Positions 1 to 64,000 of a DNA stretch of 64,000 nt are shown in pieces. The DNA is from Gammaproteobacteria bacterium. Its GTDB lineage: Bacteria; Pseudomonadota; Gammaproteobacteria; Ga0077536. Made by a program: the position numbers and the translations under genes. Location: assembly GCA_963662545.2 (NCBI GenBank), contig CAXXLL010000003.1:896001-960000 (forward strand). Direction: 5' to 3'. The notes below the pieces were generated by a model that had not been told where the DNA came from, did not search any database, and saw only the letters and a program-made list of their open reading frames with translations. The number at the start of each line of letters is the position of its first letter. The first letter of the stretch is position 1.

Positions 1-228
1 TGGATCACACGGGCATACCGATCACCAAACATGCCCACCAATTTCGATGCGGCGGTAAAACCAGGGAACGCAAACAGCGCTCGGATCGACTTGGGATTCT
101 TCATGGCCTTAGCCTACCCACAAAATGAAACCACTTTCACCCCATACGAAATCTCTGAATGTCTACATGATTTCAATGGTTTACACTTGGTCTAATTCAG
201 AATTTACCCACATGAATCCGCGTAGACC
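1..228 (-). mobile_element. Left end of a probable ISL3-family IS (continues out of window); transposase N-terminus at 104..1
   Basis: Minus-strand ORF start MKNPKSIRALFAFPGFTAASKLVGMFGDRYARVI resembles ISL3-type transposase N-termini; terminus GGTCTACGCGGATTC at 228 abuts a truncated gene. Confidence 0.5.
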
Positions 229-603
229 CCGAAATTAAAAAACATCAACCCGGGTGGATCCATCTGGGTTTTTGCTTTAGGCAGCGGTGAAAATAACAGC
301 ACGCTTTCAGCAGACACCATTCCGCCACCCGTGATACCGAAAACACAACTCGTTCGGGATGATAAAACGACCTGGTCCGACACGATAAAACAAGGGGCCG
401 CGCTCTACCAACAGGCCTGCTCGCATTGTCACGGGGTGGAGATGCGAACCTCTGGATCCACCTACGACCTGAGAGTGTTCCCTAAAGATGACAAACAACG
501 GTTTATTGACGCCGTGACCAGAGGTAAAGGTGAAATGCCCGCCTGGGGAAATAAATTGTCAGAGCGGGAAATATCGACGATATATGAGTACGTGGTGCAC
601 TAA
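229..603 (+). pseudogene. 3' remnant of PQQ-dependent dehydrogenase fused to c-type cytochrome
   Basis: Frame open from 229: PKLKNINPGGSIWVFAL (PQQ-ADH C-terminal motif), linker, then CSHCH haem motif and MPAWG; no start codon before the IS end. Confidence 0.6.
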
Positions 604-1010
604 GAAGTCTGTCGGCGGACGATAACCTTGAGCGAAAAACGGCGGTCACCTGTAGACCGGCATGTATATTCGACCCAGTTTCGTCAATGCAGTTATTGGG
701 ACGCGCGATTTATCACGTCTTAGCGATGTACGAGAGCGGCATGTTGACCGATGAAGAGCTGTTTTCCAAAAGTGAAAGTTTATTTTTGTCCTTCTTGCTT
801 GCACCGAGAGGAAAGCGGTGGTGGTAAGCCTACAAGCATTTGCCGCCCGAGGCACTCAAGACCCATGTCGATGGGCGCCGCAGTGAAGGACATTTGAACA
901 TAACGCCGGCGAACGAAGATTTAAATTGGTACAAACTCGATTAGGGGGCGCCATCACCCCATCGACCTCGACGTACGAAACGCAAGATTGCTATTGATTC
1001 CGCGCTCGCG

Positions 1011-1072
1011 AACGTCGCTTCCTGGCCGACCGCTATTGAGGGTACTGCAGACGTAATGCGTAGCAGTGCTGC
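1011..1072 (+). repeat. Array repeat copy 1 (truncated: half of A fused to B)
   Basis: GTCGCTTCCTGGCC joined to GACCGCTATTGAGGGTACTGCAGAC-GTAATGCGTAGCAGTGCTGC. Confidence 0.8.
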
Positions 1073-1296
1073 GCGGCGGCGACCGCGTCCCGAGCGTAGA
1101 CGTTGGCGATGCCGGTGCCGACCCGAATACGCGTGGTTCGCGCAAGCAGGTAGGCGCAGGCAGCGAACGGTTCGCGGCCGCCGACCTCCGGCACCCATAA
1201 AGTGTCGTAACCGAGACCTTCGACCCGGCGGCCGTAATCATCGAGTTCATCAACGGGCATCCCGTCGGTGAACAGCAACACACTGTGCTTCGGCAT
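1070..1296 (-). pseudogene. LLM-class (luciferase-like) oxidoreductase, 5' fragment
   Basis: GYDTLWVPE...TTRIRVGTGIANVYARD; reading runs into repeat copy 1 and stops. Confidence 0.8.
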
Positions 1297-1307
1297 GGCA
1301 TTTCTCC

Positions 1308-1856
1308 TCAGGCGTTGTTTCGGGCGGCGCGGTCAGCATCCGTGTTGATTGATTGGTTAGGCGTCTTCCCTAACTTTGCCATCTGTCCATCGACAACCAT
1401 TGCGAATTCGGGGGATACGTGTTCGATCAGGCTCTTCGCTCGGTGCCAGTCGTCAACCGCACTAGGGTTATTTTTGAAATAGCCGACAAGATAATCGACG
1501 TCTACTGACGTAGATTGTAAGGTCGCTGACGCGTGGCTACCCATGTACGCAAATGCGCAGGCGATATAAAGTTCTTCAAAGGCGGCGGAAATCTGGACCT
1601 TTTCGACCTCCGTAAGGGTTTCACCGGTATTTGCCTTGATAATGGCCTCAACTATCTCTGGACTGTTGATCAATATTCCGCGCCAGCGAGCATACGCTTC
1701 CGTTACGTAACCCGTCGCCTGCATCTGAGCGAATTTTGCACTCTGCTCTGCAGCTATGCGAGCTTGTCGAGTCTGAATCGCCAAATAGATAAGTGTGACG
1801 ATTATCGCCAACGCGCCGATAAATTCGGCGATTCCACTGATTGCGTCCCAGTTCAT
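1308..1856 (-). CDS. Hypothetical protein with N-terminal TM helix (MNWDAI...IQTRQ family)
   Basis: 182-aa ORF; similar N-terminus to 13309-13812. Confidence 0.75.
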   Translation of the reverse strand: MNWDAISGIAEFIGALAIIVTLIYLAIQTRQARIAAEQSAKFAQMQATGYVTEAYARWRGILINSPEIVEAIIKANTGETLTEVEKVQISAAFEELYIACAFAYMGSHASATLQSTSVDVDYLVGYFKNNPSAVDDWHRAKSLIEHVSPEFAMVVDGQMAKLGKTPNQSINTDADRAARNNA

Positions 1857-1920
1857 ATCGGCCGCCTCTAGAAAGTTCCGGAGATAATGGGCTTAGGACT
1901 GTTTAAAACACAACAAGCTG

Positions 1921-2064
1921 ACGTCCGATGTTGGCCGACAGCCCTCGTCGTCATGGTCGCGTGATCGAACGCTGTTGAAAGACCGCTTACGAGCGCATTG
2001 CAGACGTAACGTATAGCAGTGCTGCACTGCCGCGAGGAGGCCGCTGAAGACCCTAAGCAGTCAT
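1921..2064 (+). repeat. Array repeat copy 2 (intact A-B-C)
   Basis: A GTCCGAT-GTTGGCCGAC-AGCCCTC (1923), B GACCGCT-TACGAGCGCAT-TGCAGAC (1981), C GGCCGCT-GAAGACCCTA-AGCAGTC (2039). Confidence 0.9.
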
Positions 2065-2088
2065 CAGGGAGCGAAAATAAGTGCGTCC

Positions 2089-3428
2089 CTGAGGGATCCC
2101 CACAAATTCGACTAGCAAAATTCAAGTTGCACAATGGCGCGTGCCTGTAGATCCCGGAGCGCCTGTAATAAAGTTGAGCGCTGGATTTGAAGTTGCTTGG
2201 CAATGAGGCGAGCACCAACGAATACCACGGATAGGACGGGCTTACGTCTTTCGGTATTGGCCTGTAAACCTTTCACTAAACCTGTTTGGTAACCGACCAA
2301 GCCGACCAACCATTGGGCCAGTGTGGCCAATGCGCACAGCAAGAGTAAGTTCGCCACTCTCTCGGGATCACGTCCCATGTTTTCTCTAAGTGCAAAGCCG
2401 TAACGGGGCGACTTCATGTCGCGGAAGCTCTCTTCAATCTGCATGCGGCGACGATACACGGCAACTACCCGATGCGCACTACGAAGGTTGTCCGGCAGAT
2501 TGCTGGCCAATAACCACGGCTCACGCGCCGCTGCCGACGGTTTCTCGGTATTGCGAGCCCGCGCCGGTTTGCCGTAAGCCGTATAGCAGACACGCCCGCG
2601 TTTCTTACCTTTGTAAACGAATAAATGGGTGTCCAGCGGATTACTTTTCGTGATCAAAAAACGACCCAGTGACTTCGGACGAGCATTGGCTTGGCCGTAG
2701 AGCACTTTGTTCGAATGCCATGCCGCCTCATCCATACCTCGCACGAGGTGACGATGACGGATGCGACCCACGTAATACCATCCCATTGAGGCCACAAGAC
2801 TCAACCAGGGCGTCCGAAATCCTGCATCACTGACCAAGATCGGACAACAGCCCGCAGGCAGAATGGCCTTCAGTCGCTTCAGAAAGCGTTTCTCCGCTTT
2901 GACACTCGCGTAATGGTGTTCGACTTCTTCATACACGGGGATGGCTCGACCACCGACCGCTAAGGCCGCCCGCAATACATAGAGCTCTTGACGTTGATCC
3001 AGATTAGACCAATCCACCAACACCACCGGATGCGCACAGTCCGATACCAATAACCGAGCTATCCATTGATACCACTGCAAACGCTCACCACCGAGCTGAC
3101 GATTACCCAGCAAGCGATCGACGCGCTTAATCGCGTGTTTCTCGCTCGTGCCACTGTCTATGCTCCGACCGATATGCGTCAGCCACAAACGTCGGCCCCG
3201 AAGTAAACCGCCGACCGCCGCCCAAACCGAGAGTCGACGACCCAAATGCACACCGTATAGCGCTTCGCTGCTCATTTCATGTAACAATTTCAATACCTGC
3301 ATGGCTCACCTCGTCGTTCACAGATTGTCTTGCAACAACTGAGATCAACTCGAGCCATGCAGGTTCCACGAACCCACAAATCAATCTATCGCTTTGTATT
3401 TCGTTGGGGTTTTATGGGGATTCCTCAG
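2089..3428 (-). mobile_element. IS4 family (IS10-like) element
   Basis: TIRs CTGAGGGATCCCCA / TGGGGATTCCTCAG; 9-bp TSD AGTGCGTCC (2080-2088, 3429-3437). Confidence 0.92.
2112..3302 (-). CDS. IS4-family DDE transposase
   Basis: VDWS, DAGF, YRRRMQIEESFRDMK (Y-R-E-K motif). Confidence 0.93.
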   Translation of the reverse strand: MQVLKLLHEMSSEALYGVHLGRRLSVWAAVGGLLRGRRLWLTHIGRSIDSGTSEKHAIKRVDRLLGNRQLGGERLQWYQWIARLLVSDCAHPVVLVDWSNLDQRQELYVLRAALAVGGRAIPVYEEVEHHYASVKAEKRFLKRLKAILPAGCCPILVSDAGFRTPWLSLVASMGWYYVGRIRHRHLVRGMDEAAWHSNKVLYGQANARPKSLGRFLITKSNPLDTHLFVYKGKKRGRVCYTAYGKPARARNTEKPSAAAREPWLLASNLPDNLRSAHRVVAVYRRRMQIEESFRDMKSPRYGFALRENMGRDPERVANLLLLCALATLAQWLVGLVGYQTGLVKGLQANTERRKPVLSVVFVGARLIAKQLQIQRSTLLQALRDLQARAIVQLEFC

Positions 3429-3461
3429 AGTGCGTCCCCTTTTCCGTATTGCCTTTCGGGT

Positions 3462-4364
3462 CTACGAACTCTTTCCGACCTTTTCGAGGAATTCGAAGAT
3501 TAGATTTTCCGGTGCTTTGATGACGTGTTCGGTTGCCGGAAATTTCTTGTTCTGGACGTCATTGATGAATTCCGTGAAGCCGGCGATGCGTTCGCGCTGC
3601 ATCTCTTGCTTCATCTTATACATGTTTCGGTACTGCTTTGAGTGGCGCGGATAAGGCGGCGGGTTGTTGCCAAGAATGTCCTCCGCAAACAGGAACTGGA
3701 TGTCACCGCCGCCGCCTCCGCCGATGGATGATGTCATCAGCGTTGTGCGACTGCTGATCTCGGCGAGCAGTTCTTCGGGGACGACTTCGACCTCGACGGC
3801 GTAGGCGCCCGCGCGCTCAAGCGTCTTGATTTCCTCGTAGATCCACATCGCTTCGTCGAGCGTTTTGCCGACGGCGCGCAGCCCGCCCGTCCATGTACTT
3901 TTGCGCGGGACGAGGCCGGCGTGGCCCTGTACGGGAATGCCGGCTTCGGCAGCGGCTTCGATGAATCGCGGGCTCCATTGGCACATGATGGCATCGGCAC
4001 CAAGCTTCATCGCGTCATAGCCGAGCCGCACGGCTTCCTCTGGACTGGCCGCTGCAACCAAGGGCACGGAAAATGCCATGAAAGTATTGGGTGCGGCCTT
4101 GCGAATGGCGGCTGCTGGTTCGGGCTGGGCGGGATCGAAACGCACCTTCATGGTGTCGATGCCGGCTTCTTCGGCGGCAGCGGCTTCTTCTGGTGAGAAC
4201 GGAAGCGTTTCGACGAGGACGCGCTTGCCCTTCTGATCGCGCAGACCTTTGACGGTATAATTGCGCGTGCCATAGGTGCCGCCGAGCGTCATGACGCGTG
4301 TCAGCCCGCGATTGCCTGCGTCTCTTGGCGGGATGCCGCCGTCACTCGTTGCGTGGTTTGCCAT
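3462..4364 (-). CDS. PanB-like (ketopantoate hydroxymethyltransferase family) protein, divergent
   Basis: GIPVQGHAGLVP, GGLRAVGKT, AGAYAVEVEVVP, IGGG, KFP motifs; lacks the GDS motif. Confidence 0.75.
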   Translation of the reverse strand: MANHATSDGGIPPRDAGNRGLTRVMTLGGTYGTRNYTVKGLRDQKGKRVLVETLPFSPEEAAAAEEAGIDTMKVRFDPAQPEPAAAIRKAAPNTFMAFSVPLVAAASPEEAVRLGYDAMKLGADAIMCQWSPRFIEAAAEAGIPVQGHAGLVPRKSTWTGGLRAVGKTLDEAMWIYEEIKTLERAGAYAVEVEVVPEELLAEISSRTTLMTSSIGGGGGGDIQFLFAEDILGNNPPPYPRHSKQYRNMYKMKQEMQRERIAGFTEFINDVQNKKFPATEHVIKAPENLIFEFLEKVGKSS

Positions 4365-4639
4365 TTGTCTAATCTCGCTTTGCGATCCGAATTGGTTTAA
4401 CCAAACTTTATCAGGTCAAGGGGTCAGATCCCTCGTTGTTTTCGATCCTCTTTGATAGCTCTCGCAAGTTCGCGTTTTACTGTTTCGGTTTCTTCTGTGA
4501 CGACGGCCAATTTTTCGACCGATGCCTTAACTAAGGTTTCTTTCAGCGATCCGCGATCATCACGATTCAAGTGTTAAGCGCACACCATACGGTGGTGGCG
4601 CATTGGCTTAGGCTTCGTGGGCAGTCTGAAAAGGAGTTT

Positions 4640-4715
4640 GGGGGACAGTTTACCTATTGTGTTTACGTGTAGTTCGACCTATCACGTCTCGAACTGGGTT
4701 TAGTAAACTGTCCCC
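4640..4715. repeat. REP-like inverted repeat GGGGACAGTTTAC...GTAAACTGTCCCC
   Basis: 13-bp perfect inverted arms downstream of the LLM gene. Confidence 0.7.
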
Positions 4716-4743
4716 GGAATTGGACCTAGAGGGTCCTCAACTA

Positions 4744-5766
4744 TCACCGGTCACGGAAGGCCGGTATGACTTCCGTGGCGAAACGCTCAATCGCTCGGTT
4801 ACACGTGGGGACATCCATCCCAGGGAGCTGCATGTTCATGACAAAATCCGTACAGATGTACTCATTGCAAAATTTGTCGAGCTTCTCTGCAACCTGATCC
4901 GCCGTCCCAACGAAGAACACATCCGTGAGAGCGGACTCGCGTATATCGCGTGGCTCCTTCACCGGGAGCGGTTGGTCGTCGCCTTCAGCATCGTTCGCGC
5001 CTTCAAGAATGTCCTGGTAGAACTCGAGCAGATGAAACAAGTGATCCTGACATTCTTCCCAGGCCTGATCTTCACTGTCGGCAATGTGACCCATGCGCAA
5101 TTGCGCAATTTTAAAGTCGTCCGGGTTGTACCCTTCTTCCTTTAAGGTTTCACGGTACAGCGGCGCTGGATCAGGGCCGAATGTTGCCATGAAATGGTGA
5201 CCGGCCTTTGCGGCGCGGCGGATACCCTTGGGGCCGCGAGCGCCTACCCAGATTGGCGGGTGCGGCTGTTGTACCGGTTTCGGCGACAGGTGCAAATCTT
5301 CAATTTGCGTGAATTCACCTTTAAACGACACGCGGTCCTCTGTATGAAGACGTTTGTAGATGTCGAGCGCCTCGTAAAGGCGGCGCGCGCGGGTAGAGCG
5401 GTCCAGACAAAAAGATTTGAACTCGTGGTACGAGTAGCCCTGGCCAACCCCGAAATCAAAACGGCCGTTAGAGATGATATCCACGTTGGCGACGTCTTCT
5501 GCCACGCGCACCGGATGGTTATAAGGCAGCAACAGGATGAACGTCGCAATGCGGATACGCGTGGTCTGCGCCGCAATCGCGGCGGCAGTCGGCAGTATCG
5601 ACGGGTTGTAGCCGTCTTCCGTAAAGTGATGCTCGGTCAACCACACATGGTCGTAACCCAGTTCCTCCGATCGCTTAATTTGTGCAAGGATATCCCGATA
5701 CAAATCAGCATACGGCCGGCGCCACCGTAGTGGATTACGAAAGTCTTCCATTAGTCCAAAACGCAT
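4744..5766 (-). CDS. LLM-class flavin-dependent oxidoreductase
   Basis: VWLTEHHF, SNGRFDFGVGQGY, PKPVQQPHPPIWVG. Confidence 0.9.
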   Translation of the reverse strand: MRFGLMEDFRNPLRWRRPYADLYRDILAQIKRSEELGYDHVWLTEHHFTEDGYNPSILPTAAAIAAQTTRIRIATFILLLPYNHPVRVAEDVANVDIISNGRFDFGVGQGYSYHEFKSFCLDRSTRARRLYEALDIYKRLHTEDRVSFKGEFTQIEDLHLSPKPVQQPHPPIWVGARGPKGIRRAAKAGHHFMATFGPDPAPLYRETLKEEGYNPDDFKIAQLRMGHIADSEDQAWEECQDHLFHLLEFYQDILEGANDAEGDDQPLPVKEPRDIRESALTDVFFVGTADQVAEKLDKFCNEYICTDFVMNMQLPGMDVPTCNRAIERFATEVIPAFRDR

Positions 5767-5871
5767 TGATTCATCCCTCGTAGTTCAAAAGTTGTATTTC
5801 AGATGGCTCAGAAGCGGCAGGTCCAATTCCGTTGTTGGCCATCTCATTGTGCAAACCGCCGTATGCAACGC

Positions 5872-7726
5872 TTACTTGACGATTAGTCCGGCAAGATCTC
5901 CCTTTTCGCGCCAAGCCGCAAGCATATTGAAGAAGGGCACTGGACCTTCGGGATATTGATTGTCGATAAATGCTTGCCCGGTGTTTTTACCCTCTACGTT
6001 GTAATAGCTAGGGGTGCAGGCCTCCTGGTACTTACGCATGGGGCCGGGACTGGACACCAAATCCACATACTCGGCCTCGGCCTCCGGCGTCGCCTCGATC
6101 GACTTTGCATCGCGCCGGATTACTGCGGCGACGAGATGGGCAATGTGTTCCGCTTGTCCGCCTGCGGTGTAGGTGTAGTTAAATGCGAGTCCCGTTTGCG
6201 TGAGCCCCATGTGAAAGCAGTTTGGAAGCCCGGGCGTGCGGCCGGCGAACGTAGCCGTGGCTCAGAAAGCCGTGGAAAGTTCTCATGCCCTCCGACCAAT
6301 AGTCGCTCAGCGTCTTACCGTCGCGTCCATACACCTCGCACTCGGAGCGCCGGGTGTAGGAGGTACCCACCTCAAAACCCGTTGCGAAGATCAGACAGTC
6401 GACTTCGTGCTCGACACCATCAACTACTACTGAATTCTCTGTGACGCGCTCGATGCCCTTCCCCTTGGTATCAACCAGTTCTACATTCGGCCGGTTGAAT
6501 GCCTGCAGATATTCATCGTGAAAGTTGGGACGCTTGCACCATTGGCCATACCACGGCTTGAGCGCCTCCGCGGTTCCAGTGTCTTCGACTATCCGGGAAA
6601 CGCGATCTCGGATCTCGTTTCCTTTCTGGTAGTCGGCGATCTCGCGGATGAGTGCCTTCCTTTCATCCGACATGTTCGACTCACCGCCGGTGTCGAGGAT
6701 CTTGTAAGTAAGTTTGAAAAAGTCCGTCCACTTGTCGTTGACCAGATTCTTATCAACTGGGAGACCCGCCATGATCGAGCAGAAGTTTTTATCCCGTTCG
6801 GCTTGCCAGTCTGGTCTGAGTGACTTTGCCCATTCTTCATCGGTCGGTCTGTTATTGCGCTCATCTACGGAAGCCGGCGTGCGCTGAAACAGGTAGAGGT
6901 GCTTTGCGCAGGCACCGACAGGCGGCACCACCTGGATCCCCGTCGCCCCCGTGCCAATAACGCCAACGCGTTTGTCAGCGAGCTTGTTCAATCTGCCTGT
7001 GCTGTCTCCACCTGTGTACGCATAGTCCCACCGGCTCGTGTGAAAGGTGTGTCCCTTGAAATCGGTGATTCCCGGGATCGCGGGAAGCTTCGGCCGGTGC
7101 AGCGGCCCGCTCGACATGATGACAAAACTTGCTTTGAAAATGTCGCCGCGATCGGTCTTTACCGTCCAGCGTCCTTCTTCCTTGGACCAGCGCGCCTCTT
7201 GCATCTGCGTCTGGAAACAGGCCCGGTCGTAGAGCTTGAAATGCCTGCCGATCCGCTGCATATGCTCGAATATCTCGGGCTGGTGGGCGTACCTCTCTTT
7301 GGGGATGTACCCGGTTTCTTCCAGGAGCGGCATATAGATATAGGCCTCCGTGTCGCACTGGGCACCGGGATAACGATTCCAATACCAGACCCCACCGAAG
7401 TCGCCGGCTTTTTCGATGATGCGAACATCGGTGACGCCCGCCTTTTGCAGCCGAACCGCGGCTAAGAGGCCCCCAATACCGCCACCGAGGATCACCACGT
7501 CGAGCTCCTCGTGGAGCGCATCACGACTGAAGCCCGGTTCTATATGGGGATCGTCTTCGTAGTGTGCGAAGTCGCCGATTACCTCCACATACTGATCGTT
7601 GCCTTCCTTGCGCATGCGCTTATCACGTTCTTCCGCGTATTTCTGCCGCACGTCTGCAGGATCGAAGCCCAAGAGTTCGGGATCCAGAACATCGGAATTG
7701 TGATCCGCGGGTTTAGCTTTGGTCAT
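5872..7726 (-). pseudogene. Baeyer-Villiger (flavin-containing) monooxygenase, frameshifted near 6225-6255
   Basis: GGGIGG, GGVWYWNRYPG, FKGHTFHTSRW, GTGATG; C-terminus (PNCFHMG...CTPSYYNVEG) lies in another frame. Confidence 0.88.
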
Positions 7727-7770
7727 CGTATCGATCTCCGATTATGTGAATGCGCAATAACTGAAGCTGG

Positions 7771-8079
7771 AATTCAGTACTCTTCCGCCTGAACCGCCGC
7801 CTGCCTTATCCGGCGGTCGTAGGCCGCTGTGTCGGTCCAGTACGCGATGAACAGCGTTCGTATACGATTGCGCATCAACGAAGACACCGCGATTCAACTC
7901 TACCGGGTCATCGTCCAGCGTGAACAGAGGGCGATAGGTCTCGAGCGCCGCCGCCGCTTGGTCCCCGTCCTGCGCCTACGCGCCAATCTGGGCGAATTGC
8001 ACCGCGGTAACACCGTGGGGCCAGTCGAGATTCCACAATTCGACTGCTTGATCGTGATCTGCATTGGGTTCCTGTGTCA
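7771..8079 (-). pseudogene. Possible aldoxime-dehydratase-like 5' fragment
   Basis: Internal stop and frameshift; pieces DDDPVELNRGVFVDAQSYTN / TLFIAYWTDTAAYDR resemble the Oxd N-terminal region from memory. Confidence 0.35.
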
Positions 8080-8263
8080 TGGTTATATCCTCGTCGACCT
8101 TAGCCACCAGTCGAGCGCCGCAACGCGGGGCAACCAATCGGAAGAAGATTATAGGGTGGTCTGACCCCATTTCCCGATCATAATTTCTCCGACACGCCGA
8201 CTGCAGCGTATACCAGCGCATCACTTGGCACAGAAATAGTTCGACGTTCGTCTGCTTTTGGCC

Positions 8264-8422
8264 GAGGCTGTGTCAAAAGTCGAAAAATGGAGCCCGCTGC
8301 GAAAATTTTCCCCACTTAGGTTGTTATGCACGATTGATTAAGGGAACACACCGCCTAAGGTAGGCAAATCGAGCTAAACTTCTCCCACTTTCAAAATTCA
8401 AAAATACTTTTGACACAGCCTC
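8264..8422. mobile_element. MITE-1 (159 bp, IS1182-type ends)
   Basis: TIR GAGGCTGTGTCAAAAG; GGCC TSD; second copy inverted at 17582-17740. Confidence 0.88.
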
Positions 8423-8543
8423 GGCCGTAAGCCGACCTGCTCCGCTAACCTTCCGCTAAACGCTACTCGACGACCGCTTACGAGCGGATTGCAGACGTAA
8501 TCCTTAGAAGTGCTGCACTGCCGCGAGGCGGCGGCTTCCGACC

Positions 8544-8703
8544 CAGAGTGTGTGAAAACTATTTTCATTTTTCAAAAGTGGGGGAACTACCCTCGAAATT
8601 GGATCTAATTGAAATGCCGATCCCTATTCGAGGGGCATAACAACTATGCTGGTGGGGAATATTTTTATTTCGTCGTCGTATTTTTGAGTTTTCACACAGT
8701 CTG
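8544..8703. mobile_element. MITE-2 (160 bp, ends shared with the resident IS1182)
   Basis: TIR CAGA(G/C)TGTGTGAAAACT; GACC TSD; second copy at 23293-23452. Confidence 0.9.
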
Positions 8704-9241
8704 GACCCAAAGGCGACATGCATCAGCAAGGTCAAGCGCTGTGTTGAACGAAAATAAACCTGGCCCCTTTCCCGTTCCGCGGTATCGCCCGGAAACGAGG
8801 TGAGAGGATATTTCCACATGCCCGGTGGCTAAAGCGGGCATCCAGTCTCGCCCGTCTATTGGGGTGGTCATGAAGCCTGGGCGAAAGGCAAACGGTTGCC
8901 CTTCCTGCCAGGCGAGGCCGTGTATGAGCTGGAGGCCAATCCGGCGTCCGAGCGGTGACTGGAAATGATGACCTGAATTAGGCGATCAAACTTTTCAACG
9001 ATCGAAAAATAAATTCGACTCAAAATCAACTAATGACCTTTTGTCACTACAAAATCACCGACCGTCAATAACTTGAACCTCGAACTGCTAGTGAAGACAT
9101 GAAGTTGTGACAATTATTTGCATCTGGAGAAGCTATATTGTTGATGGGTTCTGTGAATTTAGATGCAAGCTATCCTTGTGCAAACGGGCCGAGTACGGTA
9201 ACCGGCTGGAGAAGACCATGAGAACGTGTATCAAATGCAAA

Positions 9242-9916
9242 ATGATGGTCAACCGTGCGATCGCCGCCATGGCCGTTATAACTGTCGTATTGGCCTTACC
9301 ACAAGCCAACGCCGCAGACATTGGCGCTTTTGATTCTGGCTGGTACGACGACTTCAATGGCCAACACATCCCTACCAGCCAGAACTACGTTGCAAGCAAA
9401 AGCCTTGCCCAAGAATTGAGAAACTTCTTTGTATTCGATTTGTCCGCCGTGAGCGGAACAGTTACGGGTGCCACCTTGAATTTGCGACGCTACAACTCCA
9501 CTACTAGCAACGATACCTACTCGAGCTGGGACGTGACGACGCCTTTGGCGACCCTGCTTGCCGGCGGAACTGGCCTTTTCTCTATCTTCAACGACCTTGG
9601 CTCGGGCACCTTTTACGGGTCTTCTCCGGTGCCGAACACTGGAAGCAGCGGGGACATCCTCTCCTTTCCCTTGAATACCACCGCCGTGACGGCCATCAAC
9701 TCTGCACTGGGCGGCACTTTCGTGATCGGGGGCAGTACCACCGGCAACCTCCCCCTAACGCAGCTGTTTGGCGGCAGCAACTTTCCCGGACCCAATGAGC
9801 GGTTCCTTACCTTGACCGGAAGTGTCGTTGTTATTCCCGTTCCCTTGTCGCTGGTATTACTCGGCTCGGGGTTTGGTGGCCTTCTATTGGTCGGGCGAGG
9901 ACGTCGGAACAATTAA
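9242..9916 (+). CDS. Secreted VPLPA/PEP-CTERM sorting-domain protein (start uncertain)
   Basis: Signal peptide ending QANA; C-terminus IPVPLSLVLLGSGFGGLLLVGRGRR. Confidence 0.85.
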   Translation: MMVNRAIAAMAVITVVLALPQANAADIGAFDSGWYDDFNGQHIPTSQNYVASKSLAQELRNFFVFDLSAVSGTVTGATLNLRRYNSTTSNDTYSSWDVTTPLATLLAGGTGLFSIFNDLGSGTFYGSSPVPNTGSSGDILSFPLNTTAVTAINSALGGTFVIGGSTTGNLPLTQLFGGSNFPGPNERFLTLTGSVVVIPVPLSLVLLGSGFGGLLLVGRGRRNN

Positions 9917-10000
9917 TCGATAATCACTCTGGACCCTTAATCTGGAATCGGCTATTGGCGCCGTAGAGCTAAATAGAACAGGCAAAATGCTGGTGACAAG

Positions 10001-10026
10001 GAACCTGCTTCGGCGGGTTTCTTTTT
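10001..10026 (+). terminator. Rho-independent terminator
   Basis: GAACCTGC-TTCG-GCGGGTTT followed by CTTTTT. Confidence 0.65.
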
Positions 10027-10168
10027 GACATCGTCATTACCGCTATTGGCCGACTGCCGCCCCGCAACATGTTCACGCTACCAAACGCTACTGGACGACC
10101 GCTATGGAGGGTACTGCAGACGTAATCTAGGGCGGTGCTGCACTGCCGCGACAAGTCGGCTGACGACC

Positions 10169-11853
10169 CAGAGTGTGTGAAAACTCGGAATGAAGAGGAA
10201 TCACGTCGAGAACTCCTCGTCAGACGCAACGCGGCGCGGTTACGACGGCCGCGCTCGCGGTCCAATGCGATCGGTTAGTTAATGGAACATTCCTTAGAAC
10301 GGCCCCAGAAGCCGGCAGTGAAGCCGTGGATCAGGGAGTTTTCGAGGCCACAGAGGGTCTCATGCCGTCATCGCTTCGATGAGCGTAGCGACACCCAGTA
10401 GATTCATCACGCGTTTCATGTTGTAAGCGAGCACGTGCAGACTCATTTCCGTACCAACGTGTTTCAGCGTGCGCATCTGGAAGTGGGTCGAACCCATCCA
10501 GGATTTGATCGTGCCAAATGGATGCTCGACCGTCTCTCGGCGGACACGCATAGGGTCAGGTTCACGATCCAATCGCGCCTGCACCGCTTCAACAACCGCT
10601 TCATGTTCCCAACGGCTGACGCGCCGGTATCGACCCGTTGTGCATTTAGATTTGATCGGGCAGCGGGGACACGCCGAACTCCAGTAGCGCCGGATCTGCT
10701 TGCCTTTCTCCACTCGGGTGAACCGGTAAATCAGTCGCTCACCGGCCGGGCATTCATACGCATCCTCTTCGGGTTGGTAAATGAAGTCGCGCTTGCCAAA
10801 CAAGCCCTTCGCCTGGTTACCCGAGGTCTGCGGTTTCGGCAGATAGGTCGTGATGCCGGCTTTAGCGCACGCCAAGATCTCTTCGCCACTGAAGTACCCG
10901 CGATCCGCAACGACGGTCAACTCCTTCTTATCCAGCGCCTCTTTGGCTTTCTCCGACATGTTCGACAGTTGCGCCCGGTCATGACCTACGTTCGTCACTT
11001 CATGTGCCACAATCAGATGACTCTTCGTGTCGACCGCCGTCTGCACGTTGTACCCCACCATGCCGCTGCCACGGCCGCTCGTCGCCATCGAGCGCGCGTC
11101 CGGGTCCGTCAGTGAGACCTGATGGTCCGGCGTCTCCTCGAGCCGTACCTCGAGCTTTTTTAGGCGGCCTATCTCTTCCTTCAGTACCTCGATCTTGTCC
11201 TTCAAACGCTGCGACTTGTCACCTGACACCGCACGCTCCTGGCGGTCGGCACTTGCAATTTCCGCCAGGTACCGCTCAACGCTCTCGTCAATCTGCTGCA
11301 ACCGACGTTTCAGCTTCGCCTTCGTGAAGTTCCGGTCACGGTTGTTTACCGCTTTGAACTTGCTGCCATCTATCGCCACGAAGGCTTCCGAAAACAGCTG
11401 CAGCTTACGGCACAGCATCACGAACTCCCGGCATACCAGACGAATGGCGTCACCGTTATCTTTGCGGAAATCGGCAATGGTCTTGAAATCAGGCGCCAGA
11501 CGACCCGTCAGCCACATCAGTTCCACGTTCCGCTGCGCCTCCCGTTCCAGGCGACGGCTCGATTGAACCCGGTTCAGGTAACCGTAGATATAGAGCTTCA
11601 GCATCGTCGCCGGGTGATACCCCGGTCGACCCGTCTCATGCGCATCGGTTCTGAAACTCAGACCTGACAGATCCAACTCATCGACGAACACATCGATGAC
11701 CCGCACCGCACTCTCCTCAGCGACATAATCGTCCAGACACTCGGGAAACAGCGTTGTTTGGCGGCGGTCCGCGCCTTCAATGAACCCGCTCATCAACGAC
11801 TCCCCAGGACCGAAAGAGTGATCTTATCTGATGCAGAGTTTTCACACACTCTG
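10169..11853 (-). mobile_element. IS1182-family element copy 1 (1685 bp)
   Basis: TIR CAGAGTGTGTGAAAACT; TSD GACC. Confidence 0.95.
10360..11796 (-). CDS. IS1182-family transposase
   Basis: GRPGYHP, PDFKTIADFR, IDGSK, TDPDAR, GYNVQ, ADRGY, RRETVEHPFGTIK. Confidence 0.95.
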   Translation of the reverse strand: MMSGFIEGADRRQTTLFPECLDDYVAEESAVRVIDVFVDELDLSGLSFRTDAHETGRPGYHPATMLKLYIYGYLNRVQSSRRLEREAQRNVELMWLTGRLAPDFKTIADFRKDNGDAIRLVCREFVMLCRKLQLFSEAFVAIDGSKFKAVNNRDRNFTKAKLKRRLQQIDESVERYLAEIASADRQERAVSGDKSQRLKDKIEVLKEEIGRLKKLEVRLEETPDHQVSLTDPDARSMATSGRGSGMVGYNVQTAVDTKSHLIVAHEVTNVGHDRAQLSNMSEKAKEALDKKELTVVADRGYFSGEEILACAKAGITTYLPKPQTSGNQAKGLFGKRDFIYQPEEDAYECPAGERLIYRFTRVEKGKQIRRYWSSACPRCPIKSKCTTGRYRRVSRWEHEAVVEAVQARLDREPDPMRVRRETVEHPFGTIKSWMGSTHFQMRTLKHVGTEMSLHVLAYNMKRVMNLLGVATLIEAMTA

Positions 11854-11938
11854 GACCCACAGCGGACATGGCTATCGGAGCGGCAGTGAAGGGAATGCCA
11901 CTGTCAAGCGTCCGCCTCCAACGACCCGTTATGCTGCA

Positions 11939-12382
11939 TTATGAATGCACAGTGACCCCATTTCTGTTCATTACTTCTACGATCTTTTCTATGTTCGGCG
12001 GACCTGGCGGAACTTCATTGTCGAGCGCCGTGAACATTTGAGCAGCTATGCTCCCGGAGCCTGTTATTTCCAGCATTTCGCCGCCATCGGGGCCGTATTT
12101 GAACGCATGTATCGTTCCACCCGGCACAAAAACAAGTGTGCCTGGTGTGCACAGTTCGGTCCTTCCATCACAGGTGATTTCAACGCTTCCTTTAATCACG
12201 AAAAATGATTCATCCCAGTCGTGGCTATGAGGCGGAGGTCCCATGCCTTTGTCTCCGGACTGATACGTAAATTCCTGTCCCTGTGTTTCTTGTTTTGAAG
12301 CGAGCACGGTTACGTCAGTGCCTACGACGTTCAACGCGGATTTATAAGTCTCCGGTTTGATAATAAGCGGGGCTCTACTCAT
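11939..12382 (-). CDS. Cupin-domain protein (integron gene cassette)
   Basis: PPPHSHDWDESFFV, VPGGTIH; bounded by GTTATGC and GCATAAC. Confidence 0.85.
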   Translation of the reverse strand: MSRAPLIIKPETYKSALNVVGTDVTVLASKQETQGQEFTYQSGDKGMGPPPHSHDWDESFFVIKGSVEITCDGRTELCTPGTLVFVPGGTIHAFKYGPDGGEMLEITGSGSIAAQMFTALDNEVPPGPPNIEKIVEVMNRNGVTVHS

Positions 12383-12420
12383 GGGATTACTCCTCCGACG
12401 GTGTAGATGGGCCGGTTGCG

Positions 12421-12474
12421 GCATAACGCTAGGATAACCTGCTGTAACACGTCAGGATGATCCGTTTGTTAGGT
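12421..12474 (-). other. attC recombination site
   Basis: Minus strand ACCTAAC-aaacg-GATCATCC...GGTTATC-ctagc-GTTATGC (R'', L'', L', R'). Confidence 0.75.
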
Positions 12475-12498
12475 GGATGATGCATTTCAAATGTGAAC

Positions 12499-12930
12499 TC
12501 AGACCCCTTCGGCTAGCTGCCGCTCGTAACAAGCAGCATCGTAGTAGCCACGAGACTGTGCGATCAGGCCTGATTCGCCCATCTCCCAAACCTCGACTCC
12601 GCTCACGCGAACGGAATTTCCCGTGCCGCCCGGTCCTGTGTTGGTCCCAGTGAGCGTCCATACAAAGAACGCAGCATTACCTGCGACGAGAAGCTGATCA
12701 AGACTGATTTGTAAGTCGGGAAAAGCTTCCATGTAGCTACTTGCTACAGCTGCTAGCGCCGTGCGTCCAATGGCGGGTGGTCCGTCGTTTATCGATTGTC
12801 GTCCGACTTCCTCGTAGCACGAGGCCATTCCCTCCGGATCGTGCGAAGACCACGCACTCGCACACCGAATCGCGAGATCCCATAGTGCTTGGGATGGGGC
12901 CGTCGAACCTGGCGTCGAGGCTAATTGCAT
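12499..12930 (-). CDS. SnoaL-like / ester cyclase family protein (integron gene cassette)
   Basis: AFPDLQI, WTLTGTNTGPGGTG, GYYD; cassette starts GTTAGGC at 12999 and ends ACCTAAC. Confidence 0.85.
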   Translation of the reverse strand: MQLASTPGSTAPSQALWDLAIRCASAWSSHDPEGMASCYEEVGRQSINDGPPAIGRTALAAVASSYMEAFPDLQISLDQLLVAGNAAFFVWTLTGTNTGPGGTGNSVRVSGVEVWEMGESGLIAQSRGYYDAACYERQLAEGV

Positions 12931-13086
12931 TACCGTTTCCTCCGGTTTTTTGCTTTAACGAAAATGTGTCCTTATTTGGGAACTGTATAGAGGCCTAACA
13001 TTAAATGGTCGCTACAATGACGCGATTAATCGAATCATTGTGACGCATAATAATCGGTGCAGACATAGCTGTGGTTACGGTAGCCG

Positions 13087-13231
13087 GGGATGGCTCTTGG
13101 CCGACTGCAGCCGTGCTCCCTCCACTCGGTTCTTGAAGCAACTGGACGACCGCTATGAAGGGGAATGCAGACGTAATCTAGAACGGTGCCGCACTGCCGC
13201 GATCAGACCGCTGACGACCCGAAGGAGACAT
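13087..13231 (+). repeat. Array repeat copy 5 (intact)
   Basis: A 13089, B 13148, C 13206. Confidence 0.9.
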
Positions 13232-13308
13232 CGGCTAGGCCGTAATGGCCACCAAATTGATGCCCCTATATGCTGCTCCCATTAATCATCAGATGGGGGG
13301 AAAGCATC

Positions 13309-13812
13309 ATGGAGCTAATTAATTGGGAGGCCGTATCGGCATTGTCTGAAGCATTCGGAGTAATCGCAGTCGTCGCATCAATGATATTTGTCGGCTTTCA
13401 AATACGACAGAATGCACAAGCAACACGTGCGGCAACCATGGCCTCCGTAATGGACCAGTGGGCGCATAATTATCAGAGTCTTAGTGAAAACGAAAATCTT
13501 GCGGAGGTTGTTTGGACCGGTTCCCAAGACCCGAACGCTGTAAGCGGCGTTGACCGATGGCGGCTGTCATTAGCTTGCAGCGGATTCTTCCAGTATTGGC
13601 ATAATGCCTATTATCAATGGACGATTGGCGCTTACGAATCGAAGGCATGGTATGCGCAGACGAATTTCATGATCAATATGCTGTCACTACCCGGGGCACG
13701 CGCGGTATGGGAAGAAAGGAAACTGGCGCTACCGGAGGACTTTCAAAAGTACGTCGAAACAGAAATCCTTACAAAATCACCCGACCCGAGTTACAAGTTA
13801 GCCGGTACTTAA
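13309..13812 (+). CDS. Hypothetical protein with N-terminal TM helix (NWEA...QIRQN family)
   Basis: GGGGG RBS before ATG; similar to 1308-1856. Confidence 0.8.
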   Translation: MELINWEAVSALSEAFGVIAVVASMIFVGFQIRQNAQATRAATMASVMDQWAHNYQSLSENENLAEVVWTGSQDPNAVSGVDRWRLSLACSGFFQYWHNAYYQWTIGAYESKAWYAQTNFMINMLSLPGARAVWEERKLALPEDFQKYVETEILTKSPDPSYKLAGT

Positions 13813-13996
13813 TCTGGCATCGCGTTGGGTCCCGCTCCGTGGGTTGCTGTATGCCGAGGCTAGAAGCCCACGCCTGGCCGCGAGCCGAACTGCTCGGCTA
13901 ACGTTCTGTTGAACTCAACTCCACGACCGCTTTGGAGCGCATTGCAGACCGAACCTAGAGCAGTGCTGCACTGCGGCGAGGCGACGGCTAACGACC

Positions 13997-15681
13997 CAGA
14001 GTGTGTGAAAACTCGGAATGAAGAGGAATCACGTCGAGAACTCCTCGTCAGACGCAACGCGGCGCGGTTACGACGGCCGCGCTCGCGGTCCAATGCGATC
14101 GGTTAGTTAATGGAACATTCCTTAGAACGGCCCCAGAAGCCGGCAGTGAAGCCGTGGATCAGGGAGTTTTCGAGGCCACAGAGGGTCTCATGCCGTCATC
14201 GCTTCGATGAGCGTAGCGACACCCAGTAGATTCATCACGCGTTTCATGTTGTAAGCGAGCACGTGCAGACTCATTTCCGTACCAACGTGTTTCAGCGTGC
14301 GCATCTGGAAGTGGGTCGAACCCATCCAGGATTTGATCGTGCCAAATGGATGCTCGACCGTCTCTCGGCGGACACGCATAGGGTCAGGTTCACGATCCAA
14401 TCGCGCCTGCACCGCTTCAACAACCGCTTCATGTTCCCAACGGCTGACGCGCCGGTATCGACCCGTTGTGCATTTAGATTTGATCGGGCAGCGGGGACAC
14501 GCCGAACTCCAGTAGCGCCGGATCTGCTTGCCTTTCTCCACTCGGGTGAACCGGTAAATCAGTCGCTCACCGGCCGGGCATTCATACGCATCCTCTTCGG
14601 GTTGGTAAATGAAGTCGCGCTTGCCAAACAAGCCCTTCGCCTGGTTACCCGAGGTCTGCGGTTTCGGCAGATAGGTCGTGATGCCGGCTTTAGCGCACGC
14701 CAAGATCTCTTCGCCACTGAAGTACCCGCGATCCGCAACGACGGTCAACTCCTTCTTATCCAGCGCCTCTTTGGCTTTCTCCGACATGTTCGACAGTTGC
14801 GCCCGGTCATGACCTACGTTCGTCACTTCATGTGCCACAATCAGATGACTCTTCGTGTCGACCGCCGTCTGCACGTTGTACCCCACCATGCCGCTGCCAC
14901 GGCCGCTCGTCGCCATCGAGCGCGCGTCCGGGTCCGTCAGTGAGACCTGATGGTCCGGCGTCTCCTCGAGCCGTACCTCGAGCTTTTTTAGGCGGCCTAT
15001 CTCTTCCTTCAGTACCTCGATCTTGTCCTTCAAACGCTGCGACTTGTCACCTGACACCGCACGCTCCTGGCGGTCGGCACTTGCAATTTCCGCCAGGTAC
15101 CGCTCAACGCTCTCGTCAATCTGCTGCAACCGACGTTTCAGCTTCGCCTTCGTGAAGTTCCGGTCACGGTTGTTTACCGCTTTGAACTTGCTGCCATCTA
15201 TCGCCACGAAGGCTTCCGAAAACAGCTGCAGCTTACGGCACAGCATCACGAACTCCCGGCATACCAGACGAATGGCGTCACCGTTATCTTTGCGGAAATC
15301 GGCAATGGTCTTGAAATCAGGCGCCAGACGACCCGTCAGCCACATCAGTTCCACGTTCCGCTGCGCCTCCCGTTCCAGGCGACGGCTCGATTGAACCCGG
15401 TTCAGGTAACCGTAGATATAGAGCTTCAGCATCGTCGCCGGGTGATACCCCGGTCGACCCGTCTCATGCGCATCGGTTCTGAAACTCAGACCTGACAGAT
15501 CCAACTCATCGACGAACACATCGATGACCCGCACCGCACTCTCCTCAGCGACATAATCGTCCAGACACTCGGGAAACAGCGTTGTTTGGCGGCGGTCCGC
15601 GCCTTCAATGAACCCGCTCATCAACGACTCCCCAGGACCGAAAGAGTGATCTTATCTGATGCAGAGTTTTCACACACTCTG
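13997..15681 (-). mobile_element. IS1182-family element copy 2 (1685 bp)
   Basis: Same TIRs, TSD GACC. Confidence 0.95.
14188..15624 (-). CDS. IS1182-family transposase
   Basis: Same 478-aa protein as copy 1. Confidence 0.95.
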   Translation of the reverse strand: MMSGFIEGADRRQTTLFPECLDDYVAEESAVRVIDVFVDELDLSGLSFRTDAHETGRPGYHPATMLKLYIYGYLNRVQSSRRLEREAQRNVELMWLTGRLAPDFKTIADFRKDNGDAIRLVCREFVMLCRKLQLFSEAFVAIDGSKFKAVNNRDRNFTKAKLKRRLQQIDESVERYLAEIASADRQERAVSGDKSQRLKDKIEVLKEEIGRLKKLEVRLEETPDHQVSLTDPDARSMATSGRGSGMVGYNVQTAVDTKSHLIVAHEVTNVGHDRAQLSNMSEKAKEALDKKELTVVADRGYFSGEEILACAKAGITTYLPKPQTSGNQAKGLFGKRDFIYQPEEDAYECPAGERLIYRFTRVEKGKQIRRYWSSACPRCPIKSKCTTGRYRRVSRWEHEAVVEAVQARLDREPDPMRVRRETVEHPFGTIKSWMGSTHFQMRTLKHVGTEMSLHVLAYNMKRVMNLLGVATLIEAMTA

Positions 15682-15734
15682 GACCCTAAGCAGACCTTGT
15701 AGGTTCTTGTACTCTGACCTCAAACCATTAGCAG

Positions 15735-16442
15735 CTATTCAGCGCGCTGCTTATCCCAGCCGTTCCAGAACGTCACATCGCGCGCCGGGAAGCGTTTCGC
15801 GGGTCTTAAATCGCCACCCTTGAGCCAGGCGACCGGTAGCAGTACCGCCTGCGTGTAATGCGCAGGAACGCCGAGAAGTTCCTGGATCTCTTTTTCATAC
15901 ATCAGAGTGAATGTCGTCCAGGCCGACGCAACTCCGCGCGCGCGGAGCGCCAGCATCAACGACCAGGCCGCCGGTAGAATGGACCCCCACATGGAGCCTT
16001 GGGTAAAGACATCTTCGTGGTCGAAGCGGTTTTCCAGGAAAAGCATGATGTGTACGGGGACGCGGTGCAGATTTTCTATTAAATGGACCGCCGATTTGAC
16101 GATTAGAGGCATTCTTTGCTGACGCGGGTCGTCGTCAGGGTACTGTTTATCGACGGCCACGCCGGTGCGCGTTACTCCGGTTTCACCGGCCAGGTAACGC
16201 TCCGCCCCCTGGCGATACAGGTCAGCTATACCCGAGCGTAAATGTTCATCCGTGACTACGACGAAGCGCCAGGTCTGAGAATTCGCTCCGGTCGGTGCCT
16301 GGAGCGCCACTTCGATCGCTTCTTCGATCAGTGATTCCGGAACGGATCGCTCGAGGTCGAGGCGCAGACGGACCGTGCGCGTGGTCTTCATAACATGATC
16401 GACGCTTGCGAGGTCGATTTTCTTGGGGGCTTGCTCCGCCAT
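15735..16442 (-). CDS. Nitroreductase family protein
   Basis: TTRTVR, ALQAPTGANSQTWRFVVV, LALRARG. Confidence 0.9.
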   Translation of the reverse strand: MAEQAPKKIDLASVDHVMKTTRTVRLRLDLERSVPESLIEEAIEVALQAPTGANSQTWRFVVVTDEHLRSGIADLYRQGAERYLAGETGVTRTGVAVDKQYPDDDPRQQRMPLIVKSAVHLIENLHRVPVHIMLFLENRFDHEDVFTQGSMWGSILPAAWSLMLALRARGVASAWTTFTLMYEKEIQELLGVPAHYTQAVLLPVAWLKGGDLRPAKRFPARDVTFWNGWDKQRAE

Positions 16443-16581
16443 ATCTGCTCTCCAAGTTCGTTGTGCGAACGGGGACGGATAGCCGTCTCCGACATATTAC
16501 ACAGGCGTTGCTCCGACGCCGCTGTGATTCGATATCATTGCGCCGCTCTTTGTCTGCCAAGTGGCGCAGCGCGTCCAATTG

Positions 16582-17448
16582 TTAGTCGTTCAGTTCAACC
16601 GTGTCGCCCTGTTTGATTTCACCGGGCACGCGCACATGGGCGCCAACGCCAAGGCATTGGTCGCCTTCCTTCACCACAGTGCGCAATATCGATTTGTCAT
16701 ATTCGATATCGGCTTGTGGTCTTACGGTCATACCGCAACGCACCGTCGGCATGGTGATCTCGAGGGTTGCCGAGCCGATCGCCAGAGTCTTGCCGACCCA
16801 GTCGTTTTCGACCAGGCCCGTTACCGCCGGGTCGGTCTCGATGTAGAAGTTCGGACGAAAACGCCGGATATCCCAGTTCGCGCCGGGATTTTTCCTGCGC
16901 ATGTAGTCCATCGACGCCGTGGTGATCATATGGATCTCCTCATTGTCGAAAAAAGTGCCGGGGACCGCGACATGATCCATCAGCACCTCTGGGAACAGAG
17001 ACATCTCCGGTACCGGTTCGCCCGGCTCGCGCGCGAAAAGCTCCGTCATTTCCTCAAGGAATACTTGTTCGTCCGGTTTGTGGCGCTTGTAGAATTCGAG
17101 ATTGCTAGCTGGTTCGATTGCGCGCAACGTCGCATCACGCTCGATCAATTCGCTCAGTTTAGCGTTGACCCGCGCATCGTCGCTGCCGATCGTTTGCCCG
17201 TCGGGGAACGTGATAACGACCGGTGTGATCGCATCATCGCTCGGCTCGGCGCGATACCGCGCCGAGCACAGCATGAGCTGCGGATAACGCTTGCCCCATG
17301 TAATCTCCGCCCGTCCCTCGTCGCGCATCGCCCAGCACCGGTCACCCGCGACGCCGGTTTGAGTGACCTTGCAGCGCTCGATTGTGTCGCCCTGCATCGA
17401 TTTCACCGGAAAACGCCAAATCTCCTTTATCACTCCAACGCGCGCCAT
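16582..17448 (-). CDS. MOSC domain protein
   Basis: IWRFPVKSMQG, GDRCWA, RRFRPNF, RCGMT. Confidence 0.92.
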   Translation of the reverse strand: MARVGVIKEIWRFPVKSMQGDTIERCKVTQTGVAGDRCWAMRDEGRAEITWGKRYPQLMLCSARYRAEPSDDAITPVVITFPDGQTIGSDDARVNAKLSELIERDATLRAIEPASNLEFYKRHKPDEQVFLEEMTELFAREPGEPVPEMSLFPEVLMDHVAVPGTFFDNEEIHMITTASMDYMRRKNPGANWDIRRFRPNFYIETDPAVTGLVENDWVGKTLAIGSATLEITMPTVRCGMTVRPQADIEYDKSILRTVVKEGDQCLGVGAHVRVPGEIKQGDTVELND

Positions 17449-17565
17449 ATTCGACTCCTCGCCACTATTGCTGTATGCCCACTGTCAAGAGTAACTCCGT
17501 TAGACACCCGCGCGCACTTCAAATCGATGCCCGTCGAATAATCGAGCTCAGAGCAACAACTCATA

Positions 17566-17872
17566 AGGTCTGTTATTGGCCGAGGCTGTGTCAAAAGTAT
17601 TTTCGAATTTTGAAAGTGGGAGAAGTTTAACCCGATTCGCCTACCTTAGGCGGTGCGTTCCCTTAATCAATCGTGCATAACAACCTAAGTGGGGAAAATT
17701 TTCGCGGCGGGCTCCATTTTTCGACTTTTGACACAGCCTCGGCCGGAAGCCGAAGTCACCTCCAGCGATGTTTTCTAAACAAGCTGAATGGCCGCTTACG
17801 AGCGCATTGCAGACCTGACCCCAAGCAGTGCTGCACTGCCGCGAGGAGGCGGCTGACGACCCATTTCAGCCA
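17566..17872 (+). repeat. Array repeat copy 7 (MITE-1 in A)
   Basis: A arm 17568, B 17790, C 17848. Confidence 0.9.
17582..17740. mobile_element. MITE-1 copy 2 (inverted relative to copy 1)
   Basis: TIR GAGGCTGTGTCAAAAG; GGCC TSD. Confidence 0.88.
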
Positions 17873-17979
17873 CCCAAGCGAAATTTTCTCGACTTGCTGG
17901 CTGAGTTGACCGAGAGTCTCCCAGAGCGCCCGCGAAGAACATTGTACAATCCACTTCGACGCACAAGGGAGGAATCACC

Positions 17980-18357
17980 ATGTCAGAACGACACACCGAA
18001 CTTTACGCAATCACATTGAAATTCCTCGACGCATTCAATCGTAACGATCTCGATGACGTCATGTCATTTTTCTCCAATGAAGCCGTTTATGAAGAGCTGC
18101 ATGGCAAGATTAACGACGGCAAGGACGCGATTCGCGAAGCCTTTGTTCCCCAATTCGAAGGAAAGTTCGGCAAAATGGAGTTTATAGAAGACGACACTTT
18201 TATTGACGCTGACGCCGGCAAGATCATGAGCGGTTGGGATCTGCATATGGAAAAAGACGGCGGGCCAGTGGTGGTGAAAGGGCTTGATCTGCTTTACTTC
18301 GAGGGCGATAAAATTGTACGCAAGCAGACGTTTGTGAAGCAGAAAGATCCGTTGTAA
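17980..18357 (+). CDS. NTF2/SnoaL-like protein
   Basis: FLDAFNRNDLDDVMSFF, GLDLLYFEGDKI; GGAGG RBS. Confidence 0.85.
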   Translation: MSERHTELYAITLKFLDAFNRNDLDDVMSFFSNEAVYEELHGKINDGKDAIREAFVPQFEGKFGKMEFIEDDTFIDADAGKIMSGWDLHMEKDGGPVVVKGLDLLYFEGDKIVRKQTFVKQKDPL

Positions 18358-18472
18358 GAGAGACGCTCTGTAAGCCGGGGCCGAATCGACTCGATAAATA
18401 AATGGGGCCAAGCAAACACGACCGTGAACGCCGTGAATTTTTACTCTGGCCCCGAGGGATGAGGAGAGCGAG

Positions 18473-18967
18473 ATGACACTGCCTGATTCTGCAATCCTGC
18501 TCCGGCGTGGAGAGGGCGACTATGTGACCATCGGGACCGGCACTCGCTGTACCTTTAAGCTCAGGGGGGAAAACACGGACGGGCATTTCGGTCTGTTCGA
18601 GTATGTGATGGAGCCTGGGACTGAAGGACCGCGGCGCCATATCCATCGTCAGATGGCGGAAATCTTCTACGTGGTCGAAGGAGAGCTCGAATTCATCGTT
18701 GGAGACGAGAAGATCACGGCCCGGGCCGGTACGACCGCCCTCGTCCCCAAGGAGGTTGTGCATGCCTTTTCCAACCCGGGCCCGCAGCGCTCGGTGTTGC
18801 TGGTTATGTTTTGCCCGGCAGACTCGCGTGAGAAATACTTCGAGGGGCTGGCTGAACTCCTCAAAGACGGGCAAGCGTCGGATCAAGAAGCCTTACTGGA
18901 GTTGATGCGGCAACATGACACCGAGCCGGTGGCGGAACCGCTCTATGGAGAAATAGATGCGCCGTAA
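18473..18967 (+). CDS. Cupin-domain protein
   Basis: GPRRHIH...EIFYVVEGEL...VPKEVVHAFSN. Confidence 0.88.
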   Translation: MTLPDSAILLRRGEGDYVTIGTGTRCTFKLRGENTDGHFGLFEYVMEPGTEGPRRHIHRQMAEIFYVVEGELEFIVGDEKITARAGTTALVPKEVVHAFSNPGPQRSVLLVMFCPADSREKYFEGLAELLKDGQASDQEALLELMRQHDTEPVAEPLYGEIDAP

Positions 18968-19019
18968 AGGAAGCTAGTGTGCTGTCCCGCAAGAAACTTA
19001 CGCTCAAATAAATCTGTCC

Positions 19020-20372
19020 CTGAAGGCTCCCCACGAATTGAAGGAGAATTCACATAAAAAATAGCCATTTAGAAAAATAAATAGCGAACAATAGGGAACA
19101 TGCATGACGTTCGGTGATCAATAACGGTGACGAAACCAAATTGGTCACGGGAGAACGCCATGCATGCACTGAGATTGTTGCACAAAATAATGGGGCAAGC
19201 CTGTCCGCAGATACACGCGGTAAGGCTAACGGCATTGATGGCGAGCGTTGAGGCCCTTTTGGTCGGCCGTCAGATGAGCTTAGCCGGTCTTGGTCGCGCC
19301 TTGCTGTCGGGGGCGCGAGTCAAACACAACATCAAGCGAGTCGACCGGTTAATTGGCAACCGTCATCTGTGGGGAGAACGAACGGAACTCTATGGGGCGA
19401 TGGCGGGGCTGGTGCTTGGACAAGGACCACGTCCGGTAATTATTCTGGACTGGTCGGATATGCGCGAAGATCGGTCATGGCAGTTGTTGCGTGCGGCGGT
19501 TCCGGTGGGAGGCCGTTCACTGACGCTCTACGAAGAAGTACATCCCTTGTCGGCGTATGACAACCGGGGTGTCAGGAAACGGTTTCTGGAGCGTCTTCGA
19601 GAGATCTTACCACCGGGGTGTCGCCCGCTCTTAGTCACGGATGCCGGCTTCCGGACGACTTGGTTTAGACAGGTCGAAGCAATGGGTTGGGACTGGGTCG
19701 GTCGGGTCCGCGGGCGCACCCATTTCCGGCTGGACAACCAGGCAAGCTGGCAACCGTGCCGGACGTTGCATGCGATGGCCAACTCACGTGTGCGGCATAT
19801 CGGGACAGTCGAACTAACGGTATCGAATCCATTGGCCTGTGACCTGTACCTGGTGAAGAAGAAAAAGCGTGGCCGTCAACAACTGACCTGCCGCGGCACG
19901 CGTGCCCGTGGTGGCCGCAGCCTTAGCTGTGAACGACGCCAGCGCGAACCCTGGATATTGGTCACCTCACTGGGGTCGCGCGCGGCCCAGCAGGTGATGC
20001 GGTGTTATCAGTTGCGCATGCAGATTGAGGAGAGTTTCCGGGATATGAAAAATGCCCGTTTGGGACTGCACTTCCGCAGCGCGCGTTCCAACAGCGCCGA
20101 GCGGCTCTCGATCCTCGTCCTGATTGGTACGTTGGCAACATTAGTCGCTTGGTTAGTCGGCCAAGCGATGCAGCGTTTCGGGCTGCAGCGCCATTACCAG
20201 GCCAATACAACCCGGCATCGGCCGGTACTCTCCACCGTCTTTCTGGGCTTGCAAAGTTTTTGCAGGCAACCCGTAAAGCTTATGCTGGCAGACATCAAGC
20301 AATCGATTATCGCCTTACACCAAAATACCGCAAACCCGTTGCGTTATGCGTAAGTTCGTGGGGATCCTTCAG
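19020..20372 (+). mobile_element. IS4 family (IS10-like) element
   Basis: TIRs CTGAAGGCTCCCCACGAA / TTCGTGGGGATCCTTCAG; 9-bp TSD AATCTGTCC. Confidence 0.92.
19160..20353 (+). CDS. IS4-family DDE transposase
   Basis: LDWSD, DAGF, YQLRMQIEESFRDMK; homologous to 2112-3302. Confidence 0.93.
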   Translation: MHALRLLHKIMGQACPQIHAVRLTALMASVEALLVGRQMSLAGLGRALLSGARVKHNIKRVDRLIGNRHLWGERTELYGAMAGLVLGQGPRPVIILDWSDMREDRSWQLLRAAVPVGGRSLTLYEEVHPLSAYDNRGVRKRFLERLREILPPGCRPLLVTDAGFRTTWFRQVEAMGWDWVGRVRGRTHFRLDNQASWQPCRTLHAMANSRVRHIGTVELTVSNPLACDLYLVKKKKRGRQQLTCRGTRARGGRSLSCERRQREPWILVTSLGSRAAQQVMRCYQLRMQIEESFRDMKNARLGLHFRSARSNSAERLSILVLIGTLATLVAWLVGQAMQRFGLQRHYQANTTRHRPVLSTVFLGLQSFCRQPVKLMLADIKQSIIALHQNTANPLRYA

Positions 20373-20507
20373 AATCTGTCCCCTTTGGCAGAGAGCCGAA
20401 GTTGCCGCCGCCGCTCACTGTTACGTAAGTCGAGTGACCGCTTACAAGCGCATTGCAGACGTAATCTAGGGCGGTGCTGCACTGCCGCGATTAGGCCGCT
20501 GACGACC

Positions 20508-22192
20508 CAGAGTGTGTGAAAACTCGGAATGAAGAGGAATCACGTCGAGAACTCCTCGTCAGACGCAACGCGGCGCGGTTACGACGGCCGCGCTCGCGGT
20601 CCAATGCGATCGGTTAGTTAATGGAACATTCCTTAGAACGGCCCCAGAAGCCGGCAGTGAAGCCGTGGATCAGGGAGTTTTCGAGGCCACAGAGGGTCTC
20701 ATGCCGTCATCGCTTCGATGAGCGTAGCGACACCCAGTAGATTCATCACGCGTTTCATGTTGTAAGCGAGCACGTGCAGACTCATTTCCGTACCAACGTG
20801 TTTCAGCGTGCGCATCTGGAAGTGGGTCGAACCCATCCAGGATTTGATCGTGCCAAATGGATGCTCGACCGTCTCTCGGCGGACACGCATAGGGTCAGGT
20901 TCACGATCCAATCGCGCCTGCACCGCTTCAACAACCGCTTCATGTTCCCAACGGCTGACGCGCCGGTATCGACCCGTTGTGCATTTAGATTTGATCGGGC
21001 AGCGGGGACACGCCGAACTCCAGTAGCGCCGGATCTGCTTGCCTTTCTCCACTCGGGTGAACCGGTAAATCAGTCGCTCACCGGCCGGGCATTCATACGC
21101 ATCCTCTTCGGGTTGGTAAATGAAGTCGCGCTTGCCAAACAAGCCCTTCGCCTGGTTACCCGAGGTCTGCGGTTTCGGCAGATAGGTCGTGATGCCGGCT
21201 TTAGCGCACGCCAAGATCTCTTCGCCACTGAAGTACCCGCGATCCGCAACGACGGTCAACTCCTTCTTATCCAGCGCCTCTTTGGCTTTCTCCGACATGT
21301 TCGACAGTTGCGCCCGGTCATGACCTACGTTCGTCACTTCATGTGCCACAATCAGATGACTCTTCGTGTCGACCGCCGTCTGCACGTTGTACCCCACCAT
21401 GCCGCTGCCACGGCCGCTCGTCGCCATCGAGCGCGCGTCCGGGTCCGTCAGTGAGACCTGATGGTCCGGCGTCTCCTCGAGCCGTACCTCGAGCTTTTTT
21501 AGGCGGCCTATCTCTTCCTTCAGTACCTCGATCTTGTCCTTCAAACGCTGCGACTTGTCACCTGACACCGCACGCTCCTGGCGGTCGGCACTTGCAATTT
21601 CCGCCAGGTACCGCTCAACGCTCTCGTCAATCTGCTGCAACCGACGTTTCAGCTTCGCCTTCGTGAAGTTCCGGTCACGGTTGTTTACCGCTTTGAACTT
21701 GCTGCCATCTATCGCCACGAAGGCTTCCGAAAACAGCTGCAGCTTACGGCACAGCATCACGAACTCCCGGCATACCAGACGAATGGCGTCACCGTTATCT
21801 TTGCGGAAATCGGCAATGGTCTTGAAATCAGGCGCCAGACGACCCGTCAGCCACATCAGTTCCACGTTCCGCTGCGCCTCCCGTTCCAGGCGACGGCTCG
21901 ATTGAACCCGGTTCAGGTAACCGTAGATATAGAGCTTCAGCATCGTCGCCGGGTGATACCCCGGTCGACCCGTCTCATGCGCATCGGTTCTGAAACTCAG
22001 ACCTGACAGATCCAACTCATCGACGAACACATCGATGACCCGCACCGCACTCTCCTCAGCGACATAATCGTCCAGACACTCGGGAAACAGCGTTGTTTGG
22101 CGGCGGTCCGCGCCTTCAATGAACCCGCTCATCAACGACTCCCCAGGACCGAAAGAGTGATCTTATCTGATGCAGAGTTTTCACACACTCTG
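20508..22192 (-). mobile_element. IS1182-family element copy 3 (1685 bp)
   Basis: Same TIRs, TSD GACC. Confidence 0.95.
20699..22135 (-). CDS. IS1182-family transposase
   Basis: Same 478-aa protein as copies 1 and 2. Confidence 0.95.
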   Translation of the reverse strand: MMSGFIEGADRRQTTLFPECLDDYVAEESAVRVIDVFVDELDLSGLSFRTDAHETGRPGYHPATMLKLYIYGYLNRVQSSRRLEREAQRNVELMWLTGRLAPDFKTIADFRKDNGDAIRLVCREFVMLCRKLQLFSEAFVAIDGSKFKAVNNRDRNFTKAKLKRRLQQIDESVERYLAEIASADRQERAVSGDKSQRLKDKIEVLKEEIGRLKKLEVRLEETPDHQVSLTDPDARSMATSGRGSGMVGYNVQTAVDTKSHLIVAHEVTNVGHDRAQLSNMSEKAKEALDKKELTVVADRGYFSGEEILACAKAGITTYLPKPQTSGNQAKGLFGKRDFIYQPEEDAYECPAGERLIYRFTRVEKGKQIRRYWSSACPRCPIKSKCTTGRYRRVSRWEHEAVVEAVQARLDREPDPMRVRRETVEHPFGTIKSWMGSTHFQMRTLKHVGTEMSLHVLAYNMKRVMNLLGVATLIEAMTA

Positions 22193-22330
22193 GACCCACA
22201 GCGGACATTAACGATATTGGATATATCGCTATATGGGGATCAGGTCCCGTATGCGTCTTTATAAGTCCGTAGGCTGGCAAAAGCACTCCATAATTGTTGG
22301 AGTGTAAGACTTGATCCCAATCTAACTTCT

Positions 22331-22945
22331 CTACAGCAAAAACGGAATAATCATCGCTGCCACGATTATCATGAATGGCAGTCCGATCCATATGATTTTG
22401 GCGAACACTCCCGCATTTGATGGTTTTGGCCAATCCTTATCCATAAATCCAAAGTAAACCCCATACCCCTCACGCCACTCTAAACTCCATAGAAGGCCAG
22501 CGCATACGTATAGAACCCCTGACGCAAAAATGTTCGGGAGCCAAGTAAAAGGGTACTCGCCATCGCGAAGTACCAAATACCCATCGTACGACCAACTTGC
22601 AGAAAACATCCAGACACAAATTGCGACGTACAGGACTTCCCAGTTCCTATGATGACGAAACGTCCGGTATACGATTCCAACAGTCCACGGTGCCGTCGTA
22701 TACGCCAGGATGGACATAAAAGCTGCATCGATGTAATCCCAAGTGGGATCGCCCGTGTACGGCGCAATCACCGTCAATGAAACTGAAGAAATCAGAAAGG
22801 TGACGAGCTTCCAGCGCTGGAACAGCATAAGCCAGTATTCGTGGTCGAAGAGCTCGATATCTCTTCGCCGGGTGTACATAAGAGCGCCAGCCGCCACGCA
22901 CGCAGTCAACCAGGCCCCCATGTAGATCTTGAATGCCAGTTCCAT
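22331..22945 (-). CDS. Hypothetical multi-pass membrane protein
   Basis: Several hydrophobic helices, APYTGDPTWD motif; start MELAFK chosen. Confidence 0.75.
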   Translation of the reverse strand: MELAFKIYMGAWLTACVAAGALMYTRRRDIELFDHEYWLMLFQRWKLVTFLISSVSLTVIAPYTGDPTWDYIDAAFMSILAYTTAPWTVGIVYRTFRHHRNWEVLYVAICVWMFSASWSYDGYLVLRDGEYPFTWLPNIFASGVLYVCAGLLWSLEWREGYGVYFGFMDKDWPKPSNAGVFAKIIWIGLPFMIIVAAMIIPFLL

Positions 22946-23159
22946 CCTTGAGATCAGCCTAAAGGTTACGGTGTCATTTGAAAACGGTTCCGATACCAAA
23001 GGTTCGGAAAAGCCTCGTGATTTGACGGAATGTGAGAACAAACCTCAAATTCTCTGAGAAACTTGTTGGGGTGACTCGTAATATGAATCTGTTGAATGAG
23101 TTTGATCAAAGCCCGTCGCCGGCAATTGATGAACAGATTTGCGGATTTCCTAGCAGTAC

Positions 23160-23468
23160 ATGGCGGCTTTTAGCCGAGAGCCGTCCTGCTCAGCTAACGT
23201 ACCACCGAACGCTACGGGACGACCGCTTACGAGCACATTGCAGACGTAATCCTTACCTGTGTTGCACTGCCGCGATGAGTCGGCTCACGACCCAGACTGT
23301 GTGAAAACTATTTTCATTTTTCAAAAGTGGGGGAACTACCCTCGAAATTGGATCTAATTGAAATGCCGATCCCTATTCGAGGGGCATAACAACTATGCTG
23401 GTGGGGAATATTTTTATTTCGTCGTCGTATTTTTGAGTTTTCACACAGTCTGGACCCGAAGGAGACAC
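23160..23468 (+). repeat. Array repeat copy 9 (MITE-2 in C)
   Basis: A 23162, B 23221, C 23279. Confidence 0.9.
23293..23452. mobile_element. MITE-2 copy 2
   Basis: Near-identical to 8544-8703; GACC TSD. Confidence 0.9.
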
Positions 23469-23641
23469 TGGCGAAAATCGAATAACCCATCCTGACAGTT
23501 TCGAGTAGGGGAAAGTTAGCTGCGAGCGTAATGTGGCAATGCAAGACTCCCCCCATTTATTAATTTCGATCGGGTGAGTTCCACAGAAGGGTAGACCGCC
23601 GGAAAAGGGTTAAGTCACTGTTTCAGAGACGATTAGCGCTT

Positions 23642-23870
23642 TGTCAAGATTCTTTACACTCCGAATTTTCCGGCCCGATTTTCGCTAAGGCTTTGTAGTT
23701 ATTAGGGTCCCTACCCTGATTCCCCGCTAATCTCGGTGATTTGGCCCCGAAATAGGCTGAAAAGTGTCAAGAAATTTTACAAATCCCGGTAGTTTTTCCA
23801 CACCGTACTGGGGACGTATGTCGCAATGCTTTGTAATTGATGCATATTATTTATCTGGCACAAAACATGC
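23642..23870 (+). promoter_or_regulatory. Two TGT-N11-ACA enhancer boxes plus sigma54 promoter (PEP-CTERM/PrsR-type)
   Basis: TGTCAAGATTCTTTACA (23642), TGTCAAGAAATTTTACA (23765), TGGCACAAAACATGC with GG-N10-GC (23856). Confidence 0.75.
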
Positions 23871-23930
23871 GTGAATTCTCTGCTGGACTGAGCGTATGTC
23901 ACTTACGCGCAGTAGGCGGAGGGGAATGCC

Positions 23931-24650
23931 ATGACCGACAAGGACGCAGGGAACAAACCCGGCCACGATAGAACCAGCGAGATAACACTAGAGACTGGTG
24001 GCGACCCTGCTGGTGAACGCCAGAAAACCTTCAGCCGACGAGCGCTGCTCGAAGCCGGTTGGAGCGTGCCGCTGATTGCGGCGGTGCAGTTTCCGAGCGA
24101 TGCGTTCGCGGTGTCGGTACCGACCCATGCCGACTCCCCGGACCACAGCGATACTTTCCCGCACGAGGATAGCGCGAACCCGCATCAAGACACCAATCAC
24201 AGCGACGGTTTTGCTCATAACGACAGCGGCGACCCGCACCAAGATTCACACCAGGATGGAGCGGTGGTTCACGTCGACGATGTGGTGCCGCACAATGATT
24301 TTTTCAGTCCGCACGATGATGATTCGGCATTTGGTACGCACGACGACGAGGGCGGACACTTCGATATTCAACACAGCGATAGCCCGACCCACATTGATTC
24401 TTTCAGTCCGCACGATGACGATTCGGGATTTGGTACGCACGACGACGGGGGCAGACACTTCGATAAAACCCACGGAGATATCCCACCGCCTCACATTGAT
24501 CGTTTAACCCTAGATGATGATGAGCACGACGACACGCCTCCCACACACGATGACAATCCCCACGCCGATGTAGCTCAGCATGACGATATAGCAGCGCCCC
24601 ACTACGACAACGGACCGCACGACGACACGGACCATGGGGATGGGCCGTAG
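23931..24650 (+). CDS. Tat-signal His-x-Asp repeat protein
   Basis: GGAGG RBS; SRRALL...WSVP...AFA leader; 27 HxD motifs. Confidence 0.85.
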   Translation: MTDKDAGNKPGHDRTSEITLETGGDPAGERQKTFSRRALLEAGWSVPLIAAVQFPSDAFAVSVPTHADSPDHSDTFPHEDSANPHQDTNHSDGFAHNDSGDPHQDSHQDGAVVHVDDVVPHNDFFSPHDDDSAFGTHDDEGGHFDIQHSDSPTHIDSFSPHDDDSGFGTHDDGGRHFDKTHGDIPPPHIDRLTLDDDEHDDTPPTHDDNPHADVAQHDDIAAPHYDNGPHDDTDHGDGP

Positions 24651-24660
24651 GGGCCCGCCG

Positions 24661-24729
24661 CATGCCGAGACCACCACATTCGCACTAATGGGCTTAGCAC
24701 TTACAGCATTGGGCTTCCGAAGCCGATAA
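24661..24729 (+). pseudogene. Orphan PEP-CTERM tail
   Basis: AETTTFALMGLALTALGFRSR*, out of frame with the HxD gene. Confidence 0.55.
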
Positions 24730-24764
24730 GCACCATAACGCTACCAATTCATCTATCAGATTAC

Positions 24765-24795
24765 GAAGCCCCGCCTCAGTGCGGGGTTTTTATTT
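24765..24795 (+). terminator. Rho-independent terminator
   Basis: GAAGCCCCGC-CTCAGT-GCGGGGTTTT-TATTT. Confidence 0.8.
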
Positions 24796-25181
24796 GCGAT
24801 TCGCATGTCGGCTAATGTTAAGGGTTGTCAGATGCCTGCCGTAGACAGTGGACGGACTGGGTCGAGAGGGTGGGGGCAGGCGTCTGACAAGCCTCAAGGG
24901 AGGAAACCGCGGGAGAAGAACGCCGGCGCGTTGGTCGGCACGGTGCTATGGGGATTTGAGGGTGGCGTTGTTCGGATTGATATGATCGGTAGCCAACGGC
25001 AAGCGGTGTGTCGGGCAAGAACGGGTCAGCGTGCAATGAGGTGGGTGGGTGACCGGACGTTGAGGAGCGGGATCGGTACCGCTATGTGGTTTCGTCACGG
25101 CGCCAAGCAAGACGGTAACGTTGCCGGTGGTAAAGCGGCGATTTGTGGGCTGGTGGGCTGGCGAGTTCGAACGGTCGAGGG

Positions 25182-26375
25182 TCAAGGTGGGTCGCCTCCG
25201 CGGTGCGGTGGTGCACAGGGCGCGTGACCGGGCTCGAAGGTGTCGATGATGTGCATCGCACCTCCACAGGACGGACAGCGTAGCCAGTCGGGTGTCGCCT
25301 CATCAGTGTTGTCGTTGTCGTTGACATCTTGGGGTGTCTCGATGCCGAGCAGAGCGCGGACCTTTGCGAGGTTCTCGGTGCGCCCGCCGTTTGCGAACAA
25401 CCCGTAATGGCGAATGCGATGGAAGCCGTGGGGTAGGACGTGGATGAGGAAGCGGCGGATGAACTCGCCGGTCTCGAGCGACAGGGTCTTGTAGCGGTTC
25501 TCCTGCTGGGCGCGATAGTCCTTCCACTTGAAGCTCACGCGTTGTTGGTCGAAGGTGATGAGACGCGAGTTAGCGATGGCGACGCGGTGGGTATATCGGG
25601 CGAGGTATTCGAGCACCGCGGCGGGTCCGGCGAAGGGCGGGCGGGCATCAACGACCCACTCGCGTTTACGCAACGCAGTGAGGAACTCGGCGAAGGCGTG
25701 CGGGTCTTCGAGTCCCTGGTATTGGCCGAAGAAGGCCAACTGTCCGCCCGCGTGGAGTTCACCCAGTTGGCCGAGGAACAGGCGTCGGAACAACCGCGAG
25801 AGCACCCGCACCGGTAAGAAGAAGTTGGGCCGACAGGCGAGCCAACGCACGCCGTCGAGCGAGAGCCCGCCGCCAGGCACGATGCAGTGCAGATGGGGAT
25901 GATGGGTCATGGCCGAGCCCCAGGTATGCAGCACGGCGGTGAGCCCCAGGCGTGCCCCGAGGTGTTTGGGATCGGCCCCGATGGTGAGCAAGGTCTCGGC
26001 GGCGGCTTTGAACAAGAGGTTGTAGATAACGGCCTTGTTCTGATAGGCGAGGTTGCCGATCTCTGCCGGCACCGTGAACACGACGTGGAAGTACGCGACC
26101 GGTAGCAGCTCGGCTTCGCGCGCGGCAAGCCATTGCCTGGCCACTGCGCCCTGGCACTTCGGGCAGTGCCTGTTACGGCAGGAGTTGTAGGCGATCTCGA
26201 TGTGGTCACAGGCGTCGCAGTGCACAACGTGGCCGCCGAGCGCTGCGCTACGACAGCGCTCGATGGCCGACATGACCTTCAGCTGCCCGAGACTGAGGTG
26301 TCCGGCGTGCGCATGACGCCAAGCCGGACCGTAGGCGCGGAAGATATCCGCGACCTCGAGCGGTTGCCGAGACAC
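25182..26375 (-). CDS. IS91-family rolling-circle transposase
   Basis: Zn motif SCRNRHCPKC, HPHLH (HUH), YLARYTHR, RIRHYG. Confidence 0.93.
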   Translation of the reverse strand: MSRQPLEVADIFRAYGPAWRHAHAGHLSLGQLKVMSAIERCRSAALGGHVVHCDACDHIEIAYNSCRNRHCPKCQGAVARQWLAAREAELLPVAYFHVVFTVPAEIGNLAYQNKAVIYNLLFKAAAETLLTIGADPKHLGARLGLTAVLHTWGSAMTHHPHLHCIVPGGGLSLDGVRWLACRPNFFLPVRVLSRLFRRLFLGQLGELHAGGQLAFFGQYQGLEDPHAFAEFLTALRKREWVVDARPPFAGPAAVLEYLARYTHRVAIANSRLITFDQQRVSFKWKDYRAQQENRYKTLSLETGEFIRRFLIHVLPHGFHRIRHYGLFANGGRTENLAKVRALLGIETPQDVNDNDNTDEATPDWLRCPSCGGAMHIIDTFEPGHAPCAPPHRGGDPP

Positions 26376-26388
26376 CTCACCCGCCGGG

Positions 26389-27279
26389 TCAGGCGGGCGG
26401 TCTCAACTCCAGGGTGAGATGTTCCAGTGGGCTCACGACCTCACGAAGCGTGCGCGTGGCGACCTGGGAGTACAGCGCGGTGGTCTCGAGCTTCTGGTGT
26501 CCGAGCAGCACCTGGATCACACGGATGTCGACCCCCTGCTCAAGTAAATGAGTTGCGAATGAATGGCGCAGCGTATGCAGCGACACGCGCTTATCGATGG
26601 TCGCTAGGTCCACCGCCGCATGACAGGCCCGGTTGAGCTGGCGGGTGGTCAGAGGGTTGACGGGGTTCTGCCCCGGGAACAGCCAGCCGTGGGGCCACAT
26701 CTTGCCCTGCGATGCAGCGCTGCGGTACCAGGTGCGCAACACCTTGAGCAAGGTCGGTGAGAGCATAGCGTAGCGGTCCTTGCGTCCCTTACCCTGCTCG
26801 ACGCGCAGGAGCTTGCGCTCACGGTCAATATCGGTGACTTTCAGCATGACTCCCTCGCCGGCGCGAAGGCCGGCGCCATAGGCGAGCGACAACGCCGCCT
26901 GGTACTTGATGCCGGGCGCGGCTTGTAACAGGCGCGCAACTTCCTCACCGCTCAAGACCACCGGGAGCTTACGTTCCACGTGCACGGTACTCATCCGTTT
27001 CATCGCATCGGGCCGCTCGAGGGAGATCTCAAAGAAAAAGTGCAAACCGGTGATGGTGGCGTTGATGGTCGTGCGAGACACGCCGGTGGAGACCATGTGA
27101 AGTTGATAACGCCGCAGGTCTTCGCTACCGGCGGTGTCGGGAGAACGGGCGAGAAAGCGGGTGAAATTCTTGACCGCACGGATATAGGCTGTCTGTGTTT
27201 TCTCAGAGAGCTTACGAAGGCGCATGTCGTCGTGCATGCGTTGACGCAACGGGCTGATAGAATGCTTGTTCTGGGTCAT
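26389..27279 (-). CDS. Tyrosine recombinase with N-terminal SAM-like domain
   Basis: AGLR, KGRKDR, HTLRHSFATHLLE, LLGH, TTALY; no visible integron-integrase-specific insert. Confidence 0.93.
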   Translation of the reverse strand: MTQNKHSISPLRQRMHDDMRLRKLSEKTQTAYIRAVKNFTRFLARSPDTAGSEDLRRYQLHMVSTGVSRTTINATITGLHFFFEISLERPDAMKRMSTVHVERKLPVVLSGEEVARLLQAAPGIKYQAALSLAYGAGLRAGEGVMLKVTDIDRERKLLRVEQGKGRKDRYAMLSPTLLKVLRTWYRSAASQGKMWPHGWLFPGQNPVNPLTTRQLNRACHAAVDLATIDKRVSLHTLRHSFATHLLEQGVDIRVIQVLLGHQKLETTALYSQVATRTLREVVSPLEHLTLELRPPA

Positions 27280-27402
27280 GGGTCTGTTCCTTGTGTTGAG
27301 TTGCATGTCGCAAACCAACATCAACACGGGACAGACCCTTCCCGTCAATCCATCGCTAACGCCTGGTGAAACCTCCCCCTACCGCGCGAGCGGTTTAGTC
27401 CC

Positions 27403-27494
27403 TTGGCCGTAAGCCGTCATGGTCAAGTGTGGGATTCGCATCGTCGGTGATGGCTGCTTTCGGGTAAAGCGGACGTGGGCTATATCGACGCTTC
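27403..27494 (+). repeat. Array repeat copy 10 (two-subsite variant; left arm of A at 24805)
   Basis: TTGGCCGTAAGCCGTC, then GGCTGCT-TTCGGGTAA-AGCGGAC and tail GTGGGCTATATCGACGCTTC. Confidence 0.8.
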
Positions 27495-27935
27495 TTATTC
27501 CTCTTTCACACCCTCCGGCCATAGCGCCTTACCCAATATGGTCATCGTTACAGCATTCCCAATGAGAACAAACATGAACATTGTTGTCGATTCTAACGGC
27601 GCTGCTTCGGCTCCTCTCACACATATCCAGTAGCCGAGTGTTACTCCGTACAGGTTGCCGACACCTACGCAAACGCGTAGATAGGCTTTTTAGCGTTTGT
27701 CCATAACGGCCCCTTTTGGGAGAGACTATAGACACGGCTCAGATATGGGCGGCACGGTATTGGAGGACATGGCGGAGAAAGTTTAAGGGGATGGCCAAAA
27801 AAGGCTGTCACAGTGACAGGCTTTCCGAGTTTGGCATTTCGCATACCCAAGCCTCCCGCTGAATGCAAATAGCCAAGGTGCCGGAGAAGCCACAGCCAAA
27901 ACTGTGTAGTATTAATACACGATTCGGCATTAACT

Positions 27936-28265
27936 CTATCGCAGCGTTTGACGGTATATGTATAGCGGCCCCGAGCTTCTTATGAAGCCTATCCCGCATT
28001 CATAATCACCTTGGCGTAAGTTCGGATCTCCGTGCTTTGCCGCCCTCTGGTATACCCACTCCCGGCATTCCTCGAGGCTTCCTAAATCGGGCTGCCTTTC
28101 ATAATCGGTCAGGTTTGCGGCATCGGGATAGTAAGTCGCGTCAATGTCTTCCCACGGCGCTGCGGCTTCCGACCAGAACACATTGGCAATATCATTTCCG
28201 GGGCTTCCGAATAAGGCCCATCCCGCCACCCATCCCGCCAATACGGCAAGCACAATCCAGTGCAT
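27936..28265 (-). CDS. Hypothetical membrane-anchored protein
   Basis: N-terminal TM, YYPD, SLEECR, DYECG. Confidence 0.6.
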   Translation of the reverse strand: MHWIVLAVLAGWVAGWALFGSPGNDIANVFWSEAAAPWEDIDATYYPDAANLTDYERQPDLGSLEECREWVYQRAAKHGDPNLRQGDYECGIGFIRSSGPLYIYRQTLR

Positions 28266-28354
28266 TTAATCTTCCCGTCTGGACCGATTATAGGCCGCCA
28301 GTAAGCGCCGTCAGCGGTGAATTGCAAAGTCGGCATTGCACCGGGCGTCAGCAG

Positions 28355-28618
28355 TTACCGGCGCATACGTTCCGCACCAAACACCCGATTGTAGATTTCA
28401 CTTGTCGGCGCCCTCCGTGTCCCCGAGTTATAGTGACCGTGGCGGCTGTTGAGATATCCAACGTATGCGAGGCAGGCCAGCGATTCCAGGGCACACCGGG
28501 AGGCGTGTATACAGTCGTCGCAGGGTGCCGGCGGTACTTTCTTGATGGCGTAAGCGAGCGCCGGCAACAGATCGTCGTATGTTTCTACAGAAAGCTCGCC
28601 GTCGTCCATGTCGCGCAT
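28355..28618 (-). CDS. Hypothetical small Cys-rich protein
   Basis: PCDDC...C...C cluster; start uncertain. Confidence 0.4.
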   Translation of the reverse strand: MRDMDDGELSVETYDDLLPALAYAIKKVPPAPCDDCIHASRCALESLACLAYVGYLNSRHGHYNSGTRRAPTSEIYNRVFGAERMRR

Positions 28619-28786
28619 ATTACGCGCTTCTGATCTTGGGTAGCCGCCTGTAGTGCGTTCTAAGCGACGTTCTCTCCTCGTCCCATACCGTGGCATCCCC
28701 TCGTTCTGGCCCTGGGGGACACTGATGCTGATTGCGTTGCTGTGTCCCGGAGCCGGTGACCACAGCGCTGTGAAGCATTAGGCAGT

Positions 28787-28931
28787 ACGTCTCTTCTTTG
28801 CCGAAAGCCGAAGTCCTTCTTCAACACGATGCTGACGGCTACTCGACGATCGCTTACGAGAGCATTGCAAACGTAACGTTTAGCACTGCTGCACCGCGGC
28901 GAGGGGGCCGCTGCCGACCTACAGCGGACGT
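28787..28931 (+). repeat. Array repeat copy 11 (degenerate A-B-C)
   Basis: B 28848, C 28906. Confidence 0.85.
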
Positions 28932-29400
28932 CCCCAAGTTTGAATCGCTATTCCAACTCCTCCAACAACGCCTTCGCGTCTTGTAAATCTTTGGTGTCAA
29001 AACCTTCAGTGAACCAGTTGTAAATCTCGGAGAGTAACTGGTGAGCTTCGACTTGCTTGTCCTGCTGTTGCCACAGCCGGGCGAGGCTGGTGGCGGCGCT
29101 GACGTTGCCGTGGTGGTGGTTGCTCGAGCAGGGGCTCGCGGGCGAGCAGGTCGCCCATTTCCAACTGGCCGGCAGTCTGCTGGTTCCGGACTTCGATCAC
29201 CTGCTGAGCGTTAAGAATTGTAGAGTATCTTTCCGGACGGGTCTGAAGAAAAATTTACAGAAGCGACCCGCCGATTGTACGCAGGGCATGACACCGTGTC
29301 CTGATTTGATCAGCTCGATAGCGCCGGGGAGGCTAATATGAATCGTGGTATTGGGTACGCCTGCAATGAGCAAAGTCGCGACTGTTATGACACCGCTGGA

Positions 29401-30069
29401 ATGAGCAGGATTCGAATCTGGATCCTGTTCCTCGCTGCCAGTTGCTGCGTTTGTGCAGCGCCGGCCAGGGATGCACCCGCGCCGAGTGAACGCGAGCCGC
29501 GCAGTACGATCTATCTGGTGAACCACGGCTGGCACACCGGGATTGTGCTGCGGCGCGCCGACATCCCTGACAGTGTCTGGCCAGCACCTGGGGATTTTCC
29601 CGATGCACAATATCTGGAGGCAGGCTGGGGAGACATGGATTTCTACCAGACACCAGATCACCACATGGGGCTCATCCTCAAGGCGGCTCTGTTGCCTACC
29701 GCCAGCGTCCTGCACATTGTCGGTTTCAGTGGCCCTGTGCCAGCCTATTTTCCCTTTAGCGAGATCATTAGGATCGAGTTGTCCTCTGTCGGTTTTGAAC
29801 ATCTCTTACGGACTATTGCGGCAAGTTTCGCCAGGGACGCAGCCGGTAACGCCACGTCACTGGGTCCCGGCCTCTACGGAAACAGCCACTTCTACCTGTC
29901 CAGGGAGAACTATCATCTGTTCAACACATGCAACGTCTGGACCGCTCGGGCGCTGCGCGCCGCCGGTCTTCCTATCACGCCGGCACGTGCCATTACCGTG
30001 GAAAGTCTCATGTCCCAGGCGCGCAAGTTTGGAATGGTGGTGCAATCGGGGCCGGAACCCTCGGAGTGA
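29401..30069 (+). CDS. DUF2459-type protein
   Basis: NHGWHTGIV, GWGD, YHLFNTCNVWTA. Confidence 0.8.
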   Translation: MSRIRIWILFLAASCCVCAAPARDAPAPSEREPRSTIYLVNHGWHTGIVLRRADIPDSVWPAPGDFPDAQYLEAGWGDMDFYQTPDHHMGLILKAALLPTASVLHIVGFSGPVPAYFPFSEIIRIELSSVGFEHLLRTIAASFARDAAGNATSLGPGLYGNSHFYLSRENYHLFNTCNVWTARALRAAGLPITPARAITVESLMSQARKFGMVVQSGPEPSE

Positions 30070-30138
30070 CGCCTCAGGGGATTCATAACCGGCCGAACAT
30101 CAACATAAGGCCACAGGCCGCGGCCATTGGAGAAAGAT

Positions 30139-30466
30139 ATGAAACAGTTCAGGAAAATCCTGCTGGTACTGGCCCCCGGCAGCCAGGCTGGTACGCCTGC
30201 ACGGGGCCAACTTGCACGTGTTGACGGTACTCGAGGACCTGCTACTGGAGTTGAAAATACTCTTGTCCGCACCGCATCCCGAGGCTGTTGATCGGCAATA
30301 CGGCCGAGAGGATTCTCGATGGCGTCGAGTGCGATGTACTCGCCATAAAGCCCGAGGGATTCGTCACCCCGGTCACACTCACCAATTCGGAGGAGCGTCT
30401 GCGCCATGGGTAACGGCAGATTGGAATCGAGGATGGCCAACGGGTATTCCGTCAACCTTGCTTTGA
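30139..30466 (+). pseudogene. Universal stress protein (UspE-like) remnant with internal deletion
   Basis: MKQFRKILLV start and [31 protein letters not shown]-terminal motif. Confidence 0.7.
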
Positions 30467-30482
30467 CGAAGTACCAGACGGC

Positions 30483-31310
30483 ATGAAAAACCGAATGATC
30501 ATAAACATCCTGCTCCTGCTACTTGGGCTCGCCCTGTTGAATGGTTGTATGTATCTGCAACAACCCTCGATGATCTTTTTCCCTTACGCAACGTTTGGCC
30601 AAACACCGGCGGAGTGGGGATTTGCGTATGAGGATGTCTTGCTGGATACCGAGGATGGCGTGCGCTTGCATGGCTGGTACATCTCACGTCATGGATCGAA
30701 GCAGACCCTGCTCTTTTTTCACGGTAATGCGGGCAATATCTCCCATCGCGGGGCCTCCGTGGAGATCTTTCACCGGCTTGGCCTGAATGTTTTTATCTTC
30801 GACTACCGGGGTTACGGCAAGAGCCAGGGCAAACCTGATGAGAATGGACTTTATAAAGACGCCAGGGCGGCCTGGCGCTATCTGACCAATGAGCGAGGGT
30901 TCGATCAGAAAGATATCATCCTGTTCGGTCGCTCGCTTGGCGGCGCCGTGGCGGCAGAGCTGGCTGCGGAGATTCAGCCGGGAGGGCTAATCCTCGAGTC
31001 CACATTCAGCTCCGCTAGGGATGTGGCCAACGCGGTTTTTCCTGTTCTTTCCCGATTAATTTTTCTGCGTTACGATTTCAATACTGCGGCCCATGTCAGG
31101 CGAGTGGCGTGTCCGGTGCTGGTGCTGCACAGCCCCGACGATGAGATCATTCCGTTCCGTCTTGGAGAGAAGGTATTTCAGGCGGCCGATGAGCCAAAAT
31201 CCTTCGTGAAGATGAGGGGCGATCACAATAGCGGGGTTCTTATGAGCCAGCCGGACTACGAGCGGGCGCTTGGCGCGTTTGTCTCTCCTGCGAATAGAGG
31301 AAAGATCTGA
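30483..31310 (+). CDS. Alpha/beta hydrolase
   Basis: FHGNAGN, DYRGYG, GRSLGG, D and GDHN triad residues. Confidence 0.92.
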   Translation: MKNRMIINILLLLLGLALLNGCMYLQQPSMIFFPYATFGQTPAEWGFAYEDVLLDTEDGVRLHGWYISRHGSKQTLLFFHGNAGNISHRGASVEIFHRLGLNVFIFDYRGYGKSQGKPDENGLYKDARAAWRYLTNERGFDQKDIILFGRSLGGAVAAELAAEIQPGGLILESTFSSARDVANAVFPVLSRLIFLRYDFNTAAHVRRVACPVLVLHSPDDEIIPFRLGEKVFQAADEPKSFVKMRGDHNSGVLMSQPDYERALGAFVSPANRGKI

Positions 31311-31337
31311 CTCAGCAGCCATTCAATAACTTCGCAG

Positions 31338-31738
31338 ACGCCCAAAGACCGATGCCTTGATGCGCTCACCGGTAGAGCTGGCTACGGCCGCGCCGCCGTC
31401 GCCTTGGCGAACAAGAATGCGCGTACCGCTTGGGCGTTGCTCACACAAGGCACCGAGTACGACAAAACACTGAGTCGGAGTCTGCAACCTGCATAGTTGT
31501 TACGGCCCCCGTTCGTTCAAAATAAGGAGTTCAGCAAGCAGACCACCATCAGATTAAGAGATCTGCCCTGATCGAACCTGCTCTCCTTTGAGGCCATCGA
31601 GTCCATCGACCCATAGAGGAATCAGGGTGCGCATACATTGTGGGCTGGGAGATAGCGTCTCCATCAAAAAGCCGTATATACGTACGCGTCTTAAGTCTGA
31701 TATCAGCGCTGCTCGCTTAACGGGAGGAGTCCATATAC
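31338..31738 (+). mobile_element. IS110/IS1111-type remnant: transposase C-terminus plus right non-coding end
   Basis: AAVALANKNARTAWALL; ~240-nt non-coding region ending GGAGGAGTCCATATA. Confidence 0.75.
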
Positions 31739-31941
31739 ATAAGAGATATTCGGAGTAGTCATTCATTAGAGCCGATTATGGTTGCTACATAAGGAGTGAA
31801 TTAATGAACCATTGGCTAATCGCGTGTGTGCTGCTGTGCTCTTGGATCAGCGTCCCGGCTGAGGAAACGAACGAACCTGTGCTCGATGCACCCGAGAATG
31901 CCTACTGGCACGCCGGTTCGCAGTCGTGGTTCGTCTCCAGC

Positions 31942-32985
31942 CTAAATAGGTGATCCAAATCTTGCGACACTCGGGCAGTTTCCCGGGAATGGACTTGCCG
32001 CACGCATGAAGGCACGTACTGCGTCCATCAGACGGTCGATGGTCGAGTAACGATGATTCCGGGTGACATTGTCGTGCAACTGTTTCCAGAGTTTCTCAAT
32101 GTCATTGACCCAGGGCTGATAGGCCGGCTGGAACAGCAATCGGAATTTCGGATTGTGCTTTAGCCAGACGTGTGCCAAGCGACATTTGTGGATGATGTAG
32201 TTATCCACGATCAAGATAATTCGACGCGCGGCGCGGTAAGTTTGCCGCAGGTGGTCGAGCAGGCAAAGGAATAGGTCGCTGTTTTTCCGTGTGCCCTCGA
32301 CATACGCAACGCGACCGGTTCGTGCGTGCAGCGCGCCCGCCAGATAGCGTTTCCGGTTTTGCCCAGGCGTGGGGATGGCACGTTGACAACCTTGAGTAGA
32401 CCAAAGGAAACCGATTTTGGGATTGAGGTCGATATCGACCTCATCGGCGTAAAACACTTCATGCCCCGATGGGGCTCGAGACAACGCACGATGAATGGCT
32501 TTCAGGCGCGTGGCTGCCCGTGGGTCGCGCAGATGTAAGGTCGGACGAGCACGACGCCAGCCGAATCCCAAATTAACTAGCCAGCGACGTACCGTAGAGG
32601 CGTGAATGGGCCGTGACAGCAACGAATTCAGCGTCTCGGCCAGCATCTCGCTCGTCCACGTACTGCGCAGGTAGCCATAATCACTGGGCGGCTGCTCAAC
32701 TAACTCGGCGAGCGTCTCCAACAGGGTGTCATCCACCGTATACGCCCGCCGGCCCGAGCCGCACGCCTCGAGAAAGGCTTCACCCGCGGTCTGGAATTGC
32801 GTGACCCATCGATAAACCGTTGAACGCGCGACCGACAAACTGCGTGACACGGCCGTCGGTGAGACGCCTGAAACTAACTGCAACAGGACTTGAGCGCGGC
32901 GAACCACCCGCCCGTTATCGCTGCGTTGAATCAACCGCTTAAAGCGACGTTTCTGTGAGCGCGTCAATGACACTAAACTATCCAT
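31942..32985 (-). CDS. IS630-family transposase
   Basis: HTH, YADE, VDNY, NDIEKLW; stop codon supplied by the target site. Confidence 0.92.
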   Translation of the reverse strand: MDSLVSLTRSQKRRFKRLIQRSDNGRVVRRAQVLLQLVSGVSPTAVSRSLSVARSTVYRWVTQFQTAGEAFLEACGSGRRAYTVDDTLLETLAELVEQPPSDYGYLRSTWTSEMLAETLNSLLSRPIHASTVRRWLVNLGFGWRRARPTLHLRDPRAATRLKAIHRALSRAPSGHEVFYADEVDIDLNPKIGFLWSTQGCQRAIPTPGQNRKRYLAGALHARTGRVAYVEGTRKNSDLFLCLLDHLRQTYRAARRIILIVDNYIIHKCRLAHVWLKHNPKFRLLFQPAYQPWVNDIEKLWKQLHDNVTRNHRYSTIDRLMDAVRAFMRAASPFPGNCPSVARFGSPI

Positions 32986-33089
32986 ACTCAGGTGACCTCT
33001 TTCGGGAACGTAGATTGCTCGATACAACCTCTGATCTCTGAATGTCACCTGAGTTCTTTTTATTTGATCGAGTTTTTGGAACACCTATT
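31945..33089 (-). mobile_element. IS630-family element
   Basis: TIRs AATAGGTGATCCAAA / TTTGGAACACCTATT; TA duplication within CTAG. Confidence 0.93.
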
Positions 33090-33870
33090 TAGGCGGTGGC
33101 TTGTCGCTTGAGGTGGATGGTTATGGCTGGGTTTCCCGTTTCGATGCCGCAGGCAAAATCGTTGAACCGCGATGGGTTGAAAACCTCGATGCGCCAACTG
33201 GAATGGGGGCAATGGGCGACCGGCTCTACGTTGCCGACCGCGGACGCGTGCACGTCATCGACATCCCGTCGGCGCAAGTTGTCGCGACCATCCCGCTCCC
33301 CGGCGCGGAGTTTGTCAATGATGTCGCCGTGGGTCCTGATGGCGCAGTCTATGTTTCGGATACCGCGACCAACCGGATTTATCGCATCGTCAACGGCGCT
33401 GCGTCGATATGGCTCGAATCGGAAGAACTGCAGAGCCCGAATGGGTTATGGCTGGACGGTGACACCTTGGTGGTCGCCGCGTGGGGACCGATGACTGACA
33501 TCGAGACGTTCGCGACGAAGCATCTGGGCACGCTGTTGCGGGTGGATTTAGACTCGAAGGCCGTGCAGCCGGTCGGAGTGGGAGCGCCTATCGCCAATTT
33601 CGATGGCGTGGTCACGGTAGGCAATTATTACTACGCCACCGATTGGACAGGGGGACGCCTGCTACGAATCGACCGCGAGGGTCGCGTCACCGTCGTTATG
33701 TCAGGCTTCAATCAGCTTGCTGACCTTGGCTATGACCCCGTGCGGGGGATCCTCGGCCTGCCCGTTATGAGTGATAACCGCTTCATCCTGCTGTTCCTTG
33801 ATCGATGAGGGCAACGTCTGAAGAAGAGTCGGGACATTCGGAAACACGCAACGGTATTTTGAGTACTCAA

Positions 33871-34016
33871 ACGTTCGCTTTTTGGCCGACTGCTGTCGTC
33901 ATCAGCTAACACGTCAATGAACGCTACTCGACGACCGCTTACAAGCGCATTGCGGACGTAATCCTCACAAGTGCCGCACTGCCACTAGGGGGTCGCTGAC
34001 GACCCATTGCGGCCGT
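33871..34016 (+). repeat. Array repeat copy 12 (intact)
   Basis: A 33873, B 33933, C 33991. Confidence 0.9.
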
Positions 34017-34172
34017 CGTAACAGATTCGTAATTTTGGGAAGCCTGGCAACAAAACCATTTCAAGATAAGATGCCAAGCCTTGCGAGCGACGGTCGTGAA
34101 CACCTCACCATGACATTGGACTCGTCATCTCTCTTCTGAGAAGCTCCCATTACCGCCTCAGCAGGGAGTACG

Positions 34173-34607
34173 ATGATGACTGAGTTTGAAATGATGTATC
34201 TGCTTAATGACAGCATCAGACTCCTGGAATCCATAATGGAGACCTTTGTTGCATTGTTATTTGCTTTTGTTGTCGTCGCGTATATGGCGAGTGCCAAACT
34301 AACGCGCCTGATGGCCAGCTTCGCCGTTGTCGTGTTTTCTTTGATGGCGTTGCGCTACATTTCTGGATGGTACACCTACAGTGCGGATGTGGCGGCGCTG
34401 GGGGAACAAGTGTTCCAGGCCACATTGCAGCCGGGAACGGCACTCGCTCCTTTCTTTACGAAAATTAACTCGGAAGGACTCTCGTTATCTTTCAACGTGC
34501 AACTCGGCGGAATGATCCTGAGCTATATCGGGTCGCTCGTGTTCTTCTTCTACGCCCGGCATCATCCTCGAGAAATATCGGCACAAAGAGACAGCGTTCG
34601 AGTCTGA
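34173..34607 (+). CDS. Hypothetical membrane protein
   Basis: Three hydrophobic segments, GGAG RBS; single gene between repeats 12 and 13. Confidence 0.75.
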   Translation: MMTEFEMMYLLNDSIRLLESIMETFVALLFAFVVVAYMASAKLTRLMASFAVVVFSLMALRYISGWYTYSADVAALGEQVFQATLQPGTALAPFFTKINSEGLSLSFNVQLGGMILSYIGSLVFFFYARHHPREISAQRDSVRV

Positions 34608-34671
34608 TTAACGGGGAAGAAAGGTGACGCAGGGAATACCTTTTAATCCCTTCGTCACCTTTTACTTCCTG

Positions 34672-34760
34672 AACGACCGCTTTGAAGCGCATTGCAGACG
34701 TAATCTAGAGCAGTGCTGCAGTGCGGCGATTCGGCCGCTGACGACCCACTACGGACCGTC
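34672..34760 (+). repeat. Array repeat copy 13 (B-C only)
   Basis: B 34675, C 34733; A position occupied by hairpin AAAGGTGACG...CGTCACCTTT. Confidence 0.85.
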
Positions 34761-35025
34761 GCAGTGGCTAATATGCGTTCAGCTATGCTCAATTAATGGT
34801 CAATTTCCAGACCGCTATCCTATTTATAGAAATTGGCGGCGACCCATAATTGCTACTCACCGGATGTTTGACGTGAAGTTGGGGGCAAAGGGGCGTTAAT
34901 GCCGCCTATACTTTCCGTATAAATCGTATTTGGCTTTGCATTTATGGAAGGCGGTGGATACCAAACTGATTAAGTAAGCTATTTATATCGACGGTAAAAT
35001 AAGTCTCATCTGAGCCCATGTAAAC

Positions 35026-36468
35026 TTATGTATCGAATACTTCCAGATCAGCAAAAGTAATTTCCTCACCTTCTTCGTACATTAGGCCATCCCCGGCGAT
35101 AATGTGGGCGGCGCCTTTTAAGCATTCTAGTAAAGAGGGGTGTGGAAATATTGATTCCAGCAGGTAAGTATACGGCAACTCTCGCTCAATAATGATCGAG
35201 GCGGCACTGACAATACCGTCAGCTTCAGGGCCCACCACGCGCACACCGAGAATTCGGTCATCACCTTTGGGCCCAACAATCAACTTGACGAAACCGGCCG
35301 CCGGTTGAATGGCGTGGGCGCGATGATTGCGCGCATAGGGGTATTTACCTATCCGCACCTCGCCGTACTTTTCCCGGGCATAGGTCTCATTAACCCCAGC
35401 GCCTGCCAGCATGGGCACGGTAAAAATGATATAGGGGATGTGGTTCATGCTCTGTGGATAATCTTGGTTGAGGATATGTGCAGCTGCGCAACGCCCCTCA
35501 GCTTCGGCAACATGAACCAGTGCCAAGTCGCTAGGTATATTTCGATTGCCGATGTCGCCTACCGCATAGATGTGCGCTACCGAGGAGCGAGTATCCAGGC
35601 CCGTGGGTATATAGCCTCGCTGGTCCAATTCGACACCGCTAGCTTCAATATTCATGGTGCCCGAGCAGGGCATGCGGCCTATGGCTAGTAATACCGTTTC
35701 GGTTTCAATCTCACCGCTGGATAATGTGGTTTTTACGCTGGTGTCCAGCAGTTCCATGCTCTGATAGCGGCTGCAGGCTATCACCTTGATTCCGCGTTTT
35801 TCAAAAGCGTTAGCCACAAAGTGGCTGAGATCTGGGTCTTCATTTGCCATGATGACCTGCTGGGTATCGACCAGGTGAACCTGGGTGCCCACGGCGTTGA
35901 ACATACTGGCGAATTCACAACCGATGATGCCGGCTCCTAGAATCAGCATCGAGCTTGGTGTGGTGCTTAGCTGGTTAACCTCATCAGAGGTAAGTACGCG
36001 CCGGCCATCGATTTCCATGCCAGGCAGCACGCGGGGGCAGGTGCCGGTGGCGATGATAATGTTGTCAGCGCTGTAGCGGGTCCCATTGACTTCGACTGTA
36101 TGGGGGTCAATAAAGCGTCCGCGCCCCTTGATGACTTCAATGCCCAAGCGCTGCAAGCGCTTTTCAAGCATTTTGGTGAGGTTTGCCGCCGATTCGGCAA
36201 CCCCCTGTTGCAGTGTTTCGATTTTCAGTGGCTTGAGTTCGCCGAAGACGTGCTTGCGTAATCGAGTGTGCAAGTACTCACGGCTAATTTCAAAGCCTGC
36301 CTTGGAGCGAAAAGCTCCATCGATGCCGTAGCCCATCAGTGGGCCCTCATTAATGATGATGGCCTTCCTGCCGGCCAGTGCGAGCTTGCTTGCGGCGCTG
36401 ATTCCGCCGGGGCCGCCGCCTATTACTAGTACATCGCAATGAATTGCCGTCATGGTTTTTTGTTCCAT
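35026..36468 (-). CDS. Pyridine nucleotide-disulfide oxidoreductase (dihydrolipoamide DH / soluble transhydrogenase-like)
   Basis: GGGPGG, IATG, GAGIIGCE, AVGD, HPSLLE; no CxxxxC. Confidence 0.85.
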   Translation of the reverse strand: MEQKTMTAIHCDVLVIGGGPGGISAASKLALAGRKAIIINEGPLMGYGIDGAFRSKAGFEISREYLHTRLRKHVFGELKPLKIETLQQGVAESAANLTKMLEKRLQRLGIEVIKGRGRFIDPHTVEVNGTRYSADNIIIATGTCPRVLPGMEIDGRRVLTSDEVNQLSTTPSSMLILGAGIIGCEFASMFNAVGTQVHLVDTQQVIMANEDPDLSHFVANAFEKRGIKVIACSRYQSMELLDTSVKTTLSSGEIETETVLLAIGRMPCSGTMNIEASGVELDQRGYIPTGLDTRSSVAHIYAVGDIGNRNIPSDLALVHVAEAEGRCAAAHILNQDYPQSMNHIPYIIFTVPMLAGAGVNETYAREKYGEVRIGKYPYARNHRAHAIQPAAGFVKLIVGPKGDDRILGVRVVGPEADGIVSAASIIIERELPYTYLLESIFPHPSLLECLKGAAHIIAGDGLMYEEGEEITFADLEVFDT

Positions 36469-36478
36469 CTTGGCGGAA

Positions 36479-37112
36479 GAGAATAAGCCGAATAAACACC
36501 CTTTTCCGCAATTCCACCGAGTATCGTCAGGTCATCAAACCGTCGTCAACCTGCGATTCGACGCGGTGTTGGCCTGAATTGAGCCCCTGAGCCGGCAGTA
36601 ATTCTGTACATCAGGGCGATTTTTCGACGGTTCCGAGCGTCGGCACGACAGCGACTCTGCCGCGTCGCTGAGTGTCGCAGCCGCTGGTCTTACGCGCGTG
36701 GTTGCGCGTGTATCAGGCGAACCAGCGGGCCTGGGGCGGCGCCCGACACGGTGGCAAACGCGAGGCAGCTGTTGAAGTGTTTTTGCGGTCGAGGTGGGTG
36801 AGGATCTTCTCGATCACCACAGGGTCTTCGATGCAGGCGATGATCCTGACGTGGCCGCCGCAGCTCTTGCAGGTCTCGATGTCGATGTTGAAGACCCGCT
36901 TCAGGCGCTGTGCCCAGGTCGCCGCTCTTGCGCATCCCTGCGCCCGCGGCATTAGTGCATCCATGCACGTCATGGCGGCCCGGCGTTCGGCGGGCGTTAG
37001 GTCTTCAGTCGCCGCCGCGTTGGCTTTGTTGCCCTTGCCCCGTTTGGCCGGCGTCACCCGCGCACGATGCGCGCTGTTGGGGGCGAACACGCCGTGGAAG
37101 CGGGTGAGGTTG
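36479..37112 (-). mobile_element. ISCR/IS91-type remnant (transposase C-terminus and ori-like end)
   Basis: NLTRFHGVFAPNS, WAQRLKRVFNIDIETC, IEKILTHL; end GTGTTTATTCGGCTTATTCTC. Confidence 0.8.
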
Positions 37113-37135
37113 GCAGGTTTCTTTTTTGGCTCACC

Positions 37136-37237
37136 ATGTCCGCAGTTGGCCGTTAGCCGCCAGACGCAACCGAGGTAAACGCATCCTCAATCATGTCTGC
37201 TTACGCCCATAGCGGACGTGGGTTATATCGACGCTTC
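37136..37237 (+). repeat. Array repeat copy 14 (two-subsite variant, island right boundary)
   Basis: GTCCGCA-GTTGGCCGTT-AGCCGCC, GTCTGCT-TACGCCCAT-AGCGGAC, tail GTGGGTTATATCGACGCTTC. Confidence 0.8.
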
Positions 37238-37353
37238 GTCAATACGAACTGCGCAAATTGGAGCCCCGGATTGGCTCAAATCGTTTGTTGCGCGTAATAA
37301 CCGTGGTCTCTTTGTAACTATTTCCGCAACAGTACGAAGCGGATTCAACAGTA

Positions 37354-37809
37354 TCAACGGCTTATAGAATACCCACAGGCGTCCGCCTCAACGCCGCCAA
37401 GCACCCGCGCGCGATGATTCAATGCCGGGTTGTCGAGGACATTGAGCACGCTGCCGCCGGCGCCCCACCGCCGGTCGCGCGCGCCGATCACCACGCGCCC
37501 TATGCGCGCCTGTACGATGGCACCAGCACACATCGCACAGGGTTCAAACGTCGTGTATAAGCAGGCGTCGAGCATACGGTAATTTCCGAGCTGCGAGCCC
37601 GCATGGCGGATCGCAACGATCTCGGCATGCGCCGTCGGGTCACTATCGCCGATGCAGGTATTGAACCCCTCGCCGATAACGTCCTCGCCGAGAATGATGA
37701 CCGCCCCCACCGGAACCTCCCCCGCCGCCTGCGCCCGTTCGGCAAGGGTCAGTGCATACCGCATCCATTGCTGATCGGCGTCGTTTTGTGAGTTGCTGGA
37801 GATACTCAT
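37354..37809 (-). CDS. tadA: tRNA adenosine(34) deaminase, C-terminus apparently replaced
   Basis: GEVPVGA, HAE, EPCAMC motifs. Confidence 0.88.
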   Translation of the reverse strand: MSISSNSQNDADQQWMRYALTLAERAQAAGEVPVGAVIILGEDVIGEGFNTCIGDSDPTAHAEIVAIRHAGSQLGNYRMLDACLYTTFEPCAMCAGAIVQARIGRVVIGARDRRWGAGGSVLNVLDNPALNHRARVLGGVEADACGYSISR

Positions 37810-39411
37810 CTATTCCCATTCGATAGTCGCTGGTGGCTTGCCCGATATATCGTAGACAACGCGCGATACGCCTTCGATTTCGTTAATGATCCGCCGCGAA
37901 ACGGTATCGAGGAATTCGTAGGGGAGGTGGGCCCAATGCGCCGTCATGAAGTCAACGGTTTCGACGGCTCGAAGTGCGATCACATGCGCGTAACGCCGCG
38001 CATCGCCTTGTACGCCGACCGACTTAATCGGCAAAAATACAGCAAACGCCTGGCTTACTTTGTCGTACAAATCGTGGCGGCGCAGCTCTTCTATGTAAAT
38101 CGCATCCGCGCGGCGCAGGCAATCGGCGTATTCCTGTCGGACTTCGCCCAGGATGCGAACGCCGAGGCCTGGACCTGGAAACGGGTGTCGATAGACGAGG
38201 GTGCGCGTCAATCCTAAAGCAATACCCACTTTTCGTACTTCATCCTTGAATAATTCCCGCAGAGGCTCGAGTAGTTTGAGCTTCATTCGATTCGGCAGGC
38301 CGCCGACGTTGTGATGCGATTTGATGACGTGGGCCTTGCCTGTTCCTGCACCGGCCGATTCGATCACATCGGGATAGATGGTGCCCTGGGCCAGCCAGGC
38401 CACACCGTCCAGAGTCGATGCTTCCTGCTCAAACACTTCGATGAAAGTGCGCCCGATGATTCGCCTCTTCTCTTCCGGATCGCTCACACCATGCAACGCG
38501 CCGAGGAACTGCTCCGAGGCGTCGACTGATCGGACATCGACACCCATGTGCTCCGCGAACGTCGCCATGACTTCCTCCACTTCATTCAGGCGCAAGAGCC
38601 CGTTGTCGACGAATACACAGGTCAGCCGATCGCCGATGGCCTCGTGCAGGATCGCGGCTACAACCGATGAATCGACCCCTCCGGAAAGTCCGAGCAACAC
38701 CCGATCGTGGCCAACCTGCGCACGGGTTCGGGCAATGCTGTCGACGATGATATTGTCCGGGTTCCACAGCGCACCGCAGCCGCAGATCTCGTGGACAAAG
38801 CGGTTGAGGATCGCCTGCCCCTGGGCGGTGTGCGTGACTTCCGGATGAAACTGCAGCCCGTAAAAATCGCGGGTTTCGTCGGCTATTCCCGCGATCGGCG
38901 CATTGTCGGTCGACGCGATACGCTTGAACCCTTCCGGAAACTCGGTAACGTGATCGCCGTGGCTCATCCAAACATCGAGTAAGCCATGACCCTCGTCGTT
39001 CGTTGCATCGTGCAGATCGCGCAGCAATTTCGAATGTCCGCGTGCGCGTAGGCGTGCATAGCCGAATTCACGTTCGCTCGACGCATCCACTTTACCGCCG
39101 AGTTGTACCGCCATTGTGTGCATGCCATAACAGATTCCAAGCACCGGCGTACCGATTTCAAAAACAGCCGATGGTGCGCGAAAATCGGGATTTTCATGTA
39201 CGGATTCCGGCCCGCCCGAAAGGATGATACCGCTGGGTGAAAAATCACGGATGGCGCTGTCGTCGAGATCGAATGGCCTGATTTCGCAGTAGACCTGCGC
39301 CTCGCGGATCCGCCGTGCGATCAGCTGCGTATATTGCGAGCCAAAATCGAGAATTAGGATCCGATCTGCATGTAGATCGGGGCCGGGATCGGTTACCTGT
39401 GTCGCTTCCAA
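37810..39411 (-). CDS. guaA: GMP synthase (glutamine-hydrolysing); start uncertain
   Basis: [27 protein letters not shown]. Confidence 0.97.
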
Positions 39412-39443
39412 TGGAATGTGCGGTGCGGCTGATGAAACCTTAG

Positions 39444-39605
39444 GCAACCTCTGAATAAGTCATGGCACACCTGCCTTGCGCCTGAAATCGCGGAGCCTTA
39501 CGTTACGAATCTTGCCAAAGGTCCCCGCTATGGCCTGCGATTCGTGCCTTGATCTGCACGATTTCATGCACAATTCATTCGCACCATGATTTATCCAGAG
39601 GTTCC
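39444..39605. mobile_element. IS5-type MITE-3 copy 1 (162 bp)
   Basis: TIR G(G/C)AACCTCTG; TTAG duplication. Confidence 0.85.
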
Positions 39606-41069
39606 TTAGTCGAGGCGATAATTCGGCGCCTCTTTGGTGATCTGAACGTCGTGCGCATGGCTCTCGCGCATGCTGGCTGCGGTGACCTTGATAAACTTGG
39701 GTTTGCTGCGGAACTCCTCGATGTCCCGGCAGCCGGTATACCCCATAGCGGCCCGAACTCCACCGACCATCTGATGGACGATTGCGCTCATCGGACCTTT
39801 GTAGGGAACGCGGCCCTCGATGCCTTCGGGTACGAGTTTTTCGATCTCGTCGCTCTCCTGAAAATAGCGATCAGATGACCCGTGTATTTGCGACATGGCG
39901 CCTAGAGACCCCATACCGCGGTACGATTTATACGTCCGCCCCTGATACAACTCCACTTCTCCCGGCGCTTCCTCGGTGCCGGCGAAAAGCGACCCAATCA
40001 TGACACTGTGTGCGCCTGCCACGAGAACCTTGGCGACATCGCCTGAATAGCGTATACCGCCGTCGGAGATCAGAGGTATGCCTGTGTCCTTGAGCCGCGC
40101 GGCAACGCTGCTGACTGCGGTGATCTGAGGGACCCCGATGCCGGTGACAATTCGGGTCGTGCAGATGGACCCGGGTCCAATACCGACCTTGACCGCGTCA
40201 ACGCCTGCCTCGACCAGAGCTTCGGCCGCCTCTCCCGTAGCGATATTTCCTCCGATCAGTTGGACATCGGGAAACTGATCCTTAACCCATTTGACCGTGC
40301 TCAAAACACCTCGCGAGTGGCCGTGCGCAGTGTCGACGACGATGACGTCGGCACCTGCTTCGATCAATGCCTCGACGCGTTCCCGCGTACCCTCGCCCAC
40401 GCCTACGGCGGCTCCGACACGCAGTCTTTCGTCTGAATCCTTGCAGGAGTTGGGAAATTCGTCCGCTTTCTGAATATCCTTGACCGTGATCATTCCCCGT
40501 AGTTCGAAATCGCCGTTGACGACCAGCAGTTTCTCGATTCGATGCTGGTGCAATAGCGCGATAACTTCCTCTTTTTCGGCATCTTCGCCGACGGTTACGA
40601 GGCGGTCCTGCGGTGTCATGACCTCACCGATTGGTGCATCGAACCGGGTTTCAAATCTCAGATCGCGGCTCGTTACGATGCCGACGACCTGATCATTATC
40701 GACCACCGGCACACCGGAAATGCCGTGTGCTCGAGTAAGCGCGAGCACCTCGCCGACGCTGACACTGGGATCGATCGTAATGGGATCCCGAATAACGCCG
40801 CTCTCGAACTTCTTTACCTGCCGGACTTGAGCCGCCTGATCAACGGGGCTCATGTTCTTGTGGATAATGCCGACCCCACCCTCCTGTGCCAGCGCAATGG
40901 CGAGACGCGCCTCGGTAACCGTGTCCATGGCCGCCGCCAGAAGTGGGATTTGCAGGGAGATCTCGCGTGTCAGGTAAGAACTGAGGTCGACTTCGCGCGG
41001 GAGGACATCCGAGTAGTCGGGGACAAGCAGTACGTCATCGAAGGTCAAACCGTTATCGGCGACGCGCAT
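39606..41069 (-). CDS. guaB: IMP dehydrogenase
   Basis: [11 protein letters not shown] pair, GPGSICTTR. Confidence 0.98.
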
Positions 41070-41131
41070 GACTGCAGGACATCCCGTAGAATGTAAACGG
41101 TCAATTATAGGGTTTTGGCGCCTACCGGTAA

Positions 41132-42532
41132 ATGTCGCGCGACAGAAAAACCACTCTGACGAAAGGCGATTCGGGTGTTTCAGCCCTCGCTCGGCGCGAC
41201 GTTTACTCCGTTACCCGTCTCAATGAAGCGGCCCGCGCGCTGATCGAGGACGAATTCGGTACCATTTGGGTCGAAGGCGAGATCTCCAACCTCGCCCGGC
41301 CATCGTCCGGTCACATCTATTTTTCGCTTAAGGATGAGGGTGCGCAGCTCCGCTGCGCTATGTTTCGCAGCCGCAATAATCTGCTTGGCTTCGAACCCAA
41401 AGACGGACTGCAGGTTCTAGCCCTCGGCCGTGTCAGCCTCTACACCGCTCGCGGATCCTTTCAACTGATTGTCGAAGCGCTCGAACCGGCCGGCGAAGGA
41501 TTACTGCGCCTGAAATTCGAGGAATTGAAACGCAAGCTAAACGATGAGGGGCTGTTCGATCCGGATCTGAAACAGGCGCTGCCGTACTGGCCACGTGCAA
41601 TCGGTGTCGTCACATCCATCACGGGAGCTGCGCTGCATGACATACTGAACGTGCTCAATCGGCGGTGTCCGTCGATCCCCGTGATCATTTACCCGACCTC
41701 CGTGCAAGGCGACGGAGCGGCGGCGGAAATTGCCGCCGCTATCGGCAATGCGTCGCGACGCGAAGAATGCGATGTCCTCATCATCGGCCGCGGCGGCGGT
41801 TCGCTCGAAGATCTATGGTCTTTCAATGAAGAAATCGTTGCCCGGGCCATTTACGCTTCACCTATTCCCATCGTCAGCGCCATAGGTCACGAAATCGATT
41901 TCACCATCGCCGATTTCGTCGCCGACGTTCGCGCAGCCACCCCTTCGGCCGCGGCCGAGTTGGTGTCTCCTGACGCATTGGAAGTAAATGCCAAGATCAT
42001 GAATTTTCGTCAACGCCTCGGCGCAACAGTTACGTTTGCACTCAAGACGCACGCTCATGAACTCAACCAGCTTTCGCAACGGCTGGTTTCGCCACGGCGA
42101 CGCCTTGAAATGCACTTTCAGAGACTCGACGAGCTGCTGCAACGCCTGCCCGTCGGCGTCAGCAACCAACTCAAACTGCACCGTGCTCGATTCGACGCGC
42201 TTCTAAGCCGCGCGAATATGGGATCACCGCAAGCGCGGATAGGCCTTCTGCGCCGCGACATATCCCATCTTTACCAGCGTCTCGACGCCGCCTTGCGTCG
42301 GAGCCTGCGCGACCAATGGCAGACTCTGAAGCGTTTCGAAAGTCTCCTGAACGCCCTTGGACCATCAGCGACGCTCGAACGAGGATACGCCATCGTGACC
42401 GATGAATCAGGCCGCATTGTGACGGACGCGAACGACCTGAAACGCCGGCAGGAAGTCACGACCCGCGTGGCGCGGGGACGGTTCAAGAGCGCCGTTATCA
42501 TGATCGAAGCTGAAGAAAAAGACTCGAGCTAA
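41132..42532 (+). CDS. xseA: Exodeoxyribonuclease VII large subunit
   Basis: [26 protein letters not shown]. Confidence 0.97.
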
Positions 42533-42757
42533 ACGGACACGCGGGAAGACGTAATGGAGGCGCAAAGCCTTTCCTCCGTGCAAATATCGATCAGCGCGCA
42601 TTACTTTCCGCATTGAGCGATTCTGTTCGCGCATTGCCGATACGCCGATGCGTATTTCACATAATGCGGCAGTTTGCTGGTTGAGGTGCGACGCTTGGTT
42701 CGCCCCCAACCGCCACCGGACTCAGGGCCACCTGCACGAGCGTCACTGCAACGCCCA

Positions 42758-43516
42758 CTAACCGTATTGCCACCAATACCAGAGCGCTCCAAAGAACTCG
42801 TAGATCGCGTAGCGCGTACCGAAAAGCGCTGTTATCGACGGCAGAAAATCGTTGAACACCGGCTTGAAGACGGGCCCTGAGACGAATCCAAGCGGTGCAG
42901 GGATTGGATCGAACCCTGCTTCTTCGAACGCACGCAGCGCGCGCGGCATGTGCATTGCGTGCGTCACCAGGATTATGGTGTCGAATGGAAATTGTTCGCG
43001 GCTATTGAGCGCGTTTTCCGCCGTGTTGTAGCTTTCGATTTCAGCCCAGCGTACCGACACCCCGAAATCTGCCTCCAAAACGTTGCGCATCAGCACCCCT
43101 TCGGGTGTTCCTAGGCCGCCTGGAGCACCCCCGGTGACGGCGATCTCGATGCCGGTTACTCGATGCAGATACGCGCCGTAACGCAGGCGTTCGAGCGTTA
43201 ATCGCGAGACGGTGTCGAACCCTTCGAATTCGGGCGCCTCCGAGTAGGCCCCACCGCTAAGAATGACGATTGCATCCACAGATTTCCCGGATAGTTGGTC
43301 CGGTTCAAAGGGCGGAATTGTCTCCAGCGAGCGGGCGATCCAAGCGGCGGTAAACGGCATGGAGAGTATCCACATCGAGAGTGCAGCAATGACCAGCAGC
43401 GAGAGACCGAGTCGACGCCATCTTAGGTAAAAAATGATTCCGAGCAGTCCAACTGCTGCGGGTGCGCCAGGAGGGAGCACGAGGGTCTTGACGATCGAAT
43501 AAAAGTCGATTTCCAA
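42758..43516 (-). CDS. YdcF/ElyC (DUF218) family protein
   Basis: IVILSGG, NTAENA, LVTHAMHMPRA. Confidence 0.88.
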   Translation of the reverse strand: MEIDFYSIVKTLVLPPGAPAAVGLLGIIFYLRWRRLGLSLLVIAALSMWILSMPFTAAWIARSLETIPPFEPDQLSGKSVDAIVILSGGAYSEAPEFEGFDTVSRLTLERLRYGAYLHRVTGIEIAVTGGAPGGLGTPEGVLMRNVLEADFGVSVRWAEIESYNTAENALNSREQFPFDTIILVTHAMHMPRALRAFEEAGFDPIPAPLGFVSGPVFKPVFNDFLPSITALFGTRYAIYEFFGALWYWWQYG

Positions 43517-43537
43517 TCGCCGACTCGGTGCGCTTAG

Positions 43538-43699
43538 GGAACCTCTGAATAAGTCATGGTGCGTCTGAATGGTTCATGAAATGGTGCAGATCAAGGCACC
43601 AATCGCAGGCCATAGCGGGGATTATTGGCAAAGTTCGTAACGTAAGGCTCCGCGATTTCATGGACAAGGCAGATGGGCCATGACTTAATCAGAGGTTCC
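43538..43699. mobile_element. IS5-type MITE-3 copy 2
   Basis: TIR GGAACCTCTG; TTAG duplication. Confidence 0.85.
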
Positions 43700-44659
43700 T
43701 TAGCCTATTCCGTGGCCCGTGGCTTGCTGATCCGCATGATAGGAGGATCGCACCAACGGTGCGCTCGCGACGTTGTGGAAGCCCAGTGCACGCCCGAAAT
43801 CCGCGAGATCATCGAATTCTTCGGGGGTGACGAACCGCTCGACTGGCAGATGCGCCCTGCTCGGTTGCAGATACTGGCCGATCGTTACCATGTCGCAATC
43901 GTGCCGGCGAAGATCTTTCAGCACCGACTTGACCTCGCCGATCGACTCTCCAAGTCCGAGCATCAAACCTGATTTTGTCGGAACGTCGGGCACCGCAGCC
44001 TTGAAGCGTCGGATGAGTTCCAGAGACCAGGCATAGTCCGAACCGGGGCGTACCTTCCTATAGAGCGCCGGGATGGTTTCGAGATTGTGGTTGAAGACGT
44101 CCGGCGGCGCTTGCAACAAGGCGTCCAACGCCTTCTCCATACGGCCGCGAAAGTCCGGGACCAGGATTTCAATGCGGATGGAAGGGACGCGTTCACGGAC
44201 CGCTCGCACGCAGTCCGCAAAATGCGCCGCGCCGCCATCCCTCAGATCGTCGCGGTCCACTGAAGTGATTACAACGTAATTCAAGGCCATGCGCTGCACC
44301 GCATTGGCCAGATGCTCGGGCTCGGAGGAGTCGAGCGCTTGCGGCCGGCCGTGCGCCACGTCACAAAACGGGCAGCGGCGCGTGCAGAGATCACCCATGA
44401 TCATAAAGGTCGCCGTGCCGTTCGTGAAACACTCTCCCAGATTAGGACAGGATGCTTCCTCACAGACGGTGTGAAGTCCCTCGTCGCGCAAAAGTTTCTT
44501 TAACGTCGTTACGCGCGGGTCAGTCGGCGCGCGAACTTTCAGCCAGGGTGGTTTCCGCGGCAGCGGCCCTTTAACAGGTATGACCTTGACGGGAATTCGT
44601 GCGACTTTGTCGCTGCCTCTTTGAGCACGCGTCGGTTTCGTCTCGAGTTTGGTATGCAT
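43700..44659 (-). CDS. lipA: Lipoyl synthase
   Basis: [26 protein letters not shown]. Confidence 0.98.
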
Positions 44660-44668
44660 ACTTTGAAA

Positions 44669-45343
44669 TTATGCCGTTTGGGGCATGTATGCGATGCAGG
44701 TCGGGTCGGACGTATATTCCAGAACGAAAGGCAGATCGCCATATAGATGCCGAGTTACGATCGGAACGAATTCTCGTATAACAGCCCCCACATCGGCAGG
44801 TCCGCCCAAATCCGATAATTGGGTCACTGCAAGACCGGCATATCCACATGGATTGATGCGCGAAAATGGCTCGAGATCCATTGCAATGTTCAATGCGATA
44901 CCGTGATAGCTGTAACCGTTACGAATTCGTAAGCCGAGAGCCGCGACCTTGGCTGCACCGACATAGACGCCAGGCGCGCCCGCCCGCCGCTCCGCGACGA
45001 TCCCCAGTATGTCAAGATAGTCGATTAAGGACTGCTCCAATCGGCGCACGAGTTCGCGGGGACCAATGCCCAGGCGCTTGACGTTCAACAACGCGTACAA
45101 GACCAATTGTCCGGGACCGTGGTAGGTCACCTGACCGCCGCGGTCGCTGTTGACGACCGGGATTTCACCGGGAGCTAGTAGGTGCTCACTTTTTCCCGCG
45201 CGACCTTGCGTAAATATGGCCGGGTGTTCGAGCGCCCATAATTCGTCGTCCGAAGACGATGAACGGGACCGCGTAAAATTCTGCATGGCATGCCAGGCCT
45301 GCTCGTAGTCGATACTTCCGAGGTCGCGCAATACGACGTTCAT
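44669..45343 (-). CDS. lipB: Octanoyltransferase
   Basis: [20 protein letters not shown]. Confidence 0.97.
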
Positions 45344-45636
45344 AGCACCATCAGCACCCGTTCGTGGGCGCAGAGCTCGGTATATAAACGGTCCAGTTGC
45401 TGCTGACTCTGAGCCTGGAACGTGACGGTGATCGATATGTATTTCCCATGCCGGCTCTGCTTGGATCGAATCGCTCCTTCGCCGAGATCGTCGACATGTC
45501 TGCGAACAATAGCCACGACCAAGGAGTCGAAATCCGCGGCGGCAGTACCCATGACTTTTAGCGGGAAATCACAGGGAAACTCGAGCAACGATTCGGCTTG
45601 CGTTGCCGCGGCCTCGTCGGGTGATTCTGCGGTCAT
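45340..45636 (-). CDS. ybeD: YbeD / DUF493 protein
   Basis: [23 protein letters not shown]; upstream of lipB. Confidence 0.9.
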
Positions 45637-45897
45637 CGCAAACATTGTAACGTGCGCCGGCCCCGATCACGGCCGGCGACATGGCGGATAAAGCCTATCA
45701 GCCTGTCGGATTACAGTTTTTCCGTATCGCAGCCGCTATCTAAAGGCAACAGGATTAAGACACCTAAGCTTTTGATCTAAAAAGATATGTGGAAACATCA
45801 TAGAATTCACTTTAAATAATGGCGCTAATGTGCCAAAATCGGATGGCGATATTGGTACCAAAGACCGAGTTGCCTGTGAAGTAAGGGGAATCACGGG

Positions 45898-46053
45898 ATG
45901 GAAGACATCCTCATAGCGCTGTATTACGTCGTTGCAATCGTGGTAGTCGTCGTGCATTACCTCGGTTTGCTCGAGGACCGCGGACTCGAGTGGATCGTGT
46001 ATGTCGTGGCCGCTTTGCTGTTTCCGATGTTGTATTTCGCCTATATTCCCTGA
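45898..46053 (+). CDS. Small 51-aa two-helix membrane protein
   Basis: AAGGGG RBS; MEDILIALYYVVAIVVVVVHYLGLLEDRGLEWIVYVVAALLFPMLYFAYIP. Confidence 0.55.
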   Translation: MEDILIALYYVVAIVVVVVHYLGLLEDRGLEWIVYVVAALLFPMLYFAYIP

Positions 46054-46065
46054 ATCCACCCTTTT

Positions 46066-46584
46066 TCAGCTCGCCAGGGCCTTGGGTCGCTGATGTGTCA
46101 CCACGTTAGCGCAACCGCGCTCTAGCTTGTCGAAGCGGCACGCCATCTCCAACATGTAGATGGCGCCGGTCGCAAACCGCATTTTGACTTCGCTCGCCGC
46201 AGGAATTTCGGCCACGAGGTAGCCGATCAGCTCCTCAAGACCAGGATTGTGGCCCAGGATCATCAAGTTTCGATGGCGCTTCTGGGTCTTGAGAACATTC
46301 ACAATGACTTCGAGCGAACCCAGATAGAGGGCATCGATCCACTCGGTACGGTCGCCAAAATCGACCTTCGCTCCCTCGGCAAACAGGTTCAAGGTTTCGC
46401 GGGCTCGACGCGCAGGTGAACTCAAGATCCATTCTGGTAGACGGTCATCTTGCGCCATCCATCGCCCCATTCGGCGGGCGTCACGAGCCCCGCGTTCGGA
46501 CAGCGGCCGCAAAAAATCCTCATGCTCGCCGCTATACAAATCAGATTTGGCGTGACGCATTACTGCCAATCGGTTCTTGGTCAT
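46066..46584 (-). CDS. sixA: SixA-like histidine phosphatase
   Basis: MRHAKS, SSPARRA, GHNPG. Confidence 0.8.
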   Translation of the reverse strand: MTKNRLAVMRHAKSDLYSGEHEDFLRPLSERGARDARRMGRWMAQDDRLPEWILSSPARRARETLNLFAEGAKVDFGDRTEWIDALYLGSLEVIVNVLKTQKRHRNLMILGHNPGLEELIGYLVAEIPAASEVKMRFATGAIYMLEMACRFDKLERGCANVVTHQRPKALAS

Positions 46585-46877
46585 AAATGATGCCAGAAAT
46601 CGTGATCCAGCCCGCAAGCCGACCACGGCGATTGGCGAATACGTAAATCCGACCCTATATATCACATCGCAGATAATCATTTTCTTACGCAACGCGACAG
46701 ATTTCACGTTGTGGTACATTTCGACGCTGCTCATCGCCTGATTGGCACCACTAAACCACGCTCCCCTCGCCTTGATACTTTGGAAAGACCGCCTTTGGCG
46801 TAACCGCGGACAATGTTGAGATAGGAAAGGCCCCATCACCCGGCCCCGGCACCCTGGCGGGTCTGGTTTGGGAAAGC

Positions 46878-47804
46878 ATGTACGACGCCAAATACGCGCT
46901 CGATATCAAAGGATTGCGAAAGACCTTCCGCAACGGTTTCGAGGCTCTGCATGCCATTGACCTGCGCGTACGTGCCGGCGATTTCTTCGCCCTGCTCGGG
47001 CCAAACGGGGCCGGAAAATCGACGACCATCGGCATCGTCAGCTCGCTCGTCAATAAGTCTGCTGGACGAGTATCAATCTTCGGTATCGATATTGACGAAG
47101 ATTTTTCGCTCGCCAAATCCTATATCGGAGTCGTACCACAGGAGATCAATTTCTCGCAGTTCGAAACTCCGCTCGAAATCGTCGTGAACCAGGCCGGCTA
47201 TTACGGTATCCAACGACGCATTGCGTTGGAACGTGCTGAAACATATCTAAAGCGTCTCGCGTTATGGGATCGGCGGAACGAAAACTCCAGAAATCTTTCC
47301 GGCGGAATGAAACGGCGTTTGATGATCGCTCGGGCTCTCATACATGAACCGCGGTTGTTGATACTCGACGAACCTTCAGCAGGCGTCGACATCGAGATTC
47401 GGCGCTCGATGTGGGAATTTCTGATCGGCCTCAATAAGGCAGGTACGACGATCATATTGACCACCCACTACTTGGAGGAGGCTGAACAACTTTGCAGGAA
47501 CATCGCCATTATCGACGACGGCAAGATCGTAGAAGATACGTCGATGCGCACCTTGCTTACCAAACTTCACGCGGAGACGTTCGTTCTGGATTGTGATTCG
47601 CGTTTGGACGAGCCGCCCGCTCTTAATGGATTCCTGGTTTCGAAAGTCGATGATCAAAGTTTCGAGGTCATCGTGGAAAAGCACCAGACCCTCAATGAGA
47701 TGTTCGCACAGATATCAGCTCAAGGCGTAAAGATCAAAAGCATGCGCAACAAGCGAAATCGGCTCGAAGAGCTATTTATAAAGCTGGTGCACCCCAATGA
47801 CTGA
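46878..47804 (+). CDS. ABC-2 transporter ATP-binding protein (YadG-like)
   Basis: GPNGAGKS, LSGGMKRR, LDEP. Confidence 0.95.
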   Translation: MYDAKYALDIKGLRKTFRNGFEALHAIDLRVRAGDFFALLGPNGAGKSTTIGIVSSLVNKSAGRVSIFGIDIDEDFSLAKSYIGVVPQEINFSQFETPLEIVVNQAGYYGIQRRIALERAETYLKRLALWDRRNENSRNLSGGMKRRLMIARALIHEPRLLILDEPSAGVDIEIRRSMWEFLIGLNKAGTTIILTTHYLEEAEQLCRNIAIIDDGKIVEDTSMRTLLTKLHAETFVLDCDSRLDEPPALNGFLVSKVDDQSFEVIVEKHQTLNEMFAQISAQGVKIKSMRNKRNRLEELFIKLVHPND

Positions 47805-48606
47805 AGAGGTGAAACGACTCTGGGCAGAAAACGCGAAATGGCGACGGTACTACATCGCTTTCAGCACCATCGTCATCAAGGAGTTCCACCGCTTCATACG
47901 CATCTGGGTGCAGACGATACTTCCACCGGCGATAACCATGGGCCTCTATTTCGTCATTTTTGGAAATCTGATTGGTCCGCGCATCGGACAGATGGGTGGA
48001 TTTACCTATATGCAATATATCGCCCCCGGTATCATCATGATGGCTATCATTACGAACGCCTATTCGAACGTTGTCTCGTCATTCTTCGGTGCCAAGTTCC
48101 AGCGTCATATTGAAGAAATCCTGATTGCGCCGGTGCCGAGCACATTGATTGTCGCGGGTTATGTAACTGGAGGCATGTGCCGAGGCATTATGGTAGGTGC
48201 CTTAGTCACTCTCGTCGCTTTGTTTTTTACCGATCTACAGGTAAATTCATGGTTTATCACCATTGCGGTGGTGGTCCTTACTTCCATTCTCTTTTCACTC
48301 GCTGGGTTCATCAACGCAATCTTCGCCAGGAAGTTCGACGATATTTCGATCGTGCCAACCTTTATATTGACTCCGCTGACCTTTTTGGGCGGAGTCTTTT
48401 ACTCGATCGATTTACTGCCGGAACTATGGCGGCAAATTTCGCTGCTCAATCCAGTTTTGTACATGGTAAATGCATTCAGGTATGGGATCCTGGGTGTCAG
48501 TGATATTGATTTACTCACGGCGTTTTCCGTCATCATCGCTTTCGTGATTGTGCTTGCGACGATAAGCGTACTACTGCTCGATCGCGGCGTCGGGATCCGA
48601 ACTTAG
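47797..48606 (+). CDS. ABC-2 transporter permease (YadH-like)
   Basis: RIWVQT, LGGVFYS, NPVLYMVNAFRYG. Confidence 0.93.
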   Translation: MTEEVKRLWAENAKWRRYYIAFSTIVIKEFHRFIRIWVQTILPPAITMGLYFVIFGNLIGPRIGQMGGFTYMQYIAPGIIMMAIITNAYSNVVSSFFGAKFQRHIEEILIAPVPSTLIVAGYVTGGMCRGIMVGALVTLVALFFTDLQVNSWFITIAVVVLTSILFSLAGFINAIFARKFDDISIVPTFILTPLTFLGGVFYSIDLLPELWRQISLLNPVLYMVNAFRYGILGVSDIDLLTAFSVIIAFVIVLATISVLLLDRGVGIRT

Positions 48607-48866
48607 AAGCCCGTCGTGAATGTCCAATACCGGAACAATACCGCGGGACGAAATTCAGCCCCGAGAGCCATTGATTTTCGCCCGTTATCCTGGACGCCTC
48701 CAGAGCACGAAGGCGCCGACGTTCATACCCGGCTCTTACTGCAAATGTACGTCAAGCGTTGGATTATGATCGCTGGATTTACTGGAACCCGCGACGCTGC
48801 GGGCGTAATCTATAGCCGACGCTAGCAGACCGTCCGACTTAGGGATTCATAACGTGGAGGGTGTCG

Positions 48867-49646
48867 ATGACTGCCGCCCGAAATTTGAGTACTCGACGCA
48901 AGGCTTACCGCGTGCGGCCGGATTCGGTCGACGAGTTGGACTTTGCGCTTCTCGAGAAACGATACAAAGTAGTCCGGGGTAAAGTCTCCGACATCGCAAT
49001 TGGCGGCGCGCAGGTGGAATTTCAGAATGGCAGCGCTCAACCGCTCGAGAGCGGCGCAAGGGTTCAACTGGCGGTAGCATCCGAACGCTACGATTTCGAC
49101 GCAAAGATATGGGCCCGGATCGTATCGAGCAATGGGGATCCAACGGATCAGATAGTACGTTTTTCTTTCGAAACTGAAAACGAAGGGCTGAATCCGGAGA
49201 GCGAAAAGTTTTTTGAGCTGTTCAACCGGCGAGCGATATATCGACGGGTCGAGAACGCTCCCGATACAACCTTGGATGCCGGCGTATCGCCCAAAATAGA
49301 CGGCGACGAGTCGCTGCAGACCTATCCTATATCAGTCCGGAATATTTCTAGCATCGGCGTCAGTTTCGCAATTGGGCCGGAAACGGACCAAAAACTCCGA
49401 GCTTGTACAGACCTCATTATCAGCGTCAATCTGCCAAATCATCCCGGATTGCAAATGATTGCATGCCAGGTGCGTCATCGTACTTCGAAAGGTGAATTGT
49501 ATTTTTACGGTTGCGAGTTCGACTGGACCGCGACGGCGAACTCCCTTGAGATCATTGAGGATATGGTTGCCTATCTTCTCGAACATTTCGACGCAGTCGA
49601 CCGCTTGACGGCTGACCGCAGGGAACAGCGAAAACGAGCCGGCTGA
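48867..49646 (+). CDS. Tandem PilZ-domain protein
   Basis: RRKAYR...DIAIGG and RRAIYR...NISSIG. Confidence 0.75.
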   Translation: MTAARNLSTRRKAYRVRPDSVDELDFALLEKRYKVVRGKVSDIAIGGAQVEFQNGSAQPLESGARVQLAVASERYDFDAKIWARIVSSNGDPTDQIVRFSFETENEGLNPESEKFFELFNRRAIYRRVENAPDTTLDAGVSPKIDGDESLQTYPISVRNISSIGVSFAIGPETDQKLRACTDLIISVNLPNHPGLQMIACQVRHRTSKGELYFYGCEFDWTATANSLEIIEDMVAYLLEHFDAVDRLTADRREQRKRAG

Positions 49647-49678
49647 AGCAAGGTTTTAGGTCAATGGACGCACGCGTT

Positions 49679-50521
49679 CTAGCTAGCTTGGCGTTCGGCA
49701 ATGTATGTCTGAAAGTGCGTGTAGGCTTCCAGGGCCAGTGGATAACGGCCCTCTTTTCCAACGGTATGGTTGTCGAGCAGCGCCACGCTGAGAAGATCCC
49801 GCGTTGAGCTCGCGAGCCAGATCTCATCGGCTTGCTTCAAGTCCGCATGAGATATTTTTGTCTCTTCGACGAAAATACCTGCCTCAACGAGAACCTCGAT
49901 CAGTAGTCCTCTCGTCACACCCGGTAGAAGGAGATTCGACAAGGGTGGCGTGCTGACCCGCCCGCCGTTGACTACGAATACATTGGTCGACGCGCCCTCC
50001 GTCACGGCATCCTCCCGCAGGAGTATTGCATCATAAGCGTTGGCCGCTTTCGCGTGATTACGGAGCAGCACATTAGCCAACAGCGAAGTCGATTTGATGT
50101 CGCACCGGATCCATCGAATGTCTTCTGAAGTAATAGCATTGACACGAGTCAGACCTGTGTATGCCGGGCCGGTTTGCGCCATGATTAGTACCGTAGGCCG
50201 AACGTCCGTTTGAAATACATGATCACGTTCTGCCGCTCCTCGAGTTACCTGGACATAAATTGAGCGCTGATTATTTTCGTTTGCTTCGAGTAATTGCTCT
50301 AGCAAGGCATTCCATGCCGAGGCTCGATGAGGGTTTTTGAGCTCAATGGCCAAGAGACTGCGTTCGAGCCGCGCGATGTGCTCTTCTGCAGCAAATAGTT
50401 TTCCGTGCTTAACGGGAATAACTTCATATACCGCATCACCAAACATGAACGCGCGATCCATTACGGATACTTTCGCGTCTTTCAGCGGTATGAACTCCCC
50501 GTTAAGATAGCAGGTGCTCAT
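49679..50521 (-). CDS. dat: D-amino acid aminotransferase (class IV)
   Basis: FGDAVYEV, DIKS, EGASTN, LPGVTR. Confidence 0.85.
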   Translation of the reverse strand: MSTCYLNGEFIPLKDAKVSVMDRAFMFGDAVYEVIPVKHGKLFAAEEHIARLERSLLAIELKNPHRASAWNALLEQLLEANENNQRSIYVQVTRGAAERDHVFQTDVRPTVLIMAQTGPAYTGLTRVNAITSEDIRWIRCDIKSTSLLANVLLRNHAKAANAYDAILLREDAVTEGASTNVFVVNGGRVSTPPLSNLLLPGVTRGLLIEVLVEAGIFVEETKISHADLKQADEIWLASSTRDLLSVALLDNHTVGKEGRYPLALEAYTHFQTYIAERQAS

Positions 50522-50536
50522 CCGGGTTCTACTCAT

Positions 50537-51703
50537 CTATTCGAATATGAGCATCACATTGTCGTACAAGCGAGAGAAAAACGACCCCGTATCAATGCCG
50601 TCCAGCGCCAGCAGTGGGACTGCCGCCAACTGCTCACCGTCTAGTGAAATAACCATACGCCCGAGCGTTTGACCCTTGCTAACCGGAGCTATGAGTGGAG
50701 CATCAATATTCGCGGTTGCTTCAAGATCGTCATAACGGCCGCGCGGAATGGTTACAAAAACTGTATCAGGGGGGCCCAGATCGACTTTTTCGGCAGCACC
50801 CTTCCATATTTTCAATGTTGTAATAACTTCTGAATCTCTATAGAGCTCTCGCGTTTCGAAAAAACGATATCCGTAATTTATTAGCGTTAAGCTCGCCTCG
50901 GTTCTCGCCGTCTCCGACCTGGAACCCATAACCGCGGAAATTAAACGCACTCCATCTCGCTCTGCGGAAGACACAAGACAATATCCTGCCGCTTCCGTAT
51001 GACCTGTCTTGAGCCCGTCCGCTGATTTATCCAGAACAAGAAGGCGATTGCGGTTCGATTGACGAATGTTGTTATAGGTGAATTCCTGGATGTCGAATCT
51101 TGCGTATAACGCGGGGAATTCCCTGATCAGTGCCGACGACAAAAGTGCCATATCCTTAGCGGTCGTATACGTATCGGAATCAGGAAGTCCTGTACTGTTT
51201 GAGAAATTAGAATTTGTCATGCCCAGCTTTCGCGCGTGATCCGTCATGATACTTGCGAATACATCTTCCGTACCTGAAATGTGTTCTGCCAGAGCAACGC
51301 TTGCATCATTTCCGGACTGGACGATCACACCCTGAAGGAGATCGTCTACAGAAACTCGTTTTCCTACTTCAATAAACATGCGCGACCCTTCCATTCGCCA
51401 TGCTTTCTCGCTGACCTTTATCTCATCGTCCAATGCGATCAGGCCGGATTGCAGTGCATGACCTGCCACGTAAACAGTCATGATCTTGGTCAGGCTCGCC
51501 GGTTCGAGCCGTTCGTCGGCATTGTGCTCTGCGAGCACGCTGGACGTTAAATGGTCGACGAGAATGTAAGATCTAGCGCTGAGTTGTGGTGCTGGAATCA
51601 CGGACTTAAGACCCGCATCAGCCGTGCCCCAGGTCAGGACACACAGTACTACCAACCAAACTCCTACACGCTTTTGTCGGCAGGATAACGTTTGAGCGTC
51701 CAT
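50537..51703 (-). CDS. dacA: D-Ala-D-Ala carboxypeptidase
   Basis: SLTK, SGN, KTG motifs. Confidence 0.93.
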   Translation of the reverse strand: MDAQTLSCRQKRVGVWLVVLCVLTWGTADAGLKSVIPAPQLSARSYILVDHLTSSVLAEHNADERLEPASLTKIMTVYVAGHALQSGLIALDDEIKVSEKAWRMEGSRMFIEVGKRVSVDDLLQGVIVQSGNDASVALAEHISGTEDVFASIMTDHARKLGMTNSNFSNSTGLPDSDTYTTAKDMALLSSALIREFPALYARFDIQEFTYNNIRQSNRNRLLVLDKSADGLKTGHTEAAGYCLVSSAERDGVRLISAVMGSRSETARTEASLTLINYGYRFFETRELYRDSEVITTLKIWKGAAEKVDLGPPDTVFVTIPRGRYDDLEATANIDAPLIAPVSKGQTLGRMVISLDGEQLAAVPLLALDGIDTGSFFSRLYDNVMLIFE

Positions 51704-51706
51704 CGA

Positions 51707-52513
51707 CTAATTAACGACGAAATAGTGTTGCGTGATCCCCAGTTGCCCAAGTAAGGTGACGATTCCGTCCGCCAGATCGACGCTGACGATCGGGCCAACC
51801 TGAACTCGATAAAGCGATCGTCCATTGCTGGTTACTTTTCGTATATGAACGTTTTTGGGCACTAGGCCGGCTACTTGATCGGATAAGCGCACGGCGTTGC
51901 CGCGCTCTTCAAACGCCCCGATTTGCAGATAGATACCGGGGGAAATGCTTGAATTTACCGCCGCGGCGGCAAGTACGGATCCTGACGGTTTTCCGTTTTC
52001 GTCGAGCGCACGAACTTCCACGAACGCCGTTCCCTTGCCGGTCATATTGAGCTTCAAGGCTGCCGCATAGGACAAATCGATAATCCGATTTTCATGAAAC
52101 GGACCGCGGTCGTTTACTTTCACGATCGCCGTTTTGTCGTTATCCAGGTTCCGGATCTGCACGTATGTGGGCAGCGGCAAGACCTTATGCGCGGCTGTCA
52201 TCTTGTACATGTCGTAGATTTCCCCGCTCGACGTCTTGCGGCCATGAAATTTCTTGCCATACCAAGACGCAATCCCCCTCTCTACATAGCCGTCGGCCGT
52301 CTTCGCCGTGTAATAGCGCTTACCCAGTACAACGTAGGATTCAGCATTGCCGTATTTACTGCGCGCCTCCTTGCGCGGTACTGCGTCCCGTATATCGTTG
52401 GGCGATAGCGAACGCCCGGGACCATCGCGCTCCACAATCACACCACAAGCTGCAAATAATACGAGCACCGTCCCGACTGCGATCCTCGTGAGTGCGCTGC
52501 AGAACCGGCACAT
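51707..52513 (-). CDS. rlpA: Septal ring lytic transglycosylase RlpA
   Basis: ASWYG, TAAH, VNDRGPF, SPOR domain. Confidence 0.93.
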   Translation of the reverse strand: MCRFCSALTRIAVGTVLVLFAACGVIVERDGPGRSLSPNDIRDAVPRKEARSKYGNAESYVVLGKRYYTAKTADGYVERGIASWYGKKFHGRKTSSGEIYDMYKMTAAHKVLPLPTYVQIRNLDNDKTAIVKVNDRGPFHENRIIDLSYAAALKLNMTGKGTAFVEVRALDENGKPSGSVLAAAAVNSSISPGIYLQIGAFEERGNAVRLSDQVAGLVPKNVHIRKVTSNGRSLYRVQVGPIVSVDLADGIVTLLGQLGITQHYFVVN

Positions 52514-52523
52514 GTTCTCGCGC

Positions 52524-53528
52524 TCAGTTTCTTGATGCACTTCTGGAGTTTCGAATGGCTTCTGAAAGCTGTGCCACAGCCAATGCATATTTGACCCGCG
52601 GATTGTAGCGGCTGATGACATAGAAATTTGTATAGCCGACCCAATATTCGTAACCACCCTCTCCTTCCATTTCGAATAAGGCGGCTCTTTCATTGGACTT
52701 GGCATTTTGATCAACCGGCCTGATTCCGGTGGCGAGAAAATCCGAAAGCGCAAATTCAGGTTTGATGGCTGACGTTAGAAATACTTCGGGATCCGCTTCG
52801 CCGATCTCTGCGCGCGATGTAATCGGCCCTGAGCGTTGCCAACCATGATGATTTAGATAGTTTGCAACACTGCCGATCACATCATCGGTGTTCGTCCAGA
52901 TATCTCGTGTGCCATCGCCGTCGAAATCGATCGCCAGTTTTCGAATGCTTTCCGGCATGAATTGAGGCATGCCCATTGCACCAGCATAAGACCCTATGAG
53001 CTTCAGCGGATCGAACTCGTCTTCGCGCGTAAAGAGGAGATACTGCTCGAGCTGATCCCGAAAGAATTTCCCGCGTCGCGGATTGTCGCCCGGATAATGA
53101 AATGCAAGCGTCGCAAGTGCATCAATAACCCTGTGGACTCCAACAATGCGCCCATACGCTGTCTCTACTCCGATAATCGCGACGATTACTTCAGGCGCCA
53201 CTCCGAATTTTGTCGATGCGCGATTAAGCGCGTCGTGGTTGAGATTCCAGAATTTTACTCCGTCACGAATACGCTTATCCGAGATGAAAATTGTCCGGTA
53301 TTGCCACCAAGGTTTCACCTTTTCCGCCGGCCTCTTCATCAGCTCGAGTATTCGTTCAGAGCGCTGTGCACTGTCGAATACGCGAGTTAAATCGTCGTGC
53401 TCATATTCCTGGGTCGTCACCATGTGAGTAATGAATTCGTCGACTGCGGATTTGTCGAGCGGCGCGGCCTGCAGCACGCCAAACGATGTGATTAGAATCC
53501 CGATGAGGAGCGAATGCAGTATGTACAC
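52524..53528 (-). CDS. mltB: Lytic murein transglycosylase B
   Basis: GVET, GSYAGAMGMPQFMP, DFDGDG. Confidence 0.95.
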   Translation of the reverse strand: MYILHSLLIGILITSFGVLQAAPLDKSAVDEFITHMVTTQEYEHDDLTRVFDSAQRSERILELMKRPAEKVKPWWQYRTIFISDKRIRDGVKFWNLNHDALNRASTKFGVAPEVIVAIIGVETAYGRIVGVHRVIDALATLAFHYPGDNPRRGKFFRDQLEQYLLFTREDEFDPLKLIGSYAGAMGMPQFMPESIRKLAIDFDGDGTRDIWTNTDDVIGSVANYLNHHGWQRSGPITSRAEIGEADPEVFLTSAIKPEFALSDFLATGIRPVDQNAKSNERAALFEMEGEGGYEYWVGYTNFYVISRYNPRVKYALAVAQLSEAIRNSRSASRN

Positions 53529-53554
53529 TGGGGTTAAGATCCGTCTCTAGACGA

Positions 53555-54649
53555 TCACGTTTCTGAAATAAGTTTGCGATGTGTTTGTATCGACATGAGG
53601 ATACCGAAACCGATTAAAATAGTCACGAGAGAGGTACCGCCGTAACTTACGAGAGGCAGGGGTACCCCTACTACCGGGAGTTGACCGGTCACCATTCCCA
53701 TGTTAACGAAAATGTATATAAACATCGTCAAGGTAAGGCTCGCCGCGACGAGACGACTGAACATACCCTGCGCCTCATAAGCAATTCGAAGTCCTCGCAC
53801 CAATACCAGTCCGTAGGCGACCATCAATATGACCACTCCGACAAACCCGAATTCCTCACAATAAACCGCAAAGATAAAATCCGTTGCTCGTTCTGGAAGA
53901 AATTCCAGATGGGATTGAGTGCCATTGAGCCAACCTTTGCCATACATACCGCCCGAACCCACAGCTATGGTTGACTGAATAATGTGATATCCCGAACCTA
54001 GAGGATCTTTTTCAGGGTCGAACAAGGTCCGGATGCGTAGCCGTTGATAGTCATGCATCGAAAACCACGCAAAAGGGACTGCCAATGACGCAAGCGCAAG
54101 GCTATTTCTGATAAATCGCCAACGGACGCCGGCAAAAAACAGTACGAAAAGCCCGGAGCCGGCGACGAGCAACCCGGTTCCCAGATCGGGTTGCTCAACG
54201 ATCAAAATCACAGGTATCAGAACGATGACAAGCGCGGCGGCCGTGGTTCCAAAATGCGGCGGTAGGACCTTCTGAGCGACAAATCCCGCAACCGTCAACG
54301 GCACAGCGAGTTTCATCAATTCCGATGGTTGGAGTTGGAATAATCCCAAATCGAGCCAGCGCTGCGCACCGCGGCCGGTACCTACGACCGCTACGAGCAA
54401 CAGCAATCCCAAACCAACGAGGTATATGAGCGGCGCCCAACACTCCAGACGCTGCGGCGATACCTGTGCGATCAGAATCATGGCCAGCAACCCGACTAAC
54501 ATTCGAATCGCCTGTTTGATGAAAATATCGGTCGATTGATCGGCCGCGCTGTAAAGCACGACGAGTCCGAGCGCGCAAATGACCATTACACTGCTCATAA
54601 GAGGAGCGTCAATATGCAGCCGATATAGAAAACCCTGGGTTCTAACCAT
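53555..54649 (-). CDS. rodA: Rod shape-determining protein RodA
   Basis: QPSELMK, QPDLGT, TDFIF, SYGG. Confidence 0.96.
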   Translation of the reverse strand: MVRTQGFLYRLHIDAPLMSSVMVICALGLVVLYSAADQSTDIFIKQAIRMLVGLLAMILIAQVSPQRLECWAPLIYLVGLGLLLLVAVVGTGRGAQRWLDLGLFQLQPSELMKLAVPLTVAGFVAQKVLPPHFGTTAAALVIVLIPVILIVEQPDLGTGLLVAGSGLFVLFFAGVRWRFIRNSLALASLAVPFAWFSMHDYQRLRIRTLFDPEKDPLGSGYHIIQSTIAVGSGGMYGKGWLNGTQSHLEFLPERATDFIFAVYCEEFGFVGVVILMVAYGLVLVRGLRIAYEAQGMFSRLVAASLTLTMFIYIFVNMGMVTGQLPVVGVPLPLVSYGGTSLVTILIGFGILMSIQTHRKLISET

Positions 54650-56510
54650 CAGCGGGCATTACATGCTCTGTTGTTTTGAAATAGTGATCGATCAGCCGCC
54701 GCACAATCGGCGCCGCAGTACGGCTGCCACTCCCACCATTTTCGACGATCACCGCGATCGCAATTTCCGGCACGTCCAGCGGTGCGAACGCAATAAATAA
54801 TGCGTGGTCCTTGAGATGTTCCGGCAGTTCATCGTTGTCCACCTCTTGGTCCTGGGCAATACTGAAAACCTGTGATGTTCCCGTCTTTCCGGCAAACCGA
54901 ACGACCGCTCCGTTACCGCTACGCCGCGCGGTTCCCGTTGGCCCATTGACGACTTCGATCATGCCGTCAATGACATTGTCCCAATACGTTTCACTGATCA
55001 ATTCGATATGCGGACGATGATAAATTGCAAGTGACACCGAGGAATTGTCAATCGGGTCTTCTATCTGTGACACGAAATGCGGAATCGAAACTTCTCCCCG
55101 GTTCGCGATGATGCTGGTGACGTACGCCATTTGAAGTGGAGTTGCCAACATAAACCCCTGGCCGATTCCCGCGATCACCGTTTCTCCGGGGTACCAAGGT
55201 AGATTTCGCGTCCGCCTTTTCCATTCCGGAGACGGCAACAAGCCAGCCGCTTCACCCGGTATATCGACACCGGTGATTGACCCGAAGCCGATCATAGCCA
55301 GCGTTTCATGCAAGCGCCGAACCCCCAGATCGTGGGCCAGTGTGTAATAGTAAACGTCGCAGGACCGGGCGATGGAATGCTTCAAATCGACTTCGCCGTG
55401 CCCTCGCTTGAGCCAATCGCGATACCTGTGATCATCTCCTGGGAGCGAATACCACCCGCGGCACCACGTCTTCTGATCGGGCGTGCGAATACCGTTCTGC
55501 AAACCGGCTAAGGCGACAAACGGCTTGATCGTCGACCCGGGCGGATACTGACCCTGAAGCGCGCGGTTGAACAGCGGTCGGCCGGTCGATGTGCTCCAGG
55601 CTCGATAGAGTGACCGACTGACCCCATTGACGAATTCATTCGGGTCAAATGAAGGCTGACTGACAAACGCGAGAATACCGCCGGATGCCGGATCGATAGC
55701 CACTATCGCGCCCCGGCGTCCGTCCAATGCATTTATCGCTTCGACCTGAAGGTCCACATCGAGCGTCAGATAGATATCCTTTCCCGCCACGGGCGGAGTC
55801 CTTTCAACGATGCGCAATATTCGTCCTTGGGCATTCACCTCGACCCTTTGGTAACCAACTTGTCCGTGCAGAATGCCCTCACGCGCCTTCTCCACACCGC
55901 TCTTCCCGATATGGGTTGTCGCGCTGTAATTCGTCTGATCGATCACGTTCAAATCGGTTTCGCTGATCCGCCCGACGTAGCCGATAACGTGGACCGTACT
56001 ATCCGCCAGCGGGTAATGTCTGGCGACACCGGCCTCTATTCGGAAACCCGGAAATCGAAAGCGGTTAACGGAAAATATCGCGAGCTCTTCCGGATTCAGA
56101 TCACTTTTCAAGGTTACGTTTTCGAACCGCCTGGCACGATTGAGCCGCTTGGAAAACGATTCCAGTTGCTCGTCGGAAAGGTTTAGCAATGTTCCCAGTT
56201 CGAGCACCGCCGCGTCGAGATTGATTGCGTTTTCCGGTATCACGGCAAGGGAAAATGAAGACCTGTTTTCCGCCAGCGCAGTACCGTCACGGCTGAATAT
56301 CGTTCCCCGGGGTGGCGCGATGGGCACAATTTTCAAACGGTTTTCACGGGATAAAGTGGTGAAGTGCTCATGATTCAGGATTTGCAGATAGGCAAGACGT
56401 ACGATGAGGACAGATAGAAGAACGCCCATGAATCCAACCGCCCACCAAACCCGACGTTGGAACATACGGCGTTCGAAATTGGCGTCCTTTAGTGTCGGAA
56501 GCGATTTCAT
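54642..56510 (-). CDS. mrdA: Penicillin-binding protein 2
   Basis: STIK, SCD, KTG motifs. Confidence 0.96.
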   Translation of the reverse strand: MKSLPTLKDANFERRMFQRRVWWAVGFMGVLLSVLIVRLAYLQILNHEHFTTLSRENRLKIVPIAPPRGTIFSRDGTALAENRSSFSLAVIPENAINLDAAVLELGTLLNLSDEQLESFSKRLNRARRFENVTLKSDLNPEELAIFSVNRFRFPGFRIEAGVARHYPLADSTVHVIGYVGRISETDLNVIDQTNYSATTHIGKSGVEKAREGILHGQVGYQRVEVNAQGRILRIVERTPPVAGKDIYLTLDVDLQVEAINALDGRRGAIVAIDPASGGILAFVSQPSFDPNEFVNGVSRSLYRAWSTSTGRPLFNRALQGQYPPGSTIKPFVALAGLQNGIRTPDQKTWCRGWYSLPGDDHRYRDWLKRGHGEVDLKHSIARSCDVYYYTLAHDLGVRRLHETLAMIGFGSITGVDIPGEAAGLLPSPEWKRRTRNLPWYPGETVIAGIGQGFMLATPLQMAYVTSIIANRGEVSIPHFVSQIEDPIDNSSVSLAIYHRPHIELISETYWDNVIDGMIEVVNGPTGTARRSGNGAVVRFAGKTGTSQVFSIAQDQEVDNDELPEHLKDHALFIAFAPLDVPEIAIAVIVENGGSGSRTAAPIVRRLIDHYFKTTEHVMPADG

Positions 56511-56598
56511 GGCGGTTTTACGGAAGCACGTGATCCGTCTCAGATCCCGAGATCAATGGAATCCCCTGCACTCCACGCCTACCCAAAAGCGCGAATAG

Positions 56599-57081
56599 TC
56601 ATGCCACTCTTGCGCGGCGCCTCACATCTCGCAGAACGATGAACAACCATGGCCATAGAAGGGCGGTCGTCAACGTTCCGAACAGGTATTTCGGGCCGTA
56701 GGAAACCGACCCCAACAAATTGTATATCCACAGCATCATGACGAGATATAAGAATATCGTTGAAGCAACGAACAGCGCTTGTTGAGTTAACGGAAATACA
56801 CGGACTCTCTGATGGTATTGCACCGTGATGTAAGCGACGAAGGCGAGGCCAAAAGCGTGCTGCCCCAGTATTGACCCGTGCATGACATCGAGCACCAATC
56901 CTATCGACCACCCGATCAATACGCCGACACGTTCGGGGAGCGCCATACACCAATAGAAGAGAACCATCGCAATCCAAGCTGGACGCCAAGGCAAGGCCCA
57001 TTCTGGTAAAGGTATGGCCGTCAACATGAACGCTATCAAGAAGCTCACCACGATGACCCAGGCCCGGTTCGATTTATCCAC
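56599..57081 (-). CDS. mreD: Rod shape-determining protein MreD
   Basis: Hydrophobic, GLVLD...LGQHA; operon position. Confidence 0.93.
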   Translation of the reverse strand: MDKSNRAWVIVVSFLIAFMLTAIPLPEWALPWRPAWIAMVLFYWCMALPERVGVLIGWSIGLVLDVMHGSILGQHAFGLAFVAYITVQYHQRVRVFPLTQQALFVASTIFLYLVMMLWIYNLLGSVSYGPKYLFGTLTTALLWPWLFIVLRDVRRRARVA

Positions 57082-57095
57082 GTTACACCGCTTAG

Positions 57096-57257
57096 GGAAC
57101 CTCTGAATAAGTCATGGTGCGTCTGAATTGTTCATGAAATGGTGCAGATCAAGGCACGAATCGCAGCCAATAGCGGAGACTATTGGCAAGGTTCGTAACG
57201 TAAGGCTCCGCGATTTCATGGGCAAGGCAGATGTGCCATGACTTTTTCAGAGGTTCC
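57096..57257. mobile_element. IS5-type MITE-3 copy 3
   Basis: TIR GGAACCTCTG; TTAG duplication. Confidence 0.85.
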
Positions 57258-57263
57258 TTAGGT

Positions 57264-58133
57264 TTACTCTACCGAGGAAACTCGGTCGCCATCGACTTGT
57301 TTTTGCTGCGGACCTAAAAGCAATACCTCCCGTGAACGGCCGACCTGCGCGCTCGGTTCCACGATAATCGTCGCAAACGCGTCACCGGGATGCAGCGACA
57401 CTTTCTTGACCCGCCCAACCGGGTATCCCACCGGGAAGCGTCGACCCAAGCCTGAAGTCACAACGAGATCACCGGTCCTGATATCAGCATTTGTCGAGAC
57501 GAATGAAAGTGATAATTCATCGGGTATATCTCCACCGACGGCGATGGCACGCAATCCGCTTCGATTAATCAATACCGGTAGCGCATGGCGTGTATCAGTA
57601 ATCAACAAGGCGGTACTCGAGAACGGTCCGACGTGCGAGATCTGCCCGATCACACCATAGGCATCTAACAGCGGCTGACCGACAAAAACCCCCTGCGCGG
57701 CTCCCTTATTGACGACGATTTGGTGCGCCGATGGTGTCGTTTCGATGGCCAATACGTCGGCGACGATGACGTTTTGCTGGAGCGTCGAGGAGGAATCAAG
57801 AAGTTCGCGCAATCGCTGGTTCTCATGCTCGAGCGCTGCAAAACGCTGCGCTTTCGAGCTCAGAAGCAAATTTTCGTCCGTGAGCCGCACGTTCTCGTCG
57901 ATCAGATTAAGTCGCGTCGTCAAATTCCCGGCAACGCGGGCACCCAATTGAACGGGCGCGTTTACGATGTACTGCACCGGATAGACGAGTATGGAAATCG
58001 CGGATCGAATAGAAGAAAGATGATCGTTATTGTGGTCAATGGAAATACACAGAAAGGACAAAACTGCACATGTGGCAAACCTTGCCGTTGGAGACGGTGC
58101 ATTGATGAAGAGCGGCTTAATTGTAGTCTCCAA
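57264..58133 (-). CDS. mreC: Rod shape-determining protein MreC
   Basis: ENQRLRELL, TSGLG..FP.GYPV. Confidence 0.95.
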   Translation of the reverse strand: METTIKPLFINAPSPTARFATCAVLSFLCISIDHNNDHLSSIRSAISILVYPVQYIVNAPVQLGARVAGNLTTRLNLIDENVRLTDENLLLSSKAQRFAALEHENQRLRELLDSSSTLQQNVIVADVLAIETTPSAHQIVVNKGAAQGVFVGQPLLDAYGVIGQISHVGPFSSTALLITDTRHALPVLINRSGLRAIAVGGDIPDELSLSFVSTNADIRTGDLVVTSGLGRRFPVGYPVGRVKKVSLHPGDAFATIIVEPSAQVGRSREVLLLGPQQKQVDGDRVSSVE

Positions 58134-58154
58134 ACATACCGTGCGGACTGAAAC

Positions 58155-59204
<1,050 letters not shown>

Positions 59205-59467
59205 TTAGAGTCCTTCTTAAGTTGCGCCGCGCCCGTGAGCGCGACCTGGTCTGCCTTACCAGCTAACAGGATGACGATCTGCGGGCTCGGCACCACCCCT
59301 TGAGTCCATGGCATAAGAATCGGTCCGCGGCTGCCCTGAGCGAGACTACCCGACACCCCCGAGATTCGCAGTAAAATGGCGGCTTAATGTAACAGCGCAA
59401 GTACTTTGTGGCAAGCGTGCCACATAAGATTTTTCTTTCTAATCAAGTAAATAATAGAGACTTCTAC

Positions 59468-59755
59468 ATGTCAATCAGCACTGATGAAGTGAAGGCAATA
59501 GCGCGCCTGGCGCGCCTCGCGATCGACGACAGCGCTATTCCTGGTTACGCAGATCAATTGTCCCGAATTCTCACATTCATCGAACAAATGAATCAGGCCG
59601 AGACGGATGGCATCGAACCCATGGCACATCCACTGGACCTTAATGTCCGTCTGAGGCCGGACCGGGTTACCGAAAAGAACGAACGCGACCTCTTTCAGGC
59701 GCAGGCGCCGCAGATTAAGAACGGCTTATACCTAGTTCCCAAAGTTATCGATTAA
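59468..59755 (+). CDS. gatC: Asp/Glu-tRNA amidotransferase subunit C
   Basis: IARLARL, PMAHP, VPKVI. Confidence 0.95.
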   Translation: MSISTDEVKAIARLARLAIDDSAIPGYADQLSRILTFIEQMNQAETDGIEPMAHPLDLNVRLRPDRVTEKNERDLFQAQAPQIKNGLYLVPKVID

Positions 59756-59758
59756 GAC

Positions 59759-61222
59759 ATGCCCGATTCCTTTCCCCGTACTGCCGCGGCGATTTCCGCT
59801 GCACTCGAGAATCGCGAATTTTCGAGTGTCGAAATAACACGGCATTATCTTGATCGTATCGCAAAAATCGATGACGAATTGAACTCCTACATCACGGTTT
59901 GCGAAGACAGGGCGCTCAAGCAGGCCCGCGCTGCCGACGATATCCGGGCCGCAGGACGAGCATCGATACTGACCGGCGTACCCTACGCAAACAAGGATAT
60001 CTTCTGCACTAAGGAAACTCGAACGAGCTGCGGCTCACGAATGCTCGACAATTTCATCGCGCCTTATAATGCTACGGTCGTCGAGCATCTTGATCGTGAA
60101 GGCATGGTGATGCTCGGCAAGACCAATATGGATGAGTTCGCAATGGGCTCTTCCAACGAGACGAGTTATTACGGTCCGGTCCGTAATCCGTGGGACTTAG
60201 AACGCGTTCCCGGGGGGTCTTCTGGCGGCTCGGCCGCGGCCGTTGCCGCGGGACTTGCGCCGGTGGCGACCGGAACTGACACCGGCGGTTCGATACGACA
60301 ACCGGCCGCTTTTTGCGGGATCAGCGGCCTGAAACCCACTTATGGACGCGTCTCCAGATTCGGGATGATCGCGTTCGCTTCCAGCCTGGACCAGGGTGGC
60401 CCGCTCGCATTAACGGCAGAGGACCTCGCACTGATGATGAACGTTATTGCGGGATTCGATGAACGTGATTCAACTTCGAGCGAGCGAGCGACAGAGGATT
60501 TCGCGAGTAAATTAAATGACTCCGTCGAAGGTCTGAGGATCGGAGTGCCGAAGGAGTTTTTCGATGACGCCTTGGATCCAGACATCGGTGATTGTGTGAG
60601 CGCGGCCGTCGAGCAACTCGAGAAACTTGGCGCTCGCGCAAGAGAAATATCGCTTGCATCGCTACCATTATCCATCCCCGCATACTACGTTATTGCGCCA
60701 GCCGAATGCTCATCGAACCTGTCACGCTACGACGGTGTGAGGTACGGCCATCGTTGTGAAAACCCGAAAGATTTGATGGATCTCTATTGCCGTTCGCGCG
60801 CCGAAGGTTTCGGTGCTGAAGTGAAGCGACGGATACTCGTGGGGGCATACGCTTTATCTTCCGGTTATTACGATGCTTATTACAGGAAAGCGCAGCAGGT
60901 GCGACGCCTCATCAAGCAGGATTTTGAGAGCGCCTTTGCTCAAGTCGATGTCATTATCGGGCCCACTACTCCCACTACAGCGTTTCGCGTGGGTGAACAT
61001 AACGACGATCCCGTTTCGATGTACCTGAGCGATATTTATACAACGGCCGTAAATCTTTCCGGCGTCACGAGCTTGTCGGTGCCTGCTGGGTACGTGGATG
61101 GCCTTCCCGTCGGCATGCAGATTATCGGAAACTATTTCGACGAAGCACGGCTGCTGAACCTTGCGCACGTTTACCAGACAGTCACTGATTGGCATCTGCG
61201 CGTTGCGCCCTGTGCCGCTTAA
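59759..61222 (+). CDS. gatA: Asp/Glu-tRNA amidotransferase subunit A
   Basis: [26 protein letters not shown]. Confidence 0.97.
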
Positions 61223-61231
61223 GTAAATACG

Positions 61232-62668
61232 ATGGAATGGGAAACCGTTATTGGTCTAGAAATTCACGCCCAACTCACGGCGGACAGCAAGATCTTTTCC
61301 GGCGCCTCGACAGCCTTCGGAGCTGAACCCAACACCCAGGCATGCGCAGTAGACCTCGGGCTTCCGGGCGTGCTCCCCGTGATCAATGAAAAAGCGATCG
61401 AAATGGCAGTATTGTTTGGAATAGCAACCAATGCGGTGATTGCCAGACATTCGGTCTTCGCTCGGAAAAACTATTTCTATCCTGATCTGCCCAAGGGCTA
61501 TCAGATCAGTCAGTACGAAGCTCCGATCGTCGCTCGCGGAACGCTCGAGATCGAAGTCGACGGCAACAGAAAAACGATCAACATAACGCGCGCGCACCTG
61601 GAGGAAGACGCCGGGAAGTCGCTACATGAGAACTTTCCCGGATCAACCGCCATTGACCTCAATCGGGCGGGCACGCCGCTATTGGAAATTGTCTCCGAAC
61701 CGGAATTGCGGTCCGCCGACGAAGCCGTTTCTTATATGCGAGAACTGCATCGCCTCGTGAGATATCTCGGCATTTGTGACGGCAATATGCAGGAGGGGTC
61801 TTTCCGATGCGACGCCAATGTATCCGTTCGCCCCAAGGGTAGCGAAGAGCTTGGTACTCGAACTGAAACTAAGAATCTCAATTCTTTCCGCTTCGTGCAC
61901 CAAGCCATCGAATACGAAGTCGAGCGGCAGATAGAGATTATTGAATCCGGTGGTTCCGTCGTACAGGAAACTCGCTTATACGACGCCGCGAAAGGTGAAA
62001 CTCGATCAATGCGCTCGAAGGAAGACGCGCATGATTATCGATATTTTCCCGATCCCGATTTGCTCCCGGTTGAAGTGACGGAAGAATACATAAATGCCTT
62101 AAGGGAAAAAGTACCCGAGCTACCGCAAGAGATGCTGGTCCGTTTCGTGAAGCAATACGGCCTTGCACATGACGATGCAAAAATCCTCATTCAAGACCCA
62201 GAAACGGCAACGTTTTTCGAAACAACTGTGGAAGTAGATGGCGCCGAGCCGAAACAGGCCTGCAACTGGTTGATTGGAGAGCTCTTCGGTGCAATGAATA
62301 AGGCAAACCTTAAGTTGGCGGCTGTACCAATTTCACCCAATGATCTCGGACAACTTGTCGCCCGAATCACAGACGACACCATTTCTGGAAAAATGGCGAA
62401 GCAAGTCTTCCAGGCAATGTGGGACGGCGAAGGGTCCGCCGATGAAATTATTTCGACCCGCGCTCTCAAGCAGATATCAGAACCATCGATGATTGATTCT
62501 GTCGTTCAGGAGGTAATTGCAGAGAATCCGGAGCAAGTAGCCCAATACAAGGCAGGAAAAGAGAAAGTTTTAGCGTATTTAGTCGGTCAGGCCATGAAAA
62601 AGACCGGCGGGCGGGCTAATCCGAAGGTTGTGAATACGATCACGAAGAAATATTTATGCTCGGAATAA
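61232..62668 (+). CDS. gatB: Asp/Glu-tRNA amidotransferase subunit B
   Basis: [24 protein letters not shown]. Confidence 0.98.
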
Positions 62669-62926
62669 TCGCTTCGTGCCCGCCAGATTATGTGATTTCT
62701 CACTCAGAAGAGTGAGTTTAACGGCACGAATCATGATTACTATAAGGGTCGTATTTATTGTTGACTATATAATGGATTAACCGTCAATATTCTTCGATGC
62801 TGATGACCAGCGTTTTACGATTGAGAGAATTATAAGAATATCGATGAAGCGCTATTTTTACTCCTGACCCATATAACGAATCCACAAAGGGTCAGGACGT
62901 TTTGACCAATAAACAGGAGGGTAATT

Positions 62927-63850
62927 ATGTTAACCGCAGTTGATAGCCCAACTTCAGCGCTTTCGGATCCTATTTTAAAAAGAAGTGAGAATATTTTTCC
63001 AAATTTGGAACTCCGTTTCGATAAATCAGCAGGAATCCTGTGGAAATTTCTCGCCCCAAATTCAACTCCTTATTTTTCCCACGAGCAACTTAGTGACATT
63101 CGCGCCGTCCAAGCAGCAATAAGTGATGGGACGCGTTTGGATTTACCAGGTTACGAAGCTGATAACGTGAAATTCGTAGTTTTTGGATCGAAGATCCGTG
63201 AAATCTTTAGCCTTGGCGGTGATCTACAATTGTTTAGAGATCTAATTGCAAACGCGAAACAGGCCTTCAGTTCTACGCGAAAAAGGCGACCGACGCGATT
63301 TTCTGCCACGCCGCTAATTCCAGAAACATCCTCACATTTTCGTTAGTTCAAGGGAGCGCAATGGGGGGGGGGATTTGAGGCAGCTTTAGCCGGAAACATT
63401 CTTGTCGCAGAACGGGGAACGAGACTCGGTTTCCCCGAGGTCTTGTTCGGCCTATTTCCTGGAATGGGGGCCTATACTTTACTCCGCAGGCGCGTGGATA
63501 CGGTAACAGCCGAAAAAATCATTTTGAGCGCCAAAAATTATCCGGCAGAAGAACTTCATAGATTAGGTATCGTTGATATTCTCGCGGATCCCGGAAAGGG
63601 GGTAAATGAAATCTACGGATATATTTCTCGCCAAAAAGGACAGCCTGGTGCTGCTGCTTTTAGAAAAGCTTTGAACCGAGTCCGTGTCATCGATCATGAT
63701 GAAATCTATACGATCGCCGATGAATGGGTTAACGCGGCGATGGAACTCCCGCTTCAATATCTTCGCCGCATTGAACGGCTCATTTCTAATCAACGCAAAA
63801 GTTACCCGAAATACAAATCTATAAGCACGGTTGATATCAAGATGATTTAG
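62927..63850 (+). pseudogene. RpfF/DSF-synthase-like crotonase, doubly frameshifted
   Basis: FSLGGDL, LVQGSAMGGGFEAAL and GFPEVLFGLFPGMGA split across frames. Confidence 0.8.
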
Positions 63851-64000
63851 GACTGTATAAATAGATGAACCAGGTACTTTATAAAGCTGGGCAGAAACTA
63901 TATCTGCCCAGCTTTTACTACGAGTTATAACTGAATCTGGTGTTTGAGCGAATTGAATAAAGGCGGCGTATCTGGTTGAAATGTTGTTACCAAGCAGCAA

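Follow-up and report, generated by a model that had tools for sequence, protein, structure and literature searches.

The window, a 64,000-nucleotide stretch of DNA, carries an island of swappable gene modules separated by a repeat of about 145 bases, R, that is built from three related palindromes, A, B and C. Using a repeat search and an nhmmer profile, we identified 14 R copies (profile E-values for the family of 1e-10 to 1e-37), all on the + strand: 10 full copies with A, B and C, one with B and C only, one fragment and two end variants. The profile found no copy at positions 37267-64000, in agreement with the preliminary description of 14 co-oriented copies confined to the island and none in the 27-kb core region. 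The core genome begins with minus-strand genes assigned by Pfam (37354..41069): a deaminase (37354-37809), guaA (37810-39447) and guaB (39606-41069). The B-to-C distance, seen in an ungapped 74-nt repeat family and then re-measured, is 58 nt in 11/11 window copies with both sites, and the A core TTGGCCG lies 50-51 nt 5′ of B in 10/10 copies, placing the A left arm 58-60 nt before B; both spacings are as first described. The palindrome GCAGTGC-T-GCACTGC noted earlier in the B-C linker is confirmed and hardly varies between copies. C is an imperfect inverted copy of A, and its right arm, consensus AGCGGAC, is found on the far side of an IS or MITE in 5 of the 11 copies.

The first element in the window is the fragment at 1021..1082, with the B site and mini-hairpin only (nhmmer model positions 59-120, by alignment), followed by a full copy with an intact C right arm at 1922..2063 (A core TTGGCCG at 1931, B at 1981, C at 2039). 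Further full copies lie at 13089..13230 (A core 13097, B 13148, C 13206), 17731..17872 (A core 17739, B 17790, C 17848), 28789..28930 (A core 28797, B 28848, C 28906; right arm AGCGGAC) and 33874..34015 (A core 33882, B 33933, C 33991). A MITE of about 160 bp (about 8544-8703) splits the C centre of the copy at 8413..8545 (A core 8421, B 8472, C left arm 8530), and another (about 23293-23452) sits at the C centre of 23162..23294 (A core 23170, B 23221, C 23279). The C centre of 10038..10170 (A core 10046, B 10097, C 10155) is split by an IS, and IS1182-like copies follow R at 13866..13998 (A core 13874, B 13925, C 13983) and 20377..20509 (A core 20385, B 20436, C 20494). The copy without an A site occupies 34669..34757. 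The end variant E1, at 27403..27528 and 37146..37266, has the right half of A, a linker, B'' (GGCTGCT-TTCGGGTAA-AGCGGAC) and a unique tail, without a C site; the second E1 is the last element of the array. The array begins outside the window with five further R copies at C3:887210-892709, which sit behind a tRNA-Met gene and a 422-aa integrase.

R-bounded modules contain one to several unrelated genes on either strand, as the preliminary description had it, and much of the module length in the window is secondary IS insertion. The IS1182/IS5-like element at 10169..11853 (minus strand; inverted repeats; 478-aa DDE transposase at 10360-11796 with Pfam DUF772, DDE_Tnp_1 and DDE_Tnp_1_6) sits in the C centre GACC with a GACC duplication, and identical copies are found at about 13997-15681 and 20508-22192. 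The minus-strand IS91-family element at 24803..27401 encodes a Y2 transposase (25182-26375) and a tyrosine recombinase (26389-27348; Pfam Y2_Tnp, Zn_Tnp_IS91 and Phage_integrase), and its end abuts CTTG in the loop of the following element's A site; each of the six IS91-type copies in the genome sits at an A loop. An IS630-family transposase gene (31942..33084, minus strand, Pfam DDE_3) belongs to an insertion; two other runs have contigs that lack it and show the joint 31942>33090. At least three families of IS or MITE have fixed insertion points within R. Of the 95 copies long enough to include the C centre, 31 carry the IS1182-like element or its MITE 3′ of that centre and 5 carry a second IS. 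A 1.16-kb IS is located between B and the hairpin of an R copy. IS1111 elements target attC sites. An excerpt of PMC10132070 describes IS elements that likewise target attC and pdif sites.

Genome-wide we count 120 R copies, of which 112 have another copy at most 15 kb away, so that the scan shows clustering and not random scatter. Adjacent copies are co-oriented in 98 of 100 pairs, and the longest run has 33/33 copies on one strand. A start element, S, opens 6 arrays at the 5′ end, and E1, in every case oriented like R, closes 9 at the 3′ end. Co-orientation, clustering and these start and end elements bear out the idea of cassette-like arrays with polarity. S and a second end element, E2, form the two extremities of elements bounded by TGT-type terminal inverted repeats of ~30 bp, and in 4 of 6 S/E2 end pairs the 7-bp target duplications match at 7/7, 7/7, 6/7 and 6/7 positions. 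Minimal elements of this transposon-like kind hold one cassette each. A TniB search and Pfam analysis of internal ORFs found no transposition genes inside these elements, and no integrase was found inside either. Tn402-type transposons with class 1 integrons similarly carry an array inside a TGT-type terminal-inverted-repeat element with a short target duplication; in this genus, however, the duplication is 7 bp, the transposition genes and integrase were not found and the ends contain half-R units. Some arrays in this genus thus ride in transposon-like elements, whereas the window array has neither S nor a terminal repeat and lies in a tRNA-linked island.

Modules move between arrays. At least 7 window modules have 91-99.8% identical copies in other arrays, the module order X,Y in genome G000 is Y,X in G002, and cassettes 88-97% identical occupy different arrays in G001 and G002. 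Two other arrays also contain the module upstream of the R copy at 17731..17872; the breakpoint lies at the A centre in one of them and immediately past B in the second. The module at 33090-33894, upstream of the copy at 33874..34015, is 96.8% identical to C2:75269-76160, and identity stops inside the A site; the module running from the copy at 34669..34757 to 37152 is 99.6% identical to C2:1113587-1116046, and identity stops right after TTGGCCG (37152). Of the 10 pairs sharing the upstream module only, 6 have their breakpoint in the A loop directly behind TTGGCCG, 2 behind B and 2 shortly before C, and one pair sharing the downstream module only breaks before C, so that A accounts for 6 breakpoints, B for 2 and the vicinity of C for 3, with no single position. 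Contigs of other runs, at 90% likeness and possibly from other organisms or repeats, diverge from the window at the centre of A (27416, 37152) or of C (20509, 28919), and one joins the hydrolase module directly to an R (31380>33918). Modules are thus shared, reordered and variably present between arrays, species and samples, differences of the kind that the preliminary description had proposed to look for between strains, with breaks inside R and mostly in the A loop. The A core has 7-12 conserved bases and the invariant B-to-C stretch 20-30; the former is too short for homologous recombination to prefer it over the latter.

The proposed scan of this genome and its relatives for a co-occurring recombinase gave no consistent partner, whether IntI, resolvase, IS91 or RAYT-type transposase. 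IntI is absent from G001, G038, G173 and G404, and G002 has only two tyrosine-recombinase matches. Close homologues of the IS91-linked recombinase occur in G012, G013 and G023, all without R, and are absent from G001 and G002. Around the 80 metagenome loci with R-like units there is no recurrent protein family, any one being shared by at most 3 loci. The analogy with res sites, which had been suggested earlier, was not supported either. Like R, the res sites of Tn3-family elements, served by a serine resolvase, are about 120-145 bp long and contain three imperfectly palindromic subsites at constant distances, with a crossover at one outer subsite. In contrast, G001 and G002 gave no resolvase and G000 only a fragment interrupted by a stop codon, so that none of the three has an intact serine recombinase; R is present in many copies per replicon, its subsites differ in conserved loop cores and its relatives have two or four subsites. 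The pdif (dif) modules of Acinetobacter plasmids, served by host XerC/XerD, resemble R arrays in that accessory modules are bounded by short recombination sites and shuffled between replicons and the element encodes no recombinase, and site-specific IS lie beside the sites in the portion of the literature consulted. Sites of the pdif type are single 28-bp sequences alternating in orientation. R, unlike them, is a composite of 2-4 palindromes over 60-190 nt, is co-oriented, forms chromosomal arrays that reach at least 33 units and does not resemble the genome's own dif-like site.

Relatives of R elsewhere clarify its architecture. In G038, a genome of another family, the arms GTCCGCT/AGCGGAC and the same loop cores occur as perfect palindromes 33 times, and the A-type site alone is found on >120 metagenome contigs. 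Metagenome R-like units are co-oriented and 0.5-3 kb apart. The number of palindromes per unit varies among relatives (2, 3 or 4), so the three-subsite design is not general. The cleaner ones form a single long hairpin with bulges, in which outer and inner boxes are joined by two spacers and a variable middle, and they lack a GTTRRRY core. All six units tested fold with z of -4.2 to -8.8 (0/200 shuffles as good); A pairs with C in 5 of their 6 MFE folds and with an internal palindrome in the other, L082, and the left arm of A pairs with the right arm of C in the MFE fold of 14 of 26 relative units. The inner-helix extension is cognate-specific (1.46 versus 0.80, above all 300 permutations), and the bulges (C against AC, AA against AA) are kept between this genome and metagenomes. 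In this genome, R folds weakly as a single strand (z +0.9 to -3.2) and shows no covariation in any proposed helix, observed pairing equalling the column-composition expectation. Since the relatives fold as one attC-like bulged hairpin, the earlier idea of a single-stranded hairpin substrate is plausible for the family; in this genome neither covariation nor a stable fold supports it.

Integron arrays and CALINs, like R arrays, consist of co-oriented unrelated modules, each separated by an imperfect palindrome of 60-150 nt, with species-specific site sequences, site-targeting IS and a distinct array-start element. The attC site is also bipartite: an excerpt of PMC8352920 defines it by an outer and an inner pair of boxes, two spacers that contain unpaired bases, and a middle that varies. 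This likeness would fit R being a divergent attC and its arrays CALINs made and still served in trans by IntI, and the genome has two IntI proteins, which share 56% identity and both exceed the NCBIfam cut-off, and about 60 textbook attC hairpins elsewhere. Some canonical attC are also found within or next to R arrays; of 64 loci, 5 are no more than 5 kb from an R copy, including a short site (ATAACG...GTTAGG; 12420..12476, + strand; profile match 12438-12476 and sequence reading) between two small genes inside an R-bounded module. We nevertheless consider this explanation improbable. R lacks the GTTRRRY/RYYYAAC core, where IntI cuts according to an excerpt of PMC8876359, and instead has boxes GTCCGCT/AGCGGAC with 10-nt spacers. 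No intI gene is found up to 50 kb from any of the 120 copies, none of which is among the 64 loci found by a profile built from the genome's own attC, and G001, with 25 R copies plus an S element, is among the genomes without IntI. The alifold energy of R is -1.3 versus -67 kcal/mol for the genome's real attC, R has the extra B palindrome and mini-hairpin, and its main breakpoint falls in the 5′ simple site A (+ strand reading). The earlier statement that R is not attC therefore holds for canonical attC, although it was too strong for the architecture shared by the cleaner relatives; that R is neither CRISPR nor a member of an Rfam family was supported by the searches.

A selfish MITE or REP/BIME-type palindrome, dispersed through the flexible genome and acting as portable homology and IS target in arrays formed by accretion and homologous recombination, is unlikely yet deserves some weight. 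Like MITEs, REP/BIME, ERIC, Correia and REPIN sequences, R is a short, non-coding, intergenic, genus-specific, hairpin-forming and IS-targeted palindrome whose ends A and C are imperfect inverted repeats. Relatives folding as long hairpins, the 8 solo copies (nearest neighbour >15 kb), the several breakpoint positions and the lack of a dedicated recombinase in our search all agree with it. MITEs and REPs, however, scatter in both orientations, and against this stand the co-orientation, clustering and start/end polarity of R, as well as breaks mostly inside the A loop and not at the outer ends or in the longest conserved stretch expected for homologous recombination. Palindromes flank none of the RAYT-type (Y1) transposase genes at 8 loci in G000, G001 and G002. 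It is highly improbable that R is a now functionless relic of transposon ends, left when deletion between E2 and S of adjacent single-cassette transposons at B-like sites took out the terminal repeats and produced an R-like fusion, so that the arrays would be traces of past tandem transposition. The terminal repeats, target duplications and one-cassette minimal elements are consistent with such an origin, and the B'-hairpin'-C' half in S and the A-linker-B half in E2 together resemble one R. But S has a B-to-C spacing of 47 nt versus 58 nt in R and its own conserved sequence, so R is not a simple hybrid of the two; only 1 of 19 terminal-repeat matches lies inside a long array, the window array has none, and the terminal repeat is missing at the 80 metagenome loci and the G038 loci, where R-like units thus exist without the transposon. 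Conservation of stems and loops across distant taxa could also reflect a cis-regulatory or RNA element, such as a transcript-stabilising or protein-binding multi-hairpin arriving with acquired genes, and three metatranscriptome runs contain small shares (0.06-0.10) of the words of the stretch as a whole. We regard this as very improbable, as Rfam gave no match even at E<=1, 0/5 promoter-like and 0/29 terminator-like consensus sites at 8000-24000 fall inside R, neighbouring genes on both strands leave R without a fixed position relative to a transcript, and breakpoints and polarity would go unexplained.

We favor, at roughly even confidence and on sequence comparison, the reading of R as the recombination site of an IntI-independent, integron-like cassette system that delimits mobile gene modules. 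Behind it stand the observed anatomy, polarity, module sharing, breakpoint positions and independence from attC and IntI, together with the conservation and folding of the relatives and the targeting of R by IS. Counting against it are the missing recombinase partner, the several breakpoint positions, the weak fold without covariation in this genome and, unlike integron cassettes, modules of 1-5 genes on both strands. From the earlier proposal of a multi-subsite recombination site that stacks modules, mobile modules and in-repeat breaks remain, whereas the res analogy and a general three-subsite design do not. R would consist of two related palindromic simple sites, A and C, flanking a variable middle that in this genus holds the third palindrome, B, and the conserved mini-hairpin. 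A site-specific recombinase, probably acting in trans and perhaps on a folded single strand, would make the breakpoints, with most exchange at TTGGCC(G) of the A loop and a smaller part beside B or C, so that a module would travel with an adjacent R. Repeated directional insertion could then build co-oriented arrays in which a distinct element, S, marks the start and others, E1 and E2, mark the end. Relatives of R are common in environmental DNA, and the family is widely distributed.

The array is built around a repeat of about 145 nt (R) with three palindromic subsites, A, B and C, which the preliminary description had reported as 14 co-oriented copies. Repeat finding, alignment and an nhmmer profile built from ten window copies recover the same 14 co-oriented elements between 1021 and 37266: ten complete copies, one with only B and C (34669-34757), a fragment at 1021-1082 and variants at 27403-27528 and 37146-37266. 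The subsites are imperfect palindromes in which 10 or 11 nt separate the arms G.CCGCT and AGCGGAC, and the loop cores are conserved and distinct per subsite: nTTGGCCGAg in A, TACGAGCGCAT in B and GACGACCCAn in C. The fixed B-to-C spacing that had been described holds at 58 nt in 11 of 11 window copies, and the distance from the A core TTGGCCG to B is 50-51 nt in 10 of 10. Five of the 11 window copies carry an IS or MITE inserted precisely at the C centre, where GACC is duplicated; because this displaces the right arm of C by 0.16-1.7 kb, the arm had been partly hidden in the preliminary description. The profile search also finds zero copies in the window's 27-kb core part, as claimed. The core part does carry a ~173-bp MITE-like element with ~27-bp terminal inverted repeats (CTTAGGGAACCTCTGAATAAGTCATGG) at 39439-39609, 43531-43703 and 57089-57261, which is unrelated to R. 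The window array starts 9 kb before the window, where a tRNA-Met gene, a gene for a 422-aa P4-like integrase and an IS are followed by five further R copies, and its last element is a variant copy adjoining a deaminase gene, guaA and guaB.

Using the profile, we observe 120 R copies in the 5.58-Mb genome (contigs C2 and C3). They form about 15 arrays, with 112 of 120 copies having a neighbor within 15 kb and 98 of 100 adjacent pairs being co-oriented; the longest run contains 33 copies on a single strand over 93 kb. The length of R, a mutual identity of 60-80% and long gene-bearing intervals of 210-13340 bp (median 2253 bp) between copies bear out the earlier statement that this is not a CRISPR, where short identical repeats alternate with short unique spacers. 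R arrays have polarity. Six arrays carry at their 5′ end a start element, S, whose 172 nt comprise 110 nt of unique sequence together with a B-like site, the mini-hairpin and a C-like site. Nine arrays, both window variants included, carry at their 3′ end an element, E1, made up of the right half of A, a linker, a site resembling B and a tail of unique sequence. We found no conserved large ORF after E1; at C3:385357 and C2:606758 an ORF of ~207-212 aa with an internally repeated ~45-aa motif points towards E1. One R array is flanked by a 6-kb inverted duplication that is 99.98% identical (C3:1-5976 and C3:20980-26954) and whose inner edges each bear a tRNA-Ser gene; the end of C2 (2586676-2591134) is identical to C3:8971-13429. 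Both may reflect assembly across repeats and not a biological arrangement.

Some arrays are carried by transposon-like elements. Each such element is bounded by S on one side and a second end element, E2, on the other, and has ~30-bp terminal inverted repeats of the TGT type, for which 19 matches were found; its right end also has a pair of direct subterminal repeats. Target duplications of 7 bp agree at 6-7 of 7 positions in 4 of 6 pairs. The smallest elements, of 1.27 kb and 1.9 kb (C2:1216914-1218185 and C3:1277630-1279554), hold one cassette each, and larger ones of up to 33 kb have R between their cassettes (C2:246920-251598, C3:2018068-2027155, C2:1108714-1116179 and C2:1609074-1642329); the family carries from 1 to more than 9 cassettes. 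We found no transposase of their own inside these elements, and a TniB search gave two weak matches only, both outside them; they form a non-autonomous family in a genome where rve genes are numerous. The window array has neither S nor a terminal repeat. A His/Asp-rich ORF in the window (23931-24650), which contains a tandem 99-bp repeat in two copies 85% identical (24291-24484), resembles the sole cassette of the minimal transposon at C3:1277630-1279554.

R is a target for insertion sequences. Of the 95 R copies that extend to the C centre, 31 continue there into an IS1182-like element or its MITE and 5 into a second IS. All six copies of an IS91-family element, which encodes a Y2 transposase and a tyrosine recombinase, adjoin the CTTG of an A loop, and a 1.16-kb IS lies between B and the hairpin both here and in G001, one of two sister species (G001 and G002).

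Many window modules are found again in other arrays at 91-99.8% identity. For pairs sharing one flank only, we defined the breakpoint as the place where identity ends inside R. In the ten pairs that share the upstream flank, the breakpoint directly follows TTGGCCG of the A loop six times, directly follows B twice and stands just ahead of C twice; the one pair sharing the downstream flank breaks before C. Order changes as well: two modules that stand as X,Y in this genome stand as Y,X in G002, and other cassettes of the two sister species are located in different arrays here. Contigs of four other public runs depart from the window at the A centres 27416 and 37152 and the C centres 20509 and 28919, one contig of another run joins a hydrolase module straight to an R and skips the next module, and the window's IS630 copy is missing in two contigs of other runs. 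These joints lend support without being decisive, because at 90% likeness they may stem from other organisms. For window positions 27350-37300, 13 runs from four host organisms contain at least half of the stretch's words and runs from a sponge metagenome and a marine sediment metagenome contain 40-50%; three metatranscriptome runs contain 6-10%, a share on which we base no claim about expression.

Two IntI proteins of the same genome, 56% identical to each other, score above the NCBIfam cut-off. The first (C2:996723-997664) belongs to a textbook integron (C2:982347-997664) in which intI has 10 or more attC sites of ~115 nt on its upstream side and the array contains IS (rve) insertions; the second (C3:1527239-1528180) has a single attC nearby (C3:1524817-1524931). 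Around the second intI we also observe ~170-bp repeats at C3:1497533, 1546120, 1555005 and 1567747. The attC sites of the textbook integron have CCTAAC...GTTAGG ends and an RNAalifold energy of -67.5 kcal/mol over 10 sites. A profile of these 10 sites finds 64 loci genome-wide, of which 43 reach 60 bits, and R is at none of the 64. Clusters of attC also lie far from any intI (CALIN-like), the largest with about 28 sites at C3:1917897-1949543 and five smaller ones at C2:433038, C2:1163239, C2:1371997, C2:2113064 and C3:1722075. A 399-aa rve-type transposase recurs within these arrays in seven identical-scoring copies, which suggests an IS targeting attC. Every one of the 120 R copies is more than 50 kb away from the nearest intI gene. 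A short canonical attC at window 12420-12476 stands within one R-bounded module, so R and attC coexist and are distinct.

As set out in the relevant passages of PMC8876359, the attC core is a 7-bp GTTRRRY with the inverse RYYYAAC, and IntI cuts at a crossover between G and TT. The outer boxes of R are GTCCGCT and AGCGGAC, and neither end has the conserved AAC or GTT. On either strand, the consensus fold of 64 R copies consists of the mini-hairpin only (RNAalifold -1.3 kcal/mol), and no Watson-Crick covariation was found in R of this genome. Eight folds of single copies gave z of +0.9 to -3.2, mostly no better than shuffles, compared with -7.8 and -10.1 for attC, so that R here does not form the stable single-strand fold of an attC. 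The absence of a GTTRRRY core, of intI linkage and of matches to the genome's own attC profile, together with the weak fold, supports the earlier statement as far as a canonical attC is concerned: R is not one.

Metagenome relatives of R do fold. All six units tested reach z of -4.2 to -8.8, equaled by 0 of 200 shuffles. In five of the six a long fold forms, with fixed unpaired bases: the left arm of A pairs to the right arm of C, TTGG to CCAA and CG to CG, then A-right to C-left, and the middle is variable; in the sixth (locus L082), A is paired with an internal palindrome. Among 26 relative units, 14 have the long form as their minimum-free-energy structure and 4 a local A hairpin. The inner helix extends further between cognate partners (1.46 vs 0.80 pairs), a value above all 300 permutations; since the local A stem is likewise cognate-specific (1.31 vs 0.88), local hairpins remain compatible with this test. 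The complementary loop cores and unpaired bases of the relatives are also present in the R consensus of this genome, where consensus pairing per position ranges over 0.38-0.98 for the inner box and 0.67-0.96 for the loops. These are the pairings of an attC, A-left with C-right and A-right with C-left, with loop A partly complementary to loop C. This fold matches the ground plan of attC as far as it is described in the pertinent part of PMC8352920, but the GTTRRRY core of attC is absent from the relatives.

The window's sequence model has 25 and 7 matches in G001 and G002 and none in 22 other genomes of the family. Elsewhere, full R copies come from records with Gammaproteobacteria or Pseudomonadota MAG titles, plus two short contigs binned otherwise. 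In a genome from another family (G038), perfect GTCCGCT-N8-12-AGCGGAC palindromes number 33, and their loop cores are again of the A, B and C types, alongside a fourth type. An A-type pattern of 22 specified bases occurs in at least 120 metagenome contigs; among the 80 loci listed, units with 2, 3 or 4 palindromes measure about 57, 82, 107, 127 or 187 nt, and they are mostly co-oriented and 0.5-3 kb apart. Such sites occur in only four of 401 genomes sampled from the class, a patchy spread that fits mobile DNA. The plasmid database has no match to S and only a 30-base chance-level match to R. No published description of R was found in the literature, supplementary material lying outside the scope; a motif search gave unrelated papers only.

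We searched for an enzyme that accompanies R. The preliminary description had likened the three subsites to res sites, an analogy that the enzyme search does not support: serine recombinase (PF00239) is represented by one 113-aa fragment with a TAA stop in this genome and was not found in either sister species. IntI was found in none of G001, G038, G173 and G404, and G002 has two PF00589 (tyrosine-recombinase) matches only. The IS91-linked tyrosine recombinase was rejected as the array enzyme, having close homologues in three genomes that lack R and not in the two R-carrying sister species, where Y2 transposases are fragments only. The subsites do not resemble those of Xer-dependent dif/pdif modules, in which a XerC arm and a XerD arm flank a 6-8 bp centre: A, B and C share neither arm with the dif-like site at C2:2180004, which matches a dif consensus with 2 mismatches. 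Partial-tRNA att repeats of the tycheposon kind do not apply, as the tRNA-Met sequence does not resemble R and a search allowing up to 3 mismatches found no repeat of its 3′ end in the window. The metagenome units have no recurrent protein family as neighbor, and in the 6 kb upstream of each of 20 array starts the only ORFs in common are IS elements, a P4-like integrase (two arrays) and a ~196-aa recombinase (two arrays). The suggested check for a recombinase that co-occurs with R thus found none that is consistent across IntI, serine recombinases, the IS91-linked recombinase and Y1/Y2 transposases, absences that are not proof because several of the genomes are incomplete MAGs.

We hold, at even confidence, that R is the recombination site of an IntI-independent cassette system with attC-like architecture and its main crossover in the A loop, where six of the ten upstream-sharing pairs break. 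A different origin, as a selfish palindromic repeat serving as portable homology, would suit the palindromic subsites and is unlikely: the clustering and co-orientation of R are not those of a MITE or REP/BIME, whose intergenic copies are dispersed in both orientations, MITEs having target duplications and REPs flanking a RAYT gene, and 0 of 8 Y1_Tnp loci are flanked by R palindromes, so that a RAYT link was also rejected. That R is a divergent attC served by IntI is favored by the shared ground plan and the two IntI proteins of this genome; given the distance of every R copy from intI and the absence of R among the attC-profile loci, we consider it improbable. Relics of fused transposon ends would accord with the terminal repeats of the S/E2 elements, and this origin appears quite improbable, the window array having neither S nor a terminal repeat.

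A regulatory RNA or DNA element seems scarcely credible. The conservation of stems and loops across distant taxa would agree with such a role. No promoter-like or terminator-like consensus was found inside R. The suggested Rfam comparison gave 0 matches for R at gathering thresholds and 0 at E<=1 for R, S and the end elements, and an RNA reading was rejected on this result; a coding reading was rejected as well, since conservation, judged by eye from the conservation table, has no 3-base periodicity.

Returning to R as a recombination site, we tentatively propose a second cassette-capture system without IntI, a fuller reading that we think possible rather than probable. The folded bipartite sites of a widespread family, with GTCCGCT/AGCGGAC boxes and TTGGCCG and ACGACCC spacers, would be recombined by an enzyme supplied in trans, possibly from the host. 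This recombination would build directional arrays of multi-gene modules; the system would coexist with a canonical integron on one chromosome and, in this genus, would have been picked up by a transposon.

Among systems that assemble promoterless genes into directional arrays, only integrons, which are defined by IntI and attC, are to our knowledge well understood. The genome studied here has a textbook integron system with about 60 attC sites and about 15 arrays on a different site, and therefore the two kinds of array can be compared within one cell. The family is easily found with the 22-base pattern, which opens the way to a search for the enzyme through phylogenetic profiling and to simple excision assays for testing it. 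If R is active, gene-cassette capture evolved or diversified beyond IntI, and tools that seek only attC and intI would miss part of the flexible genome in environmental and symbiotic bacteria.
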